Below are positions 1 to 64,000 of a stretch of 64,000 nt of DNA, piece by piece. A program made the translations under genes and the position numbers. The stretch spans positions 224,001 to 288,000 of the forward strand of contig CAVQUB010000013.1 in the NCBI GenBank assembly GCA_963716725.1, read 5' to 3'. Positions within the stretch are counted from its first letter, which is position 1. Each line of letters begins with the position of its first letter. The notes below the pieces were generated by a model. The model was given only the letters and a program-made list of their open reading frames with translations, had not been told where the DNA came from and made no database searches. Source of the DNA: an uncultured delta proteobacterium (lineage in GTDB: Bacteria > Myxococcota_A > Polyangia > Polyangiales > Polyangiaceae).

Positions 1-394
1 GGAACGCCCCAAATTGCATGGCCTCTATGGCGGTCGACACGGCGGGGTCTCCCGTCATCAGCACGAAGGGGACCAGCAAGTCGGTCTCGCGCAGCCTTCG
101 CAGCAGCTGGATGCCATCCATCCCCGGCATCGAAATGTCGCTCAGCACGACGTCGAAGCGCTCTTCCGTCATGCAGCGGGTCGCCGCTTCGCCATTGGTC
201 ACGGCCTTGACCGCAAAGCCCTTGGATTTCAGAAGTCGGGCGAGCGACTTGACCAGCAACTCGTCGTCGTCGACGAGCAGGACGGTAGCCGGAGCCGACC
301 GGGCAATTTCGCCAGAATCCCGCGCCGAGGGCGAGGGGTCGCTCGCGGGGACGCTGGGCGAGAGTATTTCGGCTTGGTTGCTCATGACGGCCAT
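1..394 (-). CDS. Response regulator (N-terminal receiver domain), runs off the left edge
   Basis: Not in the ORF track. Hand translation of the minus strand from ATG 394 (or 385) gives ...TVLLVDDDELLVKSLARLL...FDVVLSDISMPGMDGIQLL...PFVLMTGDP, canonical REC motifs. Confidence 0.85.
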   Translation of the reverse strand, partial: MAVMSNQAEILSPSVPASDPSPSARDSGEIARSAPATVLLVDDDELLVKSLARLLKSKGFAVKAVTNGEAATRCMTEERFDVVLSDISMPGMDGIQLLRRLRETDLLVPFVLMTGDPAVSTAIEAMQFGAF

Positions 395-422
395 GGACGG
401 CCGTCCCGAGAATCCCTGAAGC

Positions 423-1767
423 TCAGTCCGGAGCGGACACGATCGCGACGTACTTTCCGATCTCTTGCTGGGCGGTCTCCGAGATTTCGGTGAACTGGAC
501 GCCGGTGGCGTTGGAGCCTCGAACCGTGCGATTCCAGCGGGAGGTCGCCGAGACCTCGGTCATTTGCCCCGAGGCTGGCAGTGCGAATCGCACCTTCACC
601 GACTCACCCAACGGAACGGCGCGGTCGCCAACGAACTGAAGACCGCCTTCGGACACCTCCTCGAGGCGCCCGTCTATGCGCGAGCCGTTGGCGAGCGTGA
701 GCCGGGCGAGCGTGATGTAGGGCGCCCGCTGCTGCTTGCGTCGAGTCTGCCAGTCCACCTGCTCTCGGGGTTGGAAAGCCCCTGGGCTGTCCGCCATGGT
801 GGCAGCGCTTGCCCCGCGTCCCAGCGCTTCCGGCGGCGCCGGGAGTCGGCCAAACAGGTCGATGTGCGGCGGGTTCGGCGCGGCCGCCAGCAGCGCGCCG
901 ACGAGCTCATCCATGGTCGGGTAGCGGTCGGCTTTTGCGCGTGCGAGCGCCCGGGTGACGACGCGCGCAAGCTCCGGCGGCACGTCGGGTCTGGCTTCGA
1001 GCACGGGAACTGGCTCGGAGCTCGACACCTTCATGAGCACCTCCGCGTACGTGCCCTCGAAGGGGACGGTGCCGGTGAGGCACTCGTAGAGGACGACTCC
1101 GACGCCGTAGACGTCGACGCGTTCCATCGACTTCGCCCTCCGCCAACAGCGCCTCGGGCGCCATGTACTCGGGCGTGCCGAGCAACGCATGCTCGCGGGT
1201 CAACTTCCCGCCCAGGTGCTGCTCCGGGCTGTCGTCGGACATCTTGGCGATGCCAAAGTCCAGCAGGCGCATCTGTGGCTCCTCTCCAGGCGTCACGAAT
1301 AGGTTCGCGGGCTTGACGTCGCGATGAAGGATGCCAGCGGCGTGACAGCGGGCGAGCGCGCGCGCCGTCTCGATGGCGATGCGGGCGGACTCCCCGACGC
1401 TCAGCCGACCGCGAGCAGTAATCAGCCCTTCGACCGTGCGTCCCTCGAGTAGCTCGAAGACCAAGTACGGGACGCCGTCGCGTTCGCCGCCATCCCAGAG
1501 TTCGACGATGCCGGGGCCACGAACGCGCGAGAGGACGTCCATCTCACGCATCAGACGCGCGCGTTCCTGGGGACCTGCGCGCCTGGGCAGCTTCAGAGCA
1601 ACGGCGCGCCGCGTGTAGCAGTGTTCCGCCGCGTAGACGTCAGCAATACCTCCGCTGGCGAGCAGGCGCTTGATGACGTACCTGCCATCGACGCGCGAGC
1701 GTGCGTCGATGGAGAGCGGGGTGTGGGAAGAGGCACCGTTGTCGGGATCTGGCAGATTGACCTGCAT
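423..1767 (-). CDS. Ser/Thr protein kinase with C-terminal PilZ domain (one frameshift near 1125)
   Basis: ORF 907..1767 has VALK, HRDVKPAN, DFG and GTPEYMAPE. ORF 423..1190 continues with DVYGVGVVLYECLTG and PilZ-like RKQQR...EVSEGG. Removing one base near 1124-1125 joins them. Confidence 0.85.
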
Positions 1768-1781
1768 GATTTCGCTGCTCC

Positions 1782-2714
1782 TCAGGGGAATACTACCGAG
1801 TCGTAAATCTTCACGTCGTCCAACGCCGCACCGGCAACCTCGAGGCTGCTCTTGCCGCGAGCGCCGATGACCAGCGTGTCGCTGGCACCCACCGGCTGCA
1901 TCGACTTCGCACCCGCACTGGCGCTCGAGTATTGTGAGACCTCGACTTGGTCGAAGTAGATCCGTACGTGCTGGTCGTTGCGGGTGAAATCCCAGGTGAC
2001 AGTCACACGAACCCAGGTCCCGAGCTTGTAAGCAACCTGGTCGGCTTTCACGTGCGTGACCTCTGTCCCACCGCCTGCGTCGTTCACGCCCACGGAGAAG
2101 GACCCGGTGTCGCCCTTAGTGACGCTGAAACGACCCGCGACGAAGAGAAAGGGATGTTCCTTGCCATCCTTCGGGGAGTGTTCTGGGAGCATCCAGAAAT
2201 CGAAGGTGCCCCGAGTCGTGTCGAGGTTCCCAAGCGCAGGGTAGGACAGGTAATGACCGGAGTCCTTGATGCGCAGCGCCGATGCGCACTTGCCACCAAT
2301 GAAGTCGCCGTTGCCGGTGCCCGGCCCAACGCCCGAGCTTGGCACCTGAATCGCGACCAATCCGTCCAAGGTCGTGTAGAGCTTGGGCGTCGCCTTGGCG
2401 GAGGGTCCGCAGGGCAGAGCGGGCGCGGCCCCTGAGCCGCCGGCCCCGGCGCTGCCGCCCAGACCGCCCAGACCGCCTTGACCGGCGAGGCCGCCGAGGC
2501 CGCCGAGGCCGGCTCCCCCGCCCGAGGTCGAACCCGCACCAGCGCTGCCAGCGGCGGCTGCGCTCCCGCCCGCGCCTCCGCCGCCCGTCACGGCCGAGCC
2601 AGCGCTGCCGCCCGTCGGGGACGTGGACTCGACCCCGAACTCATCACCGGAGCACGCGCTCGAGAGTCCGACGAGGAGCAGAAGCAGCTTGGAGTGGTGT
2701 CCGGATATCGACAT
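1782..2714 (-). CDS. Lipoprotein with Gly-rich linker and LamG/concanavalin A-like domain
   Basis: Signal peptide with lipobox LSSAC, a GGAGG-rich linker, and LamG-like motifs GTFDFW, WVRVTVTW, IYFD, LVIG, ALDDVKIYD. Confidence 0.7.
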   Translation of the reverse strand: MSISGHHSKLLLLLVGLSSACSGDEFGVESTSPTGGSAGSAVTGGGGAGGSAAAAGSAGAGSTSGGGAGLGGLGGLAGQGGLGGLGGSAGAGGSGAAPALPCGPSAKATPKLYTTLDGLVAIQVPSSGVGPGTGNGDFIGGKCASALRIKDSGHYLSYPALGNLDTTRGTFDFWMLPEHSPKDGKEHPFLFVAGRFSVTKGDTGSFSVGVNDAGGGTEVTHVKADQVAYKLGTWVRVTVTWDFTRNDQHVRIYFDQVEVSQYSSASAGAKSMQPVGASDTLVIGARGKSSLEVAGAALDDVKIYDSVVFP

Positions 2715-2720
2715 GGGTCG

Positions 2721-3569
2721 TCAAATCGCTGTCGTGAGGTTCAGGCGCTGGCGGCCCACGCCGCTCTCGCGTTCAAAAGTTTCTTTCAGCCGCCGCCATT
2801 GGGCGTCGTTGACGCCGAGCGCTTCGATGTCCTCGAATTCGGGCTCGACTTCAGCGGTGATGAGATCGGAGAGCATGACCAGTCTCACGGCGTTGGACTC
2901 GGTTGCGCCGACATCGTGATGAGCAGCGCAGGCGTCGACGATCTCTGAAGGCAAATGCCAGGCCATGGCGATCTCCGCACCGGCCCGATTGTGATGCTTG
3001 CGCACCAAGCGCTCCACCTCGGCGCTCCCTGGAGCGACCGCGGGCATGCCTTCGAAGACCCGATAGATCCGCGCCTCGCCAATGTCGTGAAGCAGGCCGC
3101 ACATGTAGGCCAGTTCGAGCGGCGCCCCGAGCACCTGGGTCGCCACCCGAGCAGCGATCGCGCAGCGCACGCTGCGGTCGAAGGAGGCCCGCACTTCACC
3201 CTGAAAGCGCTTCAGCCCAACGGTCGTGTTGGCGTAAACCACCTGGAACAGCAGATCCCGAGTCCTGGCCAGTCCCAGCCGCACGATGGCCGCCTGCGTC
3301 GATCCGATCACGAACCCTCGGAAGTAGAGCGCGCTGTTGGCGACCGAGAGGAAGCGAGCAGCAATGGGCGGGTCGGTCTCGACGAGCCGCGCGAGCTCAG
3401 CCAGGTTGGCGTTTCGGTCGTTCGCGAGCCGCAGCGCCATGCCGGCAACCTGGGGCAAGACAGGCAATCCCGCGCGCCCGGTGCTCAATCGCTTCAGGAG
3501 CTCGCGCTCCAGCATTGAGCCGCCGTCCGAGTCGGGCGGCTCGATACCGGCAGCCTCGGCCTCGATCAT
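2721..3569 (-). CDS. HDOD domain protein
   Basis: LPVLPQVA, DPPIAARFLSVANSA, AIVRLG, GLLHDIG, AWHLP...AHH. Confidence 0.9.
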   Translation of the reverse strand: MIEAEAAGIEPPDSDGGSMLERELLKRLSTGRAGLPVLPQVAGMALRLANDRNANLAELARLVETDPPIAARFLSVANSALYFRGFVIGSTQAAIVRLGLARTRDLLFQVVYANTTVGLKRFQGEVRASFDRSVRCAIAARVATQVLGAPLELAYMCGLLHDIGEARIYRVFEGMPAVAPGSAEVERLVRKHHNRAGAEIAMAWHLPSEIVDACAAHHDVGATESNAVRLVMLSDLITAEVEPEFEDIEALGVNDAQWRRLKETFERESGVGRQRLNLTTAI

Positions 3570-4600
3570 CGCCCGGCCTCCTCTGCGCGCGCGAGCGTCG
3601 ATGAAGGCCGCACCGACGAGTCCGTCGAAGCGAGCATCTCTTCACACTCGGGGGTGTGCATGACCACCCGGTTGCGCCCTGCGCGTTTGGCGGCGTAAAG
3701 CGCGAGATCTGCCCGGCGGAACACCGACTGGACATCCTCGGCGCTTCGCGGATCGAAGACCGCCGTGCCGATGCTCACCGTGACCCGTTTCGGACCCGGG
3801 TTGAAAGGGGGCAGCTCCTCGATGCTCCGACGGAGACGCTCTGCAACGAGCCGTGCCGACTCTGGGCCCGCGCCAGCCACGATAGCGACGAACTCCTCCC
3901 CTCCGTATCGACCCACGGCGTCGCCGGGGCGCAGGCCCGCTCGCAGCATTTCGGAGATCGCCACCAAGACCCGATCACCCACCAAATGTCCGTAGCCGTC
4001 GTTGATTTGCTTGAAGCGATCCCCATCTACGAACAGCACGCCGAAGCGTTCACGGCCGTCGACCCGCGTCCGAACTGCGCGCTCGATGGCGCGCCGATTC
4101 ATGAGACCGGTCAGGGAGTCACACTCGGCGTCGCGCCGGAGGAGGTCGCGTTCGCTGCGAACTCGGTGCAGCGCGTCGACGAGCCGCTTGACCCGCAGGT
4201 GCGCTCGAAGGCGCGCCGAGAGCTCTACGACCGCCGAGGGCTCGCGCACGAAATCGTCCGCGCCGGCCAGCAGGCTCGCGGCGATCTCGTGCTCGCTGAG
4301 CGGGACCCAGGTTACGACCACGACCGGAAGGTGACGCTTCGGATCCAGCGCCGAGAGTTCACCGCACAACTCGGTGCAGCTGGTGTACTGCTGCGCCGCA
4401 TCGAGCAAGACCAGATCTGGCTCGAATTCAGCCACCACGCGAATCAATTCGTCGGCGTCAGAGAGCTTCAGAGCCTCATAGCCGTCGCGGTCCAACACCT
4501 GCACCAGCTCGACCTGATGCGCCGCGTCGGGACTTACCACCAGAATACGGGAGGCCCGCTCCGAGATGGGCGGCGCGCTGGAAACTCGAGGTTCGAACAT
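3566..4600 (-). CDS. Diguanylate cyclase (degenerate REC + GGDEF)
   Basis: DSLTGLMNRR, DGDRFKQINDGYGHLVGD, RPGD I-site, RYGGEEF. The N-terminal REC-like domain is degenerate. Confidence 0.9.
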   Translation of the reverse strand: MFEPRVSSAPPISERASRILVVSPDAAHQVELVQVLDRDGYEALKLSDADELIRVVAEFEPDLVLLDAAQQYTSCTELCGELSALDPKRHLPVVVVTWVPLSEHEIAASLLAGADDFVREPSAVVELSARLRAHLRVKRLVDALHRVRSERDLLRRDAECDSLTGLMNRRAIERAVRTRVDGRERFGVLFVDGDRFKQINDGYGHLVGDRVLVAISEMLRAGLRPGDAVGRYGGEEFVAIVAGAGPESARLVAERLRRSIEELPPFNPGPKRVTVSIGTAVFDPRSAEDVQSVFRRADLALYAAKRAGRNRVVMHTPECEEMLASTDSSVRPSSTLARAEEAGR

Positions 4601-4632
4601 GAATGGTGCGGCTTGAACGATCTGCTGGCCCA

Positions 4633-4660
4633 GTAACGGCAGGATGAGGAAAACCCTGAG
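4633..4660 (-). promoter_or_regulatory. Putative sigma28 promoter for the GGDEF-HDOD-lipoprotein-kinase operon
   Basis: CTCAGG-N14-GCCGTTAC, same spacing as the motif upstream of flgM and fliC2. Confidence 0.55.
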
Positions 4661-4663
4661 CGG

Positions 4664-6595
4664 TCAGCTCTCGCTAAGCTGAGCTTCGGGCTCGGGGGAG
4701 CCCGGCGGCGGGGTCCCCGGGGGAGGCGGAGGCTCCGTGGGAGCGGCGCCAAGCCCGCCCATTTCCTGGGTTCGGCCGACCCTGCAGCGATTCCGAGCGG
4801 AGGGCCGGCTGCACTGCGCGCCGCCCCGCAACGGAGAGTTCTCGGGCTCAATGAATCGGGGAAGCTCGGGCGCGGAGGCTCCAGCGGCGGCGGCGTCATC
4901 GGCAAGGGGTGGTCGTTCGAGCGCCGTCGGCGGCGGCTCGCTCGGGTACCACGCGGTCTCGGCGGGCGGCGGTTCGCTGGGCTTCATCACAATCACCGGA
5001 TCGGGCGGCACACTGATCGATCTCTCGACAGCGCCGGTCGGGAGTTGGGTCGGCAGCAGCGCATCTGGATGCCCGCCGATGAACTCGAGATTGGGCAACG
5101 GCGCCTGTTTCGGCAGCTCGACCTGCATGAGATCGGGTTGCGAACGCCGCTCCGCAGCGGACCGCGCCTGCTGTCGCAGGAAGCGCAGCCGGCGGCCGAC
5201 GCGCCCGAGAATCACCACCACCGCCGTGGAGAAGAGCGCGGCGAGCAGCGCAACCAAGAGGGCGGCACCGAAGCCCGAACCCGACGCGAGGACGCCGAGA
5301 CCTGCGGCCAGGGCCACCGTCCCGGCCGCTCCAACGCCGATGCCGAGGGGGAGCGGCGCATCTCGCTCCTCCGAGCGATATGCGGACACGCAGCGCGCGC
5401 ACCACTGCTCTCGTTCGTGCCAGTGCTCGGGGCAGACGTAGCCGCCACAGGCGGCGCAGGTCCACCCAAAACTGGGGCCGGCACAGCATGCGCACGCAAA
5501 CTGCTTCGGGACCTTCGACGTCGGCGCCTGCGACTTCGGTTCGACGCTGGGTCGCCGTGGCACTACTTCCGGATCCGCGTCCCGACCCCGCGAGCGGGCA
5601 TGGAAGTACAACCCTTCGAAGTCACTCCACATGGCAGCCAGCTGCGCCTCGCCAATCTCGAGGTAGCTCGCCATTTCCGTCTTCATGAGGGCCGCAATGG
5701 CGTCGCCCTTCGGAGTGGCAACGAGCGCGTGCGCGATGGCGTCCGCCAAGCGCAGCGCCTGCACCATGGCAGCCACCATACCGCCCGCTCGCAGCGCCCG
5801 AGCTGGCTGATGATGCCAGGAGACCACCCGCGGCACCGGTTCGGGGATGTGCCACGCGGACAGGACGTGGGCGCCGAGCACGCCGTGGTCGAAGCCGAAG
5901 CGCTCGCGTTCGGCGGCAGAGACCTGGTCGGGTGTGCCTTCGTGGTCGGCGAGCAGCTCTGCGTAAGTCGAGCCCTCGGTCTCGAGCAGCATCAGCTTCC
6001 CGATGTCGTGCAAGAAGCCGGACGTCGCGAGCTCGTCGCGGGGAAGTCCGAAGTGGGCCGCCAGGTATCTGCAAAGAGAGCCGACGACCGCCGCGTGCTC
6101 CACCACCCGCGACGCCACTTGTGCGCTCGATTCGAACATGTCCAGCACAGCCGCGGTGGTCGCCAGCTGGTTGAGCCGGCGAGTACCGACCAGCACGGCA
6201 GCGTGGTGGACCGAGCTGCAGCGCATGCGGAGGGCGTAGCCAGAGGAGTTGACGAGGCGCAGTAGTCGAGCCGAGAGCGCCGGATCGCCCTCCAAGACCC
6301 GAACCACGTCCGCGATCTTGCACGACGTTCCGCGCGTGAGTTCATCGAGTCGCCGGGCTGCCTCGGGAAATGGCTTGGCCCCCAGGATGCGCCCCACCCT
6401 CGCCGCCATGCTCTGAGCGACGCGCTCCTCGGCGCCCGCGTCGACTGAGCTGCCGAACCAAAGGTCTTCTTGCACAGGCACGTCGGCGGGGAAACCGGAC
6501 GAAGTGCGCGCCTGCGCTTTCGGACGTTGGGACTCCCGATACCCGGCGGGTCTTCCGCTCACCGACCTGAGCGGGCGGTTGGACACGCGTGACAT
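4664..6595 (-). CDS. HDOD protein with Cys-rich Zn-finger-like segment, two TM helices and Pro-rich tail
   Basis: HDOD motifs (DPALSARLLRLVNSS, GFLHDIGK, AWHIP, WHH), then CACC..CAAC..CPEH..CARC and a hydrophobic hairpin. Start set at ATG 6595, downstream of a sigma54 motif. Confidence 0.8.
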   Translation of the reverse strand: MSRVSNRPLRSVSGRPAGYRESQRPKAQARTSSGFPADVPVQEDLWFGSSVDAGAEERVAQSMAARVGRILGAKPFPEAARRLDELTRGTSCKIADVVRVLEGDPALSARLLRLVNSSGYALRMRCSSVHHAAVLVGTRRLNQLATTAAVLDMFESSAQVASRVVEHAAVVGSLCRYLAAHFGLPRDELATSGFLHDIGKLMLLETEGSTYAELLADHEGTPDQVSAAERERFGFDHGVLGAHVLSAWHIPEPVPRVVSWHHQPARALRAGGMVAAMVQALRLADAIAHALVATPKGDAIAALMKTEMASYLEIGEAQLAAMWSDFEGLYFHARSRGRDADPEVVPRRPSVEPKSQAPTSKVPKQFACACCAGPSFGWTCAACGGYVCPEHWHEREQWCARCVSAYRSEERDAPLPLGIGVGAAGTVALAAGLGVLASGSGFGAALLVALLAALFSTAVVVILGRVGRRLRFLRQQARSAAERRSQPDLMQVELPKQAPLPNLEFIGGHPDALLPTQLPTGAVERSISVPPDPVIVMKPSEPPPAETAWYPSEPPPTALERPPLADDAAAAGASAPELPRFIEPENSPLRGGAQCSRPSARNRCRVGRTQEMGGLGAAPTEPPPPPGTPPPGSPEPEAQLSES

Positions 6596-6606
6596 GCCTC
6601 GAGCCA

Positions 6607-6622
6607 AGCAAGTCGCGGGCCC
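6607..6622 (-). promoter_or_regulatory. Putative sigma54 promoter (HDOD gene)
   Basis: GGGCCCGCGACTTGCT (GG-N10-GC with TTGC); ATG at predicted +2. Confidence 0.55.
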
Positions 6623-6623
6623 A

Positions 6624-6639
6624 AGGCGCAGCTCTTGCT
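6624..6639 (+). promoter_or_regulatory. Putative sigma54 promoter (secreted hydrolase-like gene)
   Basis: AGGCGCAGCTCTTGCT; in-frame TTG at +2 and ATG at +5. Confidence 0.55.
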
Positions 6640-6653
6640 TTGCACGCCGGTTG

Positions 6654-7598
6654 ATGCGGATCTCCCGACCGATCTCCAGCGCCTTGACGGCATTGACGCT
6701 GATGCTGTGTCAAACCGCCGACAGCTCCGCTGAACCGAAGAATGCGTGGGTGCTGGTCAAGCCGGGCGCCGAAACTCAGGTGCAGAAGTCCGTGCAGGAG
6801 CGCGGCGGCATCAACCCCTGCATGACCGAAGATCCAGGATTCGGCGCGTACGAGCCCTGGCGGCGCGGACTGCCGACAGGACAGCTCCTGGCACCTCGAA
6901 CCTGGCGGGCGAAGGGCGCTTTCGACGTGGTGTTCCACTTCCATGGGCACGAGGCGGCGCGCAAAGAGTGGGTGCGGGTCATGGACGGGCCGGTCCTCGT
7001 GGGAATCGACCTCGGAAATGGCTCGGGACCCTACGACCACTACTTCTCGTCGCCGGACGCTTTCCGCGAACTCGTCGCCGCGACCGAGCGCGTGGTCGCG
7101 GGTCGGATGGGGGTCGCGTCGGCTCGCGTCCGACGGATCGGGTTGAGCTCGTGGAGCGCCGGCTACGGCGCCATCAGCCGCATCCTGACGCAGAAGCACA
7201 ACATCGACAGCGTCGTCCTGCTCGACGGGCTGCACTCGGGCTACGACAGCGCGGGCGGCACGCTAAATCCGATGCAGCTCGGTCCCTTCTCCGCATTTGC
7301 CAAGGAGGCCGCCGCTCGGAAGCGGCTGATGTACGTCACTCACTCGTCGATCATCCCGCCCGGCTACGCCTCGACCACCGAGACCTCGAACTACCTCATT
7401 TCCGAGGTCGGAGGACGCCCGCGACCCAGCAAGCCACGCCGCGGCGATCGCTTCGGGCTCGACCTGATCTCGTGGTTCGTGAAGGGCGGGTTCCATGTCC
7501 GCGGATACGCGGGCAACGGCCCGGCCGATCACTGCGCCCAGTTCGGCGCGTACGGCGACGTACTGCGCATCCACCTCGCCAGACGCTGGCGGGCTTGA
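6654..7598 (+). CDS. Secreted hypothetical protein, alpha/beta-hydrolase-like
   Basis: Signal-peptide-like N-terminus, VVFHFHG, nucleophile-elbow-like SSWSAGYGA, VVLLDGLHS, C-terminal DH. Confidence 0.65.
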   Translation: MRISRPISSALTALTLMLCQTADSSAEPKNAWVLVKPGAETQVQKSVQERGGINPCMTEDPGFGAYEPWRRGLPTGQLLAPRTWRAKGAFDVVFHFHGHEAARKEWVRVMDGPVLVGIDLGNGSGPYDHYFSSPDAFRELVAATERVVAGRMGVASARVRRIGLSSWSAGYGAISRILTQKHNIDSVVLLDGLHSGYDSAGGTLNPMQLGPFSAFAKEAAARKRLMYVTHSSIIPPGYASTTETSNYLISEVGGRPRPSKPRRGDRFGLDLISWFVKGGFHVRGYAGNGPADHCAQFGAYGDVLRIHLARRWRA

Positions 7599-7602
7599 TC
7601 GC

Positions 7603-7863
7603 TCACTTACCGAGCTTCGCGACCTCGCGCTCGAGCTCCAGCGCGGTCGACAAAACGCGCAGGTTCGCCACGGCCGCGTATTTATGCAGGCGCATGTCGA
7701 CGGTGGCGCCGATCTTGTCGGGCGCGCTCCCACTGCTGACGGTCACGCGGTCACCCAAGAGGTCAGTGGGCTCGGCGATGGTCTTCGCAGATTGCTCGAA
7801 CCGCGCCAGGCTCGAGCCCAGTCCCGCCAGCGCGGTATTCGTCAAAGCATTGATTCCGGCCAC
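7603..7863 (-). CDS. Small flagellar axial-like protein (rod/hook N- and C-terminal helices only)
   Basis: N-terminal ALTNTALAGLGSSLARFEQSAKTIA and C-terminal DKIGATVDMRLHKYAAVANLRVLSTALELEREVAKL align by eye with the termini of FlgC in this window. Confidence 0.6.
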   Translation of the reverse strand: MAGINALTNTALAGLGSSLARFEQSAKTIAEPTDLLGDRVTVSSGSAPDKIGATVDMRLHKYAAVANLRVLSTALELEREVAKLGK

Positions 7864-7870
7864 GCCCCCC

Positions 7871-7898
7871 TGAACGGAGGGCTGCCCGGGGACTTGAG
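7871..7898 (-). promoter_or_regulatory. Putative sigma28 promoter (small axial-like gene)
   Basis: CTCAAG-N14-TCCGTTCA; the GTG start follows after a 7 nt spacer. Confidence 0.7.
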
Positions 7899-7900
7899 CG

Positions 7901-8406
7901 TCACTCTGCGCTCATCTGGCGAGCCGCCTCGTCCTCGGTCAGAGGTGGCGCGGGCTCCGTCTCCGACTCGCGCTCGCGCGGCTGAAAATAGAGTTCACGT
8001 GTCGAGAACCGGGTGCCGTCGAGCAGTACCTGCGCGCCCTTCTTCGCCGCGGTGTCGACCAAGATGGGGGCCATCAGGTTCACTGTGGCAAGCCCCGAAG
8101 GCGGCGCCGAGAGCACGGCCATCACAGCGATGTCGTCGGGCTCGTCGCTCAGCCCGTGCGCGGCGGCGATCTCTGGATGGGCACGTCAGGGTACGCGCCG
8201 CGGAAACCATGGGCCGACACCACGGGGAAAGCGAGGGCTGAAGTGGTGGTGGACTGAAGCCACGCGACGGCGTCCGAGCGCCCGTGGCCGACTAAGATGA
8301 AGCTCTGCTCCGTCGGAAATCCGATGATCCCCGAAGCGAACTCGATGGTGTCCGCTGCACTGGTTTCGATGGTGCCGAATCGATCGCTCCGAACGGTAAT
8401 GGTCAT
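7901..8406 (-). CDS. fliW: Flagellar assembly factor FliW (frameshift near 8173)
   Basis: RFGTIE...IEFASGIIGFP...WLQS...LAFPVV in one frame, then TVNLMAPILVD...KGAQVLL in another. Adding one base (cagag to caggag) restores a 168 aa ORF. Confidence 0.85.
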
Positions 8407-8450
8407 TTCGCGTGCTCCTTCCGTACGCTTAGCAACGTCGATGCCAGACC

Positions 8451-9185
8451 TCAGGGGGGGGCCGGGAGGCTCAGTACGAAAGTGGCGCCTTGGCCCGGGC
8501 CGCTCACGACCGAAAGGCCGCCTCCATGGGCGTCGGCCACCCGCTGGCAGAATGCGAGTCCAACGCCCGTGCCCTCGGAATCGTTGGCGACGTAAAGGTC
8601 GAATATTTTCGCCTGATCCTCCGAGCTGATCCCTGGCCCCTCGTCGGCCACACTGATGGCGATCCGGTCGGCGTGGCGGCTGTAGGACAGGACAATCGTC
8701 GCGCCTCGGGCCGATACCTTGAGCGCGTTGTCCAAGAGATTGTCCAACACTCGCTGGACGAGCCCCTGGTCGACGTCGCACCAAACAGGGTCATCGCCTT
8801 CGACGACCAGTCTGACACCCGAGACGTCAGCGAGATGGCGGAGTCGGTTCTGCGCTGCCCGAGCCAGCGTACCGATCTCGACCCTGCCCAGCTCCGCGGC
8901 CAGATTGCTCGACCCCGAGCGAGCCGACGCCAGCGCCTCCAGCAAAATACGCGAGAGTTGCCCGACCATTTGGCCCATTTCTGCGACCGCCGCGCCGACC
9001 TCGGTGTGGGTGCGCGTCGCATGCGCGACCTGGAGCCAATCGAGCCCGGCCTGGAGCGCACACGCCATGTTCTTGGCGTCGTGGAGCGCGAAGGCCATCT
9101 GCGTGACGAGCTCTTCCCGCTCGTCCACACGGAACACACCGCTGGCGGATTCGCCGTGGTTTATGCTGAACGCCGAGGAGGTCAC
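8451..9185 (-). CDS. Cytoplasmic histidine kinase with no sensor domain
   Basis: H-box LHDAKN, N-box DNLLDNALK, DEGPGI, GTGVGLAF; only about 30 aa precede the H-box. Confidence 0.85.
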   Translation of the reverse strand: MTSSAFSINHGESASGVFRVDEREELVTQMAFALHDAKNMACALQAGLDWLQVAHATRTHTEVGAAVAEMGQMVGQLSRILLEALASARSGSSNLAAELGRVEIGTLARAAQNRLRHLADVSGVRLVVEGDDPVWCDVDQGLVQRVLDNLLDNALKVSARGATIVLSYSRHADRIAISVADEGPGISSEDQAKIFDLYVANDSEGTGVGLAFCQRVADAHGGGLSVVSGPGQGATFVLSLPAPP

Positions 9186-9202
9186 TTCGAGCCCGTCCGC
9201 AC

Positions 9203-9230
9203 TGAACGGCCCGGTCAGCGGGTCCTTTAA
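9203..9230 (-). promoter_or_regulatory. Putative sigma28 promoter (histidine kinase-fliW)
   Basis: TTAAAG-N14-GCCGTTCA, i.e. TAAA-N15-GCCGTTCA, immediately after the fliA stop. Confidence 0.7.
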
Positions 9231-9953
9231 TCAGCCAGCGCCGCGGCGCCCGAGCCCCAGCTGCCCTCGCACCAAGTGGATGGCTTCGCTGTGGAGCTGG
9301 CAGACGCGGGACTCGGTGACGCCGAGCACCTCTCCGATTTCGCGCAGCGTGCAGCTCTCCTGATAGTACAGCCCAAGCACCATCCGGAGGCGCTCGGGAA
9401 GCCCCTCGATGGCCTGCGCTACGAACTCTGCGAGTTCCTGGTGAGCCGCCTGAGCCTCCGGGGACGGGTCGAGCGAGCGCTCGTCTCCGGACAGCTCCAG
9501 TCGCGCGTGACCCGAGCGAGAAATGTCCGCCAGAAGCCCGTGATAGGCCTCGACCTCGAGCCCGAGCTCGGCGGCCATCTCCTCCTCATTGGGATATCGG
9601 CCGAGCCGTCCCACGAGCTCGCGGGCGGCGTCGCTGATGCGACGCGACGCTTGGCGCAGCTTGCGTGACAGGGGATCCAGGTCACGCAGGAAGTCCAGTA
9701 TCGCCCCTCGCACTCGATGGGAAGCGTAGGCTTCGAACTCGTGTTCCGGCATCCCGTCACGACGACGCCGGAGTGCCTCCACCAAGCCGAGCCAGCCCGC
9801 GGAGACGATGTCGTCGATGGCGACGTGCGCGGGCAGGTTTCGCACGGTGCGCATCGCGATCCGCCTGACCAGAGGCGAGTAGCGACGAACGGTTTCGTCC
9901 CCATGCGCATCCGGCGTGGATCTGGTTTCGGGCTCGGCGACGCTCACGATCAT
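9231..9953 (-). CDS. fliA: RNA polymerase sigma factor FliA (sigma28)
   Basis: DDIVSAGWLGLVEA, FEAYASHRVRGAILDFLRDLD, LYYQESCTLREIGEVLGVTESRVCQLH; ATG overlaps the flhF stop. Confidence 0.95.
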   Translation of the reverse strand: MIVSVAEPETRSTPDAHGDETVRRYSPLVRRIAMRTVRNLPAHVAIDDIVSAGWLGLVEALRRRRDGMPEHEFEAYASHRVRGAILDFLRDLDPLSRKLRQASRRISDAARELVGRLGRYPNEEEMAAELGLEVEAYHGLLADISRSGHARLELSGDERSLDPSPEAQAAHQELAEFVAQAIEGLPERLRMVLGLYYQESCTLREIGEVLGVTESRVCQLHSEAIHLVRGQLGLGRRGAG

Positions 9954-11134
9954 CCCAAGTTGCTGCCGTTCACGAGCGCTTCGATGCTCGCGGGGTGGAG
10001 GTCTTCCGGCACGCGAGGGCCGTCGCAGAAGTAGGTGAGCGGCAAGGCGTTGGGGATGGCCGCGTGCAGCACGCCACCCGCCTGGCAGGTCTCGTCGAGC
10101 TTGGTGATCACGAGACCGCTCGGCCGAGCGTCGCGGTAGAGCGTGCACATGCGCTCGGAGTCTCGGCCCCGCAGCCACGCGGGCACCACCAGGAGCGTGT
10201 GCAGGTTGCGCCCCTCCAGGGCGTCCAGGCAGCTCGCGACCGGCCAGTCTTCTGGCGGCGAACTCGCCGTCTTGCCGGTAGTGTCGATCAAGACGATGTC
10301 GGTGCTGCGCTCGGAGATCCGTTGCAGCAGCTCTTCTGCGCCGGTGACAGCGTGAAACTGCACTCCCATCAGCGACGCATAGCGTTGCCACTGCTCCACG
10401 GCGCCCACGCGGTACGAATCGAGGGAGAACACGCTGACAGAACGACCGAAATCCAGGCGTGCGCGCGCCGCGAGCTTCGCCAGCGTGGTGGTCTTGCCTA
10501 CACCGGTGTTGCCCACGGCCACGATGACTTGCTGCCCGGGACTCTGCAGCGGGTCCGGCCCGAGCGTGACGCTCTCCGCGATACGCTGCACCAACCACGC
10601 GTTCAGAGCCTCGGTACCGCGCCGCGCGACGCGACCGGCGCCGGTCGCCAGTCGACGCGCCAGAGCGCCTTCGATCCCGAAGGCCACCAGCAGCGAGAGA
10701 ACGCGTTCACGCGGAGGACGGCTCTCGTGCAGGTCGTCGAGCATGGCACGGAGCGCAACCAGCTCGCGCTCGAGCTCGGCCGGGTCCAATCCCAGGGTGC
10801 GGGTGCGGCTGCCCTTCCCGGGGGGCGCGGCTCCGTACCCCTCCGGGTACTTTCCAGGATCGTCCCGACGCCCGCTGGGATCCGCCGACGGCGTGCGCGG
10901 GCCCGAGTGGCGAGGGGGCGACACCACGGTCGGCCTCTGGTTGGCGTCGAAGCTCCAGCTATGCCTGCCCGCAGGCGCGGTCGCCATGACTTCGACCCAG
11001 GAGTGGCCGAGCGCCCCGCTGCGCCCATTGGTGACGTGTCGGGTCGATTGGATGAGTGCGTCGGGTCCGAGCGAGGCTCGCACTCGAGACAGCGCTTCTC
11101 TTACGTCGGCGCCACGAAAGCTCTGGTACTGCAC
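9950..11134 (-). CDS. flhF: Flagellar SRP-like GTPase FlhF
   Basis: EALSRVRASLGPDALI, GNTGVGKTTTLAKLAA, DSYRVGAVEQ, DTTG, TKLDET, GPRVPEDL. Confidence 0.93.
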   Translation of the reverse strand: MQYQSFRGADVREALSRVRASLGPDALIQSTRHVTNGRSGALGHSWVEVMATAPAGRHSWSFDANQRPTVVSPPRHSGPRTPSADPSGRRDDPGKYPEGYGAAPPGKGSRTRTLGLDPAELERELVALRAMLDDLHESRPPRERVLSLLVAFGIEGALARRLATGAGRVARRGTEALNAWLVQRIAESVTLGPDPLQSPGQQVIVAVGNTGVGKTTTLAKLAARARLDFGRSVSVFSLDSYRVGAVEQWQRYASLMGVQFHAVTGAEELLQRISERSTDIVLIDTTGKTASSPPEDWPVASCLDALEGRNLHTLLVVPAWLRGRDSERMCTLYRDARPSGLVITKLDETCQAGGVLHAAIPNALPLTYFCDGPRVPEDLHPASIEALVNGSNLG

Positions 11135-11158
11135 CTCAGGCCTCCATCATGCTGCGGT

Positions 11159-13243
11159 TCATAGGTTGACGATCTCGAAAGGTTTCAGCGTCGCGTCCGC
11201 CTCGACCTCGCGGAACGAGAGGACCGACAGGGTGGGGCAACGGCGCTCTGCGAATGCCCTCAGGTAGCGCCTGACGTCAGGGCTCGTGACCACGCAGGCG
11301 GGCTTGCCGGCGGCGAGCATGCGCTGGGTCGCTTCCTCGAGCGCGATCCCGAGCTGCCGCGCCTGTTCTGGGTCGAGCGCGCCGCCGGTCCCCGCGGCGA
11401 TCTCTCGGAGCGAGCGCCGGAAGATGTCTTCGACCTTGCTGTCGAGCACCAGCGTATGAAGCGTCCGCTCGGCGTCGATGAAAGCCGCGGTGATCTGGCG
11501 CGAGAGGCGCTGCCGGGTCAGCTCGGTGAGCTGCTCGGTGTCTCGAGTCCCCGGCGCCAGGTCGTGCAGAGCCTCGAGCACGCTGCGGAGGTCCCGAATC
11601 GAGATCCCCTCCTTCAGCAGATTTCGCATGATCTTCTGCACCTCCCCGAACGTGAGCAAATTCGGGACCAGGTCTTCGACCAGCTTCGGCGTGGTCTTCG
11701 AGAAGACTTCGAACAGGTGCGTGAGCTCGGCACGGCCGAGAATGTCGTGGGCGTGTCGGCGGGCTGTCTCTGCGAAGTGGGTTGCGATGACGGTGGTTGG
11801 GTCGACGACGGTCCAGCCCAACGCCTCGGCAAGCTCGCGGTCTCGCGCGGCGACCCAGCGGGCGGGTGTTCCGAACGCCGGGTCGGTGGTGGGCTCACCT
11901 TCCACCTCGCCTGCCGTTCCGCTCGGATCGATCGCGAGCAACCGGCCGGTCCGAATCGTGCCGGTGGCTACGCCGGTCCCGAGCAGCATGATGCGGTATC
12001 CACCCGGAGGCAACTCGAGGTTGTCGCGAATGTGAACGGGGGGAATGACAATCCCGAGTTCGAGGGCTTGCTGCTTGCGCAGCGCCGAGATCCGTTCGAC
12101 CAAGGTGCCGCCCATCTTGGGATCCACGGTGGGCACCAGCTCGTAGCCCACCTCGAGGGCGAGGACGTCCAAGGGCAGGGCCGCGTCGATGTCGTCGCCC
12201 GGAGACGGCCTGGGCCCCGAAGCACCGCCCTCGCCAGTGTGACCCGGTTCGACCTTGGGGGCGGCCTTCGCCTTGTCTCGGCGCCGCATGCTCCAGTAGA
12301 GCCCGCCGGCAAGGAGCAGAAAGGGGAGCGCGGGCATGCCCGGCAAAAGGGCAAATACCGCCAGGATCCCAGCGGTCGCGCCGACGGCACGCCGGCTACC
12401 AAAGAGCTGCGCCTGAACGATACGCCCCAGTTGATCGCCGGTCGGCGAGCGCGTCACGACGACGCCCGCCGCGGTGGAGATGAGCAACGCTGGAACTTGA
12501 GAGACGAGGGCGTCGCCCACGCTGAGGATGCTGAAGGTCTCGGCGGCGTCTCCGACGGACATCCCGCCCGCCACGCCCAGCATCAGCCCGCCGATGAGGT
12601 TGACCGCGGTGATGAGGATGGCCGCGATGGCGTCGCCCTTCACGAACTTGCTTGCACCGTCCATCGCGCCGAAGAAGTCGGCTTCGCGCTCGATGTCTCT
12701 GCGCCGATCGCGAGCGACTTCCGGAGAGATGATGCCCGCGTTCATGTCGGCATCGACCGCCATCTGCTTGCCCGGCATGCCGTCGAGCGCGAATCGGGCG
12801 GCCACCTCGGCAACTCGCCCGGCGCCCTTCGTGATCACGATGAAATTGATGATCACCAGGATCACGAAGACGATCAGGCCCACGACGACGTTCCCGCCCA
12901 CGACCACGCGCCCGAAGGCCTCGACGACCTGGCCGGCGGCGCCATGGCCGTCCTTGCCGTTGAGCAGGATCAGCCGCGTCGTCGCGACGTTCAGGCTGAG
13001 GCGCAGCAAGGTGGCCACCAGCACGACCGCGGGAAAGGAGCTGAACTGGAGCGGGTGCTCCATGAACAGCCCGATCAGGAAGACGCCGATGGAAATGGCC
13101 AGGCTGATCGCCAGAAGCAAGTCCACCACCATGGGCGGCACCGGGACCACGAGCATCATGACGATGCCGACGATGGCGAGGGGCAGGACCAACTCGCTGG
13201 CCCCTCCCTGGCGGGGCTCTGTGGTCGTGGCAGCGGCGCTCAC
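11159..13243 (-). CDS. flhA: Flagellar export gate protein FlhA
   Basis: RVAEVAARFALDGMPGKQMAVDAD, FFGAMDGASKFVKGDAIA. Start moved from ATG 13267 (inside the sigma54 motif) to GTG 13243. Confidence 0.95.
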   Translation of the reverse strand: MSAAATTTEPRQGGASELVLPLAIVGIVMMLVVPVPPMVVDLLLAISLAISIGVFLIGLFMEHPLQFSSFPAVVLVATLLRLSLNVATTRLILLNGKDGHGAAGQVVEAFGRVVVGGNVVVGLIVFVILVIINFIVITKGAGRVAEVAARFALDGMPGKQMAVDADMNAGIISPEVARDRRRDIEREADFFGAMDGASKFVKGDAIAAILITAVNLIGGLMLGVAGGMSVGDAAETFSILSVGDALVSQVPALLISTAAGVVVTRSPTGDQLGRIVQAQLFGSRRAVGATAGILAVFALLPGMPALPFLLLAGGLYWSMRRRDKAKAAPKVEPGHTGEGGASGPRPSPGDDIDAALPLDVLALEVGYELVPTVDPKMGGTLVERISALRKQQALELGIVIPPVHIRDNLELPPGGYRIMLLGTGVATGTIRTGRLLAIDPSGTAGEVEGEPTTDPAFGTPARWVAARDRELAEALGWTVVDPTTVIATHFAETARRHAHDILGRAELTHLFEVFSKTTPKLVEDLVPNLLTFGEVQKIMRNLLKEGISIRDLRSVLEALHDLAPGTRDTEQLTELTRQRLSRQITAAFIDAERTLHTLVLDSKVEDIFRRSLREIAAGTGGALDPEQARQLGIALEEATQRMLAAGKPACVVTSPDVRRYLRAFAERRCPTLSVLSFREVEADATLKPFEIVNL

Positions 13244-13255
13244 GCCAACTTGCTT

Positions 13256-13271
13256 TGCGAGGGCCATGCCA
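13256..13271 (-). promoter_or_regulatory. Putative sigma54 promoter (flhA-flhF-fliA)
   Basis: TGGCATGGCCCTCGCA; GTG at predicted +3. Confidence 0.65.
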
Positions 13272-13348
13272 AGTACCGGGCCTTCTGTTCAGCAAGGGCG
13301 AGCACGACCCGGCAGTCCGGCAGCCGCACGCTGCCCTGCCGAGGGTCG

Positions 13349-14410
13349 TCAGGCACGAATACCCCGGTTGCGCAGCCGGTAGACGAAGGCGAGCACCTCG
13401 GCGATGGCCGCGTACAGCTCCACGGGGACGGCTCGCCCAGCTTTGACGCGCTCGGCCAAGGTGCGCGCGAGTGGCTTGTTCTCCACGATGGGGATTCCGT
13501 GTTCTTTCGCGAGCGAACGGATGAACATCGCGACCTCGTCGTAGCCCTTGGCAGCGACCACCGGTGCCCCTTCTTCGGGTCGGTACCGGATCGCAACCGC
13601 GACGTGTGTCGGATTCGTGACGATCACGTCAGCGGATTTGACTTCCTTTCGAATACCGCGCCTGAGCATCTCTCGGGCTCGAGCCCGCTGGCGGGCCCTG
13701 ACTCGCGGGTCTCCCTCCTGGCCCTTGACCTCCTCCTTGATTTCCTCCCGAGACATGCGGAGGTCTCGCTCGTGTTTCCACCACGAATGGGCGTAGTCCA
13801 GCGCCGTCATCGTGGCCAAGGCCACCGTCGCCCACAGCGCCAATCGGGACACGACGTCTCCGAGCGCGCTCACGGAGCCGACGAGCGGAGTGCGGGTGAG
13901 CTTGACCAGCATCGGCAGCGCGCTCTCGATGACGAAGTACGCCACCACCACCACGACGGCGACCCTGCCGAGCGCGAGCGCGGTGTTCACTGCCGCGGTT
14001 TTCGGCGAAATCAGCTGTTGGAGCTTGGACAGTGGCTCGAGGCGGTCCCACTTGAACTCGAGTTTGGGGTTCCAGCCTGCTTCCACGAAGCCCGCGACCG
14101 TCGCGGCCACCAGCGCGACGAGCATGGCGGGCAGGGTGACCCACATGAGGGTGCGTGCGGCAAACGCGCCGGCCCAAGCGGTTCCACCCTGGTGCAGATT
14201 GTGCGCCTGGCTGAGGCAATGCGTCGTGAGATCGCGGAGCCTCATCGCGATCTCGACCCCGGTGCTCGCCAGGAGAGCCAGAACGGCGGTCGATGCGGCC
14301 ATCGCGCCCAGGTCGCGGGCGCGGGGAAACTGCCCGTCCTCGCGCGCTCGTCGTCGTCGCTCTGGTGTCGCTTCCTCCGACTTCTCGTTGTCATCGTCGC
14401 GCTCGCTCAT
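13349..14410 (-). CDS. flhB: Flagellar export protein FlhB
   Basis: EKSEEATPERRRRAREDGQ, EGDPRVRARQR, NPTH autocleavage motif. Confidence 0.95.
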   Translation of the reverse strand: MSERDDDNEKSEEATPERRRRAREDGQFPRARDLGAMAASTAVLALLASTGVEIAMRLRDLTTHCLSQAHNLHQGGTAWAGAFAARTLMWVTLPAMLVALVAATVAGFVEAGWNPKLEFKWDRLEPLSKLQQLISPKTAAVNTALALGRVAVVVVVAYFVIESALPMLVKLTRTPLVGSVSALGDVVSRLALWATVALATMTALDYAHSWWKHERDLRMSREEIKEEVKGQEGDPRVRARQRARAREMLRRGIRKEVKSADVIVTNPTHVAVAIRYRPEEGAPVVAAKGYDEVAMFIRSLAKEHGIPIVENKPLARTLAERVKAGRAVPVELYAAIAEVLAFVYRLRNRGIRA

Positions 14411-15186
14411 GGCGGCCTCGGCGACAACGCCCCGACGACGGACTCGAGCCCCTCTCCCACGTGACTGAGCTCGGCAATCATGCGCATCGTGAGATCGGGC
14501 GAGACGATGATCAGGACCACCCAACCCACTCCGAGCGTCACCGCAAATCCGAGTGAGAAGATCTGGAGCGCGGGTGCGGCTCGCGAGATGAAAGCCAGGG
14601 CGATCTGCACCATGAACAGGATCGAAACGACGGGGATCGCGATGCGCACACCAGCGGACAGCGCCTCCGCGCTGAGACGCACCATGACCGGCGTGGCCAC
14701 GGCAATGCTCTCGCTGGCGCCCACGGGCAATACCCGGAAGCTCTCGATCAACGCCCCCAGCACCACCCGGTGCACGCCCACCAGCAGCGCCAAGAAGATG
14801 GCAAAATGCCTAAACAAAGAGGTGAGCACGGTTCCGCTGCCGGCGTGAGGGTCGAAGAGGTGGGCCGCGCCGAGTCCCATCATCGGAGCGATGGCTTCAG
14901 CCGCAATCTCTGCGATCGACACCGCCACCCGCACCACGAAGCCCATGGCCAAACCCACGCCGAGCTCCCACGCGATGCCGAGCGCGACAGGCAGCGGCTC
15001 GGCCCTCACGCTGCCCGCTCCGACACCATGCGCGACCACGGTCAATGCCAGCACCAGGCCCACCCGCACGCGGGCTGGCGCGGACTGCCACGACAGCGGC
15101 GCCACCACGATGAGTCCCGCAATGCGCGAGAGCTCCAGCAAATACGAGATGACTTCGGCTCTGAACAGCGCTTCGAGCGCGTTCAC
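14407..15186 (-). CDS. fliR: Flagellar export protein FliR
   Basis: Hydrophobic protein with SRAAPALQIFSLGF, located between fliQ and flhB; GTG overlaps the fliQ stop. Confidence 0.9.
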   Translation of the reverse strand: MNALEALFRAEVISYLLELSRIAGLIVVAPLSWQSAPARVRVGLVLALTVVAHGVGAGSVRAEPLPVALGIAWELGVGLAMGFVVRVAVSIAEIAAEAIAPMMGLGAAHLFDPHAGSGTVLTSLFRHFAIFLALLVGVHRVVLGALIESFRVLPVGASESIAVATPVMVRLSAEALSAGVRIAIPVVSILFMVQIALAFISRAAPALQIFSLGFAVTLGVGWVVLIIVSPDLTMRMIAELSHVGEGLESVVGALSPRPP

Positions 15187-15452
15187 CGCGTGACTTCCGT
15201 GATGGACGAAATCGTGCGCGTCGAATAGTCCACGAGCTGCCGCAGCGTCCAAGTCCCGAGCACCAAGAAGGTCGCCACGATGGCGATCAGCTTGGTCACG
15301 AAGCTGATGCTGGCTTCGTTCACTTGCGTCGCGGCCTGAAGCACGCCCACCACGAGGCCAACTACCAGGGTCACGGCCAGCACGGGGCCGACCACCAAGA
15401 ACGCAATAATGAGGGCATTCCTGAGCAGCTCGACGGCTCCGTCGGTGGTCAC
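15183..15452 (-). CDS. fliQ: Flagellar export protein FliQ
   Basis: VGLVVGVLQAATQVNEASISFVTKL. Confidence 0.95.
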   Translation of the reverse strand: MTTDGAVELLRNALIIAFLVVGPVLAVTLVVGLVVGVLQAATQVNEASISFVTKLIAIVATFLVLGTWTLRQLVDYSTRTISSITEVTR

Positions 15453-16114
15453 AAGAAGCTCCTCATCAGCGAGCCCGCGACCAGACTCCAGCCGTCGACC
15501 AGCACGAAGAGCAAGAGCTTGATGGGCAGACTGAGCGTAGTTGGCGGCACCATCATCATGCCCATGCTCATCAGCAAGGACGCAACCGCGAGGTCCACCA
15601 CCAAGAAGGGCAGCAGGATGATCACGCCCATCTGGAAAGCAGTCGTCAGCTCGGAGACCACGAACGCGGGCGCGGCCAGGCGCATGGGCACGTCTTCCGG
15701 CGACGCCGGCAGTGGCGTCTTGGTCACCGAGTAGAACATGCGCAGGTCCGCTTCACGGGTCTCGCGCAACATGAACTTCTTCAGGGGGACCGACGCGAGC
15801 TCCAGCGCTTGCATGTCAGTCACCTCACCGCGCATGTAGGGATCGTAGGCTGCCGCCTTCATGCTCTCGACCACCGGCGACATGGTGAAGAGCGTCAGAA
15901 AGAGCGCGAGCCCGATCACAACCTGGCTGGGAGGCACTTGAGTACCCACGCCTTGACGTACGAACGAGAGGACCACGACGGTCCTGACGAAGCTCGTCAT
16001 GGTCAGAATGACAGCCGGCAACAACGCCAGGACGGTGAGGACGAAGAGAACCTTCAGCGATGGCGTCAGGGCGCCGTTGCCAAAGGCGGGATCGAGGATG
16101 CCCGAGGGGTTCAA
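15449..16114 (-). CDS. fliP: Flagellar export protein FliP
   Basis: MTSFVRTVVVLSFVRQ, PAFVVSEL, MGMMMVPP, KLLLFVLVDGW. Confidence 0.95.
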   Translation of the reverse strand: MNPSGILDPAFGNGALTPSLKVLFVLTVLALLPAVILTMTSFVRTVVVLSFVRQGVGTQVPPSQVVIGLALFLTLFTMSPVVESMKAAAYDPYMRGEVTDMQALELASVPLKKFMLRETREADLRMFYSVTKTPLPASPEDVPMRLAAPAFVVSELTTAFQMGVIILLPFLVVDLAVASLLMSMGMMMVPPTTLSLPIKLLLFVLVDGWSLVAGSLMRSFL

Positions 16115-16761
16115 CGCTCGAGCTCCCGGAGTCGGGCCACGAGCCCGGCGGCCTGCGTCTCGATCCGGGCGGGGCGCGACTGGGCGCTCGGGACGTACAC
16201 ATCCTCCGTCCGCTCGGCGATGATGACCGCCGCATCGGCGGCGGGACGGACGGCGGGCGCCCGGCCCAGAACGTCACGGATCACGTCCGCGAAGCCCGGC
16301 GATGTAGCGCGCGGCGGCGGCGCGGGCAGCGCCTCTACTGGCTTGGGTAGCGCTAGCTTTCGTGCGTCGAGCCAGGCGAGCTTCTGTACATTCTGGTCGG
16401 TCACGCCCAAGAGCACGACCTTGGTCCCGACGCGCGCAACGACCGCCTGAGCCTTGGGGCCGAGTCGTGTGCTTGCCAGCACTTCGAGCATGAGTCCGGC
16501 CTGTTGGGTCGCCGCGACTCGCTCCCGCTTCTTTCTCCAGAACAGCACTCCCCCACCCAGCGCCGCGAAGCCGACGAGCCCAAGCAGGGCCCGCATGCCG
16601 TTCGCTGAGCCGGCGGGGCTCTCGCTGGACAACGAGACCTGCCCGCGCTGAGACAACCACGCGCGGGGCCCGTCGGACGCATCCGGCGGATCGGCGGTCT
16701 GTGCGCGGAGCGGCGAGGCAATGGAGAGCGCGAGCGCTACAAACAGCACCAGAGCCTTCAT
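16111..16761 (-). CDS. fliO: FliO family protein
   Basis: TM helix followed by LEVLASTRLGPKAQAVVARVGTKVVLLGVT; located between fliN and fliP. Confidence 0.8.
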   Translation of the reverse strand: MKALVLFVALALSIASPLRAQTADPPDASDGPRAWLSQRGQVSLSSESPAGSANGMRALLGLVGFAALGGGVLFWRKKRERVAATQQAGLMLEVLASTRLGPKAQAVVARVGTKVVLLGVTDQNVQKLAWLDARKLALPKPVEALPAPPPRATSPGFADVIRDVLGRAPAVRPAADAAVIIAERTEDVYVPSAQSRPARIETQAAGLVARLRELER

Positions 16762-17165
16762 CCGTTGCCCCCCCGTCGCCCCTCGTCGCCCACCAGAACC
16801 TCGGTCAGACGAACGCCGTAGCGCTCGCCCAGGACCACCGCCTCGCCCTGAGCGATGAGTCGGTTGTTGACGTAAACGTCGAGCGGCTCTCCGTTGATCT
16901 TGTCGAGCTCGAGCACCGAGCCGGGTCCGAGCCGCAAGATCTCGCCGATCTTGGTGCTGCGGCGGCCCAGCTCCACGGTGACCTCGACCGGGACGTCCAT
17001 CACGAACCCGATGGAGTCGAGGGTTGTGGGAGCCGGCGAGGGCACCTGCTCCACCGGCGGCGCGGACAAGGGGGTGACGGCAGGCGCCGCAGAATCGGCC
17101 GAGACCGGCGCGAAGCCGGGTGCGTGTGATGTCTTCGCGTCGCTCATGTCGGTCTCCGCATTCAC
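16758..17165 (-). CDS. fliN: Flagellar switch protein FliN
   Basis: DVPVEVTVELGR...LGPGSVLELDK..GEPLDVYVN..LIAQGEAVV...YGVR. Confidence 0.95.
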   Translation of the reverse strand: MNAETDMSDAKTSHAPGFAPVSADSAAPAVTPLSAPPVEQVPSPAPTTLDSIGFVMDVPVEVTVELGRRSTKIGEILRLGPGSVLELDKINGEPLDVYVNNRLIAQGEAVVLGERYGVRLTEVLVGDEGRRGGNG

Positions 17166-18088
17166 TCTTCGTGCCGACCGCGGATCTGAACCGAGAGCTG
17201 TCCGCGAGAGACCACGGGGGTGCCGATGAACTTCTTCAATCCGGCCACGCGTACGACGACGGAATCGTCGACGGCGGTGGGCAGGCGAATCACCTGCCCC
17301 ACCTTGAACGAAAGCACCTGGCGCAGGTCGAGGGTCACGACGCCCAGCTCGGCCACAATGGCCACCGGAACGTCGTGAACCGCCTCGGCCATGCGCGGAT
17401 CGGATGCGGCTGGAGCGTCCTCCTCGGCCTGGTCACGCGCCGCTGCCTCCAGCGCTTCGGCGCTGACGGCGACAGATACGGTCGCGCTGTCGCTCAATCC
17501 GGCGAATGAGCACTCGACCGCCAGGCCATCCACCGCGCTGGCGTCCCCTTCCTCACCGGAGGCCATGGACTGCGCGGCGACGACTTGCAGCCGCAGCCCG
17601 GTCTCTTCCTTGACGACGGCAGCGAAGTCGCGAGCCAGGGAGCGTGCGATGCGCGCCGCGAGCGCTGCCTGCGCCAGGCTCAGCTCGGACGCGAGGGCAG
17701 CAACGGTCCCTCCCTCGCCCCCACCCAGCGCGGACTCGAGCAGCAGCGAGAGCGCCTCCGAGTTCAGCGAGACCATCCCCCACGCCGGACCGTCCTCGGC
17801 CTCGAGCCGAACCACGAATCTTGGCCCGGCCGCGGCGGCGCGGTCGGGGCCGGGACCGGCGAGGGCGACCGAGCCCGGTTCAAGGTTGGCGCGACGGCGC
17901 ACCAAGAAGGGCAAGGTCCGCCGCGCAGCGCGCGCGAATCGACTCGCGATCCTCGCCATGGCCTGCATCGCGCCGCGGAGGTGGCGTTCTCTTCCGGTCA
18001 GATCCAGCGGCCGCAAGCTTCCGCGTCTGCCGGGGCCGGCTTGCGGGATTCGGATCGCGTCGATGGATGCGCGGGCCGCGGCGGTCAT
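17162..18088 (-). CDS. fliM: Flagellar switch protein FliM (divergent N-terminus)
   Basis: LRPLDL...IASRFAR middle-domain start, C-terminal SpoA domain (VPVAIVAELG...LSFKVGQVIRL), located between fliL and fliN. Confidence 0.75.
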   Translation of the reverse strand: MTAAARASIDAIRIPQAGPGRRGSLRPLDLTGRERHLRGAMQAMARIASRFARAARRTLPFLVRRRANLEPGSVALAGPGPDRAAAAGPRFVVRLEAEDGPAWGMVSLNSEALSLLLESALGGGEGGTVAALASELSLAQAALAARIARSLARDFAAVVKEETGLRLQVVAAQSMASGEEGDASAVDGLAVECSFAGLSDSATVSVAVSAEALEAAARDQAEEDAPAASDPRMAEAVHDVPVAIVAELGVVTLDLRQVLSFKVGQVIRLPTAVDDSVVVRVAGLKKFIGTPVVSRGQLSVQIRGRHEE

Positions 18089-18582
18089 TGAGTCACGAAG
18101 TCGGTGATGATCATCCGCCGCACTCGCTGCTTGCCGATGGCAGTCACCACCCGTTCGTTCAGTTCGGCCGCGAGTTCGGTGAACTTGGCCGGATTCGTGA
18201 CGTCATCGAAGCTTCTCGTGCGCAAGTACACGATGGCGGCTTCTCTGCCGCGCGGTGTGTACTTCTCGAAGTCTTCGGCCTTGACCTGATCCTCGAGCTC
18301 GAAGGTGAGCGTCACCTTCAGGTGGTGGATCTCCTCGGTCTGGCCGCGGATGTCGACGACGATGGGCTGAAACGCGACCGTCACGGTCATCGCCGGCTCG
18401 CCGTCGGCCGCACCAGGCGCTTTCGCCGCTTTGCCTGGCGCCAAGTACTTCGGGCCCAAGAACGCGCCGCCCGCCGCCGCGCCCGCCGCGACGACGACGA
18501 CGACGACAACAATGCCGATCTTGCTGCTCTTCTTGGGCGCAGGTGCGGGACTCACGGTCCCTTCTTCGCTGACTTCGCTCAT
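18085..18582 (-). CDS. fliL: Flagellar basal body-associated protein FliL
   Basis: Single TM helix, FQPIVVDI, HHLKVTLTFEL, C-terminal ITDFVTQ. Confidence 0.9.
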   Translation of the reverse strand: MSEVSEEGTVSPAPAPKKSSKIGIVVVVVVVAAGAAAGGAFLGPKYLAPGKAAKAPGAADGEPAMTVTVAFQPIVVDIRGQTEEIHHLKVTLTFELEDQVKAEDFEKYTPRGREAAIVYLRTRSFDDVTNPAKFTELAAELNERVVTAIGKQRVRRMIITDFVTQ

Positions 18583-18670
18583 GCCGACATTCTCGTAGCA
18601 AAGGCCGGCCGCGCTCGTGACGCGACCGGCCTGCCGATTGAGGGTAATGCCAACCCGGTGACTGCGAGCC

Positions 18671-18700
18671 CCGACGCCAGCCCGCGAGGGCCGGCTTCAG
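18671..18700 (-). terminator. GC-rich hairpin after flgE (possible terminator or stabiliser)
   Basis: GCCGGCCC-TCGC-GGGCTGGC directly after the flgE stop; no U-tract. Confidence 0.35.
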
Positions 18701-18702
18701 GA

Positions 18703-19995
18703 CTAGCGCTTGATGTTGATCAGTTCCTGCAGCATTTCGTCGGCGGTGGTGATGGTCTTCGAGTTCGCCGAAAACGATCGTTGGTGCTGAATCAGCCCGA
18801 CGAACTCCTCGGCGAGATCCACGTTGGAGCTCTCCAACGTGCCCGCGGACACCGCGCCACGGCCACCACTGCCAGCGGTCCCCATCGCACCAGTTCCACT
18901 GTCGCGAGTCTCGATCCAGAGGTTTTGACCGGCGCGCCCGAGGCCCTCGTTGGCCCTGAACTTCGCGACGGCAAGCTGCCCGATTGCGAGCTTCTCGCCA
19001 TTCGTGTACAGGCCCATCACTACGCCCTGTCCGTCGACGGCAACGCCGGCGAAGTCGCCAGAGGAGTACCCGTCTTGGGACTGACTCGATACGTTCGAAG
19101 GTGAGCCGAACTGCGTCGAGCCGTCGAGCCCGGTGCCGCCGCCTGCGATGGGAGTCCCAAAGTCCAGCGTGATGGCCTGAGCCGCAGTAGCGCCGGCAAA
19201 GCTGGCGGTGACGGCCGTGGTCGTCGTGACCGTGTTGAGGGCGCCGTTGGTGGTGAACGCGAGGGAACCCGTGCCGATTTCCGCGTTGCCGACCACCGGA
19301 GTGGCCAGCTCGCTGCCTTTGGCGAGCACATGGTAGTCCCACGTGTTCGCCGCCGTCTTGCGGAAGTAGACCTCGAGCTGATGAGCGTTTCCGAGCGAGT
19401 CGTAGGCAGTCATCGAGGTCGAGAAGTTCGCCGTGTTCGCCGGATTCTGCGCGTCCCATGGCAAAGTGGGCGTGGTGGAGTTCGCGTCGAGGTTGGCGGT
19501 GATCTCCATCAGCGCGGTCGCGTTGGGTTGGATCGAGGCCGTCGGGGCCTTGATCGCGGAGATGGACGCTTGGAACGTTCCGTCCGGGTTCGCCGCGTAG
19601 CCCTGCACCTTCAATCCGCCGGAATCCGTCAGGTTCCCTTGGTTGTCGATGACGAACTGCCCGGCGCGCGTATAGAAGTTTCCCGCCACGCCAGCGACCG
19701 TGCCCTGGACGACGAAGAAGCCGTCGCCGTTGAGCGCGAGATCCGTCGAGACGCCGGTGTTCGCCAGCGACCCTTGTGTGAAGAGTTGTTGGATCCCTCC
19801 GACTCTTACGCCTGACCCCGGCAAGGCCGAAGAGGACCCCGCTAGGATTGAGTGTCCCAGCACGTCATGAAAAATGACGCGCTGGCCTTTGAAGCCCACG
19901 GTGTTCACGTTGGCGATGTTGTCGCCGACGACCCCGAGTGCCTCGCCTTCGGCCCGAAGACCAGAAACCCCCGAGTACATTGCCCGCAATACCAT
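18703..19995 (-). CDS. flgE: Flagellar hook protein FlgE
   Basis: GDNIANVNTVGFK, DLALNGDGFF, YTRAGQF, LESSNVDLAEEF; SD AGGAGG. Confidence 0.95.
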   Translation of the reverse strand: MVLRAMYSGVSGLRAEGEALGVVGDNIANVNTVGFKGQRVIFHDVLGHSILAGSSSALPGSGVRVGGIQQLFTQGSLANTGVSTDLALNGDGFFVVQGTVAGVAGNFYTRAGQFVIDNQGNLTDSGGLKVQGYAANPDGTFQASISAIKAPTASIQPNATALMEITANLDANSTTPTLPWDAQNPANTANFSTSMTAYDSLGNAHQLEVYFRKTAANTWDYHVLAKGSELATPVVGNAEIGTGSLAFTTNGALNTVTTTTAVTASFAGATAAQAITLDFGTPIAGGGTGLDGSTQFGSPSNVSSQSQDGYSSGDFAGVAVDGQGVVMGLYTNGEKLAIGQLAVAKFRANEGLGRAGQNLWIETRDSGTGAMGTAGSGGRGAVSAGTLESSNVDLAEEFVGLIQHQRSFSANSKTITTADEMLQELINIKR

Positions 19996-20015
19996 TTGGC
20001 CTCCTAATTATCCTC

Positions 20016-20756
20016 TCACGTCCGTTGGGTCCGCAGCGCCGGCGACAGGCCGGTCGTCATCATGGTGTCGATTTGGCCGGTTCGATCTTCAACAAGATCC
20101 GAGACCGGCACGCTCACCCCGGTGTCGAGGTGCAGCACGGGGTATCCCTTGTCGAACGAGACCGCGGTCACCTTGCCGCTGGTCTCTTGCTCCACACCGA
20201 CCGGACCACCGGCGGCGTCCTTCGCGCTGACGGCGACCTGGTACGCGCCAGCGGGCTGCACCACGCCGGCGTCGTTGCGCCCGTCCCACATCACCTTGGC
20301 AAATCCGCCGGACTTGGCGCCCACTTCGATGGTGCGCACGGCCTCGCCGGCTTGATTTCGAATCGTGACGGTGACCTTGTCGGCGGCACCGCCCAGCGAG
20401 AAATTGACTGGGCTTCCCACACCGGTGCCGTCGCTCGTCACCATGGTGCCGCGGACGGTGGCAGTCTGACCCACCAAGCTGGCCACCTGAGTGTTGGCCA
20501 GCCCGCGATTTTGCAGGGCGAGCATGTCCAGCCGGTCGTTGATGGCGATGGTCTGCTCGAGGGACGAGAACTGCGCCAGCTCCGCCACGAACTCGGAGCC
20601 GTCTTGGGGTTTCAGTGGATCTTGGTGCCGCAACTGCGCGACCAGCAGCTTCAGGAAGGCGTCTCGCCCCATGGTTTGGCCGCCGGTCAACGCGCCGGAC
20701 ATGCCGCTGCCGGTGGCTCCAGATGCTGCTTGCGTGTTGTTGACCGAATCCACCAT
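20016..20756 (-). CDS. flgD: Hook cap protein FlgD
   Basis: DAFLKLLVAQLRHQDPLKP..SEFVAELAQFSSLEQ, WDGRND. The tail may be shifted by an indel near 20095. Confidence 0.93.
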   Translation of the reverse strand: MVDSVNNTQAASGATGSGMSGALTGGQTMGRDAFLKLLVAQLRHQDPLKPQDGSEFVAELAQFSSLEQTIAINDRLDMLALQNRGLANTQVASLVGQTATVRGTMVTSDGTGVGSPVNFSLGGAADKVTVTIRNQAGEAVRTIEVGAKSGGFAKVMWDGRNDAGVVQPAGAYQVAVSAKDAAGGPVGVEQETSGKVTAVSFDKGYPVLHLDTGVSVPVSDLVEDRTGQIDTMMTTGLSPALRTQRT

Positions 20757-20759
20757 GAC

Positions 20760-21350
20760 TCAACCGATCAGGTTCAGACGCTTGTGATGGCGTCTCTTGC
20801 TTTCGCGACTCGTTTCGTCCACGGGCTCCTCACCCGCGGCGCTTCGAGAATTAGACTCAGCAAGAACGGTGCCGAGCCGACTCCGCGCGACCGCACGCAG
20901 CGAAGCGACGCGAATTCCGTTGGCCTCGATGGCCCGTTGCAGCGCCGAAAGCTCGGGCGCAACGGCGAGGTTCGCCTCCGGATCCGTCAAGCCGATGAGA
21001 ATTCGAAGGCCGACCGGTGAGCGATCGACGACGATGTCGACTTCGCCCAAATCGCCGGCACTCAGGCTGACACGCACTCGCGACTCGGACTCAGCAGCCT
21101 CGGGGCTGGGCGCTTTCGCGGCACCGTCACCCGCCGTCCGCTGCGTCAGCGCGCCGTCGCCGGATCGCCAAACCTCCGGCGGCGCGGCGCTCGGCACCGG
21201 CGTAGCCGATGGAGGGCATGCGCCAGCGACGGTCTGCGCCAGCGCACGAGCCCACTTCTCCGCTTCTTGGCGGCGCCTTTGTTCGGCGGCGCGGTCGTCG
21301 CTCGCGACCTCGGGCTTTTCCAGCGCGACCTTCGACGGCTCCATCTTCAT
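20760..21350 (-). CDS. fliK: Short hook-length control protein FliK-like
   Basis: C-terminal domain pattern VRVSLSAGDLGEVDIVV...LSALQRAIEANGIRV, Pro/Ala-rich N-terminus, located between fliJ and flgD. Confidence 0.65.
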   Translation of the reverse strand: MKMEPSKVALEKPEVASDDRAAEQRRRQEAEKWARALAQTVAGACPPSATPVPSAAPPEVWRSGDGALTQRTAGDGAAKAPSPEAAESESRVRVSLSAGDLGEVDIVVDRSPVGLRILIGLTDPEANLAVAPELSALQRAIEANGIRVASLRAVARSRLGTVLAESNSRSAAGEEPVDETSRESKRRHHKRLNLIG

Positions 21351-21799
21351 CGTGCCCGCGCCCGTGCGCCGGCTCGTTGCGCGGCGATTTCGTCGTGAGC
21401 TTTGTTCTCCAAGCGCTCTTCGGTCTGGCGCTCGACCCGACGCAAGCGTTCTTCCAGCACTTCCAGGCTACGGAGCGCGGACCGAGCGGCGAGCACCTGC
21501 TCGTGAGCCCGAGCGGCCACCACCTCGGCGGACGCGAGCCCACGTCGTGCGGCCTCACGATGCAACTCGCGCAACTCGAGCCACTCGTTGGCCGTTCGCC
21601 ACGACTCGGGGTCCGAAGGGTCCTGCGCCAGGTGGGCGCGTTCACCTTCCGCCTGCTGGTGGCGCGCCGCCTCTGTGGCGGCGCGCGAGCTCGCGTTGTC
21701 GACGGCTCGACGGGCGGCCACCAGGCGGGCGGCGCGGTCGTCGAGATCCTTCTTGCGCAGCTCGGTCAGCTTCTGCAACCGCGCTAACCGGCGCGTCAT
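21347..21799 (-). CDS. fliJ: Flagellar export protein FliJ
   Basis: 150 aa coiled coil after fliI; LEVLEER...ENKAHDEIA. Confidence 0.8.
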   Translation of the reverse strand: MTRRLARLQKLTELRKKDLDDRAARLVAARRAVDNASSRAATEAARHQQAEGERAHLAQDPSDPESWRTANEWLELRELHREAARRGLASAEVVAARAHEQVLAARSALRSLEVLEERLRRVERQTEERLENKAHDEIAAQRAGARARAR

Positions 21800-23112
21800 G
21801 CCGGTCTCCCGACCGCCTGTCGCGCGAGCGCTTGCAGGCGAGCGCGCGCCTCGTCGGCGGTGACTCGATCGTGGATGCCCTGCTGCAAGAACGCCTCGAG
21901 ATGCGGCATGGCGGCGCGAGCTGCTTCGACGCGCGGATCGCTGCCCGGGACGTAGGCACCGACCTGAATCAGGTCGGCGACCTCACGGTGCGCGGAGAGC
22001 AGATCGCGGAGCAAGGCGCCCGCGCGAAGGTCGTCCGGGTGGGCAATTTCGGGTGCAAGTCGCGAGACACTCTGCAGCACGTCAATGGCCGGAAAGTGCC
22101 CTCGTTCGGCCAGCTCGCGAGACAGCACGATGTGCCCATCCAAGATGCTACGCACCGAATCCGCGATCGGATCGGTCATGTCGTCGCCCTCCACCAGCAC
22201 GGTGTAGAGGGCCGTGATGACGCCGTTGCAGCCTCCAGTCCCGGCGCGCTCCAGCAGCCTCGGAAGCGCCGCGAACACGCTGGGCGGGTAGCCCTTGGTC
22301 GCCGGCGGTTCACCCGCCGCGAGCGCCGCCTCGCGGAGCGCCATCGCGTAGCGGGTGATCGAGTCCATGACCAGCAGCACCGAAAGCCCTTGATTCCTGA
22401 AGTACTCCGCGATGGCCGTGGCCGACTCCGCGCCGCGGGCACGCACGAGCGGCGGCTGGTCGCTGGTCGCGGCGACCACGACGGTGCGGGACATGCCGTC
22501 GGGCCCAAGGCTCTGGCGAATGAAGTCGTTGAGCTCGCGTCCGCGCTCTCCAATCAGACCGACCACGTTCACGTCGGCCTGCGACGACCGACAAATCATT
22601 CCCAGCAGAGTGCTCTTGCCGACTCCGGCTCCGGCAAAGATACCCATGCGTTGGCCAATGCCGAGCGGGAGCATCGCGTCCACCGCGCGAACACCCGTGG
22701 CGAAGGGGCGGTCAATGGGCCGTCTCGCGAAGGGCGGGGGCGGCGGCGCGTGCACGGGCACCATCCGATCGAGCTCCGGCGGCGGCTCGCCGTCGAGCGG
22801 TCGCCCGAAGGAGTCGATGACCCGTCCGAGCAGCCCTTTGGAAGCCGGAACGCTGGCTCCGCGGTGGGTGCGATGAACGCGCGCACCGGGGCGAACTCCG
22901 GCCAGTGGACCCAAGGGCGTGGCCAGCAGTCGACCCCCGCGGAATCCAACCACCTCGAGCTCCAGTCCGCGAGCCGAGTCGACCGCGATGGTGTCCCCCA
23001 CGGCGGCACGGAGCCCGCCGACCTCGACAATGAGCCCCACGACGTCGAGCACCACCCCGTGAGGGTTGTGCACGGGTGCGTTTCGCGTCTTCTCGATCAG
23101 GCGTTCGAGCAT
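21796..23112 (-). CDS. fliI: Flagellar export ATPase FliI
   Basis: GIFAGAGVGKSTL, LIGERGRE, DSITRYAMA, GEPPATKGYPPS. Confidence 0.97.
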   Translation of the reverse strand: MLERLIEKTRNAPVHNPHGVVLDVVGLIVEVGGLRAAVGDTIAVDSARGLELEVVGFRGGRLLATPLGPLAGVRPGARVHRTHRGASVPASKGLLGRVIDSFGRPLDGEPPPELDRMVPVHAPPPPPFARRPIDRPFATGVRAVDAMLPLGIGQRMGIFAGAGVGKSTLLGMICRSSQADVNVVGLIGERGRELNDFIRQSLGPDGMSRTVVVAATSDQPPLVRARGAESATAIAEYFRNQGLSVLLVMDSITRYAMALREAALAAGEPPATKGYPPSVFAALPRLLERAGTGGCNGVITALYTVLVEGDDMTDPIADSVRSILDGHIVLSRELAERGHFPAIDVLQSVSRLAPEIAHPDDLRAGALLRDLLSAHREVADLIQVGAYVPGSDPRVEAARAAMPHLEAFLQQGIHDRVTADEARARLQALARQAVGRPA

Positions 23113-23124
23113 CTCGATTCCGAG

Positions 23125-23826
23125 TCAGGTCGGTGGGGCGCTGTCGGGCTTGAGCGCCAGAAGCAGGGAGGTGAGGCGGGCTTCGATGGACTCGTCGACC
23201 ACCCCGAGCTCCGTCTCGACCACGCAGCCGAACTCGGCCAGCCGCGGGTCGACCTGAACCACGGCGCTCCGCCCGTTGGTGCTCAATCGATGTCTCAACG
23301 ATTCAAGCGCCGTTCCAAAACCGCTACCGACGCGAACCTCGACGCGGTCGTGTTCGCCCAACGCGTCGAGCCCTTCTCGCACCAGTCCTTCGACCACGTC
23401 GGGGCCCACGCTGAGCTCGTGAGCGATGACCCGGCGCGCGATCAGCGTGGCGAGCTCCGCCAGCTGGCCGGCGGTGGCATCGAGCACTTCCCCGCGGGTG
23501 CGTGCCAGCTGTTCGACGGCGTCGATCAAGCCGGCCAGCAGCTCCGGGTCCGGCAGCGCTGGCTCGTGGGCTGCGGGCTCGATGGCGGCAGCGGGTTCGG
23601 ACGGAGTTGGCGCTTCGTCCAGCTCCGATGCGGGCCACGACGCCTCGGCGCTGGCGGGCGGCAGCACCGACTCGGGAAACATGTGCAGCTCTTGCTGGAA
23701 GGCCGCGACCATCTCCGGGGGCAATCGCGGAGGTGCCGCCACGACTATCGCCGGCGTATCGCCGCGTTGTTTGGCGATCCACGACGGCTGTCGGCGGCGC
23801 TCCGGCGTGACGTTCAAGAAGGCCAC
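23125..23826 (-). CDS. fliH: Flagellar assembly protein FliH
   Basis: C-terminal DPRLAEFGCVVETELGVVDESIEARL, located between fliG and fliI. Start uncertain (GTG 23826 has an SD-like sequence upstream). Confidence 0.85.
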   Translation of the reverse strand: MAFLNVTPERRRQPSWIAKQRGDTPAIVVAAPPRLPPEMVAAFQQELHMFPESVLPPASAEASWPASELDEAPTPSEPAAAIEPAAHEPALPDPELLAGLIDAVEQLARTRGEVLDATAGQLAELATLIARRVIAHELSVGPDVVEGLVREGLDALGEHDRVEVRVGSGFGTALESLRHRLSTNGRSAVVQVDPRLAEFGCVVETELGVVDESIEARLTSLLLALKPDSAPPT

Positions 23827-23851
23827 GCTCCGTTCCTCGATTCGGGCGCGC

Positions 23852-24835
23852 TCAGACAATGGTCCCCGCATTCTTCGCGTCCAGCGAGATGGCGCCCTCG
23901 GCCTCGAGGCGCAGCGCGATCTCGACGATCTCCTGCTGCGCCGCTTCCACGTCGGCGAGTCTCACCGCGCCGAGCAACTCCATGTCGTCAGCAATGCGGT
24001 CCGAGGCGCGCTTGCTCATGCCCTTGAACACGTGCTCACGCATTTCCGCACCTGCCGCCTTGAGGGCCAAGACCAGACGGTCGGCCGGCACGGCCTCCAG
24101 CACTGAGCGCAGCGCGCGCGCGTCGAGGGCCAGGAGGTCATCGAATCCGTACATGTTGCGACGGATCTGGGTGGCGAGTTCCGAGTCCCCATCTCCCAAG
24201 CGACTCAGCAATGCTTCACCCGTCTCTCGGGGCAGGCGGCGTACCAGCGCCGCAGACTGGCTGATGCCGTCAACGGACATCGCGGCCTCGGCCTCTTCGG
24301 GTGGCAGGTCCGCAGCCAGCGCCGCGGCGACTTCTTCGAGGAGCCCGGCCGGCACTTCTTTGAGGGTCGCCAAGCGCTCGAGGACGGCAGGCCGGATTTC
24401 ATCGGGCATCCCGTTCAGCACGGCGGCGCCCCGATCCGGGGTCATCTGGGAGATGATCGCGGCGGTGATCTGCGGATGCTCATTTTCCAGCACCATCGCC
24501 AGGGTGCTCGGGTCGGCGGCCAGCAGTCGTTCCATCGCCGACTGGGGCGCGTCGACGAAGATCTCCTGGGCGCGGGCCTCGCCGAGCGCACGCGTCGCCA
24601 GTCGGCGCAGATACCTGACCCCGCCCCGGGGTACGGCAATAGCCTCCCGCGACCGCTCCACGAACTCGGAGTAGACGGAGTCGAGGGCGCTCGACGGCAC
24701 GGCGCGCATCAGCGACGCCACCTCGCGCAGTTTCCTGACCTCGTCGGAGTCGAGCTCGGAGAGAATGGGGGTTGCCGTTGCCTCGTCGAGGGAGAGCAGC
24801 ATCAGCACGGCTTTCTCCGGACCAGTGAGCTCCAT
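23852..24835 (-). CDS. fliG: Flagellar switch protein FliG
   Basis: LTGPEKAVLMLLSL, ENEHPQITA, MYGFDDL, MSKRAS, DVEAAQQEIV. Confidence 0.95.
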   Translation of the reverse strand: MELTGPEKAVLMLLSLDEATATPILSELDSDEVRKLREVASLMRAVPSSALDSVYSEFVERSREAIAVPRGGVRYLRRLATRALGEARAQEIFVDAPQSAMERLLAADPSTLAMVLENEHPQITAAIISQMTPDRGAAVLNGMPDEIRPAVLERLATLKEVPAGLLEEVAAALAADLPPEEAEAAMSVDGISQSAALVRRLPRETGEALLSRLGDGDSELATQIRRNMYGFDDLLALDARALRSVLEAVPADRLVLALKAAGAEMREHVFKGMSKRASDRIADDMELLGAVRLADVEAAQQEIVEIALRLEAEGAISLDAKNAGTIV

Positions 24836-24850
24836 CGTCGCGCGCTCATG

Positions 24851-26498
24851 CTAAGGGCGTGCCGACGGTGAGGCTCCGCCTGCCCCGAGCCACTTCCTCA
24901 AGACGACGGCAGCCGTCGCGGGGTCGCGCGCGGCGATTTCCACGGCTTTTTCCTTGGTGGCCGCCACGGTGTCGCCCTGCAGGCTCGGCAGCTCGGTCCC
25001 GGTCAGCTCGGCGATCGGGTCGCCCATTCCGGTCAAAGCGACCCGAACCACCGGAGCGGCCAGCGCTGCCTTGGCTCGCCGCTTCCGCCGACGTCGCACC
25101 AACACGTACACCCCGAGCGCTAGCAGAACGGCGAAGCCGCCGACCGCGTGGGGCAGGTACTTACGCCATGGCGGTGTGCGGACCGCGACGGGCGGCAGGT
25201 CACCGTCCAGCCGAGCGAAATTCCATGGTGTCGAGCTTGATGCTGTCGCCGCGTTTCTCATCAAAGCCCACCGCGCGCTTGACGATTTCCTCCAAGGACT
25301 TGAGCTCGGCGGGGGTTTTCGGCACCGATGCGGGGGTTCCACCGCGATCTGCCAGCCGACTGTTGAGCAAGACAGCTACACTGACCCGCTGGAAGTCCCC
25401 GGGCGGGAGCGTCGTCTTCTCCGTGACGCGATCCACCTCCCAGTTGCGGGTGTGGCTCCGACGCAGGGCTCCCCCGCCCACCGCCGCGCCCTCGGCCAGG
25501 CGGTCCTCCGGCGGAGCCGTATCGGGGGTCACCGCGTCAGGCAAATTGGTGCGTGCGCCGGGGACACCAGCCACGCCAGCGCCCTCACTGCCCGCCAGCT
25601 CCTCTGTTTTGTGCTCGCTTCGGAGCGCAGTCTTCGCTTGATCGTAGTGCTCTTCAGTCCGCTCGCGGGTGGCGGGATCGAGAGCCACGTGGATGCGAAC
25701 GTCAGCGTTTCCCGGCCCGACCACACGTTCGAGTTGCTCCTTCACGCGCTGCTCGAGGCTCGTGGCGACCTCCCTTGCCTGCTCACCATGAAGGTCGGCG
25801 GCCTCACCGGCCCTCGAGCCTGTGTCAGAAACCGGGCGGTGGAGCGTCACGCCTTCGGTGCTCACGACGGAGACTCGGTCGCGCGCGAGCGCAGGAACCG
25901 CCGCCGAAACCAGGTGAACGATGCCCGCGACCTCGCGCTTGCCGAAGTTTCCGGGGTTGTCCAGCTTGAGCACGACGGAGGCCGAAGCCTTCTCGCTGTC
26001 CGCGGCGAACAACCGGCGCTCAGGCAAGACGAGGTGGACGCGCGCCTGCTTCACGCCTTCTACCGTGTCGATCGACCGCGCGAGCTCTCCCTCGAGCGCG
26101 CGTCGCAGATTGACCCGCTGCTCGAACTCGGTGGAGCCGATTTGGGACTTGTCGAAGAGCTCGAACCCGACCCCTCCGCCCCTCGGCAGCCCGGTCTTCG
26201 CCAACTCCAGCCTGAGCTGATGCACCTTTTCCTCGGGAACCAGCACGGCCCCACCGCTCTGTTCGACGCGGTAAGGGACCTTGAGCGCCTCGAGCTTCTC
26301 GACGATCTTGCCGGCGTCGTCCTGGGGCAGATCCCGGTAGAGCACGGCAAAGCTCTCCCGTGAGCCCAGAAACACCAGCCCGAGTACCGCCAGCAGCACG
26401 CTGCTGGTGACAAAGACCAGCGCCAATCGCTTGGCGGTCGAGAGTGACTTCCACAGCTCGACGAGCTGCGACAGTACGGTTCTCATCCGATCGGGCAT
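24851..26498 (-). CDS. fliF: MS-ring protein FliF (frameshift near 25219)
   Basis: GFELFDK, RALEGELARSI, ARVHLVLP, AVGFDEKRGD. The second TM helix and tail lie in ORF 24851..25342; removing one T from a TTT run joins them. Confidence 0.92.
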
Positions 26499-26511
26499 CG
26501 CTCAAGACCCT

Positions 26512-26825
26512 TCAGATTTGCATGCGCCAGAGCTCATAAAATGCGTCAATGACCTTGTTTCGAACGGCTCCTGCGTACTTGAGTTCGATCTCCGCCTTGC
26601 TCAGCGCCAGCATCGTTCCGTGAATGTCGTCGACGGCGCCGCAGCAAACGCCTCACCGGCCCGCGACGCGGCATGTCCCGCGTCGTTCACACGACTCAAC
26701 GCTCCGTCCAAGATCGTCCCGAAAGCCCCGTCGGGTTCCGGCGTTTCGCGGAGCGGCTGAACATCCGGCCCGAACGAAGGATGAGGACGGAGGAGCTGGA
26801 CCGCCGAAGCATCGACCGCGCTCAT
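26512..26825 (-). CDS. fliE: Hook-basal body protein FliE (frameshift near 26640)
   Basis: AFGTILDGALSRVN...FAA, then in a shifted frame AVDDIHGTMLALSKAEIELKYAGAVRNKVIDAFYELWRMQI*. Confidence 0.9.
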
Positions 26826-26827
26826 CC

Positions 26828-27259
26828 TCAGCCTCGTCCGAGATCAATGGCGGATCGCGCCATGTTCTTGATGGTATCGATGGAAGTGACGCCGGCCTCG
26901 TAGGCGCGGGAAGCCGAGATCATATTGACCATTTCCTCGACCGCGTTCACGTTCGGGTACTCCACGTAGCCTTCCGCATTGGCGTCCGGGTGACCCGGTT
27001 CATGCACCAGTTGGCCGGGTCGCTCGTCCTGCACGATGCGGGCAACCCGGACCATCGAGACCCCGGTGGGACCCCCGCTCGAGCGCGAGCGGTCGAGCCC
27101 GACGGCCTCGAACAGCGGGTCGATCCGCCGGTAGGGGCCGCCGTCTGCCGTCCGGGTCGTTCGCGCGTTCGCCAGGTTGGCCGCGATGGTGTTCATCCGA
27201 ACTCGCTCGGCACCGAGTCCCGAGGCCGCAACCTCCATGGCACTGAATACTCCCAGCAT
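26828..27259 (-). CDS. flgC: Basal-body rod protein FlgC
   Basis: IAANLANARTTRT..GGPYRR, PGHPDANAEGYVEYPNVN..EEMVNMI. Confidence 0.97.
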   Translation of the reverse strand: MLGVFSAMEVAASGLGAERVRMNTIAANLANARTTRTADGGPYRRIDPLFEAVGLDRSRSSGGPTGVSMVRVARIVQDERPGQLVHEPGHPDANAEGYVEYPNVNAVEEMVNMISASRAYEAGVTSIDTIKNMARSAIDLGRG

Positions 27260-27276
27260 GTTCAGCTCACCTTTCC

Positions 27277-27672
27277 TCAGCCCTTGGCGTCACTGACCGC
27301 AAATCGAAGCTGGCGGAGCTCAGCCTGAACCACGGCGGAAATCACGTCGTATCGCAAGTGATTGGAGGCGACCTTGGCCGCCTCGCGGTCGAGGGAGACG
27401 TAGTTTCCGTCGTTGCCCGCACCCGCAGTGAGGTCGTTGATGACCCGGCCGGTCACCGGCGTGGCGCCCGCCGCGCCGCCGGCCAAGTGCGCCGAGCTCG
27501 TGCGGGCCAGCGCGACCGCGAGCGTCCCGGCAAACGCCGATGTGTCGACCCGCTCCAGATCCACCGCGCGGTACCCCGGCGTGTCGACGTGCGCCACGTT
27601 GGAGGACAGGACGTTGTGACGCTCGAGGTGGTAGTCCAGCGCGCCTTGCAGCGGAGTGACGGCTTCGAACAC
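27277..27672 (-). CDS. flgB: Basal-body rod protein FlgB
   Basis: RHNVLSSNVAHVDTPGYRAVD, DGNYVSLDRE; GTG 27672 chosen as start. Confidence 0.92.
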   Translation of the reverse strand: MFEAVTPLQGALDYHLERHNVLSSNVAHVDTPGYRAVDLERVDTSAFAGTLAVALARTSSAHLAGGAAGATPVTGRVINDLTAGAGNDGNYVSLDREAAKVASNHLRYDVISAVVQAELRQLRFAVSDAKG

Positions 27673-27683
27673 GCTCGGGGTCG

Positions 27684-27699
27684 AGCACGTCCCGTGCCA
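27684..27699 (-). promoter_or_regulatory. Putative sigma54 promoter (flgB operon)
   Basis: TGGCACGGGACGTGCT; GTG at predicted +2. Confidence 0.75.
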
Positions 27700-27875
27700 G
27701 CTCAAGCTCGGTGCCGATGAGCCGTTCTGATCGACGCAGAAGTCATTCTGACGGCCGGGGGGTCGGACTGACCCGCGACCGATCGCCGACCTTTCCATGC
27801 CGGCAGCGTGCGCGTCCGGTGTCGATCGAACCCGAGTGCTCGGGCAATGCGCGATCGTTTCGCGATATCTTGGCC

Positions 27876-27891
27876 TGGCCCGCAACTTGCT
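27876..27891 (+). promoter_or_regulatory. Putative sigma54 promoter of the sigma54 activator
   Basis: TGGCCCGCAACTTGCT, followed by an SD (GGAGG) and ATG 27927. Confidence 0.7.
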
Positions 27892-27926
27892 GATGGTCCG
27901 CTCCGCCGGGGGAGGCAGGAGAAAGA

Positions 27927-29024
<1,098 letters not shown>

Positions 29025-29148
29025 GCTGGTCCCACTGATTCGCGGAGACCCCACCAGTGGAGGGGGGGCCTGGCCACGATCGGCATCGGCGGGCCGGACA
29101 CGTTGGACGCGTCTGGTTTCGAAGTCGTGCGCGCTCCGCTCCGAGCGT

Positions 29149-29164
29149 TGGCCCGCCCTTTGCC
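29149..29164 (+). promoter_or_regulatory. Putative sigma54 promoter (beta-barrel/lipoprotein pair)
   Basis: TGGCCCGCCCTTTGCC; GTG at predicted +5. Confidence 0.6.
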
Positions 29165-29178
29165 AAGGACACGTCGCG

Positions 29179-29715
29179 GTGAAATCCATTCGCTCCTATG
29201 CAGTCGTTCGGCTCCTCAGCGTCACACTCCCGACGCTGATCGGTGCCACCCTGCTGGCTCCTCCCGCGCACGCCGAGGGCTGGTTGATTGATGGGGAGGC
29301 CGGGCTCTCGACCGGCTTGGAGGGCGGCGACGACGGCGGCGGCGCTATCAAGTGGCGACGCGCGCGCACGCGAGTGAGCGTCGGCGTCGAACTGCGCAAC
29401 GACGAAGAGGCCAGCCACGGCTATCACTTCCGAGCATTCGCAGAAATCGAGAAACGCGGGAGCGTCGGCGGAGAGCTGCGGTACGCGCTCTGGCCGTCGA
29501 CGAAGTTCGGCGTCTTCGCAGGTGCGGCAGGGACTGTCACTCCGGAGACCCTCTTCGGAGGCGTCTTCGGGGCGCGGCTCGTATTGCCCATGGGCAAGCG
29601 CGTCGGCATCTACGTCGAGCCGAGCTTCTCGGTGCTGCCTCTCGGGAGCGATTTGCCCGGCGACACTCCGCTGTACTGGGCGCTCTTGTCCGCCGGGGTG
29701 CGCTTTGGACTTTGA
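29179..29715 (+). CDS. Small outer-membrane beta-barrel-like protein
   Basis: Signal peptide ending AHA-E, alternating amphipathic strands, C-terminal AGVRFGL. Confidence 0.6.
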   Translation: MKSIRSYAVVRLLSVTLPTLIGATLLAPPAHAEGWLIDGEAGLSTGLEGGDDGGGAIKWRRARTRVSVGVELRNDEEASHGYHFRAFAEIEKRGSVGGELRYALWPSTKFGVFAGAAGTVTPETLFGGVFGARLVLPMGKRVGIYVEPSFSVLPLGSDLPGDTPLYWALLSAGVRFGL

Positions 29716-30115
29716 GCGTCGACTGCTTGGGCTGGCCTTCGTGGCGGCCCTGGGCCTCGCCTGCCCCCTCGGGTGCGCTGACACGGACGCCTGCCTGCGC
29801 AACACGGACTGCCCGAACGGACAGGCCTGCTCCGGCGGTAGCTGCGAGGTCTCGGCGCCGAAAAAGCCGCAGGACGCCGCCGCGGAGGCCGATGTCGTCG
29901 ACTCGTCCGACGGGGACACCCCCGATGCGGACGCCAGCGACGAGGCGGATTCGATGGCGGACGCGGACTCCGAGAGTACCGGCGACGCTGACAACGCCGA
30001 CGCCGACGCCGGAGACCCTCCCGAGGCAGCCACCGACGGCGACTCCAGCGACTCCAGCGACTCCAGCGACTCCAGCGACTCCAGCGACTCCAGCGACTCC
30101 AGCGACTCGGGCTGA
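29712..30115 (+). CDS. Cys-rich lipoprotein with acidic and (DSS)7 tail
   Basis: RRLLGLAFVAALGLACPLGC lipobox, CLRNTDCPNGQACSGGSC, Asp-rich tail. Start unclear: TTG 29712 is one base out of frame. Confidence 0.55.
30041..30108 (+). repeat. 9-bp tandem repeat (GACTCCAGC)x7 plus partial copy
   Basis: Read directly; encodes DSS repeats. Confidence 0.97.
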
Positions 30116-30117
30116 GC

Positions 30118-30133
30118 TGGCACTCGAGTTGCA
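30118..30133 (+). promoter_or_regulatory. Sigma54 promoter (flgG-flgA-flgH-flgI-flgJ)
   Basis: TGGCACTCGAGTTGCA, a perfect TGGCAC-N5-TTGCA match. Confidence 0.85.
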
Positions 30134-30151
30134 AGTGCACTGAAGGTCGCC

Positions 30152-30938
30152 ATGTTTCGATCACTCAACATCGCAGCCACGGGCATGAGCGCGCAGCAGA
30201 CGCAGCTCGACGGCATCGCACACAACATCGCCAACGCGAACACGGTCGGCTTCAAACGCCAACGCACCGAGTTCCAAGACCTGCTCTACCAGACCATCCG
30301 CGCGCCCGGAGCTCCCACGGGACCGACCACGATGTCGCCCACCGGACTCCAGCTCGGCACGGGCGTGCGAGTGGTCGGCACATCGCGCACCTTCGAGCAA
30401 GGCACGCTCTACAACACCCAAGGGCCGCTGGACCTAGCCATCGAGGGAAACGGCTTCTTCGTCGTGCAGCAAGCCGATGGGAACCCAGCCTACACGCGGG
30501 CCGGCAACCTGAAGACCGACGGCGACGGGCGCATCGTGACGTCCGAAGGTCTTCCCCTGGATTCCGCCCATCACGGTACCTCCGGGCGCGGCCGGCATTT
30601 CGATTTCGGCGAACGGCACCGTCTCCGCCATCATGGCCGGCGAAAAGGCTCCGGTCGACCTCGGGCAGATCAGCGTCGCCACCTTCGTCAACCCGGCGGG
30701 GCTGCGCGCGTTGGGGCACAATCTGTTCATCCCGAGCGCTGCCAGCGGAGAGCCCCAAGTGGGCGAAGCAGGGCAGGACGGCCGCGGCGCCCTGCTTCAG
30801 GGCTCCCTCGAGCAAGCAAACGTGGACATCGTCGAAGAGATGATCGGACTCATCAGCGCGCAGCGCGGTTACGAAGTGAATTCGAAGGTCATCACGGCCG
30901 CGGACGAGATGCTCCGCGCCGCGACCCAGATGAAGTGA
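30152..30938 (+). CDS. flgG: Distal rod protein FlgG (frameshift near 30562)
   Basis: IAHNIANANTVGFKRQRTEFQDLLYQ...GLQLGTGV, then in a shifted frame LEQANVDIVEEMIGLISAQRGYEVNSK. Removing one T gives 261 aa. Confidence 0.93.
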
Positions 30939-30939
30939 G

Positions 30940-31674
30940 ATGCGACACCGGGTTCTCCAGCTGATACTTCTGTCGTCGTTGCTCGCTCCGTCGGCTGCGC
31001 GGGCGGAGCCCCAGAGGACCGTCGACGGCCCAGTCTTGAGACTCGGCGAGATCCTGGATGCACCCGCGGGGCTCGAGGGCTTCGAGCTCGGCCCCACTCC
31101 TGCGCCGGGTCGAAGCCGCCTCGTGCAGCGCGACGAACTGGCGCGCCGCCTCAACGAAGCGGGCATCGATGCCAAGACCGTCAAGCTGCCGTCGGTGATC
31201 CGTGTCACTCGCTCGGCGCGGCACCTCTCTGCCACTGAGCTGGCGCTGGCTGCGCGACCCGTCCTCTCGTCGCGCTTGCCTACGGGCGCGCGCCTGATCT
31301 CGCTCAGCGCGAGCAAAGGCGCGACCGTCGCGAAGAACGTCGAGGTCGTGAGCGTGCGGGTACCAAAGCTCCCGCGGCGCGTCGGGCAGCACACACTCAC
31401 CATTACCGCTGAGCTCGGCGAACTCGGCGCTGTCACCAGCCGCGTCCCTCTCCGGGCGGTGATAGCGCTGGATGAACGCGCGACGAAGCCCTTGGTTCAG
31501 CGCGGTGCGCGACTCGACTTGGTGATCGAGCATGGGCGCATACGCGTCGGTGCGTCGGCCATCGCCCTGGCGGACGCCGACGCTGGAGAGGTCGTGACCT
31601 TCAAGGTCGAAGCCACGAAGAAGATCGTCCGCGCGCGCGTGGATCGCGCCGACCGAGCGGTGGTCGTGCAATGA
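30940..31674 (+). CDS. flgA: P-ring formation chaperone FlgA
   Basis: Signal peptide, LVQRGARL...AIALADADAGEVV...TKKIVRARV, located between flgG and flgH. Confidence 0.8.
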   Translation: MRHRVLQLILLSSLLAPSAARAEPQRTVDGPVLRLGEILDAPAGLEGFELGPTPAPGRSRLVQRDELARRLNEAGIDAKTVKLPSVIRVTRSARHLSATELALAARPVLSSRLPTGARLISLSASKGATVAKNVEVVSVRVPKLPRRVGQHTLTITAELGELGAVTSRVPLRAVIALDERATKPLVQRGARLDLVIEHGRIRVGASAIALADADAGEVVTFKVEATKKIVRARVDRADRAVVVQ

Positions 31675-32366
31675 AGACCTTGCTCGTCGGCCTCACGCTC
31701 TCGCTCTTGGCTGGTGCCTGCGGGCCCGCGCATATCCGCCCGTTCACGCCCCGCGAGCGCAAATACGACGTCGGAGACTACGCGGCGACCGCCAAGGGCT
31801 ACGCGCCGATGCCCGGCTCGATCTACTCCGAAGCTCAGGCGGGCCTGCTGGAGGACACCCGCGCGCTGCGCGTCGGCGATATCATGCTGATCCGCATCAA
31901 CGAACAGGCCGACGCCCAGGGCGGCGCCAAGACCAATTTGAAGAAGGACACCGGCCGGGACGCCAGCGTCGAGTCGCTGCTGGGTTTGGTCCCCGCCATC
32001 AAGAAGGCCTACCCAAACATCGACCCCGGCGAGTTGATGAAGCTCGCTGCGAGCTACGACTTCAACGGCGAGGGCAAGACCCAACGTGCCGGCAAGCTTC
32101 GCGGAAGCATGGGGGTGCGCGTAAAGAAGGAGTTGCCCAACGGCGATCTCTTCATCGAAGGCACGAAGGTCGTGATGATCAACCTCGAGGAGTACCACCT
32201 GTACGTCTCAGGGGTCGTGCGCCCGGCAGACATCGAAGGAGACAACTCCATAGACTCCTCGCTGATCGCCGACGCCCGCGTCGAATTCACCGGACGGGGC
32301 GACATTGCCGACCAAGTCGAGCGCGGTTGGCTCACCAAAGCGCTGGACTTCCTGAGCCCGTTTTGA
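31671..32366 (+). CDS. flgH: L-ring lipoprotein FlgH
   Basis: Lipobox LAGAC, DTRALRVGD, LPNGDLFIEGTK, SGVVRPADI, IADARVEF. Confidence 0.95.
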   Translation: MKTLLVGLTLSLLAGACGPAHIRPFTPRERKYDVGDYAATAKGYAPMPGSIYSEAQAGLLEDTRALRVGDIMLIRINEQADAQGGAKTNLKKDTGRDASVESLLGLVPAIKKAYPNIDPGELMKLAASYDFNGEGKTQRAGKLRGSMGVRVKKELPNGDLFIEGTKVVMINLEEYHLYVSGVVRPADIEGDNSIDSSLIADARVEFTGRGDIADQVERGWLTKALDFLSPF

Positions 32367-32368
32367 TC

Positions 32369-33463
32369 ATGAACAAGCTCTTCGCCCTCACTGCCTCGGT
32401 CTTGCTGTCGCTCACGCTCTCGCCGCGGGACGCGGCTGCCGGAAAGGTGCGCGACATCTGCGACGTGGTCGGCGCCCGGGACAATCAGCTCCTCGGCTAC
32501 GGGGTGGTCACGGGTCTGAATGGCACCGGAGACGACGTTTCTGCCCCCTTTGCCGCTCAATCGCTGCGAGCCTTGCTCCGGCGCCTCGGCGTCCAAATCG
32601 ACCAACGACAAGTCCGGCTACGCAACGTGGCGGCGGTGCTCGTCACCACCAACATCCCGGCTTTCGTGCGCCAAGGCAGCAAACTCGACGTCACCGTGAC
32701 GTCCATCGGAAACGCCCGCTCGCTTCGCGGAGGAGTGCTGATCCAAACCCCACTGCGGGGTGCGGACCGCAGGACGTACGCGGTGGGCCAAGGCGCGCTG
32801 ATCGTGGGCGGCTTCTCGGCCAGCGCCGGCGGCAGCTCAGTCACTGAAAACTCCACGAACACCGCGCGGGTCCCGGGCGGTGCGCTCGTCGAGCGAGAAA
32901 TTCGCAGCGAGATCGCGAGCAAGGGCAAGATCACGCTTTCGCTCCGCACTCCCGACTTCATCACTGCCGACCGCGTCAGCCAAGCCATCAACAAGGCCCT
33001 CGGGGCCGGCTCCGCCAAGGCCATCGACGCGGGAGCCATCGAGGTGAAGGCCTCGGGCTCCACCGTCGCGCTGCTGGCGAAGGTGTCCGACCTCGAAGTC
33101 GAGCTGCCGAGCTCCGCCAAGATCGTGATCAACGAACGCACCGGCACCATCGTCGCGGGCGGCGACGTCCAGCTGTCGCCGGTTGCCATCGCGCAAGGAG
33201 GGATCACGATCAGCGTGACTGAGACTCCGCTGGTCTCGCAGCCGGGAGCCTTCACGCAGGGCACGACCCAAACGGCCAAGGAGACGGACGTCCAGGCCGT
33301 GGAGCAGCGGCCACCGACGCTCTCGTATGTCAAAGGCGCAACCACCCTGGCGGACGTGGCGCGATCGCTCTCGGTGTTGGGAGTAGCCCCGAGAGAGCTC
33401 GCGAGCTTGCTCCAGGCGCTCAAGGCGGCCGGAGCCTTGCATGCGGAGATCGTCGTCCAATGA
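32369..33463 (+). CDS. flgI: P-ring protein FlgI
   Basis: RDNQLLGYGVVTGLNGTGD, NVAAVLVT, INERTGTIV, LQALKAAGALHAE. Confidence 0.97.
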   Translation: MNKLFALTASVLLSLTLSPRDAAAGKVRDICDVVGARDNQLLGYGVVTGLNGTGDDVSAPFAAQSLRALLRRLGVQIDQRQVRLRNVAAVLVTTNIPAFVRQGSKLDVTVTSIGNARSLRGGVLIQTPLRGADRRTYAVGQGALIVGGFSASAGGSSVTENSTNTARVPGGALVEREIRSEIASKGKITLSLRTPDFITADRVSQAINKALGAGSAKAIDAGAIEVKASGSTVALLAKVSDLEVELPSSAKIVINERTGTIVAGGDVQLSPVAIAQGGITISVTETPLVSQPGAFTQGTTQTAKETDVQAVEQRPPTLSYVKGATTLADVARSLSVLGVAPRELASLLQALKAAGALHAEIVVQ

Positions 33464-33753
33464 TCGCCCGCGTTCCAGAGCCAGGCGCGGCAGCTCCCTC
33501 CGCGCCTGATCCGCAGCAGCACCGCCTGCGAGAGGCCGCCCACCAGTTCGAAGCCATGCTGCTCACTCGGGTGCTGCAGAGCCTCGAGCGCACCACCCAG
33601 ATGGGGCAGAAGCCCGCGCAGGGTGGCAGCAGTCAGTACGGGCGCATGCTCGTCGAGGCCATTTCGGACGCTATCGCGCGGGCGGACGGCATCGGACTCG
33701 CCCGCGAGGTCGAACGCGGCGTGACCGCCCAGGCAGGAGTCCCCCGACGATGA
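33460..33753 (+). CDS. flgJ: FlgJ, rod-binding domain only
   Basis: LREAAHQFEAMLL, GIGLA; 97 aa with no muramidase domain. Confidence 0.8.
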   Translation: MIARVPEPGAAAPSAPDPQQHRLREAAHQFEAMLLTRVLQSLERTTQMGQKPAQGGSSQYGRMLVEAISDAIARADGIGLAREVERGVTAQAGVPRR

Positions 33754-33791
33754 CTCCAATCCTAGTCTTTTCCAGCAGTTACACAGCAGCC

Positions 33792-33819
33792 CTCAAGCTC
33801 CCCCGGAGTCGGCCGTTCA
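33792..33819 (+). promoter_or_regulatory. Putative sigma28 promoter (flgM-flgN-flgK-flgL)
   Basis: CTCAAG-N14-GCCGTTCA, i.e. TCAA-N15-GCCGTTCA; SD GGAGGAGG downstream. Confidence 0.75.
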
Positions 33820-33850
33820 CCTCTACGATGCAACCGTATCGGAGGAGGCC

Positions 33851-34138
33851 ATGAAGTCTGTAACTGGAAACCCAGCGCTCGACGCCTACCAGCGGATGGC
33901 GATTTCGGGGGTGAGCCCCGCGCGCCCGGCCGCCCAAGGCGATCCGTCGCCTGCGGAGACCTCCGGCGCCAAAGAGGCCGCTCACGTCGAGATCTCGGAG
34001 GCCGCCCGCGAGCTGGCGCGCGCCGGGGAGGCCGTCGATCAGCGGAAGGTCGACGACTTGAAGAGCCGGATCGCGGCCGGCGCTTTCGATGTCGATAGCG
34101 CAGCGGTGGCACGGCGCATGCTGGACACGCTGGGTTGA
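33851..34138 (+). CDS. flgM: Anti-sigma28 factor FlgM
   Basis: VEISEAAREL, KVDDLKSRIAAGAFDVDSAAVARRML. Confidence 0.92.
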   Translation: MKSVTGNPALDAYQRMAISGVSPARPAAQGDPSPAETSGAKEAAHVEISEAARELARAGEAVDQRKVDDLKSRIAAGAFDVDSAAVARRMLDTLG

Positions 34139-34160
34139 GGCGCGCCTTGGCGCGCGCCAG

Positions 34161-34535
34161 ATGGAGCATGCCATGCCGTCTGAAGAGCCAAGTCAACCGA
34201 TCAACGTCGACACCATTCTTCATCAGCTCGACGTAGCGCTATCCGAAGAGCGCCGCGCACTCCGCGCGCTCGATAGAGACGGAGTCGAGCAGGCCGCTGG
34301 GCGAAAGCTCGAGCTTGCCGAACTCCTGAGCCGAGCGATGGCGGATGCCCCCGTCGACCCCAGCAAGCTGCAGCGCCTGCGGTCGAACATCGTCCACAAC
34401 CAGTTGCTGCTGGTACACGCCCGGGACTCGGTCCGGGGCATCCTGAGGGTAATGACCGGCGCACCCGGACCGAGCTACGGTCCCGGCGGCGCCCGCCACA
34501 TCGGATCGAGCGCCGGGCTCGACACGACGGGTTAG
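34161..34535 (+). CDS. flgN: FlgN-like export chaperone
   Basis: Helical protein with EERRALRALD and NIVHNQLLL...SYG, located between flgM and flgK. Confidence 0.7.
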   Translation: MEHAMPSEEPSQPINVDTILHQLDVALSEERRALRALDRDGVEQAAGRKLELAELLSRAMADAPVDPSKLQRLRSNIVHNQLLLVHARDSVRGILRVMTGAPGPSYGPGGARHIGSSAGLDTTG

Positions 34536-34537
34536 TC

Positions 34538-35917
34538 ATGCCCGCGCTGACGCAACTGCTGCTCACGGCTCGCGACGCGCTCAGCGCACAATCGTTTGCA
34601 CTGGGCGTCACCGGGCAGAACATCACGGGCTCGACGACGCCAGGCTACGCGCGCCGAGACGCCCTGCTCTCGGCTCGAGAGCAGGGCGGCGTCGTGGCCA
34701 CTGGCGTCCGCCGCGTCGCCGACCAGTACGTGGACCGGCGCTGGCTCTCGGCATCGAGCACGAGCGCCAGAGCCTCGGAACGCGAAGGCCTCCTCAGCCG
34801 TGTCGAGGCGCTCTTCGACGACACGGGCGGCTCGGGCATCGGAACCCAGCTGGACCGGCTGTTTTCTGGCTTCTCCCAGCTGGCCTCGACGCCCTCGGAC
34901 CCAACCGCTCGGCAAGCGCTGCTCGATCGCGCTGACGCCCTGGCGGGACGAATCCGCGACAATGCCGACTCCATCGCGACTCAACGTGAAGAGGCGCTGG
35001 CTCAGGCGCGGAGCGTCGTCGGGGAAATCAACGGCACGGCATCCAAGCTCGCGGAGCTCAACCGACAAATCTCCATGACCGAAGCCCAAGGCGGAGATGC
35101 GAGCAGCCTCCGCGATCAGCGGGACAGTCTCTTGCTCGGGCTCTCATCGCAGGTAGATCTGCACACCTTCGTCGATGGCCAGGGCGCGCTCGTGGTCCGC
35201 GCGGCAGGCGCTACCTTGGTAGAAGGCAACGTCGCTCAGCGTTTCGACATCGATCTCGCCGGCGACGGCAGCATGCGCCTGCTGCTCGCGAGCAGCGGTC
35301 CTCCCTCCATGGAAATCACGGCGTCTCTCAGCGGAGGCGCGCTGGCAGCCATCAAAGAGGTTCGCGACTCCGATCTCGGGAGCATGGCCGCCGGGCTCGA
35401 TCAACTCGCCTGGGATCTGGCATCCGCGGTCAACACTCAACACGCAGTCGGTTTCGGCCTCGACGGGATCGGCGGTCGCGCGCTGTTCTCGATTTCAGCA
35501 TCGCCTGCTGGAGCGGCCCGTGCCATCGCGCTGGACTCCCAGATGGTCGGACATCCCGAGCGCCTCGCGGCGAGCGGCCAGGTGACCGCGCTGCCTGGAG
35601 GCTCGGACAACGCGGTGGCCCTCTCCGGGCTCTCGTCCCAGCAGCTGTTCTCGGGAAATACGCGCTCTGCGACCCAGGCCTGGAGTGATCTGGTCGGCGA
35701 CGCGGGCAGCCGCCTCGCACAGGCGAGCGCGGAGACGGAGATCCGGCAAAGCATTCGAGCCCAGGCCGACTCGCTTCGAGAGAGCCTCAGCGGCGTGTCG
35801 CTCGACGAAGAGATGGTTTCGCTCACCAGGTATCAGCATGCCTACGACGCAGCCGCCAAGGTGCTTGCAGTCGTCGATGAACTGCTCCGCGAACTCCTGG
35901 ACAAGGTCGGGCGATGA
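34538..35917 (+). CDS. flgK: Hook-associated protein FlgK
   Basis: VTGQNITGSTTPGYARR, LRDQRD, SGVSLDEEMVSLTRYQHAYDAAAK. Confidence 0.95.
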   Translation: MPALTQLLLTARDALSAQSFALGVTGQNITGSTTPGYARRDALLSAREQGGVVATGVRRVADQYVDRRWLSASSTSARASEREGLLSRVEALFDDTGGSGIGTQLDRLFSGFSQLASTPSDPTARQALLDRADALAGRIRDNADSIATQREEALAQARSVVGEINGTASKLAELNRQISMTEAQGGDASSLRDQRDSLLLGLSSQVDLHTFVDGQGALVVRAAGATLVEGNVAQRFDIDLAGDGSMRLLLASSGPPSMEITASLSGGALAAIKEVRDSDLGSMAAGLDQLAWDLASAVNTQHAVGFGLDGIGGRALFSISASPAGAARAIALDSQMVGHPERLAASGQVTALPGGSDNAVALSGLSSQQLFSGNTRSATQAWSDLVGDAGSRLAQASAETEIRQSIRAQADSLRESLSGVSLDEEMVSLTRYQHAYDAAAKVLAVVDELLRELLDKVGR

Positions 35918-36794
35918 GAGTCAGCGACGCAGCCCGCTACAAGACCGTGAACGAAGCTCTCCAGCGGATTGCGTCCGATCACGCGAAGGCCTCGCGAGAA
36001 GCGTCGACCGGTCAGCGGGTGAACCGCCCCTCGGACGACCCGCAGGCCGCCGCCGAGCTGGTGCGGCTGCGACACGCCGGGAGCAAGATCGACGCGCACA
36101 TCGAGACGTTGCGCTACGCGACTGGGGATCTCGAGCAGTCGGAGGCGGCCCTCGCCGCGGCGCAGCGACCTCTTCGTCCGTGCAAGAGAGCTGGCGATGC
36201 AAGGAGGCAACGGCGCCCTCGACGCCAGCGGACGCAGCTTGCTCGCCGAGCAGGTCAGGGCCCTCGAGCAAGAGTTGGTCGGCATCGCCAATCAGCAGGG
36301 CGCACGCGGGCATCTCTTCGCCGGCAGCAAGACCGACGCCGTTCCATTCGCGGCCAACGGTGCCTTCAGCGGAGATGGCGTGGACCACGTCGTGGACGTC
36401 GGCGCGGGCGCGACCAGCGCCAGCGCAAGCGGCGCGTTGGCCTTCACGGCCAGCGGTGGACGCGACGTGTTCGCAGAATCTCGCGCAGCTCCGCACGGCG
36501 CTGGCGGCCGATGACTCCGCGGGCATCAGCGCGTCGCTGGACGGCTTGGAGGCCTCTCGAAAGCAGATCGAGCAGGAACGCGGCAAGGCCGGGCTGTCCC
36601 TCGAGAAGCTCAGGGCCGCCGACCAAGTCCTCGAGCAGGGTCGGGTCGACGTCGCCCGGTCCTCCGAGCGGGTGGGCGCCGCCGACGCTTTCGAAGCCTT
36701 CTCGAAGTTGACCTCGCTCTCGGGCGCCTTCGAGCGAGCCATCGCCGTGTCGAAACAGATGCTCGATCTGGGCTCGCGCTGGCGCGGATTCTGA
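35914..36794 (+). CDS. flgL: Hook-associated protein FlgL (two frameshifts, near 36161 and 36479)
   Basis: STGQRVNRPSDDP (first frame), ELAMQGGNG...HLFAG (second), FSKLTSLSGAFERAI (third). Removing two bases gives 292 aa. Confidence 0.85.
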
Positions 36795-36806
36795 TCCGGC
36801 ATTCAG

Positions 36807-36822
36807 TGGCACGGCGACTGCA
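36807..36822 (+). promoter_or_regulatory. Putative sigma54 promoter (csrA)
   Basis: TGGCACGGCGACTGCA; ATG at predicted +2. Confidence 0.75.
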
Positions 36823-36833
36823 CACGGGCAATC

Positions 36834-37058
36834 ATGCTCGTCGTCGCGCGTCGCAAGGGTCAACGCATCGTCTTGGGGGGCGAGATCGTGCTGGTGGTCA
36901 CCGAAGTCGCGCGAGGCACGGTCAAGCTCGGGATCTCTGCCCCGGCACGCTGCACCATCATCCGCGGTGAAGTCCACGACGCGATCGAAGCCGCCAACCG
37001 CCAAGCGCTGGCGAGCACCGTGGAATCCGCTGCCCGTGCCACGAAGTCCGAGCGCTGA
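36834..37058 (+). CDS. csrA: Carbon storage regulator CsrA
   Basis: MLVVARRKGQRIVLG...VKLGISAP...IIRGEV. Confidence 0.93.
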   Translation: MLVVARRKGQRIVLGGEIVLVVTEVARGTVKLGISAPARCTIIRGEVHDAIEAANRQALASTVESAARATKSER

Positions 37059-37204
37059 GCTCGTCACGGCGGTGGCAGTTGCTGCGTCAGCCGACCGCCG
37101 CTGGGCGTGCCCCGCGACCCATCCGAGCGACGTCGTCGGTGAGGCTCCTGCGCGATGGCAGCTAGAGGGGCACTGGCACGCCGCGTGAATAGTGGACTGC
37201 GACC

Positions 37205-39142
37205 ATGGGCACCATGAACTGGCCCGATGCGGACCTCCGCGCGGACTTCCTCACTGACAACTTGAGCGCCCTCGGCGCCTCCGCGGTCACCATCGAAAGG
37301 GTGCGCGCGGCTCGCTCCGCCGAGATCGTCGAGATCGAAGCGGGGATCGAGGTGGTGCGGATCGGCGGCACGGTGCTCGGCGCTCCGGCGGACGACTGGG
37401 GACTGGATCGCACCTGCCGCGTCGGCGGGCGGGCTCCGATCGTGGTGTTCGGCCTCGGGACCGGCGACACCGTCCGCTCCGTGCGTAGAGCGTCCGACGC
37501 GCCCGTGGTGGTCTACGAGCCGGACCCAAGCGTCGCTCGCGCGGTGCTCGAGCATGGACCGACCGACCTCGGCGACGCCGATCTGGTGTGCTCCCTCGAC
37601 GAGCTCTCACAACTCTGGTCCGGCCTCGCGCAGGACGAGGTCGGTGCGACCTTCGTTCGAACTCCGGGGTACCCCGAGCGATTTCCGATCGAACACTCCG
37701 CGCTCGAGGCAAAGCTCTCCGAGCTCGTCGACCGCAGCGGCATCAACCGCAATACCCACCAGCAACGTGCCCGCGCCTGGGTCGAGCACCTGTTCGCAAA
37801 CGTCCGCTGCTTGCTCGACGCTTCGCCCTTTGTCGCGCTTCGTGGCCGACTCGAGGGTGTTCCCGCGTTCATCGTCGGAGCCGGCCCATCGTTGGCAAAA
37901 AACGCTGCCTTGCTGCGCGCCGCGACGGAGAAGGGCCTTGTCATCGCCACCAACTCGAGCGGCCGGGTGCTCGCGAAACACGAGGTCGAACCCCAGGTCT
38001 TCTGCTGCATCGAGTCGGTGGACGTCTCTCAGCTCATCGCCTCGCTGCCGTTCGTCGACCGCGCCATTCGCGCCTTCAGCCTGTCCGCGCACCCAAACAC
38101 GTTCCGCACCGGAAGAGGGCCGCTGTTCCCGGTGTGGGAGGCGATCCCGGAGCTCGCAGATCCGATGATGCGCCTGACCGGAGCGCCCGGGCTCGCGGTT
38201 TCGGGGAGCGTCTCGACGCTGGCCTTCTCCCTGGCCTACGCCCTCGGCTGCTCGCCCATCGTATTGGTGGGCCAAGACCTGGCGTACACCGGCCAGCGCA
38301 CCCACGCCGAGGGTAGCGCGTTTGATGCGTCGCGCGTCGAGATCGGCGCCGACGGTAGGCTTCGCATCCAGTGGTGCGCGACCTCGCGCGGCACCCGCGC
38401 GCCAGGTGATCCACCCCTGCACGCTGAAGAGCGCCTCGAGGAGGTGACGGCGTGGGGTGGGCAAGGAAGCGTGCCCTCGGGCCAGAGCTTCGCCGGCCCC
38501 CGCGCATGGCTGAGCGGGGCCGCCGAGCAGCTGCGGCAGCAGTCGTCGAAGACCGAACTCATCAACGCCACGGAGGGCGGCTCGCGCATCGAGGGCTTTA
38601 CGGAGCGCCGGCTGGCCGAGGTGATCGCCGAGCAACCGGATCGCGGCCTCAGCGTCGACGAACTGTGCCGCATGGCAAAGGACTCTGCTCGGGTGGTCGA
38701 CCGCCCCGAATTGTGCGCGTGGGCCGTGGACGAGCGGCAGCGGGTCACTCGGGTTCGAGAGCAGGCACGCCGAACACGCCGAGCCGCCCAGCGCGCGCGA
38801 AGCGCCATCGAGCGCGACCGCCCGCAGGAGGTGACACGGATGTTCGAGCGCCTCGAGGAGTCCGAGACTGCGCTCAGAGCTGCGGTGGAAGCCGCCCCGA
38901 TGGTGAACGCCTGGGCCTTCGCCGAGGTCGAGGCGGCGCTCCAATCGAACGCGCCGACAACAGCCGACGACGCCCGACAGGACGCCCTCTCGTCAGTAGG
39001 CCGAGAGGTCGCGCTGGCGCGAGCCATCGAGGACGCGGCGCGAGCCATCGAGGACAAGCTCAGCCAGATCATTCGAGAGCCCGGCGCGGCTCTTGTCGAG
39101 CCAACCCAGAGCCAAGGAGAACCCGACCCATGCCGATTGTGA
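37205..39142 (+). CDS. Motility-associated factor (Maf/DUF115) flagellin glycosyltransferase
   Basis: FIVGAGPSL, SVSTLAFSLAYALGCSPIVLVGQDLAY, INATEGG; overlaps the first flagellin start. Confidence 0.85.
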   Translation: MGTMNWPDADLRADFLTDNLSALGASAVTIERVRAARSAEIVEIEAGIEVVRIGGTVLGAPADDWGLDRTCRVGGRAPIVVFGLGTGDTVRSVRRASDAPVVVYEPDPSVARAVLEHGPTDLGDADLVCSLDELSQLWSGLAQDEVGATFVRTPGYPERFPIEHSALEAKLSELVDRSGINRNTHQQRARAWVEHLFANVRCLLDASPFVALRGRLEGVPAFIVGAGPSLAKNAALLRAATEKGLVIATNSSGRVLAKHEVEPQVFCCIESVDVSQLIASLPFVDRAIRAFSLSAHPNTFRTGRGPLFPVWEAIPELADPMMRLTGAPGLAVSGSVSTLAFSLAYALGCSPIVLVGQDLAYTGQRTHAEGSAFDASRVEIGADGRLRIQWCATSRGTRAPGDPPLHAEERLEEVTAWGGQGSVPSGQSFAGPRAWLSGAAEQLRQQSSKTELINATEGGSRIEGFTERRLAEVIAEQPDRGLSVDELCRMAKDSARVVDRPELCAWAVDERQRVTRVREQARRTRRAAQRARSAIERDRPQEVTRMFERLEESETALRAAVEAAPMVNAWAFAEVEAALQSNAPTTADDARQDALSSVGREVALARAIEDAARAIEDKLSQIIREPGAALVEPTQSQGEPDPCRL

Positions 39143-39966
39143 CTCAAACCAACGTCGCCTCGCTCGAGACGCAGAAGAACCTGTTTCGCTCCCAGGCAGC
39201 GCTTCAGAAGAGCTTTGCTCGGCTGTCGAGCGGTCACCGGATCAACAGCGCGGCGGACGACGCCGCCGGACTCGCCATCAGCGAGAGCATGCGAACCCAG
39301 ATTCGGTCCTATGTGGTCGCCGAGCGCAACGCCAGCGACGCCATCAGCATGACTCAGACCGCCGAGGGGGCACTGGGAGAGATGCACTCGATCCTCGGGC
39401 GCCTGCGCGAGCTCGCCATGCAGGGCTCCAACGGTTCGATGACGGCCACCGACCGCGGCTACCTGAGCACCGAGTTTTCCGCGCTGCAGGCGGAGATGAC
39501 CCGCATCCAGGCGTCTAGCAAGTTCAACGGCAAGTCGCTGCTCTCGGCGACCGCTTCGAGCCTGACCTTTCAGGTCGGCTTGAACAACACCGCGAGCGAC
39601 AAAGTCACCTTGACTTTCGGCGGACTGGGCCTGACGACGCTGCTTTCTGCTACCACCACGCTGTCTGGAGCGGGAACGACCGCTTCGCTGACGGCTCTGG
39701 GCCGCATCGACTCGGCGCTCGCGACGATTTCGACCAGCCGCGCGCGTTTTGGCGCCGCCATGAACCGTTTCGAGGTCGTGACCTCGTCGATCCAGACCAT
39801 GCGGCTGAACCTCTCCGCCGCCAACTCCCGCATCCGCGACGTCGACGTCGCCGAAGAAACGTCGGCCTTGGCCAGGAATCAGGTGCTCTCTCAGGCTGGC
39901 GTCGCCGTCCTCGCCCAGGCCAATCAGCTCCCCCAGCTGGCCCTGAGCCTGGTGGGCGGTGGCTGA
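39130..39966 (+). CDS. fliC: Flagellin 1 (278 aa)
   Basis: RLSSGHRINSAADDAAGLAISE, NSRIRDVDVAEE, QANQLPQ; SD AAGGAG. Confidence 0.97.
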   Translation: MPIVTQTNVASLETQKNLFRSQAALQKSFARLSSGHRINSAADDAAGLAISESMRTQIRSYVVAERNASDAISMTQTAEGALGEMHSILGRLRELAMQGSNGSMTATDRGYLSTEFSALQAEMTRIQASSKFNGKSLLSATASSLTFQVGLNNTASDKVTLTFGGLGLTTLLSATTTLSGAGTTASLTALGRIDSALATISTSRARFGAAMNRFEVVTSSIQTMRLNLSAANSRIRDVDVAEETSALARNQVLSQAGVAVLAQANQLPQLALSLVGGG

Positions 39967-39978
39967 CAGCAAAAGCTC

Positions 39979-40006
39979 CTCAAGGCCGGGTGGGCCGGTC
40001 CGTTCA
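39979..40006 (+). promoter_or_regulatory. Putative sigma28 promoter (flagellin 2)
   Basis: CTCAAG-N14-TCCGTTCA. The leader has two GGA motifs (CGGGAG, AAGGAG), candidate CsrA sites. Confidence 0.75.
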
Positions 40007-40082
40007 GGCTCATTGAACGGGCAGCGACGCCCCCCGCGCCTCCTCCGGGAGTCGCGGCGACCTCCAAGAAGGAGCAATTCCC

Positions 40083-40913
40083 ATGGCCGTAAATATTCAG
40101 ACCAACGTAGCCTCACTCGAAGCTCAGAAGAACGTCTCTCGCAACCAGCGGGCCCTGCAGTCGAGCTTTGCCAAGCTCTCCAGCGGGTTTCGCGTCAACA
40201 ACGCCTCCGACGACGCCGCCGGCCTCGCCATCAGCGAGAGCATGAAGTCGCAGATTCGGTCCTACACGGTGGCCGAACGCAACGCAGGCGACGCTGTCAG
40301 CATGGCGCAGACGGCCGAAGGCGCCCTCGGCGAGGTCCACGAGATCCTCGGCCGCATGCGCGAACTGGCGATGCAGTCGTCCAACGGCGGCCTGACGTCG
40401 ACGGATCGCGGCTACATCAACACCGAGTTCGGCTCCCTCCAGGCGGAAGTCACTCGCATCCAGGGCTCGGCGAAGTTCAACGGCAACAAGCTGGTGAACG
40501 CGACCGCGAGCACGGTCACCTTCCAGGTCGGCCTCAACAACACCGCCTCGGACAAGATCTCGGTCACCTTCGGCGGAGTCGGCTTCACCACGCTGCTCGC
40601 CTCCACCACGGTGCTCTCCGGCGCCGGGGCCACTGCGTCACTCACGGCCCTCGGCCGCATCGACAGCGCCATCGCGACCACCTCGGGAGCGCGCTCGAAG
40701 TTCGGCTCCGCGATGAACCGTCTGCAGGTGGCGACCAACAACATCCAGACCATGCGACTCAACCTCAGCGGAGCGAACTCGCGCATCCGAGACGTCGACG
40801 TCGCCGACGAGACCTCGAAGATGTCCCGCAACCAGGTCCTGTCCCAAGCAGGCATCTCGGTCCTCGCTCAGGCGAACCAACTGCCGCAGCTGGCCTTCGG
40901 CCTCATCGGCTGA
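40083..40913 (+). CDS. fliC: Flagellin 2 (276 aa)
   Basis: KLSSGFRVNNASDDAAGLAISE, NSRIRDVDVADE. Confidence 0.97.
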   Translation: MAVNIQTNVASLEAQKNVSRNQRALQSSFAKLSSGFRVNNASDDAAGLAISESMKSQIRSYTVAERNAGDAVSMAQTAEGALGEVHEILGRMRELAMQSSNGGLTSTDRGYINTEFGSLQAEVTRIQGSAKFNGNKLVNATASTVTFQVGLNNTASDKISVTFGGVGFTTLLASTTVLSGAGATASLTALGRIDSAIATTSGARSKFGSAMNRLQVATNNIQTMRLNLSGANSRIRDVDVADETSKMSRNQVLSQAGISVLAQANQLPQLAFGLIG

Positions 40914-40923
40914 CGGCTGAACG

Positions 40924-40976
40924 CGGGGCGCGCCGGCTCGGACCTCCGTCCAGGGTCTGCGCGCCCCGAGTCTTTT
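40924..40976 (+). terminator. Hairpin and T-tract between flagellin 2 and fliD
   Basis: CGGGGCGCGC (40924-33) pairs with GCGCGCCCCG (40959-68), with inner stems, followed by AGTCTTTT. Confidence 0.65.
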
Positions 40977-40986
40977 AGGAGGCGAC

Positions 40987-42321
40987 ATGGCTGGCACGAT
41001 CTCGTTCGGCGGAATCGGATCCGGGCTCGACACCGAGGGCATCGTCCAGGGCCTGGTGTCGGCGAGCAGCGCTGGGCTCAGCTCGCTCAAGAGCCGTGCC
41101 GCGGCGACCCGGTCCGCTGTCTCCACCCTGTCCGAGGTCGGAAGTCTCCTCGGCAAGCTGAAGTCTGCGCTCGGTGCGTTGTCGGACGACAGCGGCGTCA
41201 AGAGCTACAAAGCGTCCTCCAGCAGCTCCGCCCTGGTCGCTTCCGCGAGCTCGGCGGCCCAGACGGGCGCTTGGTCCGTCCAAGTACAGCAACTCGCCAA
41301 AGAGCAGCGGAGCTATTCGTCCGCCTTCTCGAGCTCGAGCGCTGCCCTCGGTCAGTCGGGGACCTTGAGCCTTCAGGTGGGGTCGGGAGACGTGAAGAAC
41401 ATCTCCATTGCGGCCGATGACACCCTCGACTCCCTGGTCACGAAGATCGGCGCCTCGGGCGCCCGCGTCAGCGCGGCCGTGCTCTTCGATGGCACCGACT
41501 ATCGCCTGCAAGTCAGAGGACTGGACACTGGCGCCGACAACGCGCTGACGTTCTCCGAAACCGGGACGAGCTTCGGGCTGACCTTGCCCGGAAGCGTGGT
41601 TCAGGCCGCGCAGAACTCTCAGGTGGTGATCGACGGCTTCACCATCAGCCGGCCGTCGAATCAGGTGGCGGGAGCCCTGCCGGGCGTGACGCTCAATCTG
41701 ACCCAGACGACCACCGAGCCGGTGACGGTGAACGTGGACGCTGACTCCGCGGCGCTCAAGACCAAGCTCGAGAGCTTCGTCAGCGCCTACAACGCGGTAG
41801 TGAGCAAGGTCCACCAGAGCGCCGGCTTCGGGACGATCAAGGCTCAGAACCCGGTGCTGGCGGCTGACTCGTTGCTGCGCAACATCACCGGGCAGCTCGG
41901 GAACGCCGTCTTGAACGCCGTGGCCGATTCGGGCACGCACGGCACCTTGTCAGCGCTCGGCGTGAGCGTGACCAAAGACGGCTCGCTCACGCTCGACTCT
42001 ACCAAGCTCGACAAGGCGCTGGCGAGCGACGCGGCCAGCGTGGTCAAGGTCTTGGCCGGTGTGTCCGGCGACGACGGCGCAATGGATGTTCTGTCCGGGG
42101 TAGTCGACTCCTTCAACCAGACCGGCTCGGGGCTGCTCGCCACCAAGAAAGAGACCCTGGAGCAGCGCGCGAAGACCATCGATTCCCGCGTGGATCGGGA
42201 GCAGCAACACCTGGACTGGTACGCAGAGATGCTCCGCCGTCAGTTCTCGGTCATGGACGGCAGCGTCGCAGGCTCGAACGCCCAAACCGACTACTTGACC
42301 GCCATCATGAAGCTCAAGTGA
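40987..42321 (+). CDS. fliD: Filament cap protein FliD
   Basis: GIGSGLDTEGIV, VQQLAK, SNQVAGALPGVTLNL, FVSAYN, QFSVMD. Confidence 0.95.
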   Translation: MAGTISFGGIGSGLDTEGIVQGLVSASSAGLSSLKSRAAATRSAVSTLSEVGSLLGKLKSALGALSDDSGVKSYKASSSSSALVASASSAAQTGAWSVQVQQLAKEQRSYSSAFSSSSAALGQSGTLSLQVGSGDVKNISIAADDTLDSLVTKIGASGARVSAAVLFDGTDYRLQVRGLDTGADNALTFSETGTSFGLTLPGSVVQAAQNSQVVIDGFTISRPSNQVAGALPGVTLNLTQTTTEPVTVNVDADSAALKTKLESFVSAYNAVVSKVHQSAGFGTIKAQNPVLAADSLLRNITGQLGNAVLNAVADSGTHGTLSALGVSVTKDGSLTLDSTKLDKALASDAASVVKVLAGVSGDDGAMDVLSGVVDSFNQTGSGLLATKKETLEQRAKTIDSRVDREQQHLDWYAEMLRRQFSVMDGSVAGSNAQTDYLTAIMKLK

Positions 42322-42340
42322 CACGCAGAAGGAGTCGAAG

Positions 42341-42739
42341 ATGCACCCCGCCGCCGTTCGCTATCAGCAGGTCCGCGCCACGACCTCGAGCCCGGGCGAA
42401 ATCCTGATCGCGCTCTACGACGGGCTGTTCCGCTTTCTCAAAGGAGCGCGCCTCCAGCTGGAGCGCGGGGAGCGCGCTCGCGCTGCCGAGCTCTTGTCGA
42501 AGTCCTACGCCATCGTCAGCGAACTCTACATCGCCCTCGACCACTCGGTGCATCCCGAGTTGTGCGCGAATCTGGAGGGGCTCTACGGCTTCGCGATGGA
42601 CCGAATCACGCAAGCGAGCCGGCAGGGCTCCGTCGACTGCATCGACGAAGTGGTGCGCGTGCTGACGCCAATGCGCGATGCATGGCGGCTCGCGGTCCCC
42701 AAGGCAGTACTGGACGCGGCGAAGGATGGGGGAGAGTAG
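42341..42739 (+). CDS. fliS: Flagellin chaperone FliS
   Basis: TSSPGEILIALYDG, ELCANLEGLY, MRDAW. Confidence 0.95.
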   Translation: MHPAAVRYQQVRATTSSPGEILIALYDGLFRFLKGARLQLERGERARAAELLSKSYAIVSELYIALDHSVHPELCANLEGLYGFAMDRITQASRQGSVDCIDEVVRVLTPMRDAWRLAVPKAVLDAAKDGGE

Positions 42740-42741
42740 TG

Positions 42742-44079
42742 ATGTCGGCCAGTGTATCGCGAGTCAGCAGCGCGCCTCTCGACGGGGTGTTGCCGCCCAG
42801 GTACGTGGCAGGCGGTAGTCGCTCGGAGGTCTTCGCCCACTTCCCGTCGGGTCTCATCGTCCGCGCTGGGCGCGGCCGCGCGCGGACCTACCCCGGGCTG
42901 CGCGGGGCGGCCCCGCCGACCACGGTGTTTTATGGGATCGCATGCCAGCTTCCCGACGTCGAAAGCGTATTGGACCTGGGCTGTGGCTCCGGGGACGGGA
43001 CGCGCCGGCTGTGCGCTAGATTCCCTTCCGTCACGGGCCTCGACTCGAGCGCGGAGGCGTTGGTCTTCGCTCGCGAATGGTGCCCGCGGGCCCACTTCGC
43101 TCAGGCCGACGCCACCGGGGCGCTCGATGCACCGCTCTTCGATGCAGCCGTCGTCGCCGATCTGCTGGGGCATTTGAGAGATCCCGAGGGCGCACTCCGC
43201 GGCCTGCGCAATCGACTCGCTCCCCAAGGACGACTGTTGGTGGCCGAGCCTCGGGCCATTCCCCTCCAACGGCTCGCCAGTCCGGCACGCCGCGCCCACT
43301 CTCTGCGGTCGCTCGAAGCACTGCTGGTCCGAGGGGGATTCGCCGTGCGCGACTGGATCTCCAAACGAGGCAGCTTCGTTGCTTGCATCGCCGAACCCGA
43401 CACGAGCGCTGGCGCCACAGCGCTGCTCTCGGGCCTGGATGCGCTCGCGGCGGGCGACGCCGCCGCCGCGCGCTCCGCCTTCGCGAGCGCCACCGAATAC
43501 GGCTCACGAGCCATCGCTTGCGAGGCGCTGCTGGCCAGCGCCCGAGCCGCGCTGGCCCTGGGCGAGGGCGACGTGGCTGCGCAGGCTTTGATGGCGGCGG
43601 CAGCGCTCGACAACGCCGACGCCCGGCCGCTGGCGGGACTGGCGGAACTGTCATTTTTGACCAACGACCTGCCGACGGCCCTTCGTCTCGGTCTCGATGC
43701 CGTGCAGCTGGAGGCTACCGAGCCCACCGCCGCGCGGGTCGCCGCGTTCGCCGCGCTCGCGCTCGACCATCGCGACGCGATGAGCGCCATCCGGGTCGCA
43801 AACAACTTGGCGCCGGACGACTTCGACGTGGCTCGCGCGCTCTCGGAGGCCGCGGCCTGCCTGGGCGATGGCGGCCCAGGGGTGGCGGCGCTGGAGCGAG
43901 TACGTTCCTATGGAGACGACGTCGGCGCCGCGTTGCATGTCGAGCTGGCCAGGGCGCTGTTTGCCCAAGGCCGGCGCGCCGATGCCGAGCTCGAGGCCCG
44001 ACTTGCGCGCGCGCGCCACCCCGACGACCCCGAGGTGATCGAGCTGTGGAACTCGCTCCCGGGTCGAGTCGCGCACTGA
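42742..44079 (+). CDS. Class I SAM methyltransferase with TPR-like C-terminus
   Basis: VLDLGCGSG, GLDSS, LGHLRDP, LAPQGRL, then Ala-rich helical repeats. Confidence 0.75.
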   Translation: MSASVSRVSSAPLDGVLPPRYVAGGSRSEVFAHFPSGLIVRAGRGRARTYPGLRGAAPPTTVFYGIACQLPDVESVLDLGCGSGDGTRRLCARFPSVTGLDSSAEALVFAREWCPRAHFAQADATGALDAPLFDAAVVADLLGHLRDPEGALRGLRNRLAPQGRLLVAEPRAIPLQRLASPARRAHSLRSLEALLVRGGFAVRDWISKRGSFVACIAEPDTSAGATALLSGLDALAAGDAAAARSAFASATEYGSRAIACEALLASARAALALGEGDVAAQALMAAAALDNADARPLAGLAELSFLTNDLPTALRLGLDAVQLEATEPTAARVAAFAALALDHRDAMSAIRVANNLAPDDFDVARALSEAAACLGDGGPGVAALERVRSYGDDVGAALHVELARALFAQGRRADAELEARLARARHPDDPEVIELWNSLPGRVAH

Positions 44080-44164
44080 GTTCAGTCGACGCGCCGCCGG
44101 CGGGCGAGGGCGCCCCAGGGCCGCGCATGCACGGCAGGTCGCGCTCGACGAGCCACGCGGCCAC

Positions 44165-45679
44165 TCACGCCACGCACTGCTCGGTCAGCTCGCTGGGCCT
44201 GGGCGCCTCGGATCGCTCGACTTCGACCCGGTTCCTCCCGCCGCGCTTCGCGACATAGAGTGCGGAGTCAGCTCGATTGAAGAGCTCCGACGAGTCAGGC
44301 GGCCCTGCCATGGTGACGGCCACGCCGAAACTGGCGGTGACCGGCAAGGAGGTGCCGTCCTCCAACACGACGGGAGCGGCAGCGATGGCGTTGCGCAAGC
44401 GCTCGGCGACGACGCGCGCGCCCTCGATTTCCGTCACCGGCAGGAGCACGACGAACTCCTCGCCGCCGTAGCGGGCCGGCATGTCACCGGCTCGGAGCGC
44501 GCCGCGCAGCCTTTGCGCCACCGCGCGCAGGGTCTCGTCGCCCGCGGCGTGCCCGTAGGTGTCGTTGACGCGCTTGAAGAGGTCGATGTCCACCATGATC
44601 AGCGAAACGGGCGTCTTTGCGCGGACCGAGCGCGCGAGCTCGCGGGCCAACGCCTCGCGAAACGCTCGATTGTTGGGCAACTCTGTCAGCGAATCCGTGG
44701 CGGCCGCCGCCGAGAGCCGCGCGTTGGCGGACCGCAGCTCGTCGGCCACCAGCTCTTTCTCCGCCATGACCTGCTCGAGTCTGCGCAGGACCGACTCGTA
44801 CTCCAGATTCAGATTGACCAATGCCTGATGCGCGCCTGCGGCCAGCTCCCCGATGCTGCGCTGCGGCTCCAGCTCGCGGTCCAGGAGCGAAGCCGCAGCC
44901 ACAAACTCGACCGGAAAACCCGCTACCAGGTTCCCCGCTTCTTGCCGGTTCAGTCCTACGAGCTCGAGACAAGCCAGGGCGTCATCAGTTGTGGCCCCGT
45001 GAGACTCGAAGACGCCCGCCAAACGTTCGGCGGCCCACGCGATTCGTCCCAGGGGGCTGTCGGGCGGCTCCGGAACATGGTGCATCCGGATCGCGTCCAC
45101 GACGTCGTCGGAGAGTCGAAACGATGACGCGAACTCCGCGCCGACCTCTGGGTGCGGTCGGATGCCGTCGGCTCGCTCCAGGAGCGGCCGGTGGTGAGCG
45201 GGTCGCCGCGCCAGCTCGAGGGCACCTTGAAAGTCTTCCCGGGCGCGCACCAGTAGCCCCACCTCCAAGAACAACCCTAGGGTGAAGGCCGCGTCCGGAT
45301 CACAGAGCCGCGTCGCGCGCGCCACGCACCGAGCCGCCGCCGCCCGTCGGATGCAGTTCGCGAGGAGCACCACGCCGTCGGCAGTTGGGACCATGTCGGA
45401 GAGCGCGAGGCTGAGCCCCAGGTTGCGCAGGCTCCGAATCCCGATCAGGCTCACTGCCTGGCGAACGTCCGTGACGCGGCGCGACAGCCCAAACGCGGCG
45501 CTGTTCACGCAGGTCAAGAGCTTCGCGGCGAAGGCCGGATCGCTCTGGGCGAGGGACGAGAGCTTCGACACCTCGACGTCCGGCTTGATCGACTCCTCCA
45601 CGATTTGCGCCGCGATCAGCGCGATGGGACCGGAGGCTGGCTGGCTGTTGGTCGACACCCTCTTTTCCCGCCTTCCCAA
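44165..45679 (-). CDS. HDOD-GGDEF diguanylate cyclase
   Basis: DPAFAAKLLTCVNSA (HDOD), coiled coil, TDSLTELPN, RAGD I-site, RYGGEEF. Confidence 0.9.
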   Translation of the reverse strand: MGRREKRVSTNSQPASGPIALIAAQIVEESIKPDVEVSKLSSLAQSDPAFAAKLLTCVNSAAFGLSRRVTDVRQAVSLIGIRSLRNLGLSLALSDMVPTADGVVLLANCIRRAAAARCVARATRLCDPDAAFTLGLFLEVGLLVRAREDFQGALELARRPAHHRPLLERADGIRPHPEVGAEFASSFRLSDDVVDAIRMHHVPEPPDSPLGRIAWAAERLAGVFESHGATTDDALACLELVGLNRQEAGNLVAGFPVEFVAAASLLDRELEPQRSIGELAAGAHQALVNLNLEYESVLRRLEQVMAEKELVADELRSANARLSAAAATDSLTELPNNRAFREALARELARSVRAKTPVSLIMVDIDLFKRVNDTYGHAAGDETLRAVAQRLRGALRAGDMPARYGGEEFVVLLPVTEIEGARVVAERLRNAIAAAPVVLEDGTSLPVTASFGVAVTMAGPPDSSELFNRADSALYVAKRGGRNRVEVERSEAPRPSELTEQCVA

Positions 45680-45691
45680 GCCCGAACGGCA

Positions 45692-46504
45692 CTAGCGGGC
45701 CGAGCTTGAGGCCGGCGCTGTCGCAGGCCCGCCGTCCGGACGCTCCGGCTCCTCCGAGGTCGCCGCGATCAGAACCACATCCACCCGGCGATTCTGCGCC
45801 CGCCCCTCCGACGAGTCGTTGGCCGCGACCGGGCGGAACTCGCCGTAGCCCGCCGCCGCGAACCGCTCGGGCGCCATCTTACACGCCTCGACGAAGTAAC
45901 GAACGACCGAAGTCGACCGCCCCGCCGACAGCTCCCAGTTGGATTGGTACCGGATGTTCTTGATCGGCACGTTGTCGGTGTGCCCCTCCACGCGGAGCTC
46001 GAGTTCGCGGCCCTTGAGGGCGTCGGCGATGCCCGAAAGCGCGGCCTGGCCGTCGTCGTTCACTCGAGTATCTCCACTCTCGAAGAGCAGCTGCTCGGGA
46101 AGCCGCAGCACCAGCTCGTCCCGATACTCGATGACCTGCAGGTCTCGCAGCTCCGGCACGGACTTGAATTTCTCTCTCAGCTCTCGGCCCAGCGGGGACT
46201 CGTCGACGCGAACACGCGAGTTGTGTCCGAGCACCGCCTTGCCCACCGGCTTGACGCTCTGTCCCACCAGCGGCTGGATGCGCTTGTCCGCTGGCATGAA
46301 CCCCTTTCCTCCCTTGGCGTCGAAGACCTGCCACTCCAGGGCGTCGGTGAACGACTCGGTGAAGCGCCCGACCTGCTTGGTGTCCACCTGGGACACCGCG
46401 AACATGACCACGAAGAACGCGAAGAGCAGGGTGATGAAGTCTGCGTAGCTGATCAGCCAGCGCTCGTGATTGACGTGCTCCGGCGGCTTCTTTTTGCGAG
46501 CCAT
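45692..46504 (-). CDS. motB: Stator protein MotB
   Basis: ERWLISYADFITLLFAFFVVMFA, VEGHTD, SNWELSAGR, NRRV. Confidence 0.95.
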   Translation of the reverse strand: MARKKKPPEHVNHERWLISYADFITLLFAFFVVMFAVSQVDTKQVGRFTESFTDALEWQVFDAKGGKGFMPADKRIQPLVGQSVKPVGKAVLGHNSRVRVDESPLGRELREKFKSVPELRDLQVIEYRDELVLRLPEQLLFESGDTRVNDDGQAALSGIADALKGRELELRVEGHTDNVPIKNIRYQSNWELSAGRSTSVVRYFVEACKMAPERFAAAGYGEFRPVAANDSSEGRAQNRRVDVVLIAATSEEPERPDGGPATAPASSSAR

Positions 46505-46514
46505 GGCCGCCCGC

Positions 46515-47324
46515 TCAAGCCGCCACGCTCTTCGGCGCGGCCCCGGCGGGAGCGCCGTCTTTGCCCTTGGCGCTGGGGCCCTCGTGGGGCACGAGGCCTT
46601 CCAGGCGCTCGCGCAGCACCATTGGGTTCACTCCTTGCTGGATACCGAGTGCACCCTCCAACATCAGGGTCAGGGTCTGAACATGATCGCGGGTCCGGAT
46701 CTTCATCTTGCCGCCGCAAGGGAGCGCGATGATGTTCGCGATGGCAACGCCGTAGATGGTCGCGACGAAGGCCGTCGCGATGCCATGTCCGACCTTCTCG
46801 ATGTCCGACAGGTTCTGCATCACCTGGATCAGACCGAGCACGGCGCCGATGATGCCAACCGTCGGGGCGTAGCCGCCAATGGCTTCGAACACCTTCGCCA
46901 CGTCCTCGCCTTGTTCCTCGGCATGGTCAATGGTGGATTCCAGGGTCTGCGTCATCTGATTGCTGTCGGCGCCGTCGACCGCCAGCATCAGCGCTCGCGC
47001 CAAGAAGGGATCGGACGCGTTTGGTGCCACCGACTCGAGCGCCAGGATCCCGTCGCGACGCGCGGTGGTCGCGTAGCCCACGATCTCCTCGATCAGCTCC
47101 TTGGCTCGGCTCTTGGGAGGGTTGATCACGAGCTTGAAGCTCTTCATCGCCCGCACGAAGGTGCCCATGGGGAACTGAAGCATGGTCGCACCGATGGTCC
47201 CACCAGCGACGATGCCGAACGCGATGGGGTTGAGAACCTGCGACATCTTGCCGCCTTCGAGCACGTTTCCGCCGAAGATGGCCAGCAAGCCCAACGCCAG
47301 TCCAAATATTGAGGCCTTGTCCAT
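46515..47324 (-). CDS. motA: Stator protein MotA
   Basis: ARRDGILALE, GGYAPTVGIIGAVLGLI, AFVATIYG. Confidence 0.95.
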   Translation of the reverse strand: MDKASIFGLALGLLAIFGGNVLEGGKMSQVLNPIAFGIVAGGTIGATMLQFPMGTFVRAMKSFKLVINPPKSRAKELIEEIVGYATTARRDGILALESVAPNASDPFLARALMLAVDGADSNQMTQTLESTIDHAEEQGEDVAKVFEAIGGYAPTVGIIGAVLGLIQVMQNLSDIEKVGHGIATAFVATIYGVAIANIIALPCGGKMKIRTRDHVQTLTLMLEGALGIQQGVNPMVLRERLEGLVPHEGPSAKGKDGAPAGAAPKSVAA

Positions 47325-47325
47325 C

Positions 47326-47586
47326 TCACTCCTCGTCGTCTTTGCACTCGTCGAGCTGCTGGGTGACCTGTCTCGAAGGAGGGTGCGCGCTCCCCGGCCC
47401 TAGCGGTTGATGCACGGATCGACGGAAGTTCACGACCCTCGCCATCACCTCGTCGAGGGACTCCCGCACCATGATCCGATCCCCGTTCAAGAATTCCATA
47501 GTCGTATCCGGCGTCACCTCGATCCAGGTCACGAGGTCCGGGTTGATGGCGATCACGCCGCCATTGAGCCTTGTCAGTTGGATCAT
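47326..47586 (-). CDS. flbD: FlbD (SwrD/YlzI) family flagellar protein
   Basis: MIQLTRLNG...INPDLV..IEVTPDT...NGDRIMVRES. Confidence 0.9.
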   Translation of the reverse strand: MIQLTRLNGGVIAINPDLVTWIEVTPDTTMEFLNGDRIMVRESLDEVMARVVNFRRSVHQPLGPGSAHPPSRQVTQQLDECKDDEE

Positions 47587-48677
47587 GCTTCGGGTTTCCG
47601 GGTGAGCTCGGCCTCTACGACCTCGCAGATCGCGTGCCAGCTCAGAATGTGCAGCTCCTGGATGCGCGGCGTCGATGTCGACGGCGCGCGAAACCGGAGT
47701 TCGGCGACGTCGGCGACTCGACCGCCACTGGCGCCGGTGAACGCCACGGGGATCGCCCCGATCTCCCGGGCTGCCTCCAGTGCGCGCACGACGTTCTTGG
47801 ATTGTCCGCTGGTGCTGATGCCAACCACGACGTCACCCGGACGTCCGAGTCCACGCACCTGCCGCGCGAAGACCTCGTCGAAGCTCCAATCGTTGCCGAT
47901 GGCGGTCAAGATGGACGAATCGGTGGTGAGCGCGACGGCCGGCCACGGCTCGCGCTCACGCGAGAACCGTCCCACCAACTCGGCGGCCACGTGCTGGGCG
48001 TCCGCTGCGCTCCCGCCGTTGCCGCAGAACATCGCCTTTTTCCCGGTTGAGATAGCCCGAACCAGGACCCGCGCTATTTCGCACAGCGTCGGGGTCGCTT
48101 CTTCGAGCATGCGCTGGTGCGCTTCGAGGCTCTCGCCCAAGGCCGCAGCGATGCCCCGACTGCGCTCGATGAGGTCGGCGTCACGGCCGACGATGCGCAG
48201 GACAATCTCGACCGCCTCCGCCACGGCGCCCGAACCGCCAGAGCGCGTGAGAACGCGATCCGCTCGCTCTCTCGCCTGACGAGAGGCATCGGCGGGGGCC
48301 AATGCGAGCCCTACGCTCGCGAACGCGGCTGCATCGCGGTCGGCGTCCCCGACGAAACACACGGTGTCGAGTTCGGCGTGCATGTCCCGCGCGAGCTGGC
48401 GCAGCGCCGCAGCCTTGTCCTTGGCGCCGCGGATGACTCGCTCCGCGCCGGTTCGCTGCGCGATGACATCGACCAGCGGGCCCTCCTCGCCGGTCACCAG
48501 TGCGATCCGAAGCCCGGCCCGGCGGGCCGCCGTGAGCGCATCGAGATCGCGGAACGCGATTCCCTTGCTCTCTTCCCCACCCGGCCCCAGCTCGACGCGC
48601 CCGTCGGTGAGCACGCCATCCACGTCCAGCGCCAGCACTTCCAATACGGACTGGGAAATCATGGTTTTTCCAATCAA
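47583..48677 (-). CDS. KdsC-like HAD phosphatase fused to GmhA-type phosphoheptose isomerase
   Basis: N-terminal LDVDGVLTDG, VTG, FVGDADRD, GGSGAVAE. C-terminal CGNGGSAADAQH, TAIGND, ISTSG, RIQELH. Confidence 0.9.
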   Translation of the reverse strand: MIGKTMISQSVLEVLALDVDGVLTDGRVELGPGGEESKGIAFRDLDALTAARRAGLRIALVTGEEGPLVDVIAQRTGAERVIRGAKDKAAALRQLARDMHAELDTVCFVGDADRDAAAFASVGLALAPADASRQARERADRVLTRSGGSGAVAEAVEIVLRIVGRDADLIERSRGIAAALGESLEAHQRMLEEATPTLCEIARVLVRAISTGKKAMFCGNGGSAADAQHVAAELVGRFSREREPWPAVALTTDSSILTAIGNDWSFDEVFARQVRGLGRPGDVVVGISTSGQSKNVVRALEAAREIGAIPVAFTGASGGRVADVAELRFRAPSTSTPRIQELHILSWHAICEVVEAELTRKPEA

Positions 48678-49417
48678 GCCGGGCGCCGCAGTCGCGACAC
48701 AGGCGCCTGAGGCCTCCGCGAATTTGTCAGTGCACGCTCGAGCGACGGGATCTGATCGGGGTAATCCAAGTCGAGCACGCGTTCGAAGATGACGAAGGGG
48801 AGGATGAGCGCGCCGTTCATCGAGTCCTGCTCGAGCACCCGCGGTCGGAGCACGTCCACGTAGCCATTTCCGCGGTACACGGGCGGCAGCTGTTGGCGCG
48901 GCATGTTGTGGGCCTCCGGCAGGCCGGAGACCGCCAGAACTGGGCGTAGCCTGCCGCCGTCGATGCAGTACATCTTGTAGGGGGTGTGCTCGGCGAGCTC
49001 GACCGACCGTAGTGAGTCGGCCTCGGGGTGCTTGATCATCTCGTCGATACCCCTATCGACCACGGCAGCCTCACGCGCGGGCTGGGTCGGGCGCAGGTGA
49101 ACGACCAAGTCGGGTTGATAGCCCTCAGCCGCGAGCCAACCCAGCGCGTGGCGGAAGACCTGCAAATCGGTTGCCTCGTCGGTAGCGTGCTCGGCCGGTC
49201 GGCGAAACGGCACCTCTGCGCCGGCCTTGGTGGCAACGTCGGCGATCTCCGGATCGTCCGTCGAGACGATGGTGCGGGTGATCCGGCGCGACGCCAGTGC
49301 CGTCTCAATCGTGTGCACGATCAGCGCTTTGCCAGCGATCGGCAGCAGGTTCTTGCGGGGGATCCCCTTGGAGCCTCCGCGGGCGGGGATCAGCGCCAAT
49401 ACCTCGAGCGAGGTCAT
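48674..49417 (-). CDS. CMP-ulosonic acid synthetase (NeuA/PseF-like cytidylyltransferase)
   Basis: IPARGGSKGIPRKN, VSTDD, AEVPFRRP, LRPTQP, RQQLP. Confidence 0.92.
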   Translation of the reverse strand: MTSLEVLALIPARGGSKGIPRKNLLPIAGKALIVHTIETALASRRITRTIVSTDDPEIADVATKAGAEVPFRRPAEHATDEATDLQVFRHALGWLAAEGYQPDLVVHLRPTQPAREAAVVDRGIDEMIKHPEADSLRSVELAEHTPYKMYCIDGGRLRPVLAVSGLPEAHNMPRQQLPPVYRGNGYVDVLRPRVLEQDSMNGALILPFVIFERVLDLDYPDQIPSLERALTNSRRPQAPVSRLRRPA

Positions 49418-49422
49418 CTTCC

Positions 49423-50289
49423 TCACGCCACTCGCCGCAGCTTGTTCATGATCGGGACCTCGTCCGAGCTCACCGTCTTCACGCCGTCGCCGAGGGCTCG
49501 CTCGACGGCACGAATGTCTCGAACCAGCTTCATCAAGCCTTGGGGCTCGACGCTGGCGGCCTGGTCGCTGCCCCACATGGCGCGATCCAGGGTGATGTGG
49601 CGCTCGACCATGCAAGCGCCCATGGCCACGGCGGCGAGGGATGTCGCCAGGCCGACCTCGTGTCCGGAGTAGCCGACAGGCACCCCGTAGCGCTCGGCGA
49701 GTTTGGGGATCATCCGCAGATTCAGGTCTTCCAGCTTGGCGGGGTAGGCGCTGGTCGTGTGGAGCAGAACCAGGTTCTCGGTGCCGAGCTGTTCGACAGC
49801 GCGATCGACTTGCTCCGTGGTGCTCATCCCGGTGGACATGATCAGCGGCCGACCGGTTCGTCGATGGTGAGCGAGTAGCTTCTCGTCGGTGAGGCAGGCC
49901 GAAGCGATCTTGTAGGCGGGTGGATTGAACTGCTCGATGAAGTCGACGCTTCGCTCGTCCCAACACGACGCGAACCAGGTCATGCTCTTGTCACGGCAAT
50001 ACCGCTGCATTTCCCAGTACTGTCCGAGCCCGAACTCGAGGCCTCGTTTCAGATCGCCATTCGTCTTTCCGAAGGGACTCTCGCGGGGACGAGCCAGCTC
50101 TTCTTCGCCGTACACGATCTCGAGGGTTCGCTTCTGGAACTTGACAGCCTGGCAGCCAGCGATGGCAGCGACGTCGACCAGACGCCGCGCAATGTCGATG
50201 TCGCCGTTATGGTTGATGCCGATCTCGGCAATCACGTAGCAAGGGGACCCCTCACCGATGCGTGCTCCGTTGATGATGACCTCGGGCAT
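49423..50289 (-). CDS. NeuB-family ulosonic acid(-phosphate) synthase with no C-terminal SAF domain
   Basis: IAEIGINHNG, VKFQKR, KIASA, GYSGHE, ERHITLDR..WGSDQ..SVEP; 288 aa. Confidence 0.92.
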   Translation of the reverse strand: MPEVIINGARIGEGSPCYVIAEIGINHNGDIDIARRLVDVAAIAGCQAVKFQKRTLEIVYGEEELARPRESPFGKTNGDLKRGLEFGLGQYWEMQRYCRDKSMTWFASCWDERSVDFIEQFNPPAYKIASACLTDEKLLAHHRRTGRPLIMSTGMSTTEQVDRAVEQLGTENLVLLHTTSAYPAKLEDLNLRMIPKLAERYGVPVGYSGHEVGLATSLAAVAMGACMVERHITLDRAMWGSDQAASVEPQGLMKLVRDIRAVERALGDGVKTVSSDEVPIMNKLRRVA

Positions 50290-50316
50290 GAACTGATTCC
50301 TCCGAAGAAGGGCGTT

Positions 50317-50332
50317 TGCAACCGCCGTGCCG
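50317..50332 (-). promoter_or_regulatory. Sigma54 promoter (neuB to motAB-dgc operon)
   Basis: CGGCACGGCGGTTGCA; SD GGAGG downstream. Confidence 0.8.
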
Positions 50333-51115
50333 CTAGACGCGATCCGCTTCATCGCGACGGTCATTGCGATCCGACAGGATCCGGACCGCCGTTCGCCCCA
50401 CCTCGTCCGCCAGCGCCAATGCGCTGACAAAGGGAGTGTCCACCGGCGCAAGCTCGGTGCCGGAACGAGTCGGTGCAGCGAGCGCCCCCGGCAAACGGGT
50501 CGGGGCAACCCCGGGAGTTCCTCCAACAGCGTCGAATCCGGACTGCAGGGCGACTGCGGAGAGCTTGGCCACGGAGCGCGAATAGGCCCCGGCGTCGCCC
50601 GTGAAGTAGCCGCGGGACTTGAGGCCGCGGACAAACGCCGCTGGGTCTCCCTCCTTCGCCCCCTGAAGGGCCGCACCGTAGCGTCTCTCCAACAAGCCGA
50701 TGTAGTCGGCGGCACCTTCGTCCGCGCTTCGATATGCGCGGAAGCGATCGTGAATGACCCGTTCGCTCGCCCCGGAGCCCTCGCGCGTTCTCTGCACTAC
50801 GGAGAGCCCCGACGGACCGACGCCTTTGATCCCGCCGAAGTTGAAGTTGTACATGGATCCGCCACGCCCAGTTTCGTGCGCCCACTGTGCGACCAGTACC
50901 CCCATCGTCTCCCGGCTCGGTTGCTCGCCGAAGCGTGCGGTCCAGGCGCGTTCGAGCGCGGTTCGTGCCTCTTCACCCGACAGGGAGGTCCGGCGCACCG
51001 CGGCGGCACCGGCCCGTTCGAGTTCCAGGTCGAAGCCCGCCGCCGGTGGTGGCGGCCGCGGCACCGGCGCAGCGCGGGGCTCTGAGGCGACCACGGGGAC
51101 CACGCCGACGTTCAT
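50333..51115 (-). CDS. Stand-alone GH73-like peptidoglycan hydrolase (FlgJ muramidase-like)
   Basis: AQWAHETGRG, NFGGIKG, FRAYRS, RY, GYFTG..Y; no Sec signal peptide evident. Confidence 0.75.
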   Translation of the reverse strand: MNVGVVPVVASEPRAAPVPRPPPPAAGFDLELERAGAAAVRRTSLSGEEARTALERAWTARFGEQPSRETMGVLVAQWAHETGRGGSMYNFNFGGIKGVGPSGLSVVQRTREGSGASERVIHDRFRAYRSADEGAADYIGLLERRYGAALQGAKEGDPAAFVRGLKSRGYFTGDAGAYSRSVAKLSAVALQSGFDAVGGTPGVAPTRLPGALAAPTRSGTELAPVDTPFVSALALADEVGRTAVRILSDRNDRRDEADRV

Positions 51116-51127
51116 GGCGAAAGTATT

Positions 51128-51143
51128 GGCAAGAAGTGCGCCA
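51128..51143 (-). promoter_or_regulatory. Putative sigma54 promoter (GH73 gene)
   Basis: TGGCGCACTTCTTGCC; ATG at predicted +3. Confidence 0.7.
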
Positions 51144-51273
51144 CCGCGGCTGCGCCGCAGTGGCTACCAGTCGGCGCCGCTCTGCCAGATCAGTGACGCG
51201 GGGGCCGTCAATTCCGCGGGCACTTCGGCTCCGGTCCTCGTGTCCGGAGATTCGCTCCCGGCCAAACGCGACC

Positions 51274-51289
51274 TGGCGTAAGCTTTGCT
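51274..51289 (+). promoter_or_regulatory. Putative sigma54 promoter (REC-HDOD and flgF)
   Basis: TGGCGTAAGCTTTGCT; ATG at predicted +4. Confidence 0.7.
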
Positions 51290-51302
51290 CGGTGGGGGCA
51301 TC

Positions 51303-52550
51303 ATGAGTGAAGCAATCGGGCGGGACGGACCCATTCAGGTCCTCCTGGTCGACGACGACCCACTTGTCCTCAAGAGCGTCGCGCGACTGCTCGGCAGCGT
51401 CGAGCCCAACTGGACCGTCGCCACAGCGGGCTCGGGGGAGGAGGCCATTGGGATCCTCGAGAAACAGCCCATAGATTTGGTCCTGTCGGATCTCAATCTG
51501 GGCGCAACGAACATGAGCGGCGCTGAGCTTCTCTCGTACGTACAGGAGCGCCACCCGGACGTCGTGCGGATCCTCCTGACGGGCCAAGCAACGCCGGAGA
51601 TGGCTCATCGTTCCCTGCCCGCGGCCCACTCGCTGCTACAGAAGCCCTTCGAGCGCCTGGAGCTCCACGCGAAGCTGCGACGGGCCGCCGAGCTGCGCGA
51701 GCTGCTGACGAACACCCGCATCCGGAGCCTGATCGGGTCGAGCAATCGGCTCCCCTCGCCCCCAAAGGTCTTCCACGAGGTGGCCGTGGCCCTGGCCGGA
51801 CGCCGCGCTGGAATGGAAGACGTCGCCTGCCTGATCGAAAGGGACGTCGCGCTCTCCGCGCAACTGATCCGCCTCGTGTCGTCCGCCTTCTTCGGTCTGC
51901 CACCGCGCGTGCGGAGCGTGCGCGGGGCCATCGCGTACTTGGGATTCAACACGGTCAAGACCCTCGTGCTCAGCGCGTCCATCGTCGAGCAATATCGAAC
52001 GACTCGGCCCGTCCGCGGTTTCGACCTCGACGGACTGCAAGCGCACGCGGTGGCCAGCGCCCATATCGCGCGCCAGGTGGTGGGGGAACCGGGCCTGACC
52101 GAGTCGGCCTTCAGCGCCGCGATGCTGCAGAACGTCGGCCAACTCCTGCTGGCGTCCCGGGCACCGGACGAATACTCCGAAGTGTTGATCCGCCAGCGCG
52201 AGGGCGCGCCGCCGGAGCAGGGCGAGGCCGACGTGTTCGGCGTCGCTCATCCGCAGATAGGCGCCTACCTGCTGGGCATATGGGGCCTGCCCAGCAGCTT
52301 GATCCGCGGGGTCCTCCACCATCACGAGGTTCAGCGCAGCGTGTCCTCCCGCATGGACGTGGCCCTAGCGGTGAACATCGCCGCGAAGCTGGCGAGCTCG
52401 CCGGACGCGCCGGCTCTGGACGACCCGGGAGATGACCCCTTCGTCATCGACCTCGCCCATTTGCGCGAACTGGGAGTGGCCCAGCTCTTGCCTGAGTGGC
52501 GTGAGACTGCCAGGCGCATGCTGGAGTCTAGCGGAGGAAATGATCGATGA
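51303..52550 (+). CDS. REC-HDOD response regulator
   Basis: LLVDDD, VLSDL, LLTG, QKP; then LPSPP, DVALSAQLIRLVSSAFF, WGLP, HHH. The HD motif is replaced by QN. Confidence 0.88.
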   Translation: MSEAIGRDGPIQVLLVDDDPLVLKSVARLLGSVEPNWTVATAGSGEEAIGILEKQPIDLVLSDLNLGATNMSGAELLSYVQERHPDVVRILLTGQATPEMAHRSLPAAHSLLQKPFERLELHAKLRRAAELRELLTNTRIRSLIGSSNRLPSPPKVFHEVAVALAGRRAGMEDVACLIERDVALSAQLIRLVSSAFFGLPPRVRSVRGAIAYLGFNTVKTLVLSASIVEQYRTTRPVRGFDLDGLQAHAVASAHIARQVVGEPGLTESAFSAAMLQNVGQLLLASRAPDEYSEVLIRQREGAPPEQGEADVFGVAHPQIGAYLLGIWGLPSSLIRGVLHHHEVQRSVSSRMDVALAVNIAAKLASSPDAPALDDPGDDPFVIDLAHLRELGVAQLLPEWRETARRMLESSGGNDR

Positions 52551-53287
52551 GCACCGGGATCTGGTCGGCGGCGTCCGGGGCGGTCGCCCAGGGGTTCTCG
52601 CTGGATGTCGCGGCGAACAACATCGCGAACGCGACGACCCCGGGCTTCCGATCCGACAAGGCGGTTTTTCGACAGGAACTCGCAAAGGCAGTGCAACGTG
52701 GAGAGACGCCGTCGCTTCGCTACGCGTTGGTTCGCAATGCAGTCGTGGACTTTCGAGCGGGAGACTTGACCCCCACAGGACGGCCGCTCGACGTCGCGCT
52801 GAGGACCGACGACACCTTCTTCGTGGTGAGGACCCGCGATGGGGAGCGATACACTCGCGCAGGCGGCGTGCAGATCTCGAGCGACGGATCGCTGACCATG
52901 GCCGACGGCACGCCCTACCTGGGGCCCGACCGGAAGATCATGAAGGCGCCGATGGAAGCTGGGACGGTCGCGTTCTCCAAAGACGGACGCCTCATCGTGG
53001 ATGGCGTGGAAGGCACACAGAAGCTTCTTGTCGTGTCCTTCAAGACCCCGGCGGCGCTGGTCCGCGACGGCAACGTCATGTTCCGCGCACCCCCGGCTGC
53101 GGGTCGCCCCGTCGAAGCGCCCGCGGACCTCGAGATTGGAGCGCTCGAGGGCTCCAATGCCTCTGCAGTCGGCGGCATGACCTCTATCGTCACGGCGAGT
53201 CGACAGTTCGAAATGCTGACCCGAGTGATCGAGGCGTTTTCGACCATCGATCGCAAGGCCGCCACGGACGTCATGGCGAAACGCTGA
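52547..53287 (+). CDS. flgF: Rod protein FlgF
   Basis: AANNIANATTPGFR, TGRPLDVAL, YTRAG, LEGSNAS, RQFEM; 246 aa, lacks the FlgG-specific insert. Confidence 0.85.
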   Translation: MSTGIWSAASGAVAQGFSLDVAANNIANATTPGFRSDKAVFRQELAKAVQRGETPSLRYALVRNAVVDFRAGDLTPTGRPLDVALRTDDTFFVVRTRDGERYTRAGGVQISSDGSLTMADGTPYLGPDRKIMKAPMEAGTVAFSKDGRLIVDGVEGTQKLLVVSFKTPAALVRDGNVMFRAPPAAGRPVEAPADLEIGALEGSNASAVGGMTSIVTASRQFEMLTRVIEAFSTIDRKAATDVMAKR

Positions 53288-53799
53288 GCAGTCCGGGGCT
53301 CAGCATCGCGCTCGCCAGGACTGCAACGACGACGACCCCCGCGGCCAGTCCGATGCGCTGCTTCAAACGGACGGCTCGGACCGGCTCGTGTCGGCTCGGG
53401 ACCACTGCGTCCCGGTGCGAAGACACCGGGGGCGAGCTCAAGCCAGTGAAATTGTGCTCGTCCGCATTGGGCAGCATCAAGCCGACGTGCTCGAAGTCGC
53501 CGTAGCGCTTCAGATCACCAGAAAACGCGGCGACCCCCGAGTAGCGGAGCAGCGGCTCGGCGCAGGTGGCGCGCCTCACGACTCGGGAGATGCCCGCCGG
53601 CGCTCGGGCCAGACAGTCGAGTCGCGGGATGTTCTCCCGCTCATCCGGAGGCTCGGGTCCGAGCACCAGGAAGGCGAGAATACGCCCGAGCGACGCAGGC
53701 CACCAGGTCCAGCCGTGCCGCTCCGCGAGGCCAGGGCTGCTCAGCGCCGAGGCCCACCAGCGGCAACAGGTCAGTGGGGTTGGATAGGGTCTGCACCAC
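53271..53799 (-). pseudogene. Kinase C-lobe-like fragment with C-terminal TM (frameshifted or remnant)
   Basis: SLGRILAFLVLG...VVRRATCAEPLLRY..VAAF..DL resembles kinase subdomains IX-XI, with no catalytic loop; lies downstream of a sigma28-type motif. Confidence 0.35.
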
Positions 53800-53821
53800 G
53801 CGCTCGTCGGCCCCGGGACAC

Positions 53822-53849
53822 TGAACGACGCTCACCTTGGATCCTTTAG
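53822..53849 (-). promoter_or_regulatory. Putative sigma28 promoter
   Basis: CTAAAG-N14-GTCGTTCA. Confidence 0.55.
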
Positions 53850-53877
53850 CGGTCCCGGCTGTCGCAGGTTGGACTAC

Positions 53878-53905
53878 CTTTAGCCTCGCGGCGCGGGGCC
53901 GTTCG
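53878..53905 (+). promoter_or_regulatory. Weaker putative sigma28 promoter (hybrid kinase)
   Basis: CTTTAG-N14-GCCGTTCG. Confidence 0.4.
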
Positions 53906-53907
53906 CG

Positions 53908-56508
53908 ATGGTGCCAGCCGTGTCCATCTCTCCCCTCTCCTTGGGTGACGCCTTCGTCGCAGGAGCCGCAGTGCTCCTCGCGACCTACGAGTTCTGGCTG
54001 TATTCCAAGCGCCCGACCCACGCCGAACACCTCTGGATGGGCGTGATGTGCCTGATGGCGGCGGGATACGCCGGGCTGATGGGCGCGCACTACAACGCTG
54101 GAGCGGACGCGGCAGTGGTCTTGTCTCGCTTCGAAGGCGCCACCATCGCAGGCGCCTGTTTCGCGTCGCTGGCGTGGGCGCTCACCGTCGCCGACCGGGC
54201 GAGCCCGCGCGCGCTGGCCTGGCTCGGCGTGGCCGCCACGGTCGTCGTGGCCTCGACCCTCTCGCCCTGGGCGATCACCAGCGTGCACGCCGTCGCTCCT
54301 CCCTTCGGGGGCGACGTCTTCTGGCGTCGAGATCCGACGCCGTTGGTGAACGTGATCCAGATCATCGCCGTTGTGCTGGTGGTCGCTGCGCTCGCGCTGA
54401 CCACCCGCGCTCCTCCGGAGCGACGCAGCAGCCTCCGTTACTTCCAGGTGGGCATGGGACTCTGGGTGCTCTGCGCCTCACCGAATATGATCGGCGCCCT
54501 GGTCGGCAGTCCTGCACCGCTGTCGACCATCGAGTACGGCTTCGCGGCGCTGGCGCTGAGCCTGGTTGCCCACGACGTGCGTCGATTCATGGAAGCCCTC
54601 TCGCTGAGCGAAGACAAGGTCGAAGCCACCGAGTTGCAGCACCGTGCCCTCGAGTCGCTGCATCGTGACGTCGTCTCGTCCATCGGGGAAGGCGTCGTGA
54701 TGCTGGACCCGGAGGAACGGGTGCGGCTCTGGAACCCCGTGGCCGCCAAACTCTTGGACGTGAGTGTCGAACGCGCGCTGGGCGAGAAACTCTGGGATGT
54801 GCTGAGTATCGCTGAGCACGACCGGGCGACACTGACGGCGAAGCTGAGGGAAGCCTCCGACGGAAATGTGGTGACGACCGCGCCCTTCACCCAGCGCGCC
54901 GGTGAGCGCGAGGTGCAAGTGGTCTGGACCCTTGCGCCCTTCGACTCCCAAGACGCCGGCCGGGGCGCCATCGCCGTGCTGCGCGACGTGACCAGCGAAC
55001 AGTCGGCGCGCGCAGCGCTGATCCGCAGCGAAAAGAACTCGCGCGCTCTGATCGACGCACTGCCCGACGCCATCGCCGTGATGGATGACGACCGGATCCT
55101 CTATGTCAACGCCGCGCTGAGCGACTTGCTGGGTCTCGAGAGCGAAGACAGCTTGAGCGGGCTTCGCGCGGGACGCCTGGTGCACTACGCTGACCGCTCT
55201 CGACTCCAAGCCCTGCGCCACAGCGGCTCGCCGGCCGAGCTCCGCATGGCCGCACGGGGTCGCTCCGTCGTAGCCGAAATTCGCTGTGTGCCCATCGAGT
55301 TCGACGGTGCTCCTGCGGAGGCGCTGGTTGCCAGGGACGTCACTGAGCGCAACGAACTCACCGCGCGAATGATGGAACTCGACCGAATGGTGGCGGTCGG
55401 CACCCTCGCCGCCGGAGTGGGCCACGAAATCAACAACCCGCTCGCCTTCCTGACGGCGAACCTCGAAGAGCTGGAGCAGACGCTCTCACCCGTAGCCTCG
55501 GAGGCCAAGGTCCTGGTGGAAGAGGCGCTGGTCGGCTCGCGGCGAATCCGCGACATCGTTCGGTCCATTTCTGGGTTCTCGCGGGCTGGCGGGGAGCGAC
55601 GCACGATCAGCCTGAGCGCAGCGGTGCACTCCGCGACGACCCTGGCCGGCAACGAACTCCGCCACCACGCTCGGCTCTCGGTGGAGCACCAGCAGGAGTT
55701 CTACGTCGAGGCCAACGAAGCCGACCTGGGGCAGGTCTTGCTCAATCTCTTGGTCAACGCGAGTCATGCCGTTCGGGACGGCGGCCCGGAGCAGAACTCG
55801 GTCCGAGTGCGGACCTACTCGGACCAGGGCCGGGCCGTGTGTGAGGTGTCGGACAGCGGCTGCGGCATCTCGCCCAGCGTGTTGCCGCGCATCTTCGATC
55901 CCTTCTTCACGACGAAGCCCGTAGGCGAAGGCACCGGGCTCGGGCTGAGCATCTGCCTGCAGACGGTTCGTTCGCTCGGCGGTAACATCGAAGTCGAGAG
56001 CGAAGCCGGCGTTGGCACGACGTTCCGGGTACTCCTGCCCGCCGTCGAGCCCGCCACCGAGCCGTTGCGGCTGGCGAACCGAGCGCCGGCGACCAGCGGA
56101 CGTCGCGCGCGCCTGATGCTGGTCGATGACGACGAGAACCTGCTGCGCTCGCTTTCGCGACCGCTACGCCGACACTTTGACCTGACCCTGTGCGTTTCGG
56201 CCGAGGACGCCCTGAGCCACCTCGAACGCGGCGAGGAATTCGAGGCAATCCTGACCAATCTGATGATGCCCGGGACCAGCGGGATGGAACTCTACGAGTG
56301 GGTTCTCCAGCTCGACCCCGGCGTGGCCGCGCGCATGCTCTTCACCACTGGTGGAGCGTTCACGCCCGCCGCGACCCGCTTCTGCGCCGCGATGGAGGAC
56401 CGCGTCCTCCCGAAGCCCATCAGCGTGGCGGAGCTCCGAGACCGCGTCGAGGCGCTGGCCGGCCCCGCGGCGGGCGTGGCGGAAATCCGCCGCTCCCGGC
56501 TGCACTGA
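53908..56508 (+). CDS. Membrane hybrid histidine kinase (multi-TM, two PAS, HisKA, HATPase, REC)
   Basis: About 7 TM helices, two PAS domains ending RDVT, GHEINNPL, NLLVNA, FDPFFTTK, GTGLGL, C-terminal REC. Confidence 0.92.
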   Translation: MVPAVSISPLSLGDAFVAGAAVLLATYEFWLYSKRPTHAEHLWMGVMCLMAAGYAGLMGAHYNAGADAAVVLSRFEGATIAGACFASLAWALTVADRASPRALAWLGVAATVVVASTLSPWAITSVHAVAPPFGGDVFWRRDPTPLVNVIQIIAVVLVVAALALTTRAPPERRSSLRYFQVGMGLWVLCASPNMIGALVGSPAPLSTIEYGFAALALSLVAHDVRRFMEALSLSEDKVEATELQHRALESLHRDVVSSIGEGVVMLDPEERVRLWNPVAAKLLDVSVERALGEKLWDVLSIAEHDRATLTAKLREASDGNVVTTAPFTQRAGEREVQVVWTLAPFDSQDAGRGAIAVLRDVTSEQSARAALIRSEKNSRALIDALPDAIAVMDDDRILYVNAALSDLLGLESEDSLSGLRAGRLVHYADRSRLQALRHSGSPAELRMAARGRSVVAEIRCVPIEFDGAPAEALVARDVTERNELTARMMELDRMVAVGTLAAGVGHEINNPLAFLTANLEELEQTLSPVASEAKVLVEEALVGSRRIRDIVRSISGFSRAGGERRTISLSAAVHSATTLAGNELRHHARLSVEHQQEFYVEANEADLGQVLLNLLVNASHAVRDGGPEQNSVRVRTYSDQGRAVCEVSDSGCGISPSVLPRIFDPFFTTKPVGEGTGLGLSICLQTVRSLGGNIEVESEAGVGTTFRVLLPAVEPATEPLRLANRAPATSGRRARLMLVDDDENLLRSLSRPLRRHFDLTLCVSAEDALSHLERGEEFEAILTNLMMPGTSGMELYEWVLQLDPGVAARMLFTTGGAFTPAATRFCAAMEDRVLPKPISVAELRDRVEALAGPAAGVAEIRRSRLH

Positions 56509-56593
56509 GGCGCGCCGGCGAGCAGGTCCCTCAGCCGCTGCCCGCCGACGCGAAACCCTCGCTCGGGCCGGCGATTCGCGGTAGAAGCGCCCC

Positions 56594-57790
<1,197 letters not shown>

Positions 57791-57800
57791 AGCGTGGTGC

Positions 57801-58811
57801 TCACCTCGCGGTCGGGAGGGCCGTGAGCGTGGGCACTGGCAGGGCTTCCAGCTCCTTCTGCAGCTCGCGCCAGCGCTTCGGGGGCGCGAGCAAGTCGAAC
57901 TCGGTCGAGCAGGGCAAGGTGTCCCAACCCCGCATCAGCCGATCGGCCCGATCCAACGCGTCAGCTCGACTCTCCCCTCCGAGGCGAGAATAGACGTAGA
58001 GCCGAGTCGCGACGCTGAGCGCGTTGAGCGGACAGACGCGGGACTTGCTGCTGCTCTTGCGAACGACATCGGCGTCCAGCTGCGTGCGCCGCAGGCGTTC
58101 GGCATAGAGTGGGGTCAAGAGCGCCAGATCACGGGCGTAGCGCGCTCCATCCCACCGCTCGAGCCCTCGCACCTCGACCAACAGCGCGCTGGAAGGTCCG
58201 CACGACACGCGCGAGCAGGGCGCGATGCTCAGCGCCCCCAGCCGCACTTCGAACTCCGGAACCCCGTCGGCGTCCTCGTCCCTGAGGCACGTCGGGCACT
58301 CGGGAGCGGTGCTAGCGAGCTTGAAGCCGTGTTCGACCAGATCGATCACCAATGGCTTGGCCACTCCGCAGTTGGCGCCACAGGGCGTCAAGTGGATCAC
58401 GACGGACTTCGAGCCATCGCCGCGTAGATCCCAGAGCAGCGAGCCGTCGCGCTTCTTCATCACGTCGACCATGCCGCTCTGACTGGACACCACTTGGTAC
58501 GGGCCGGCGCCAATGGCGTCCACCCGCGCGACGCGCGACGCGGGCGCCTTTTCGGGCGTCGGGCCGTAGATCACGATGGCCGCGTGATGCTCGGGGATGG
58601 GCACCACCTCCTTCACCACCCAACCGGCGCGCTCGGCCTCGACCTTCGCGTGCTCGAGGTTCTGGCGGAAGCTGATCAGAAGGGGATCGGGCGGGCGGCT
58701 GGGAGTGGGTGGCGGAGCAGCTGCCACCGTTACCGGCGCCGTGCCCGCCGTCGGCGTGACTCCGGCGCAACCCGCCGACGCGAGCACCAGCGCGAGACCC
58801 AGTCGTCTCAC
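57801..58811 (-). CDS. Hypothetical lipoprotein
   Basis: MRRLGLALVLASAGC lipobox, several Cys pairs; start overlaps the dapB stop. Confidence 0.7.
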   Translation of the reverse strand: MRRLGLALVLASAGCAGVTPTAGTAPVTVAAAPPPTPSRPPDPLLISFRQNLEHAKVEAERAGWVVKEVVPIPEHHAAIVIYGPTPEKAPASRVARVDAIGAGPYQVVSSQSGMVDVMKKRDGSLLWDLRGDGSKSVVIHLTPCGANCGVAKPLVIDLVEHGFKLASTAPECPTCLRDEDADGVPEFEVRLGALSIAPCSRVSCGPSSALLVEVRGLERWDGARYARDLALLTPLYAERLRRTQLDADVVRKSSSKSRVCPLNALSVATRLYVYSRLGGESRADALDRADRLMRGWDTLPCSTEFDLLAPPKRWRELQKELEALPVPTLTALPTAR

Positions 58812-59590
58812 CCGAGCACGTCTGCCACGGTGTAGAGGCCGGGGGGCTTGCCGACCAGGAAGCGGGCCGCGAACAGCGCGCCGTGGGCGAACAGCTCCCG
58901 GCTCGAGGCTCGGTGCGTCAGCTCGATGCGCTCGCCGGGACCGAGCAAGTAGACGGTGTGCTCGCCGATGACGTCACCGCCCCGTATGCCGAACACGCCG
59001 ATCTCGTCGGTTGGCCGAGCGCCGACGTCGCCGTCGCGGCCGTGGACTTCGGTGAGGGGCCCACGCGCGACCTGCGCCGCCTCGGCCAGCCGCTTGGCGG
59101 TGCCGCTCGGCGAGTCCGCCTTCTTGCGGTGGTGGATCTCGACGATCTCGACGTCGTACTCGCTGCCGAGGCGTCTCACCGCCTGGGTCACCAGCTCGGC
59201 GAGCACCTGCACTCCCAAGCTCATGTTGGGCGCCCACAACACCGGCACGCTGGCAGCCGCCTTTTCGAGCAACGCCCTGGTCGGAGCATCGAGGTTGGTC
59301 GTGCCGCTGACCACGGCAACTTTCTGCCTGGCAGCGATTGCCAGCAGCTCCGGCACGGCGCGAGCCGTCGAAAAGTCGATGACCAGGTCGGCGCCGAGCA
59401 GGCCCGACGCAGTGTCCGCGCCCACCGCCACGCCGACGCTGCCCAAACCCGCGAGGTCGCCGAGGTCGCGCCCGAGGTTCGGGTCGTCAGCCGCCGCTAC
59501 CGCGCCAACGATCTCGTGGCCCGCCGCGCGAGCGAGGCGCGCGACGGTCAGGCCCATGCGCCCGGTGGCGCCAAAGAGCGCGAGCTTCAC
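58808..59590 (-). CDS. dapB: 4-hydroxy-tetrahydrodipicolinate reductase
   Basis: GATGRMG, IDFS, GTT, EIHHRKKADSPSGTA, RGGDVIGEH. Confidence 0.96.
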   Translation of the reverse strand: MKLALFGATGRMGLTVARLARAAGHEIVGAVAAADDPNLGRDLGDLAGLGSVGVAVGADTASGLLGADLVIDFSTARAVPELLAIAARQKVAVVSGTTNLDAPTRALLEKAAASVPVLWAPNMSLGVQVLAELVTQAVRRLGSEYDVEIVEIHHRKKADSPSGTAKRLAEAAQVARGPLTEVHGRDGDVGARPTDEIGVFGIRGGDVIGEHTVYLLGPGERIELTHRASSRELFAHGALFAARFLVGKPPGLYTVADVLG

Positions 59591-60483
59591 CGCTTCCGAT
59601 ACTCCGCGACGGCACGGCCAACGGCTTCGCGACAGCCCGCGCTCGCCTCGACCAGGGGCAGGCGAACGCCCGGCTTCATGCGACCATCGAGGCACAACGC
59701 AGCCTTCATGGGCTGAGGGTTCGGCTCGATGAACATGGCCCGGTGCACGGGCAAGAGCGCGAGGTGCTTCTTCCTCGCTTCGTCCCAGCGCCCCGCCAGC
59801 GCGTCGGCACACACCTCGGAGACCTCCCGGGGGAAGAGGTTCGAAGTCACGCTGATCACGCCGCTCGCGCCGACCACCATCATGGGCAGAGTCAAGGGAT
59901 CGTCGCCCGAGAGCAGGGTCACTCGACCCGCGGCGCGTCGCAGAAGCTCTTGGCACCACATGACGTTGCCGGTCGCGTCCTTGATGGCGACCACGTTGGG
60001 ACTCGAGTCGAGGAGTTCGAGCGTGCTCTCGACGCTCAGCTCGACGCCGGTGCGGCCCGGGATGTTGTAGAGGATGACCGGCGCTCCGCCGAGCTCTTTC
60101 GCAACGGTCTGAACGTGGCGGATCAGGCCCTGCTGTGAGGGCTTGTTGTAGTACGGCATCACGATCATCACGCCGTCGGCGCCGGCCTCGAGCGCGGCCT
60201 TGGATGCGTCGATGGTCTTCTTGGTGTTGTTGGAGCCCGTGCCGGCAAAGATCGGAACCTTGCCCTTGGCCAAGCTCGCCGTCCGCTTCACCAGTTCGCG
60301 TTGCTCGCTGTCGGAGAGGGTCGGAGACTCTCCGGTGGTGCCGCAGGGGACCAGGCCGGAGATGCCGCCCGCGAGCTGGGCCTCGACCAGAGCGTCGAAG
60401 GCCGCCCAGTCGATCTCGGAGAGGTCGTCACTGAATGGTGTCACCACGGCGGTCAGCGCGCCGCTCAGGGAAACTGCTGCCAT
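59587..60483 (-). CDS. dapA: 4-hydroxy-tetrahydrodipicolinate synthase
   Basis: GTTGES, PYYNKPSQ, YNIPGRTG, IKDATG, SGDD. Confidence 0.97.
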   Translation of the reverse strand: MAAVSLSGALTAVVTPFSDDLSEIDWAAFDALVEAQLAGGISGLVPCGTTGESPTLSDSEQRELVKRTASLAKGKVPIFAGTGSNNTKKTIDASKAALEAGADGVMIVMPYYNKPSQQGLIRHVQTVAKELGGAPVILYNIPGRTGVELSVESTLELLDSSPNVVAIKDATGNVMWCQELLRRAAGRVTLLSGDDPLTLPMMVVGASGVISVTSNLFPREVSEVCADALAGRWDEARKKHLALLPVHRAMFIEPNPQPMKAALCLDGRMKPGVRLPLVEASAGCREAVGRAVAEYRKR

Positions 60484-60509
60484 GGGCGAACTATTGGCGC
60501 GCAGCGGGC

Positions 60510-60777
60510 CGGACGCAAGGGCAACGAGTTCTGCAACTTCCCGGACGAGTGCGGCCTGGTCAAGACGGGCTACTGCACGGTGAAGCCGACCGCCTGCGAC
60601 GCCGCCTGCCCGGGGGTGTGCGGCTGCGACGGGAAGAGCTACTGCAGCCAGTGCGAGGCTCACAAGGCGGGCGTGGACGTGGACCCCAACTCGAGCGAGT
60701 GCACCCCGAGCGACTCGGGCGCGGATTCCGCAACGGACGCCGCAGCCGACACCGGCACCGACGAAGCGGCGGACTGA
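60510..60777 (+). other. Kazal-like Cys-rich coding fragment with no clear start
   Basis: FCNFPDECG...GYC..KPTAC...CPGVCGCDGKSYCSQCEAHKAGV, then an acidic tail. The upstream part of the ORF overlaps dapA antisense. Confidence 0.45.
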
Positions 60778-60782
60778 TTCAG

Positions 60783-62069
60783 TCAGCGCCTGCGGAGGGA
60801 CGCGACGAAGTAGCCATCGGTGCCGTGAGCGAGCGGTAGGAGGCGCACGCTCGTGACGCCTTGCAGAACGTCGAGCCCGCTCGAGTCGAAGGGCACCGGC
60901 TCGAGCAGATCATCGACGCGGGCGAGAACGTCTTCGGCTTCTTCCCGGAACGCGCTGCAGACCGCATACACCACGCGCCCGCCCGGGCCCGCCAGACCGG
61001 CAGCGTTGCGCAAGATGCGAGTTTGCAGCTCTCCCATGCGCGCGGGATCGTCGGGCCCGAGCCGCAGCGCGATTTCGGGCCGCCGGCGCAGCGTGCCGCT
61101 GCCAGTACAGGGTGCATCCACCAGAATTCTCCGAAAATCTCCGGGCAGATCGCCCACGCCCACGGACAAGTCGACCGCCGTCGTGCGCGCCTCGATCAGC
61201 CCGAGCCGGCGATGCTCGCTCGTGAGCCGCGCGAGCTTCCCGGGGTGAAGATCGCTGGCCCAGAGCTCGCCGCGGCCCTCGAGCATCTCGGAGATCAAGC
61301 TGCTCTTGTGCCCCCGCCCCGCGCAGGCGTCGAGCACGCGGTCTCCGGGACGCGCGCCGAGCGCCAGCGCGACCACCTGCGCACCCTCTTCTTGCACCAC
61401 GAAGCTCGTGCCATCCCCAGGTCGGCGGCGTGGATCGCCTTCGCCGCGCGTCAGGCGCGCCAGCGGCGAGACGCGCCCGCGCTCGGCTTGTTCGAGCCAG
61501 TCGGGCAACGCCCGACCAGGACGAACCCGGACTGCGACTGCCGGCTCGCCTCCCGCCGCACCAACCAGCGCGCGCATTTCGTCCGCACCCACGTCGCGCT
61601 CGAGCCGCCGGCGCAGCCACTCCGGAGCGCTCTCCAGGATCGCCGCGTCGCGGTCGAGCGAGATGCCGCCCGCCGCGACCTTGCGCAGGACCGCGTTGGC
61701 AAAGCCCGCGAGCTTCGGCCCACGCTCGGCTCGGACCAAGCTCACCGCGGCGTCCACGGCCGCAAAGGCCGGAACTCGATCGAGGAGCAGGATCTGATAG
61801 GCGGCGATCAAGAGGTGCACCCGCGCCGCGCGGTCGGTCTTGTCGAGACCGCGCGGGATGTGTTTGGTGAGCCGCGCGGAGAGCGCGCCGAGAGTGCGAA
61901 GGCTGCCGTAGGTGAGCTCGGTGGCTAGAGCACGCTCCCGGGGGTCGAGCCCAGGGCGGCGCTCGAACTCTGCGGCGAGAGCCGCCGCGGCGTAGGCGCG
62001 GTCCTGCTCCACGCGCGCCAGCACGCGCGCCGCAATGGCCCGTCCACTCGATCCGTCCGGGGACCTCAT
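60783..62069 (-). CDS. rsmB: 16S rRNA m5C methyltransferase RsmB/Sun
   Basis: NusB-like N-terminus (GFANAVLR), VQEEGAQ, LDACAGRGHK, LVDAPCTGSGTLRRRPE, YAVCS. Confidence 0.9.
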   Translation of the reverse strand: MRSPDGSSGRAIAARVLARVEQDRAYAAAALAAEFERRPGLDPRERALATELTYGSLRTLGALSARLTKHIPRGLDKTDRAARVHLLIAAYQILLLDRVPAFAAVDAAVSLVRAERGPKLAGFANAVLRKVAAGGISLDRDAAILESAPEWLRRRLERDVGADEMRALVGAAGGEPAVAVRVRPGRALPDWLEQAERGRVSPLARLTRGEGDPRRRPGDGTSFVVQEEGAQVVALALGARPGDRVLDACAGRGHKSSLISEMLEGRGELWASDLHPGKLARLTSEHRRLGLIEARTTAVDLSVGVGDLPGDFRRILVDAPCTGSGTLRRRPEIALRLGPDDPARMGELQTRILRNAAGLAGPGGRVVYAVCSAFREEAEDVLARVDDLLEPVPFDSSGLDVLQGVTSVRLLPLAHGTDGYFVASLRRR

Positions 62070-63742
62070 CCGACGATCTCGCGCAACTGCCCCACAATGA
62101 CGTCCCAACGCTTCTCGATGTCGTTCTTGAACGCGAGAACCATCAACCCAAAGAGGATTGCCATGCCGACAATATGAGCGATCTCGCGCGTTCGCAGGGG
62201 CAGCGGTCGTCGCAGCACCCCCTCGATGGCAAAGAACATCAGGTGGCCACCATCGAGCACCGGGATGGGCAAGAGGTTGAGAAGCCCGAGGTTGATGCTG
62301 ATCAGCGCCATGACCCAGATGAAGAAGTCCGGCCCCTTCCTGCCCTCTTCACCGGCCACTTCGTAGATGGTGATGGGACCCGATAGCGTCTTGAGACTCA
62401 CTCGACCCTGAATCACTCGCACGATGCTAACCAGGGTGAAGCGCGTCACGTCGATCGTTTCCTCGACGGCCTTGGACAGCGCGTAGCGCAGCGGAGACGG
62501 GTGCGCTACGAAGTCCTCTGGAGCGAGTGGCAACCAGTTCTTGACGTGCAGAACGTAGCGCGCGAAAGCCTGACCGTGCTCGTCGACGATGTCCTCGCGC
62601 CGCATCTGGAAAGTACCGCTCTTCTCCCGCCCCTCTTTCGCCGATAGGTAGTCGATCTTGTGCGGGCGATCGGGCGACGCCACGAGCCGCTCGCGAAAGG
62701 TGGACCACGCCGGCAGCGGCTCTCCATCCAGGTTCAGGATCTTGTCCCCAGGCCGAAGCCCCGCCTTCGCGAGATAGCTCGCGTCGGGAACGACCGCTGC
62801 GTAGAGATCGGCGAGTTCCATCCCGGTCAAGCTCATCAGATCCGTACCCGAAGGATCCGGAGTGAGGGCCACCACCCCAGACTCGAAGACCGCCATCTCC
62901 GCGAGCCCGCCGAGCGCGTTGCCGAGGGGGGTGGGCCGAAGGTAGGTCACGGGCACCGTTTCGCCGCGATTCTCGGCAAAGGCGACCTCCAAATCGCGGA
63001 AGCGGCGGACCGGTTGTCCGGCGACGTGCGTGACGACGTCGAAGGTGCGAAGGCCGGCCCGAAAGGCCGGCGACTCCGTGCTCGGAACGCCGATCACCGC
63101 TGCGGGGGCGCTCGGCTGGATACCGATGGTCCCGACGCGTTCGATGACGTCGAGCTCGCGGCGCTCGATGGTTTCTTCCGCGACGACCTCCACCTCGACG
63201 TGTTTGCTATCGCGGAACACCTTGAAGCGGAGCGCTTGTCCCGGGTTCTTCGAGATGATGCGCTTGAGTTCGTCGAAGGTGCCGACGTCCTGCCCGTTCA
63301 CGCTCATGATGCGATCGCCCGGAATGAGCTTGCCCGCGGCGGGATGCCCGGGCAGCACCACCCCGACGGTCGGCGGCAAGAACGGCCCGTCGGTGACGAA
63401 GACGGAGAAATAGAGCAGTACCGGAAACACCAAGTTCATCACCGGCCCCGCGAGCACGACCACGATGCGCTTGTACACGGGCAAGGACTCGAAGGTGCGC
63501 TGCCGGTCTTCTGGAAGAACGATGTCGCTCTTCGAGGCCTCCAACATCTTCACGTAGCCGCCGAGCGGGATCAGACTGATGCAGTACTCCGTCTCGCGTC
63601 CGCGCAGCTTCAGCACCTTGGGCCCGAACCCCAGACTGAAGGTGATCACCTTCACACCGAACGCTTTTGCAAACGCGAAGTGCCCGAGCTCGTGCACGAA
63701 AATCAGCGAGCTGATGAGGATGACGAAGTAGAGGAGGTCCAC
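62066..63742 (-). CDS. rseP: RIP metalloprotease RseP (multiple PDZ domains)
   Basis: HELGH, FSLGFGP, PLGGYVKM, NLLPIPVLDGGH. Confidence 0.95.
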   Translation of the reverse strand: MDLLYFVILISSLIFVHELGHFAFAKAFGVKVITFSLGFGPKVLKLRGRETEYCISLIPLGGYVKMLEASKSDIVLPEDRQRTFESLPVYKRIVVVLAGPVMNLVFPVLLYFSVFVTDGPFLPPTVGVVLPGHPAAGKLIPGDRIMSVNGQDVGTFDELKRIISKNPGQALRFKVFRDSKHVEVEVVAEETIERRELDVIERVGTIGIQPSAPAAVIGVPSTESPAFRAGLRTFDVVTHVAGQPVRRFRDLEVAFAENRGETVPVTYLRPTPLGNALGGLAEMAVFESGVVALTPDPSGTDLMSLTGMELADLYAAVVPDASYLAKAGLRPGDKILNLDGEPLPAWSTFRERLVASPDRPHKIDYLSAKEGREKSGTFQMRREDIVDEHGQAFARYVLHVKNWLPLAPEDFVAHPSPLRYALSKAVEETIDVTRFTLVSIVRVIQGRVSLKTLSGPITIYEVAGEEGRKGPDFFIWVMALISINLGLLNLLPIPVLDGGHLMFFAIEGVLRRPLPLRTREIAHIVGMAILFGLMVLAFKNDIEKRWDVIVGQLREIVG

Positions 63743-63873
63743 TCTTGGAGCACGGCTCTAGCCGATGGCCCGGCGCCAATCAAACCCCAGGGGGCGCGCG
63801 TCTTCGCTGATCCAACGCCCGGCGCCGCTGCATCCCCGGACGCTCCGAGGGAAAAGTGTTCTAAAACCACCCC

Positions 63874-64000
63874 ATGACCGACCGACCCGGAAAAACCGTG
63901 AGTGCCTCCCGCGTCGAGCTCTGCCAGCTGATGCTGCCCGAGCACGCCAACGCCTACGGCAACGTACACGGCGGGCTCATCATGAAGATGGTGGACGAGA
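63874..64000 (+). CDS. Acyl-CoA thioesterase (hotdog fold), runs off the right edge
   Basis: Hand translation: MTDRPGKTVSASRVELCQLMLPEHANAYGNVHGGLIMKMVDE. Confidence 0.85.
   Translation, partial: MTDRPGKTVSASRVELCQLMLPEHANAYGNVHGGLIMKMVDE

Follow-up and report, generated by a model that had tools for sequence, protein, structure and literature searches.

The locus described here raises the question whether an uncultured member of the Polyangiaceae carries a complete, working and inherited flagellum, or a set of genes that is decaying, imported or used for another purpose. An earlier note, made from the letters alone, had described the window, i.e. the whole analysed stretch of 64,000 nt, as the site of a near-complete flagellar system. 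On the evidence given below, we consider it highly likely that the block is a single complete flagellar regulon, passed on vertically since at least the ancestor of the family and order and functional as judged by selection.

Gene content and borders of the flagellar block

Scans with Pfam (72 ORFs) and NCBIfam (40 ORFs) revealed about 60 co-oriented flagellar genes at 7.6–53.9 kb of the window and a contiguous flagellar block from about 7,603 to 53,287, in agreement with the near-complete system in one block noticed earlier. The block comprises export gate, ATPase, MS/C ring, rod, L/P rings, hook, two flagellins, cap and MotAB, and further FlhF, FliA/FlgM, a sigma-54 activator, CsrA/FliW, Maf and a nonulosonic-acid pathway. 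Assignments below are based on both Pfam and NCBIfam where no other source is given.

The left part lies on the minus strand. It starts with an 86-aa ORF without family match (7603..7863; 63–69% amino acid identity to congeners G001 and G005; sigma-28-type site 7871-7897), followed by fliW (7904..8418), which is split by a 1-nt indel near 8170-8173, matches PF02623 on both halves and has intact orthologues of 176–183 aa in G001 and G005. A histidine-kinase-like protein (HATPase_c; 8451..9185; sigma-28-type site 9203-9229) precedes fliA encoding sigma-28 (9231..9953; NF005413, 205.7 bits, cut-off 201), flhF for the SRP-type GTPase (9950..11134; TIGR03499, 182 bits, cut-off 174) and flhA (11159..13267; PF00771, E 2.5e-246), the sole FHIPEP gene found in the assembly. 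Then follow flhB, fliR, fliQ, fliP, fliO, fliN, a divergent fliM and fliL (13349..18582), flgE, flgD and a FliK-like ORF (18703..21350), and fliJ, fliI, fliH and fliG (21347..24835). The FliK-like ORF (20760-21350) has no family match, shows 56–59% identity in congeners and is named by position only. Comparison with congeners located one extra base at 25217 in fliF (24854..26498; Pfam) and one missing base behind 26638 in fliE (26515..26825). This part ends with flgC and flgB (26828..27672; TIGR01395 and TIGR01396 above cut-offs; sigma-54-type site 27684-27699).

On the plus strand, a sigma-54 enhancer-binding activator without receiver domain (27927..29024; PF00158, PF02954; sigma-54-type site 27876-27891) is followed by two ORFs with signal-peptide/lipoprotein-like N-termini and no match in either database (29179..30115; sigma-54-type site 29149-29164). 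The next gene, flgG (30152..30935; Pfam), carries one extra base at 30562 and has a perfect TGGCAC-N5-TTGCA at 30118-30133. Downstream are flgA, flgH, flgI, a rod-binding FlgJ-N-like ORF, flgM and flgN (30940..34535; flgM with sigma-28-type site 33793-33819), and flgK and flgL (34538..36794), the latter with two extra bases at 36163 and 36477 according to the congener comparison. They are followed by csrA for the FliW partner (36834..37058; PF02599; sigma-54-type site 36807-36822) and a Maf/PseD-like flagellin modification protein with MptE-like domain (37205..39142; PF01973; sigma-54-type site 37174-37189), which reaches 73 bits with NF050051, far below the cut-off of 670. The two flagellins of 278 and 276 aa (39130..40913; PF00669 and PF00700), the second preceded by a sigma-28-type site at 39980-40006, were the only full-length flagellins found in a search of the genome. 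Next to them are fliD, fliS and a gene for a SAM-methyltransferase-TPR protein (40987..44079; Pfam).

Encoded on the minus strand again are an HDOD-GGDEF diguanylate cyclase (44165..45658), motB, motA and flbD (45692..47586; sigma-54-type site 47624-47639), and a KdsC-GmhA-like fusion, a PseF-like cytidylyltransferase, a NeuB/PseI-like synthase with a sigma-54-type site at 50317-50332 and a glucosaminidase (47583..51115), all sugar-pathway matches being under the NCBIfam equivalog cut-offs. A response regulator-HDOD protein and flgF (51285..53287) lie on the plus strand. The ORF at 53271-53666 on the minus strand (53271..53848 with its upstream region) is the likely right edge; in the compared stretches of G001 and G005 (ORFs of 80 aa or more) and of G004 (50 aa or more), nothing matched it at E ≤ 1e-5. 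Since a sigma-28-type site (53822-53848) precedes this ORF, the right border of the regulon is probably nearer 53,850.

The GC content in 2-kb steps is 64–70% and uniform over block and flanks. No tRNA was found in the window and no transposase or integrase family by Pfam among the 72 ORFs. Thereby, the composition like the flanks and the lack of mobile-element hallmarks seen earlier were both confirmed, as was the kinase-PilZ protein, a real fusion in the left flank by Pfam scan. Likewise, in line with the Gly-rich and Cys-rich lipoproteins reported for the flanks, lipoprotein-like ORFs are present that are rich in Gly (LamG, 61 Gly of 311) or contain Cys.

Neither FlhG nor FliT was detected in the flagellar block, and no chemotaxis genes are embedded in it; two CheA-type loci are located elsewhere in the genome. 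In FliM, the C-terminal FliN-like domain is the sole part recognised by Pfam and NCBIfam; a canonical CheY-binding N-terminus was looked for and none was seen. This, together with the many c-di-GMP/HDOD regulators in the cluster, would fit an intact apparatus that serves, e.g., secretion, adhesion or surface sensing rather than swimming. Lysobacter enzymogenes is reported to use partial flagellar T3SS sets in such ways, and Myxococcus non-flagellar T3SSs (PMC3459982, PMC7277350, PMC7688988). We regard a non-swimming role as unlikely here because repurposed systems are partial, whereas this cluster holds conserved genes for filament, cap, hook, junction, L/P rings, stators and chaperones and a conserved flagellin glycosylation island; the CheA-type loci also speak against it.

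Promoters and proposed assembly pathway

Sigma-54-type sites are enriched in the window, with 25 observed versus 13.1 ± 4.0 expected, a number reached in none of 100 shuffles. Nine of these sites precede operon starts by 15–50 nt and are kept in G001 and G005. Sigma-54 promoters require RpoN; all six congeners (6/6) have it, and none was detected in the present assembly (84% complete). No enrichment was seen for the canonical sigma-28 consensus (6 matches versus 3.35 expected; 12 of 100 shuffles reach 6). A lineage-specific pattern, TMAAG-N15-YCGTTCA, derived from four of its own five window matches, gave these 5 matches versus 0.03 expected, and 11 matches in the whole genome (7.9 Mb), 5 of them in the flagellar cluster. 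The argument of the earlier note that conserved promoters indicate function thus gained support from sites of both types upstream of operons that are kept in congeners, and from purifying selection (see below).

From these elements, an assembly pathway can be proposed. The FlhAB, FliOPQR gate and FliHIJ would export rod, hook and filament subunits through the FliFGMN MS/C-ring, the rod would cross the P ring (FlgI) and L ring (FlgH) of a diderm envelope, and rotation would be driven by MotAB stators. FlhF suggests polar placement. The receiver-less sigma-54 activator of the cluster is predicted to switch on the early and middle operons via about nine conserved TGGCAC-N5-TTGC promoters. FliA, once freed from FlgM, would then transcribe the late genes, i.e. 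the second flagellin, flgM, the kinase and two small ORFs, from the TMAAG-N15-YCGTTCA promoter. Translation of flagellin may be tuned by CsrA-FliW, and the flagellins are probably glycosylated by Maf and the NeuB/PseF-like nonulosonic-acid pathway. Control by c-di-GMP is suggested by several HDOD, GGDEF and PilZ proteins encoded within the cluster or next to it. From the gene inventory and this proposed mechanism, we infer that the organism most likely swims, presumably in wet habitats and in at least one life stage.

Campylobacter and Helicobacter are known to combine a sigma-54/sigma-28 flagellar hierarchy with FlhF, CsrA-FliW and Maf-type glycosylation of flagellin. The present cluster resembles them in having an enhancer-binding protein and sigma-54 promoters for rod/hook genes, FliA/FlgM for late genes, FlhF, CsrA with FliW, and Maf adjoining the flagellins with candidate members of a NeuB/PseF-type pathway. 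It differs from them in that the activator has no receiver domain, no FlgS-type partner was identified, and the late-promoter −10 element is CCGTTCA instead of the canonical GCCGATAA. Further differences are its L/P rings and its short, plain flagellins (~277 aa).

Apparent frameshifts and selection

Seven apparent frameshifts, all 1-nt indels, are found in the window: in fliW (~8170), fliF (~25217), fliE (~26638), flgG (~30562), flgL (~36163 and ~36477) and a flank kinase (~1121). They raise the possibility that the cluster is a decaying relic with real frameshifts, the flagellum being lost as in cultured myxobacteria. FlgI is absent from three of six congeners, and in congener G002 the syntenic interval is without flagellar structural genes, as such decay might leave it. 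For comparison, public contigs of runs X1, X5 and X6 from three studies were used, covering six sites within 21–41 kb, with fliW ~8170 outside. All three contigs drop one base at 25217, 27869, 30562, 36163 and 36477. At fliE, X5 and X6 insert a C behind 26638 and X1 keeps the window reading, which leaves the relic reading a point at this site besides fliW. Hence, all three studies correct five of the six sites and two studies correct the remaining one, and the six are assembly errors, not mutations, one of them according to two of three runs only. Indel errors are a general feature of this assembly, because the essential host rpoB is split into at least eight frame pieces and thus far more broken; the flanking kinase is broken, too. 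The apparent frameshifts are therefore mostly consensus errors of this assembly, contrary to what the earlier note had named as a way in which its reading could fail.

Selection points in the same direction. Strain differences, 40 listed of 376, comprise 33 synonymous, 6 non-synonymous and 1 intergenic, showing purifying selection on the flagellar genes in wild strains. Protein identity to congeners reaches 95–97% for FlgG, 93–94% for FlgE, 93–94% for FliI, 90–91% for FliG and 89–90% for FlhA at a DNA identity of 75–78%. These values are on par with flanking housekeeping proteins (Lgt 92%, DapA 90%, DapB 84%). A decaying relic is thus very improbable, and a functional regulon remains the preferred reading.

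Host, descent and related systems

The best GyrB matches are 'Polyangiaceae bacterium' MAGs and one 'uncultured Myxococcales bacterium' MAG at 76–80% identity, with one match at 80% and one at 75% covering the protein partially; identity is 67% to Sorangium, 64% to Polyangium and at most 57% to other phyla. The Polyangiales-like host proposed earlier was thereby supported. Recent gain of the cluster by horizontal transfer in a myxobacterial lineage without flagella, or a chimeric or mis-binned contig, could account for the patchy presence even inside the genus. It could also account for FlgI not being found in cultured Sorangium sp. So ce1099 and Polyangium jinanense SDU13, and for outgroup FlgI being 37–49% identical to that of the window, the same as distant Myxococcota. 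However, G001 and G005 show synteny over the whole window, cluster and flanks included, which counts against the chimera considered in the earlier note, and the uniform GC and the lack of mobile-element families among the 72 ORFs scanned speak against import. With increasing taxonomic distance, FlgI becomes less similar to that of the window (genus 88%, family 54–67%, order 47–56%, class 42–48%). The identities of FlgI and GyrB correlate (Spearman 0.84, n=44; 0.93 in the class alone, n=21), and no outliers rise above the trend. The FlgI tree pairs the own sequence with that of the congener (support 100), recovers clades for the family (100) and the order (99), and agrees with taxonomy at 44 family-label changes, the minimum for 45 codes. 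Being a single-protein tree, it has no resolution at phylum depth, and one Myxococcota FlgI (L231) clusters with Acidobacteriota (support 96). We consider transfer or chimerism to be very unlikely; the flagellum as a retained rather than imported trait, as the earlier note had supposed, is supported with ancestry to the family and order.

The implied rarity of such a flagellum was overstated. Of 300 species sampled from the family, 142, i.e. about half, have FlgI, as do 165 of 400 sampled from the phylum (~41%). Flagellar genes are thus widespread in uncultured members of this group, and they are already in print for Myxococcota (PMC2330069; 10.1101/2021.07.06.451402). Anaeromyxobacter dehalogenans 2CP-C, of another class and family than the Polyangia/Polyangiaceae-like host here, is described as having nearly all flagellar genes in a single 55.7-kb cluster (Thomas et al. 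2008, PMC2330069), compared with one of ~46 kb here. That cluster was argued to be ancestral and not transferred, and swimming was reported for strain K (PMC2330069). By the published description, fliJ, flgN, flgA and flgJ are missing in 2CP-C, whereas the first three and a split FlgJ (rod-binding ORF and separate glucosaminidase) are present here. By the same description, the present cluster differs in having no embedded chemotaxis genes and, in addition, a Maf and nonulosonic-acid island and CsrA-FliW. Uncultured Myxococcota MAGs from Zodletone spring likewise encode flagellar assembly genes (10.1101/2021.07.06.451402), and flagellins are given among the top-expressed genes of 35 Myxococcota and Bdellovibrionota MAGs from the Zhenbei seamount (PMC11937823). 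The available text of both reports gives no cluster anatomy, prevalence or phylogeny; their MAGs, as uncultured Myxococcota with flagellar assembly genes, resemble the present one and come from different lineages and habitats.

Gene content of the flagellar cluster

The window itself served to train the codon model for gene calling, and 72 ORFs were scanned against Pfam and 40 against NCBIfam. These scans confirmed the claim of an earlier note, made from the sequence alone, that a near-complete flagellar gene set lies in one stretch. The regulon consists of five gene blocks between ~7.6 and 53.9 kb of the window. The first block (7.6–27.7 kb, minus strand) carries orf7603, fliW, a histidine-kinase-like gene, fliA, flhF, flhA, flhB, fliRQPONML, flgE, flgD, a FliK-like ORF named from its position alone, fliJIHGF, fliE, flgC, and flgB. 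The second (27.9–44.1 kb, plus strand) comprises a receiver-less sigma-54 activator gene, two ORFs without family match, flgG, flgA, flgH, flgI, an ORF for a rod-binding FlgJ-N-like protein, flgM, flgN, flgK, flgL, csrA, maf, two flagellin genes, fliD, fliS, and a methyltransferase-TPR gene. The third (44.2–51.1 kb, minus strand) contains an HDOD-GGDEF gene, motB, motA, flbD, a KdsC-GmhA-like fusion, genes for a PseF-like cytidylyltransferase and a NeuB/PseI-like synthase, and a glucosaminidase gene. A response regulator-HDOD gene and flgF form the fourth block (51.3–53.3 kb, plus strand), and a small ORF without family match the fifth (53.3–53.7 kb, minus strand). Also in line with the earlier note, the composition of the cluster is like that of its flanks (GC 64–70% throughout the window); no tRNA gene was found in the window.

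The export gate proteins FlhA, FlhB, FliP, FliQ, and FliR as well as FliO were each matched above cut-off (PF00771, PF01312, PF00813, PF01313, PF01311, PF04347), as were FliH and FliI of the export ATPase complex (PF02108; PF00006 and PF18269), while FliJ scored slightly below the cut-offs (PF02050, 27.1 vs. 28.4; TIGR02473, 42 vs. 50). FliF, FliG, and FliN were clearly recognised by Pfam. All axial parts were found (FlgB, FlgC, FliE, FlgF, FlgG, FlgE, FlgD, FlgK, FlgL, flagellin, and FliD), FliE being recognised via the orthologues of congeners. The bushing of diderm bacteria is represented by FlgH (L ring), FlgI (P ring), and FlgA (PF02107, PF02119, PF13144), and the stator by MotA (PF01618 and PF20560) and MotB (PF13677 and PF00691), with a stator match to NF006583 of 282 bits, above the cut-off of 237. 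FlhG and FliT were not seen within the flagellar block by the Pfam and NCBIfam scans. Since filament, hook, rings, and stators are all present, a non-flagellar type III secretion system, either an injectisome or of the 'Myxo' type, was ruled out. The flagellum is of a standard type with a sigma-54/sigma-28, FlhF, CsrA-FliW, and Maf make-up, from which swimming is predicted.

Elsewhere in the host's own genome, two CheA-type loci and no full flagellin gene were found; flgL accounts for the third Flagellin_N match, which is weak, and the FHIPEP (FlhA family) gene is the only one of the genome. In the ESM Atlas, FlhA matched only generic FlhA clusters labelled Pseudomonadota, which are taxonomically uninformative. 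In FliM (17162–18088, minus strand), the C-terminal FliN-like domain was the sole match (TIGR01397, 66.7 bits vs. a cut-off of 219.6), and the canonical CheY-binding peptide was not recognised at the N-terminus; the protein is 77–79% conserved in congeners. Switching may be under different control in the host lineage.

The flank carries the kinase-PilZ protein described before, a Ser/Thr kinase with a C-terminal PilZ fusion (426–1767, minus strand), which is intact in the congeners G001 and G005 (stop-to-stop frames of 461–464 aa). Response regulators, five HDOD proteins, and two GGDEF proteins are also encoded within or near the cluster, and with the kinase-PilZ protein they suggest that the motor is controlled through c-di-GMP.

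Beside the flagellin genes, the Maf/PseD transferase was matched above cut-off by PF01973 and far below it by NF050051 (73 vs. 670), and the matches to sugar-pathway families also stayed below their cut-offs (TIGR03569, 254 vs. 400; TIGR03586, 212 vs. 340; TIGR03584, 114 vs. 206). In a single ORF (47583–48677, minus strand) adjoining the PseF-like and NeuB-like genes, a HAD phosphatase of the KdsC type is fused to a sugar isomerase of the GmhA type with SIS domain, which is unusual for a putative nonulosonic-acid pathway.

Frameshifts and public sequencing reads

The assembly of the host comprises 7.89 Mb in 35 contigs and is 84.5% complete and 3.9% contaminated. Compared with the intact orthologues of the congeners G001, G005, and G004, single-base indels were found in fliW (~8170), fliF (~25217), fliE (~26638), flgG (~30562), flgL (~36163 and ~36477), and the flanking Ser/Thr-kinase-PilZ gene (~1121). 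The stretch is present in 20 public DNA sequencing runs from eight studies, and Logan contigs of four runs, each belonging to a different study (X1, X5, X6, and X9), were compared with positions 21001–41000, which contain the sites in fliF, fliE, flgG, and flgL. In the contigs of X1, X5, and X6, one base was absent at 25217, 30562, 36163, 36477, and the intergenic position 27869. A C was added behind 26638 in X5 and X6 and was absent in X1, which has a depth of 3.7 there. Because X1 may be the source sample, independent support for the corrected bases comes from X5 and X6.

The earlier note had considered that the frameshifts could be real or the contig chimeric. Neither was found: five of the six broken sites between 21 and 41 kb are corrected in three runs and the sixth in two, and the window with its flanks is syntenic in G001 and G005. 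The host's own rpoB, which lies outside the window (G000:C3:13588-17665), is broken into eight or more pieces that occupy four reading frames and contain TGA stops, which shows that indel errors are locally very frequent in this assembly. The broken rpoB and the frames restored in public contigs show that the frameshifts checked, i.e., those within 21001–41000, are errors of the assembly. Such errors probably also account for part of its 84% completeness score. Pseudogenes should therefore not be called from indels in long-contig MAGs of this kind without a check against reads.

Two contigs of X6 (11.1 and 14.4 kb) span 21001–26652 and 30065–41000 with 88 and 221 differences, respectively, corresponding to ~98% identity. 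Among 40 differences listed (336 more exist), 33 were synonymous, 6 non-synonymous, and 1 intergenic. While the DNA identity between window and congeners is 75–78%, the amino acid identities reach 95–97% for FlgG, 93–94% for FlgE, FliI, and FliP, 90–91% for FliG, 89–90% for FlhA, and 88–92% for the flagellins; the flanking Lgt, DapA, and DapB show 92%, 90%, and 84%, respectively.

X9 gave almost no specific cover of 21001–41000; one 1.2-kb piece with 35 differences was found, and otherwise short pieces that fall on the conserved AAA+ domain of the sigma-54 activator. At 27671–29004, over the activator gene, the contig depth of X6 and X9 rises 10- to 100-fold with many short joints. This is not a feature of the host; these are pieces of AAA+ activator genes of other organisms matched at 90% likeness.

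Promoters and regulatory elements

The receiver-less sigma-54 enhancer-binding activator is encoded at 27927–29024 (PF00158). Allowing up to two mismatches, the pattern TGGCAC-N5-TTGCA occurs 25 times in the window, compared with 13.1 ± 4.0 expected, and 25 was reached in none of 100 shuffles. Nine sigma-54-type sites are found a short distance before flgG, csrA, maf, orf29179, the activator gene, flgB, fliW, flbD, and neuB, including a perfect match at 30118 before flgG. Sigma54_DBD (PF04552) and tblastn with the RpoN of one congener did not find RpoN in the 84%-complete assembly of the host. It was found in all six congeners, and its absence is most likely an assembly gap.

FliA and FlgM scored above the NCBIfam cut-offs. 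The canonical sigma-28 consensus TAAAG-N14-GCCGATAA (up to three mismatches) was not enriched in the window (6 vs. 3.35 expected). A variant, TMAAG-N15-YCGTTCA, precedes fliC2 (the second flagellin gene), flgM, and the kinase gene and is conserved in the alignments. Exact matches number five in the window, compared with 0.03 expected for a pattern derived in part from its own window sites, and are located before these three genes, orf7603, and orf53271; the site of orf7603 had been left out of the derivation. Genome-wide, 11 matches were found, five of them in the flagellar cluster. The expectation of conserved promoters before the flagellar operons is thus borne out by the nine sigma-54-type sites, all of which are kept in G001 and G005, and by the conserved sigma-28-type variant. 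Public RNA runs containing positions 30001–40000 were not found.

Some small ORFs without family match also lie behind flagellar-type promoters, namely orf7603 (7603–7863, minus strand; sigma-28-type site at 7871), the ORFs at 29179–30115 (plus strand; sigma-54-type site at 29149), and orf53271 (53271–53666, minus strand; sigma-28-type site at 53822). They are candidate lineage-specific flagellar accessory proteins. Conservation in three congeners was seen for orf7603 and orf29179, and orf29705 encodes an Asp/Ser-rich, Cys-containing, lipoprotein-like product.

Distribution and descent of the flagellar genes in Myxococcota

In textbooks, myxobacteria are gliders without flagella; the classical fruiting gliders that degrade cellulose belong to Polyangiaceae. 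To place the host, its intact GyrB (841 aa) was used in one scan of named genomes, from which 76 distinct loci were kept. Identity was 76–80% to MAGs titled 'Polyangiaceae bacterium' or 'uncultured Myxococcales bacterium', 67% to Sorangium, 66% to a Nannocystis-titled MAG, 64% to Polyangium jinanense, 61% to a Labilithrix-titled MAG, and at most 57% to other phyla. By this single marker, the earlier description of the host as Polyangiales-like is right.

Of 24 genomes sampled from the host's GTDB family, 21 have FHIPEP genes, and so do 14 of 16 further families of the order; these counts include a second, weaker, probably non-flagellar class. For this reason, FlgI was chosen as flagellum-specific marker. 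It was found in 142 of 300 sampled species of the family (141 of 299 without the unpublished genome G310) and, with the own genome included, in 98 of 199 high-quality genomes and 45 of 89 genera. For the phylum, the respective numbers were 165 of 400 sampled species and, again including the own genome, 144 of 339 high-quality genomes and 126 of 254 genera. Three of six congeners are positive, so that four of the seven species of the genus keep the cluster. Among named genomes, FlgI was detected in two MAGs with Polyangiaceae titles and in those titled Labilithrix luteola, Sandaracinus sp., and Myxococcales bacterium. The search for it was negative in the complete genome of Sorangium sp. So ce1099, in Polyangium jinanense SDU13, or in MAGs titled Polyangiaceae bacterium Zod_Metabat.1029, Nannocystis exedens (3.4 Mb), and Polyangium sp.

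The identity of FlgI to the protein of the window was 88% in the genus, 54–67% in the family, 47–56% in the order, 42–48% in the class, and 37–49% in the phylum. It correlated with GyrB identity among the 44 genomes listed in both tables (Spearman 0.84) and among the 21 of these within the class (0.93). The FlgI tree had 110 rows, i.e., the window, 80 of the 165 positive Myxococcota spread over the family codes, 15 of 30 Pseudomonadota loci, and 14 of 18 Acidobacteriota loci. In this tree, the window pairs with a congener (support 100), nested in a clade of its own family (100) that includes one row of a neighbouring family, and the order clade is recovered with support 99. The 45 family codes require 44 label changes, which is the minimum. 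Deeper branches are unresolved, with an Acidobacteriota clade in a polytomy with several Myxococcota clades. One Myxococcota row (L231; G486:C11:28426-29478, family code f36, long branch of 1.62) groups with two Acidobacteriota sequences (support 96), possibly by inter-phylum transfer or as a long-branch artefact. Because FlgI identity falls with rank and tracks GyrB, and the tree follows the family codes, the sequences argue well for vertical descent within family and order; at class level, it is plausible. The suggestion that the host lineage retained an ancestral flagellum has accordingly held at family and order level, in the tree as in the GyrB correlation.

The congener G002 is FlgI-negative. 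Its orthologues of the kinase-PilZ and PAS-kinase genes on the left and right flanks are ~14 kb apart (within G002:C1:2940001-2975000), which ties presence or absence of the cluster to local rearrangement. Two-component genes and no flagellar structural genes were found in this interval; the Lgt-to-RseP block is on a different contig. Matches of flagellar genes in the interval were only at the level of paralogues (a sigma factor 42% identical to FliA, a sigma-54 activator at 38–52%), so that remnants do not prove whether loss or gain occurred within the genus.

Flagellar genes in Myxococcota have precedents. By Thomas et al. (2008; PMC2330069), a 55.7-kb flagellar cluster of Anaeromyxobacter dehalogenans and swimming of strain K are described and a flagellated myxobacterial ancestor is proposed. 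Later texts name flagellar assembly as a trait of novel Myxococcota MAGs (Zodletone preprint, 10.1101/2021.07.06.451402), report that flagellins rank with the genes of highest expression in Myxococcota and Bdellovibrionota MAGs taken together (PMC11937823), and already term Myxococcota a 'motile phylum' (2026 preprint, 10.64898/2026.06.16.732483). A search with most subscription journals outside its range found no published link between Polyangiaceae and flagella, and such a link was absent from the excerpts available of PMC6109693, PMC13055281, PMC11821767, PMC10576062, PMC11613949, PMC12397197, and 10.1101/2025.10.08.681201. New here are the read-based frame rescue, the promoter set with its unusual late −10 element, and the finding that the marker, in step with taxonomy, is carried by roughly half of the sampled species in the family and by two fifths of those in the phylum.

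On balance, we lean slightly towards the view that flagellar swimming is an ancestral trait still present in nearly half of the Myxococcota including Polyangiaceae, rather than an oddity of Anaeromyxobacter. The flagella-less state would then be repeatedly derived and over-represented among cultured soil isolates, with loss ongoing within genera (three of seven species here being without the cluster), and the host lineage would be marked by its receiver-less sigma-54 master activator and by CCGTTCA, a distinctive −10 element of late promoters. From the window and the FlgI counts, the picture of myxobacteria without flagella stems from cultured soil isolates. This bears on motility and hunting of predatory Myxococcota in habitats saturated with water, such as wastewater, biofilters, and sediments, and on cultivation strategies, e.g., with liquid or semi-solid media. 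The Agl proteins of the gliding motor are stator homologues, and the findings also bear on whether this motor and the myxobacterial non-flagellar type III secretion system arose beside the flagellum or after its loss.

The second FHIPEP gene is absent from the host's own assembly and occurs in many of the sampled relatives (G001–G040), with or without a flagellar FlhA. It matches the family in two pieces (1–405 and 455–656; E ~1e-150) and is probably SctV of a non-flagellar type III system.

What the first reader, a model, noticed from the sequence alone, without database searches (positions are those of the whole stretch)
47583..50332. Flagellin glycosylation pathway with a phosphatase-GmhA fusion: possible ten-carbon (heptose-derived) ulosonic acid
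Seen: a sigma54-driven run of SAF-less NeuB, NeuA-like cytidylyltransferase and a KdsC-like HAD phosphatase fused to a GmhA with intact motifs, plus a Maf transferase (37205-39142) overlapping flagellin 1. No NeuC, Pse or Leg amino-sugar genes are in the window. Established: synthase + C0 HAD phosphatase + CMP synthetase is the logic of the KDN route (mannose-6-P + PEP). GmhA makes D-glycero-D-manno-heptose-7-P, and Maf proteins transfer CMP-ulosonic acids to flagellin. Inference: the fusion supplies heptose-7-P, a one-carbon-extended mannose-6-P, to NeuB. That would give a 3-deoxy-deculosonate-10-P that is dephosphorylated, CMP-activated and attached to flagellin. I know of no characterised C10 flagellin sugar. 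Alternatives are plain KDN with a repurposed isomerase, or GmhA serving an unrelated heptose pathway.
Basis: partly seen in the sequence, partly recalled or inferred. Interest (0 to 1): 0.85.

Follow-up and report, generated by a model that had tools for sequence, protein, structure and literature searches.

The report
Heptose-fed sialic-acid-like flagellin sugar pathway
A three-gene operon inside a flagellar gene cluster encodes everything needed to build and activate a sialic-acid-like sugar for the flagellum, and its built-in heptose-phosphate isomerase suggests the sugar may have ten carbons, a type whose biosynthesis has not been described.

Summary
On the minus strand, a sigma54-like promoter precedes neuB (49423-50289, 288 aa, no SAF domain), neuA (48674-49420) and a KdsC-like HAD phosphatase fused to a canonical GmhA (47583-48677). 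flbD-motAB follow directly. A Maf transferase overlaps flagellin 1 by 10 nt.

The link is not chance. All 3 fusion loci fetched have a SAF-less NeuB within 5 kb, against 1 of 77 stand-alone gmhA loci. That one (L022) carries the same four activities as separate adjacent genes. Fusions exist in every combination: HAD-GmhA, GmhA-HAD, NeuB-GmhA, GmhA-NeuB, HAD-NeuB and NeuA-HAD-NeuB.

The GmhA domain cannot be told apart from ordinary GmhA at any conserved position. GmhA-linked NeuBs share a loop signature that is absent from GmhA-less relatives.

Best reading (about 0.5): sedoheptulose-7-P is isomerised to heptose-7-P and condensed with PEP. The product is dephosphorylated, CMP-activated and transferred to flagellin, giving a C10 3-deoxy-ulosonic acid. 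Plain KDN (C9) remains the main rival. No chemistry was tested. I found no paper describing this cassette. Mass-spectrometry reports of unexplained C10 ulosonic acids exist for other bacteria.

The parts
50317..50332 (-). sigma54-type -24/-12 promoter-like element (CGGCAC-N5-TTGCA), 28 nt upstream of the neuB ATG
   Evidence: One mismatch to TGGCAC-N5-TTGCW, a consensus I recalled. The same element sits at the same place in L001 (CGGCACGACCGTTGCA) and L002 (TGGCAAGACCTTTGCA). Across the window there are 37 matches against 21.9 expected, and 0 of 100 shuffles reach 37.
49423..50289 (-). neuB: SAF-less NeuB-family ulosonate (phosphate) synthase, 288 aa
   Evidence: Pfam NeuB 260.6 bits, no SAF. 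TIGR03569 scores 253.5, below the cut-off of 399.65. The best PDB hit is the 290-aa SAF-less 6ncs. All 120 top homologues are 287-296 aa with the NeuB domain only. The metal-binding His in GHE and ERH are kept, and the position of N. meningitidis Glu134 is Cys.
48674..49420 (-). neuA: CMP-ulosonic acid synthetase (cytidylyltransferase), 248 aa
   Evidence: Pfam CTP_transf_3 78.5 bits. PseF TIGR03584 scores 113.9, below its cut-off. PDB CMP-NeuAc synthetase 6ifd matches at E=4.3e-26.
47583..48677 (-). Fusion protein: N-terminal KdsC-type (C0) HAD phosphatase (aa ~10-165) plus C-terminal GmhA sedoheptulose-7-P isomerase (aa ~175-360). The likely start is the ATG at 48662.
   Evidence: The DxDGT, K and GDxxxD HAD motifs are intact. 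The GmhA GNGGS and STSGxS loops and the E233/Q340/H348 triad are intact.
45692..47586 (-). flbD (47326-47586), motA (46515-47324) and motB (45692-46504), directly downstream on the same strand. The flbD start overlaps the fusion's stop.
   Evidence: Pfam hits; junction sequence. The same gene order is seen in L001.
37205..39142 (+). maf: MptE-like (Maf-family) putative flagellin glycosyltransferase, 645 aa
   Evidence: Pfam MptE-like 97.6 bits. NCBIfam PseD domain model scores 73.2, far below its cut-off of 670. No PDB sequence match. Syntenic with the L001 Maf at 70% identity.
39133..39966 (+). Flagellin 1 (277 aa), which overlaps the end of maf by 10 nt and is the presumed acceptor
   Evidence: NCBIfam flagellin NF009444 267.8 bits
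40083..40913 (+). Flagellin 2 (276 aa)
   Evidence: Pfam Flagellin_N and Flagellin_C
27927..29024 (+). Sigma54-dependent transcriptional activator (AAA+ domain plus Fis-type HTH); candidate regulator of the sigma54 promoters in the cluster
   Evidence: Pfam Sigma54_activat 236.4 bits
50333..51115 (-). flgJ-like glucosaminidase gene immediately upstream; its 3' end carries the promoter-like element
   Evidence: Pfam Glucosaminidase. The same position is occupied in L001.

Best explanation
**What it is.** A sigma54-dependent operon, neuB-neuA-(HAD::gmhA)-flbD-motAB, encodes a self-contained four-activity pathway. It turns central metabolites into a CMP-activated 3-deoxy-2-ulosonic acid. The Maf protein encoded next to the two flagellin genes then attaches it to flagellin.

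**Most likely steps (all inferred from sequence).**
1. The GmhA domain isomerises sedoheptulose-7-P to D-glycero-D-manno-heptose-7-P.
2. The SAF-less NeuB condenses this manno-configured aldose phosphate with PEP to give a 3-deoxy-dec-2-ulosonate 10-phosphate. This is KDN-9-P extended by one CHOH.
3. The KdsC-type HAD domain removes the terminal phosphate.
4. NeuA makes the CMP-sugar.
5. Maf transfers it to Ser/Thr of the flagellins.

**How it compares.** The logic is that of the Kdo pathway (KdsD-KdsA-KdsC-KdsB) and the KDN pathway, with a heptose-phosphate isomerase at the entry.

**Shown versus inferred.** Shown here: domain identities, intact catalytic motifs, operon structure, conserved linkage and gene fusions. 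Inferred: substrates, product size and the flagellin target.
For: **Domain identities.**

**Conserved cassette.**
- L001, L002 and L003 each have a SAF-less NeuB and a cytidylyltransferase within 5 kb of (L003: directly beside) the fusion. Their record titles give Polyangiaceae, 'Proteobacteria' and Lachnospiraceae MAGs.
- L022 has gmhA, a kdsC-like HAD, a SAF-less neuB and a cytidylyltransferase as four consecutive separate genes.
- Only 1 of 77 stand-alone gmhA loci has any NeuB homologue nearby.

**Rosetta-stone fusions.**
- At least 38 of the best 150 50%-identity representatives match the HAD-SIS fusion end to end.
- SIS-HAD in reverse order: P0125, P0143, P0149, P0156.
- NeuB-GmhA: P0393 and P0398. 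GmhA-NeuB: P0422. HAD-NeuB: P0445.

**The GmhA domain looks native.**
- No position conserved at 85% or more in 63 stand-alone representatives differs in the 42 fusions.
- The E-Q-H triad and the sedoheptulose-7-P-contacting Asn/Gly/Ser/Thr residues named in PMC4697000 and PMC7705670 are kept.
- It is 58% identical to a Polynucleobacter gmhA.
- It is 46-50% identical to GmhA domains fused to a heptosyltransferase, a PfkB-family kinase, or an NTP_transferase plus a HAD-like (Hydrolase_like) phosphatase domain.
- Fusion SIS domains are scattered among ordinary GmhAs in the tree, so native activity appears to have been recruited more than once.

**NeuB signatures.**
- All 8 of 8 known GmhA-linked NeuBs have V-Y at positions 59-60 and T-[NQ]-[GR] at 76-78, in the beta2-alpha2 loop.
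- All 22 of 22 Maf-fused NeuBs and at least 72 of the 80 NeuBs in proteins of 600 aa or more (the NeuA/HAD-fused actinomycete forms and a few others) have P-x-x-P and [TS]-Y-[LM] instead.
- PMC8208679 states that the human enzyme's alpha2-beta2 loop favours the 6-phosphate substrate.
- The whole SAF-less family lacks the acidic residue at the N. meningitidis Glu134 position. That paper places this position near where a substrate phosphate would lie.

**Flagellar context.** Sigma54-like promoter; Maf and flagellins.

**Independent mass spectrometry.** Unexplained C10-marker ulosonic acids, including CMP-activated forms, are reported in Magnetospirillum gryphiswaldense (passages of PMC8157484 and bioRxiv 10.64898/2026.04.20.719630).
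Against: - No enzyme assay or glycan mass exists for this or any related locus.
- I found no description of a 3-deoxy-deculosonic acid.
- NeuB homologues 57-61% identical to the window's occur as NeuA-HAD-NeuB fusions without any SIS domain in many Streptosporangiaceae and other actinomycetes. The same synthase family therefore works without GmhA, probably on mannose-6-P to make KDN. I recall, but did not verify, that actinomycete cell walls contain Kdn.
- In Serratia marcescens a NeuA/NeuB pair is required for KDN production (passages of PMC9000132).
- GmhA-linked NeuBs form three separate groups on an unresolved backbone rather than one supported clade. P0393 and P0398 were dropped from that tree because their NeuB match was split.
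- The loop signature could reflect descent rather than specificity. Whether the genomes of the other NeuB subfamily carry a gmhA nearby is unknown.
- The 63 'stand-alone GmhA' controls were chosen by similarity to the query and are not biochemically verified.
- TIGR00441 and TIGR01670 scores fall just below NCBI's equivalog/subfamily cut-offs.
- The C10 acids reported in Magnetospirillum are di-N-acetylated and differ from C9 by CH2, not CH2O. They are not the same compound.
Confidence: 0.5

Rival explanations
1. Plain KDN (C9). The cassette makes CMP-KDN from mannose-6-P plus PEP, as proposed for Bacteroides and probably actinomycetes. The GmhA-like domain either works as a fructose-6-P to mannose-6-P isomerase (the same 2-keto to manno-aldose chemistry on a substrate one carbon shorter) or is dispensable.
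For: - Synthase plus KdsC-type phosphatase plus cytidylyltransferase is the KDN logic. NCBIfam's KDN-9-P phosphatase model hits the HAD domain at 76.6 bits, and it is the best hit for the L022 HAD at 77.6 bits.
- NeuB relatives 57-61% identical are fused to NeuA and HAD without any isomerase.
- Serratia NeuA/NeuB give KDN (passages of PMC9000132).
- KDN is a known sugar, whereas the C10 acid is not.
Against: - No conserved GmhA position is altered in the fusions.
- Only a 3-residue gap separates the SIS domain from P. aeruginosa GmhA crystallised with product.
- Fusion SIS domains sit among ordinary GmhAs in the tree. A change of substrate would therefore have had to occur repeatedly.
- Phosphomannose isomerase is a common housekeeping enzyme (recalled), and the GmhA-less NeuA-HAD-NeuB fusions show that the KDN-type route needs no dedicated isomerase.
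- GmhA-linked NeuBs have a different beta2-alpha2 loop from the GmhA-less ones.
Confidence: 0.2
2. Two separate jobs. The HAD-GmhA fusion supplies heptose (or heptose phosphate) for a different glycan, or for a second sugar on flagellin. NeuB and NeuA act on a hexose derivative made by genes elsewhere in the genome, for example a Pse/Leg/Neu-type precursor.
For: - Only 64 kb of the genome is visible.
- L022 and L003 carry additional Pse-type or other NulO genes nearby.
- GmhA normally feeds nucleotide-heptose pathways.
Against: - Direct NeuB-GmhA and GmhA-NeuB fusion proteins exist.
- No heptose kinase, GmhB or heptose nucleotidyltransferase is in the window, L001 or L002.
- The HAD domain is KdsC-type, not GmhB-type (100.1 against 16.3 bits).
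- The SAF-less NeuB lacks both the SAF arginine and the Glu134 equivalent of hexosamine-using synthases.
- The three genes are translationally coupled in one operon.
Confidence: 0.15
3. The SIS domain is non-catalytic: a sugar-phosphate sensor or scaffold like the GmhA homologue DiaA. In this reading it only regulates or tethers the phosphatase.
For: - DiaA-type proteins are close GmhA relatives (NF008138 148 bits).
- A few fusion homologues (P0122, P0137, P0152) have degenerate GNGGS/His motifs.
Against: - The catalytic Glu is retained here and in 41 of 42 fusions. PMC4697000 reports it replaced by Gln in the DiaA-like Colwellia protein and reports Glu-to-Gln mutants as inactive.
- All substrate-contact residues are kept.
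Confidence: 0.05

Closest known systems
Kdo biosynthesis (KdsD arabinose-5-P isomerase, KdsA synthase, KdsC phosphatase, KdsB CMP-Kdo synthetase). The pathway is recalled; the KdsC and KdsB family matches are.
   Same: The same four-step logic is used: a SIS-fold ketose-P to aldose-P isomerase, PEP condensation to a 3-deoxy-ulosonate phosphate, a C0 HAD phosphatase of the KdsC family, and a CMP transferase.
   Different: The isomerase is GmhA-type (C7), not KdsD-type (C5). The synthase is NeuB-family, not KdsA-family. The expected product is C10, not C8. The target is flagellin via Maf, not lipid A.
KDN pathway (KDN-9-P synthase plus KDN-9-P phosphatase plus CMP-KDN synthetase). The Bacteroides thetaiotaomicron work is recalled. 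The NCBIfam model NF058599 'KDN-9-PPhBT' was seen.
   Same: A NeuB-family synthase presumably acts on a manno-configured sugar phosphate. A KdsC-like phosphatase and a cytidylyltransferase complete the route.
   Different: The known pathway has no dedicated isomerase. Here a canonical GmhA is fused or adjacent in every instance examined. GmhA-linked NeuBs also carry a distinct loop signature.
Leptospira interrogans NeuB-phosphatase fusion and the animal Neu5Ac-9-P route (PMC3438082, abstract and passages)
   Same: A gene fusion of a NulO synthase with a phosphatase was used there to infer a phosphorylated-sugar route. The same style of inference applies here.
   Different: That case concerns ManNAc-6-P and Neu5Ac. 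No isomerase is involved and no heptose.
GmhA in ADP-/GDP-heptose pathways (structures 1x92, 2i22, 2x3y; PMC4697000 and PMC7705670, passages)
   Same: The SIS domain matches these structures at E=3.6e-50 to 7.9e-39. It keeps the catalytic triad, the residues at the zinc-ligand positions, and the phosphate loop.
   Different: It is not accompanied by a heptose kinase, GmhB or a nucleotidyltransferase. It is fused to a KdsC-type phosphatase and linked to NeuB instead.
Maf-dependent flagellin glycosylation with Pse/Leg (PMC4065374; search listing and abstract start only)
   Same: An MptE-like Maf gene lies next to the flagellin genes, and a CMP-ulosonic acid donor pathway sits within the flagellar cluster.
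   Different: No amino-sugar (PseB/C/H/G, LegB/C/H/G, NeuC) genes are in the window. The donor is predicted to be a non-aminated 3-deoxy acid.

Membership tests
GmhA (sedoheptulose-7-phosphate isomerase) | SIS_2 fold and a family HMM match | tested here: inconclusive
   Pfam SIS_2 scores 94.3 bits, above its cut-off of 27. TIGR00441 scores 195.2 against the equivalog cut-off of 209.45, and NF010546 scores 214.9 against 276. The match is clear but just under NCBI's equivalog thresholds.
GmhA (sedoheptulose-7-phosphate isomerase) | Catalytic Glu-Gln-His triad and the His/Glu/Gln/His positions that I recall as the zinc ligands of the B. pseudomallei enzyme | tested here: met
   H229, E233, Q340 and H348 are present and 93-98% conserved in the 42 fusions. 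The triad is defined in passages of PMC4697000.
GmhA (sedoheptulose-7-phosphate isomerase) | Substrate/phosphate loops GNGGS and S-T-S-G-x-S | tested here: met
   G219-S223 and S288-S293 are present. The contacts are listed in passages of PMC7705670.
GmhA (sedoheptulose-7-phosphate isomerase) | Isomerase activity on sedoheptulose-7-P | not testable with these tools
   Needs an enzyme assay
KdsC / 8KDOP-type C0 HAD phosphatase | HAD motifs I-IV (DxDGT, T/S, K, GDxxxD) and a family HMM match | tested here: inconclusive
   The motifs D18-x-D20-G-V-L-T, K88 and G110-D111...D115 are conserved. TIGR01670 scores 100.1 against the cut-off of 106.95. PDB KdsC 7t35 matches at E=1.4e-23. The motifs are met but the HMM score is just under its cut-off.
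GmhB (heptose 1,7-bisphosphate 7-phosphatase) | Family HMM match | tested here: not met
   NF006506 scores 16.3 bits against a cut-off of 178. Separate GmhA fusions carrying a HAD-like Hydrolase_like domain (annotated as heptose-1,7-bisphosphate phosphatase family) exist elsewhere and score lower in the Atlas (0.80).
NeuB / nonulosonic acid synthase | NeuB TIM-barrel domain with metal-binding His residues | tested here: met
   Pfam NeuB 260.6 bits. H210 and H231 are invariant in alignment A2 and align to the His of the N. meningitidis SDH and ERH motifs.
NeuB / nonulosonic acid synthase | C-terminal SAF (antifreeze-like) domain contributing Arg314 | tested here: not met
   The protein ends after the NeuB domain. 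No SAF hit was found. All 120 top homologues have the NeuB domain only.
NeuB / nonulosonic acid synthase | Acidic residue at the N. meningitidis Glu134 position; NeuB or PseI equivalog score | tested here: not met
   The position is Cys here and Ser/Cys/Met/Gly across the SAF-less family. TIGR03569 scores 253.5 against 399.65 and TIGR03586 scores 211.4 against 340.25.
CMP-NulO/Kdo synthetase (CTP_transf_3) | Family HMM match and the N-terminal PARxGSKG CTP-binding motif (motif recalled) | tested here: met
   Pfam CTP_transf_3 78.5 bits. The sequence IPARGGSKGIPRKN is present. The PseF equivalog cut-off is not reached (113.9 against 205.7).
Maf flagellin glycosyltransferase | MptE-like domain, adjacency to flagellin genes, glycosyltransfer to flagellin | tested here: inconclusive
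   MptE-like scores 97.6 bits and the gene overlaps flagellin 1. NF050051 PseD scores 73.2 against 670. There is no PDB sequence match. Activity is not testable here.
KDN pathway | Synthase uses mannose-6-P; no dedicated isomerase is needed | not testable with these tools
   The gene content exceeds the KDN set by a GmhA. The NeuB loop signature differs from that of the GmhA-less subfamily. Substrate use needs an assay.

The most novel reading that the evidence does not exclude
This cassette (GmhA plus type-I SAF-less NeuB plus KdsC-type phosphatase plus cytidylyltransferase) would be the first genetically defined route to ten-carbon 'deculosonic' sialic-acid-like sugars. The route runs from sedoheptulose-7-P and PEP to a CMP-activated sugar used to decorate flagellin. 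Relatives carrying extra aminotransferase, dehydrogenase or isomerase genes (L002, L022) would make tailored C10 acids. The cassette occurs in several phyla. It could be the kind of pathway behind the unexplained higher-carbon ulosonic acids seen by mass spectrometry.
Probability: 0.5. Interest if true: 0.85.

Novelty: new variant of a known kind. Interest (0 to 1): 0.72.

Why it matters
All characterised PEP-condensing ulosonic acid pathways stop at nine carbons: DAHP (C7), Kdo (C8) and sialic-acid-like sugars (C9). A conserved cassette that feeds a heptose phosphate into a NeuB-type synthase would extend this series to C10.

It would also give a gene marker for finding such sugars in genomes and metagenomes. 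Two mass-spectrometry studies report unassigned C10 ulosonic acids without any biosynthetic genes, and this offers a testable hypothesis for that kind of compound.

Flagellin glycans affect filament assembly, phage recognition and immune detection, so a new glycan class there has practical interest.

Even if the product proves to be KDN, two results remain new annotation knowledge. The first is the split of SAF-less NeuBs into two subfamilies. The second is the network of fusions among NeuB, HAD, GmhA, NeuA and Maf. These proteins are currently labelled 'N-acetylneuraminate synthase' and 'D-sedoheptulose 7-phosphate isomerase'.

Tried and rejected
1. **PtmF idea.** I recalled that Campylobacter PtmF might be a GmhA-like SIS protein acting with PtmA. 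This was wrong. Table 5 of PMC4481668 lists PtmF as a 326-aa oxidoreductase. L002 does carry PtmF-like (GFO_IDH) and PtmA-like (SDR) genes, but the window does not.

2. **Genome scan.** No second scan was allowed. The wider co-occurrence survey, a check for a second housekeeping gmhA in the same genomes, and a look at the Magnetospirillum gryphiswaldense genome all stayed undone.

3. **Plasmids.** tblastn of the fusion against the plasmid collection found 174 records with GmhA-only matches. None covered 80% or more of the query.

4. **Complex prediction.** NeuB (alignment A2) was folded with the fusion (alignment A1). The scores were 0.00 and 0.00 and the verdict was 'no answer'. I do not use this as evidence either way.

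5. **The listing of cluster members.** I asked for organism names of the fused proteins.

6. **SIS-domain tree.** The FastTree tree has low resolution (75 of 181 inner branches open). It shows the fusions are not one clade but cannot count origins.

7. **NeuB tree.** The backbone is unresolved. P0393 and P0398 were dropped because their HMM match was split. My length rule mislabelled P0399 and P0401 as NeuA/HAD-fused.

8. **Literature.** Searches for deculosonic acid or a ten-carbon sugar, GmhA with NulO or flagellin glycosylation, KDN-9-P synthase, teichulosonic acid genes and heptose-7-P with PEP or NeuB found no paper on this cassette. PMC13317340 had none of my search terms.

9. **Closed collections.** bioRxiv supplements (the SugarBase SI) were not available.

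Full report
**What is in the window.** The 64-kb window is 67% G+C and is almost entirely a flagellar regulon. It holds the export apparatus, rod, hook and ring genes, the C-ring, FlgM/FlgN, FlgK/L, CsrA, two flagellins, FliD and FliS. It also holds MotAB with FlbD, a sigma54 activator, and many HDOD/GGDEF/PilZ signalling proteins. Its closest relatives are MAGs labelled Polyangiaceae or Myxococcota.

The finding lies on the minus strand.
- A flgJ-like glucosaminidase gene (50333-51115) comes first.
- neuB follows at 49423-50289. It is 288 aa, starts MPEV and has a GGAGGA ribosome-binding site.
- neuA follows at 48674-49420.
- The HAD::GmhA fusion gene follows at 47583-48677.
- The fusion's stop overlaps the start of flbD, and motA and motB come next.

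A sigma54-type -24/-12 element (CGGCAC-N5-TTGCA) sits 28 nt before the neuB ATG. It recurs at the same place in the two related loci that have this upstream region. Matches to the consensus are enriched in the window: 37 against 21.9 expected, with 0 of 100 shuffles as high.

Maf (37205-39142) overlaps flagellin 1 (39133-39966) by 10 nt.

I scanned 64 ORFs. The unannotated remainder is eight gaps of 328-1042 bp. No NeuC, Pse, Leg or nucleotide-heptose genes are present.

**Domain identities.**

*NeuB.* It has only the NeuB TIM-barrel domain (260.6 bits) and no SAF domain. Its best solved relative is a 290-aa SAF-less protein, 6ncs. All 120 top homologues are 287-296 aa with the NeuB domain only.

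*NeuA.* It is a CTP_transf_3 cytidylyltransferase, closest to solved CMP-NeuAc synthetases.

*The fusion, N-terminal half.* It is a KdsC-type HAD. TIGR01670 scores 100.1 bits against a cut-off of 106.95. The KDN-9-P phosphatase model scores 76.6 and GmhB scores only 16.3. All HAD motifs are intact.

*The fusion, C-terminal half.* It is a GmhA. It matches P. aeruginosa GmhA 1x92 at E=3.6e-50 and is 58% identical to a Polynucleobacter gmhA. It retains the Glu-Gln-His catalytic triad and the GNGGS and STSGxS substrate loops described in passages of PMC4697000 and PMC7705670.

**Is the association real?** Every line I could test says yes.
- All three have a SAF-less NeuB and a cytidylyltransferase within 5 kb of the fusion; in L003 the NeuB gene lies directly beside it.
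  - L001 is syntenic with the window.
  - L002 has an added AP_endonuc_2 isomerase-like gene, a GFO/IDH oxidoreductase and an SDR.
  - L003 is a Lachnospiraceae MAG glycosylation island with Maf.
- Among the 77 stand-alone gmhA loci, a local tblastn found a NeuB homologue within +-10 kb in only one, L022.
- L022 turned out to carry the same module unfused. It has gmhA (192 aa), a KdsC/KDN-9-P-phosphatase-like HAD (185 aa), a SAF-less NeuB (260 aa, 52% identical to the window's) and a cytidylyltransferase as consecutive genes. These are followed by an aminotransferase, an AP_endonuc_2 protein and two SDRs.
- Many of the 77 control loci are short contigs, so the contrast is somewhat overstated.
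- In the protein database, 118 of the 120 best hits to the fusion list both a SIS and a HAD Pfam domain.
- At least 38 of the best 150 50%-identity representatives match it end to end, down to 32% identity.
- Fourteen longest-contig lengths are shared between the fusion hits and the NeuB hits. This indicates the same contigs.
- The Atlas places fusion clusters in Myxococcota, Bacillota and Thermodesulfobacteriota.

**Gene fusions link all the parts.** The following forms exist:
- SIS-HAD in reverse order: P0125, P0143, P0149, P0156.
- NeuB-GmhA: P0393 and P0398. GmhA-NeuB: P0422.
- HAD-NeuB: P0445.
- NeuA-HAD-NeuB proteins of about 685 aa in many Streptosporangiaceae and other actinomycetes.
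- NeuB fused to a Maf-like MptE domain, with the named records from Tepidisphaeraceae.

The NeuB-GmhA fusions join what would be consecutive steps under the heptose hypothesis.

**Does the GmhA domain still do GmhA chemistry?** I compared 42 fusion SIS domains with 63 stand-alone representatives.
- No position conserved at 85% or more in the latter is changed in the former.
- No fusion-specific conserved residue was found.
- In a low-resolution tree the fusion domains form at least two groups plus scattered single rows, among ordinary GmhAs with ordinary branch lengths.
- The domain is as similar (46-50%) to GmhA domains fused to a heptosyltransferase, a PfkB-family kinase, or an NTP_transferase with a HAD-like domain as it is to distant fusion homologues.

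Repeated recruitment of unmodified GmhA is easier to explain if its native product, D-glycero-D-manno-heptose-7-P, is what the pathway needs. This is inference.

The controls were picked by similarity and none is biochemically verified.

**Two kinds of SAF-less NeuB.** Aligning the NeuB domains gave two results.

First, the whole SAF-less family lacks the acidic residue at the N. meningitidis Glu134 position. It is Ser, Cys, Met or Gly instead. PMC8208679 (passages) places this residue near where a substrate 6-phosphate would lie. This fits a phosphorylated substrate, as does the KdsC-type phosphatase.

Second, the beta2-alpha2 loop splits the family.
- All 8 of 8 NeuBs known to be GmhA-linked have V-Y at positions 59-60 and T-[NQ]-[GR] at 76-78. 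These are the window's NeuB, those of L001, L002, L003 and L022, and P0393, P0398 and P0422.
- At least 109 of the 120 close 288-aa homologues do too.
- All 22 of 22 Maf-fused NeuBs and at least 72 of 80 NeuBs in proteins of 600 aa or more have P-x-x-P and [TS]-Y-[LM]. The latter group is mostly the NeuA/HAD-fused actinomycete forms.

The same paper states that the human enzyme's alpha2-beta2 loop favours the 6-phosphate substrate.

In an IQ-TREE tree the actinomycete fused forms are one strongly supported clade (100 SH-aLRT). The Maf-fused forms are another (96). The GmhA-linked NeuBs lie outside both, in three groups on an unresolved backbone.

This fits a GmhA-specific synthase subfamily. 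It could also be simple descent, and I could not check whether genomes of the second subfamily have a gmhA nearby.

**Mechanism proposed.**
1. Sedoheptulose-7-P is isomerised to D-glycero-D-manno-heptose-7-P by the GmhA domain.
2. NeuB condenses it with PEP to a 3-deoxy-dec-2-ulosonate 10-phosphate.
3. The HAD domain removes the phosphate.
4. NeuA makes the CMP-sugar.
5. Maf transfers it to flagellin.

A variant cannot be excluded: the HAD domain first frees the heptose and NeuB then uses the unphosphorylated sugar. That variant also gives a C10 acid.

Placing the genes in one sigma54 operon with flbD-motAB would tie glycan supply to flagellar assembly. I put about 0.85 on the general scheme, meaning a CMP-ulosonic acid made through a phosphorylated intermediate for flagellin. 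I put about 0.5 on the C10 product.

**Rivals.**
- *Plain KDN, about 0.2.* The GmhA-less NeuA-HAD-NeuB fusions are 57-61% identical in the NeuB part. Serratia needs NeuA/NeuB for KDN (PMC9000132, passages). So this synthase family can work without GmhA, and the SIS domain might act on fructose-6-P. Against this are the unchanged GmhA active site, its apparent repeated recruitment, and the fact that the GmhA-less fusions need no dedicated isomerase.
- *Two unrelated jobs, about 0.15.* This is disfavoured by the direct NeuB-GmhA fusions and by the absence of any heptose kinase or nucleotidyltransferase.
- *A non-catalytic, DiaA-like SIS domain, about 0.05.* This is disfavoured by the retained catalytic Glu.

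**Literature.** Four searches found no paper describing a deculosonic acid, a heptose-7-P/PEP condensation, or GmhA within NulO or flagellin glycosylation clusters.

Two mass-spectrometry studies report potential ten-carbon ulosonic acids in Magnetospirillum gryphiswaldense and Methanococcus, including CMP-activated forms. The passages I read name no biosynthetic genes (PMC8157484; bioRxiv 10.64898/2026.04.20.719630). Those compounds are di-N-acetylated and differ from C9 by CH2, so they are not the product predicted here. They do show that higher-carbon ulosonic acids are being detected without a genetic explanation.

PMC8208679 notes that SAF-less NeuBs are common in environmental bacteria but assigns them no substrate. 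PMC3438082 used a NeuB-phosphatase fusion in Leptospira to infer a phospho-sugar route, which is a precedent for the reasoning used here. The Bacteroides KDN pathway and actinomycete Kdn polymers are recalled, not read.

**Verdict.** This is a new variant of the Kdo/KDN/sialic-acid type of pathway, defined by a built-in heptose-phosphate isomerase. It is conserved as a cassette across at least three phyla. The product's carbon number needs biochemistry.

Noticed in passing
window 2724-3569, 4667-6607, 44165-45679, 51285-52550 (plus 3569-4600 and 426-1190): Four HDOD-domain proteins lie inside one flagellar cluster: one alone with HD, one large, one fused to GGDEF and one to a receiver domain. 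A receiver-GGDEF protein and a PilZ protein with a partial kinase-like match are also there. This is an unusually dense set of c-di-GMP-type regulators around the motor genes.
   Followed up: no
window 33460-33753 and 50333-51115: FlgJ appears split. A small ORF matching only the N-terminal rod-binding part of FlgJ follows flgI. The glucosaminidase domain is a separate gene 17 kb away, directly upstream of neuB.
   Followed up: partly
window ~42775-44079 (+); L001 12518-13912: A SAM-dependent methyltransferase with TPR repeats lies just after fliS. It is 76% identical to the L001 protein. My GC3 filter missed it, and I did not run the correct reading frame (ORF 42562-44079) through Pfam. It could methylate flagellin or its glycan.
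   Followed up: partly
whole window; L001: A complete flagellar gene set sits in a lineage whose nearest database records are labelled Polyangiaceae or Myxococcota. I recall this group as gliding and non-flagellated. The taxonomic labels are those of MAG records.
   Followed up: no
proteins P0392-P0430: About 22 proteins of about 550 aa fuse a SAF-less NeuB (59-62% identical to the window's) to a Maf-like MptE domain. The two records that carry an organism name are from Tepidisphaeraceae. In these proteins the sugar synthase and the putative transferase form one polypeptide.
   Followed up: partly
proteins P0429-P0509: NeuA-HAD-NeuB triple fusions of about 685 aa are widespread in Streptosporangium, Nonomuraea, Microbispora, Sphaerisporangium and other actinomycetes. 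They cover three of the four activities of the cassette in one protein and have no isomerase.
   Followed up: partly
L003 1065-20629: The Lachnospiraceae island also holds a second NeuB fused to a cupin domain, CDP-glucose synthase and 4,6-dehydratase genes, and an acetolactate-synthase-like TPP enzyme right after the fusion. Two radical-SAM proteins and two FkbM methyltransferases are there too. This suggests heavy tailoring of the sugar.
   Followed up: no
L022 1-17598: The unfused cassette sits next to a Pse-type cluster: PseC, PseF, PseG and a SAF-containing PseI, with a formyltransferase and a deacetylase. A LIC12162-family transferase is also there. The organism probably makes two different ulosonic acids.
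   Followed up: partly
proteins P0122, P0137, P0152 (alignment A1): A few HAD-SIS fusion homologues have degenerate GmhA motifs: the GNGGS loop and the catalytic His/Glu region are altered. Some lineages may have lost isomerase activity.
   Followed up: no
L002 6244-9996; L022 13678-16091; PMC9000132: An AP_endonuc_2 (COG1082, sugar-phosphate isomerase/epimerase-like) gene accompanies the SAF-less NeuB in L002 and L022. According to the paper, the same domain is fused to the NeuB required for KDN production in Serratia marcescens. Its role is unknown.
   Followed up: no
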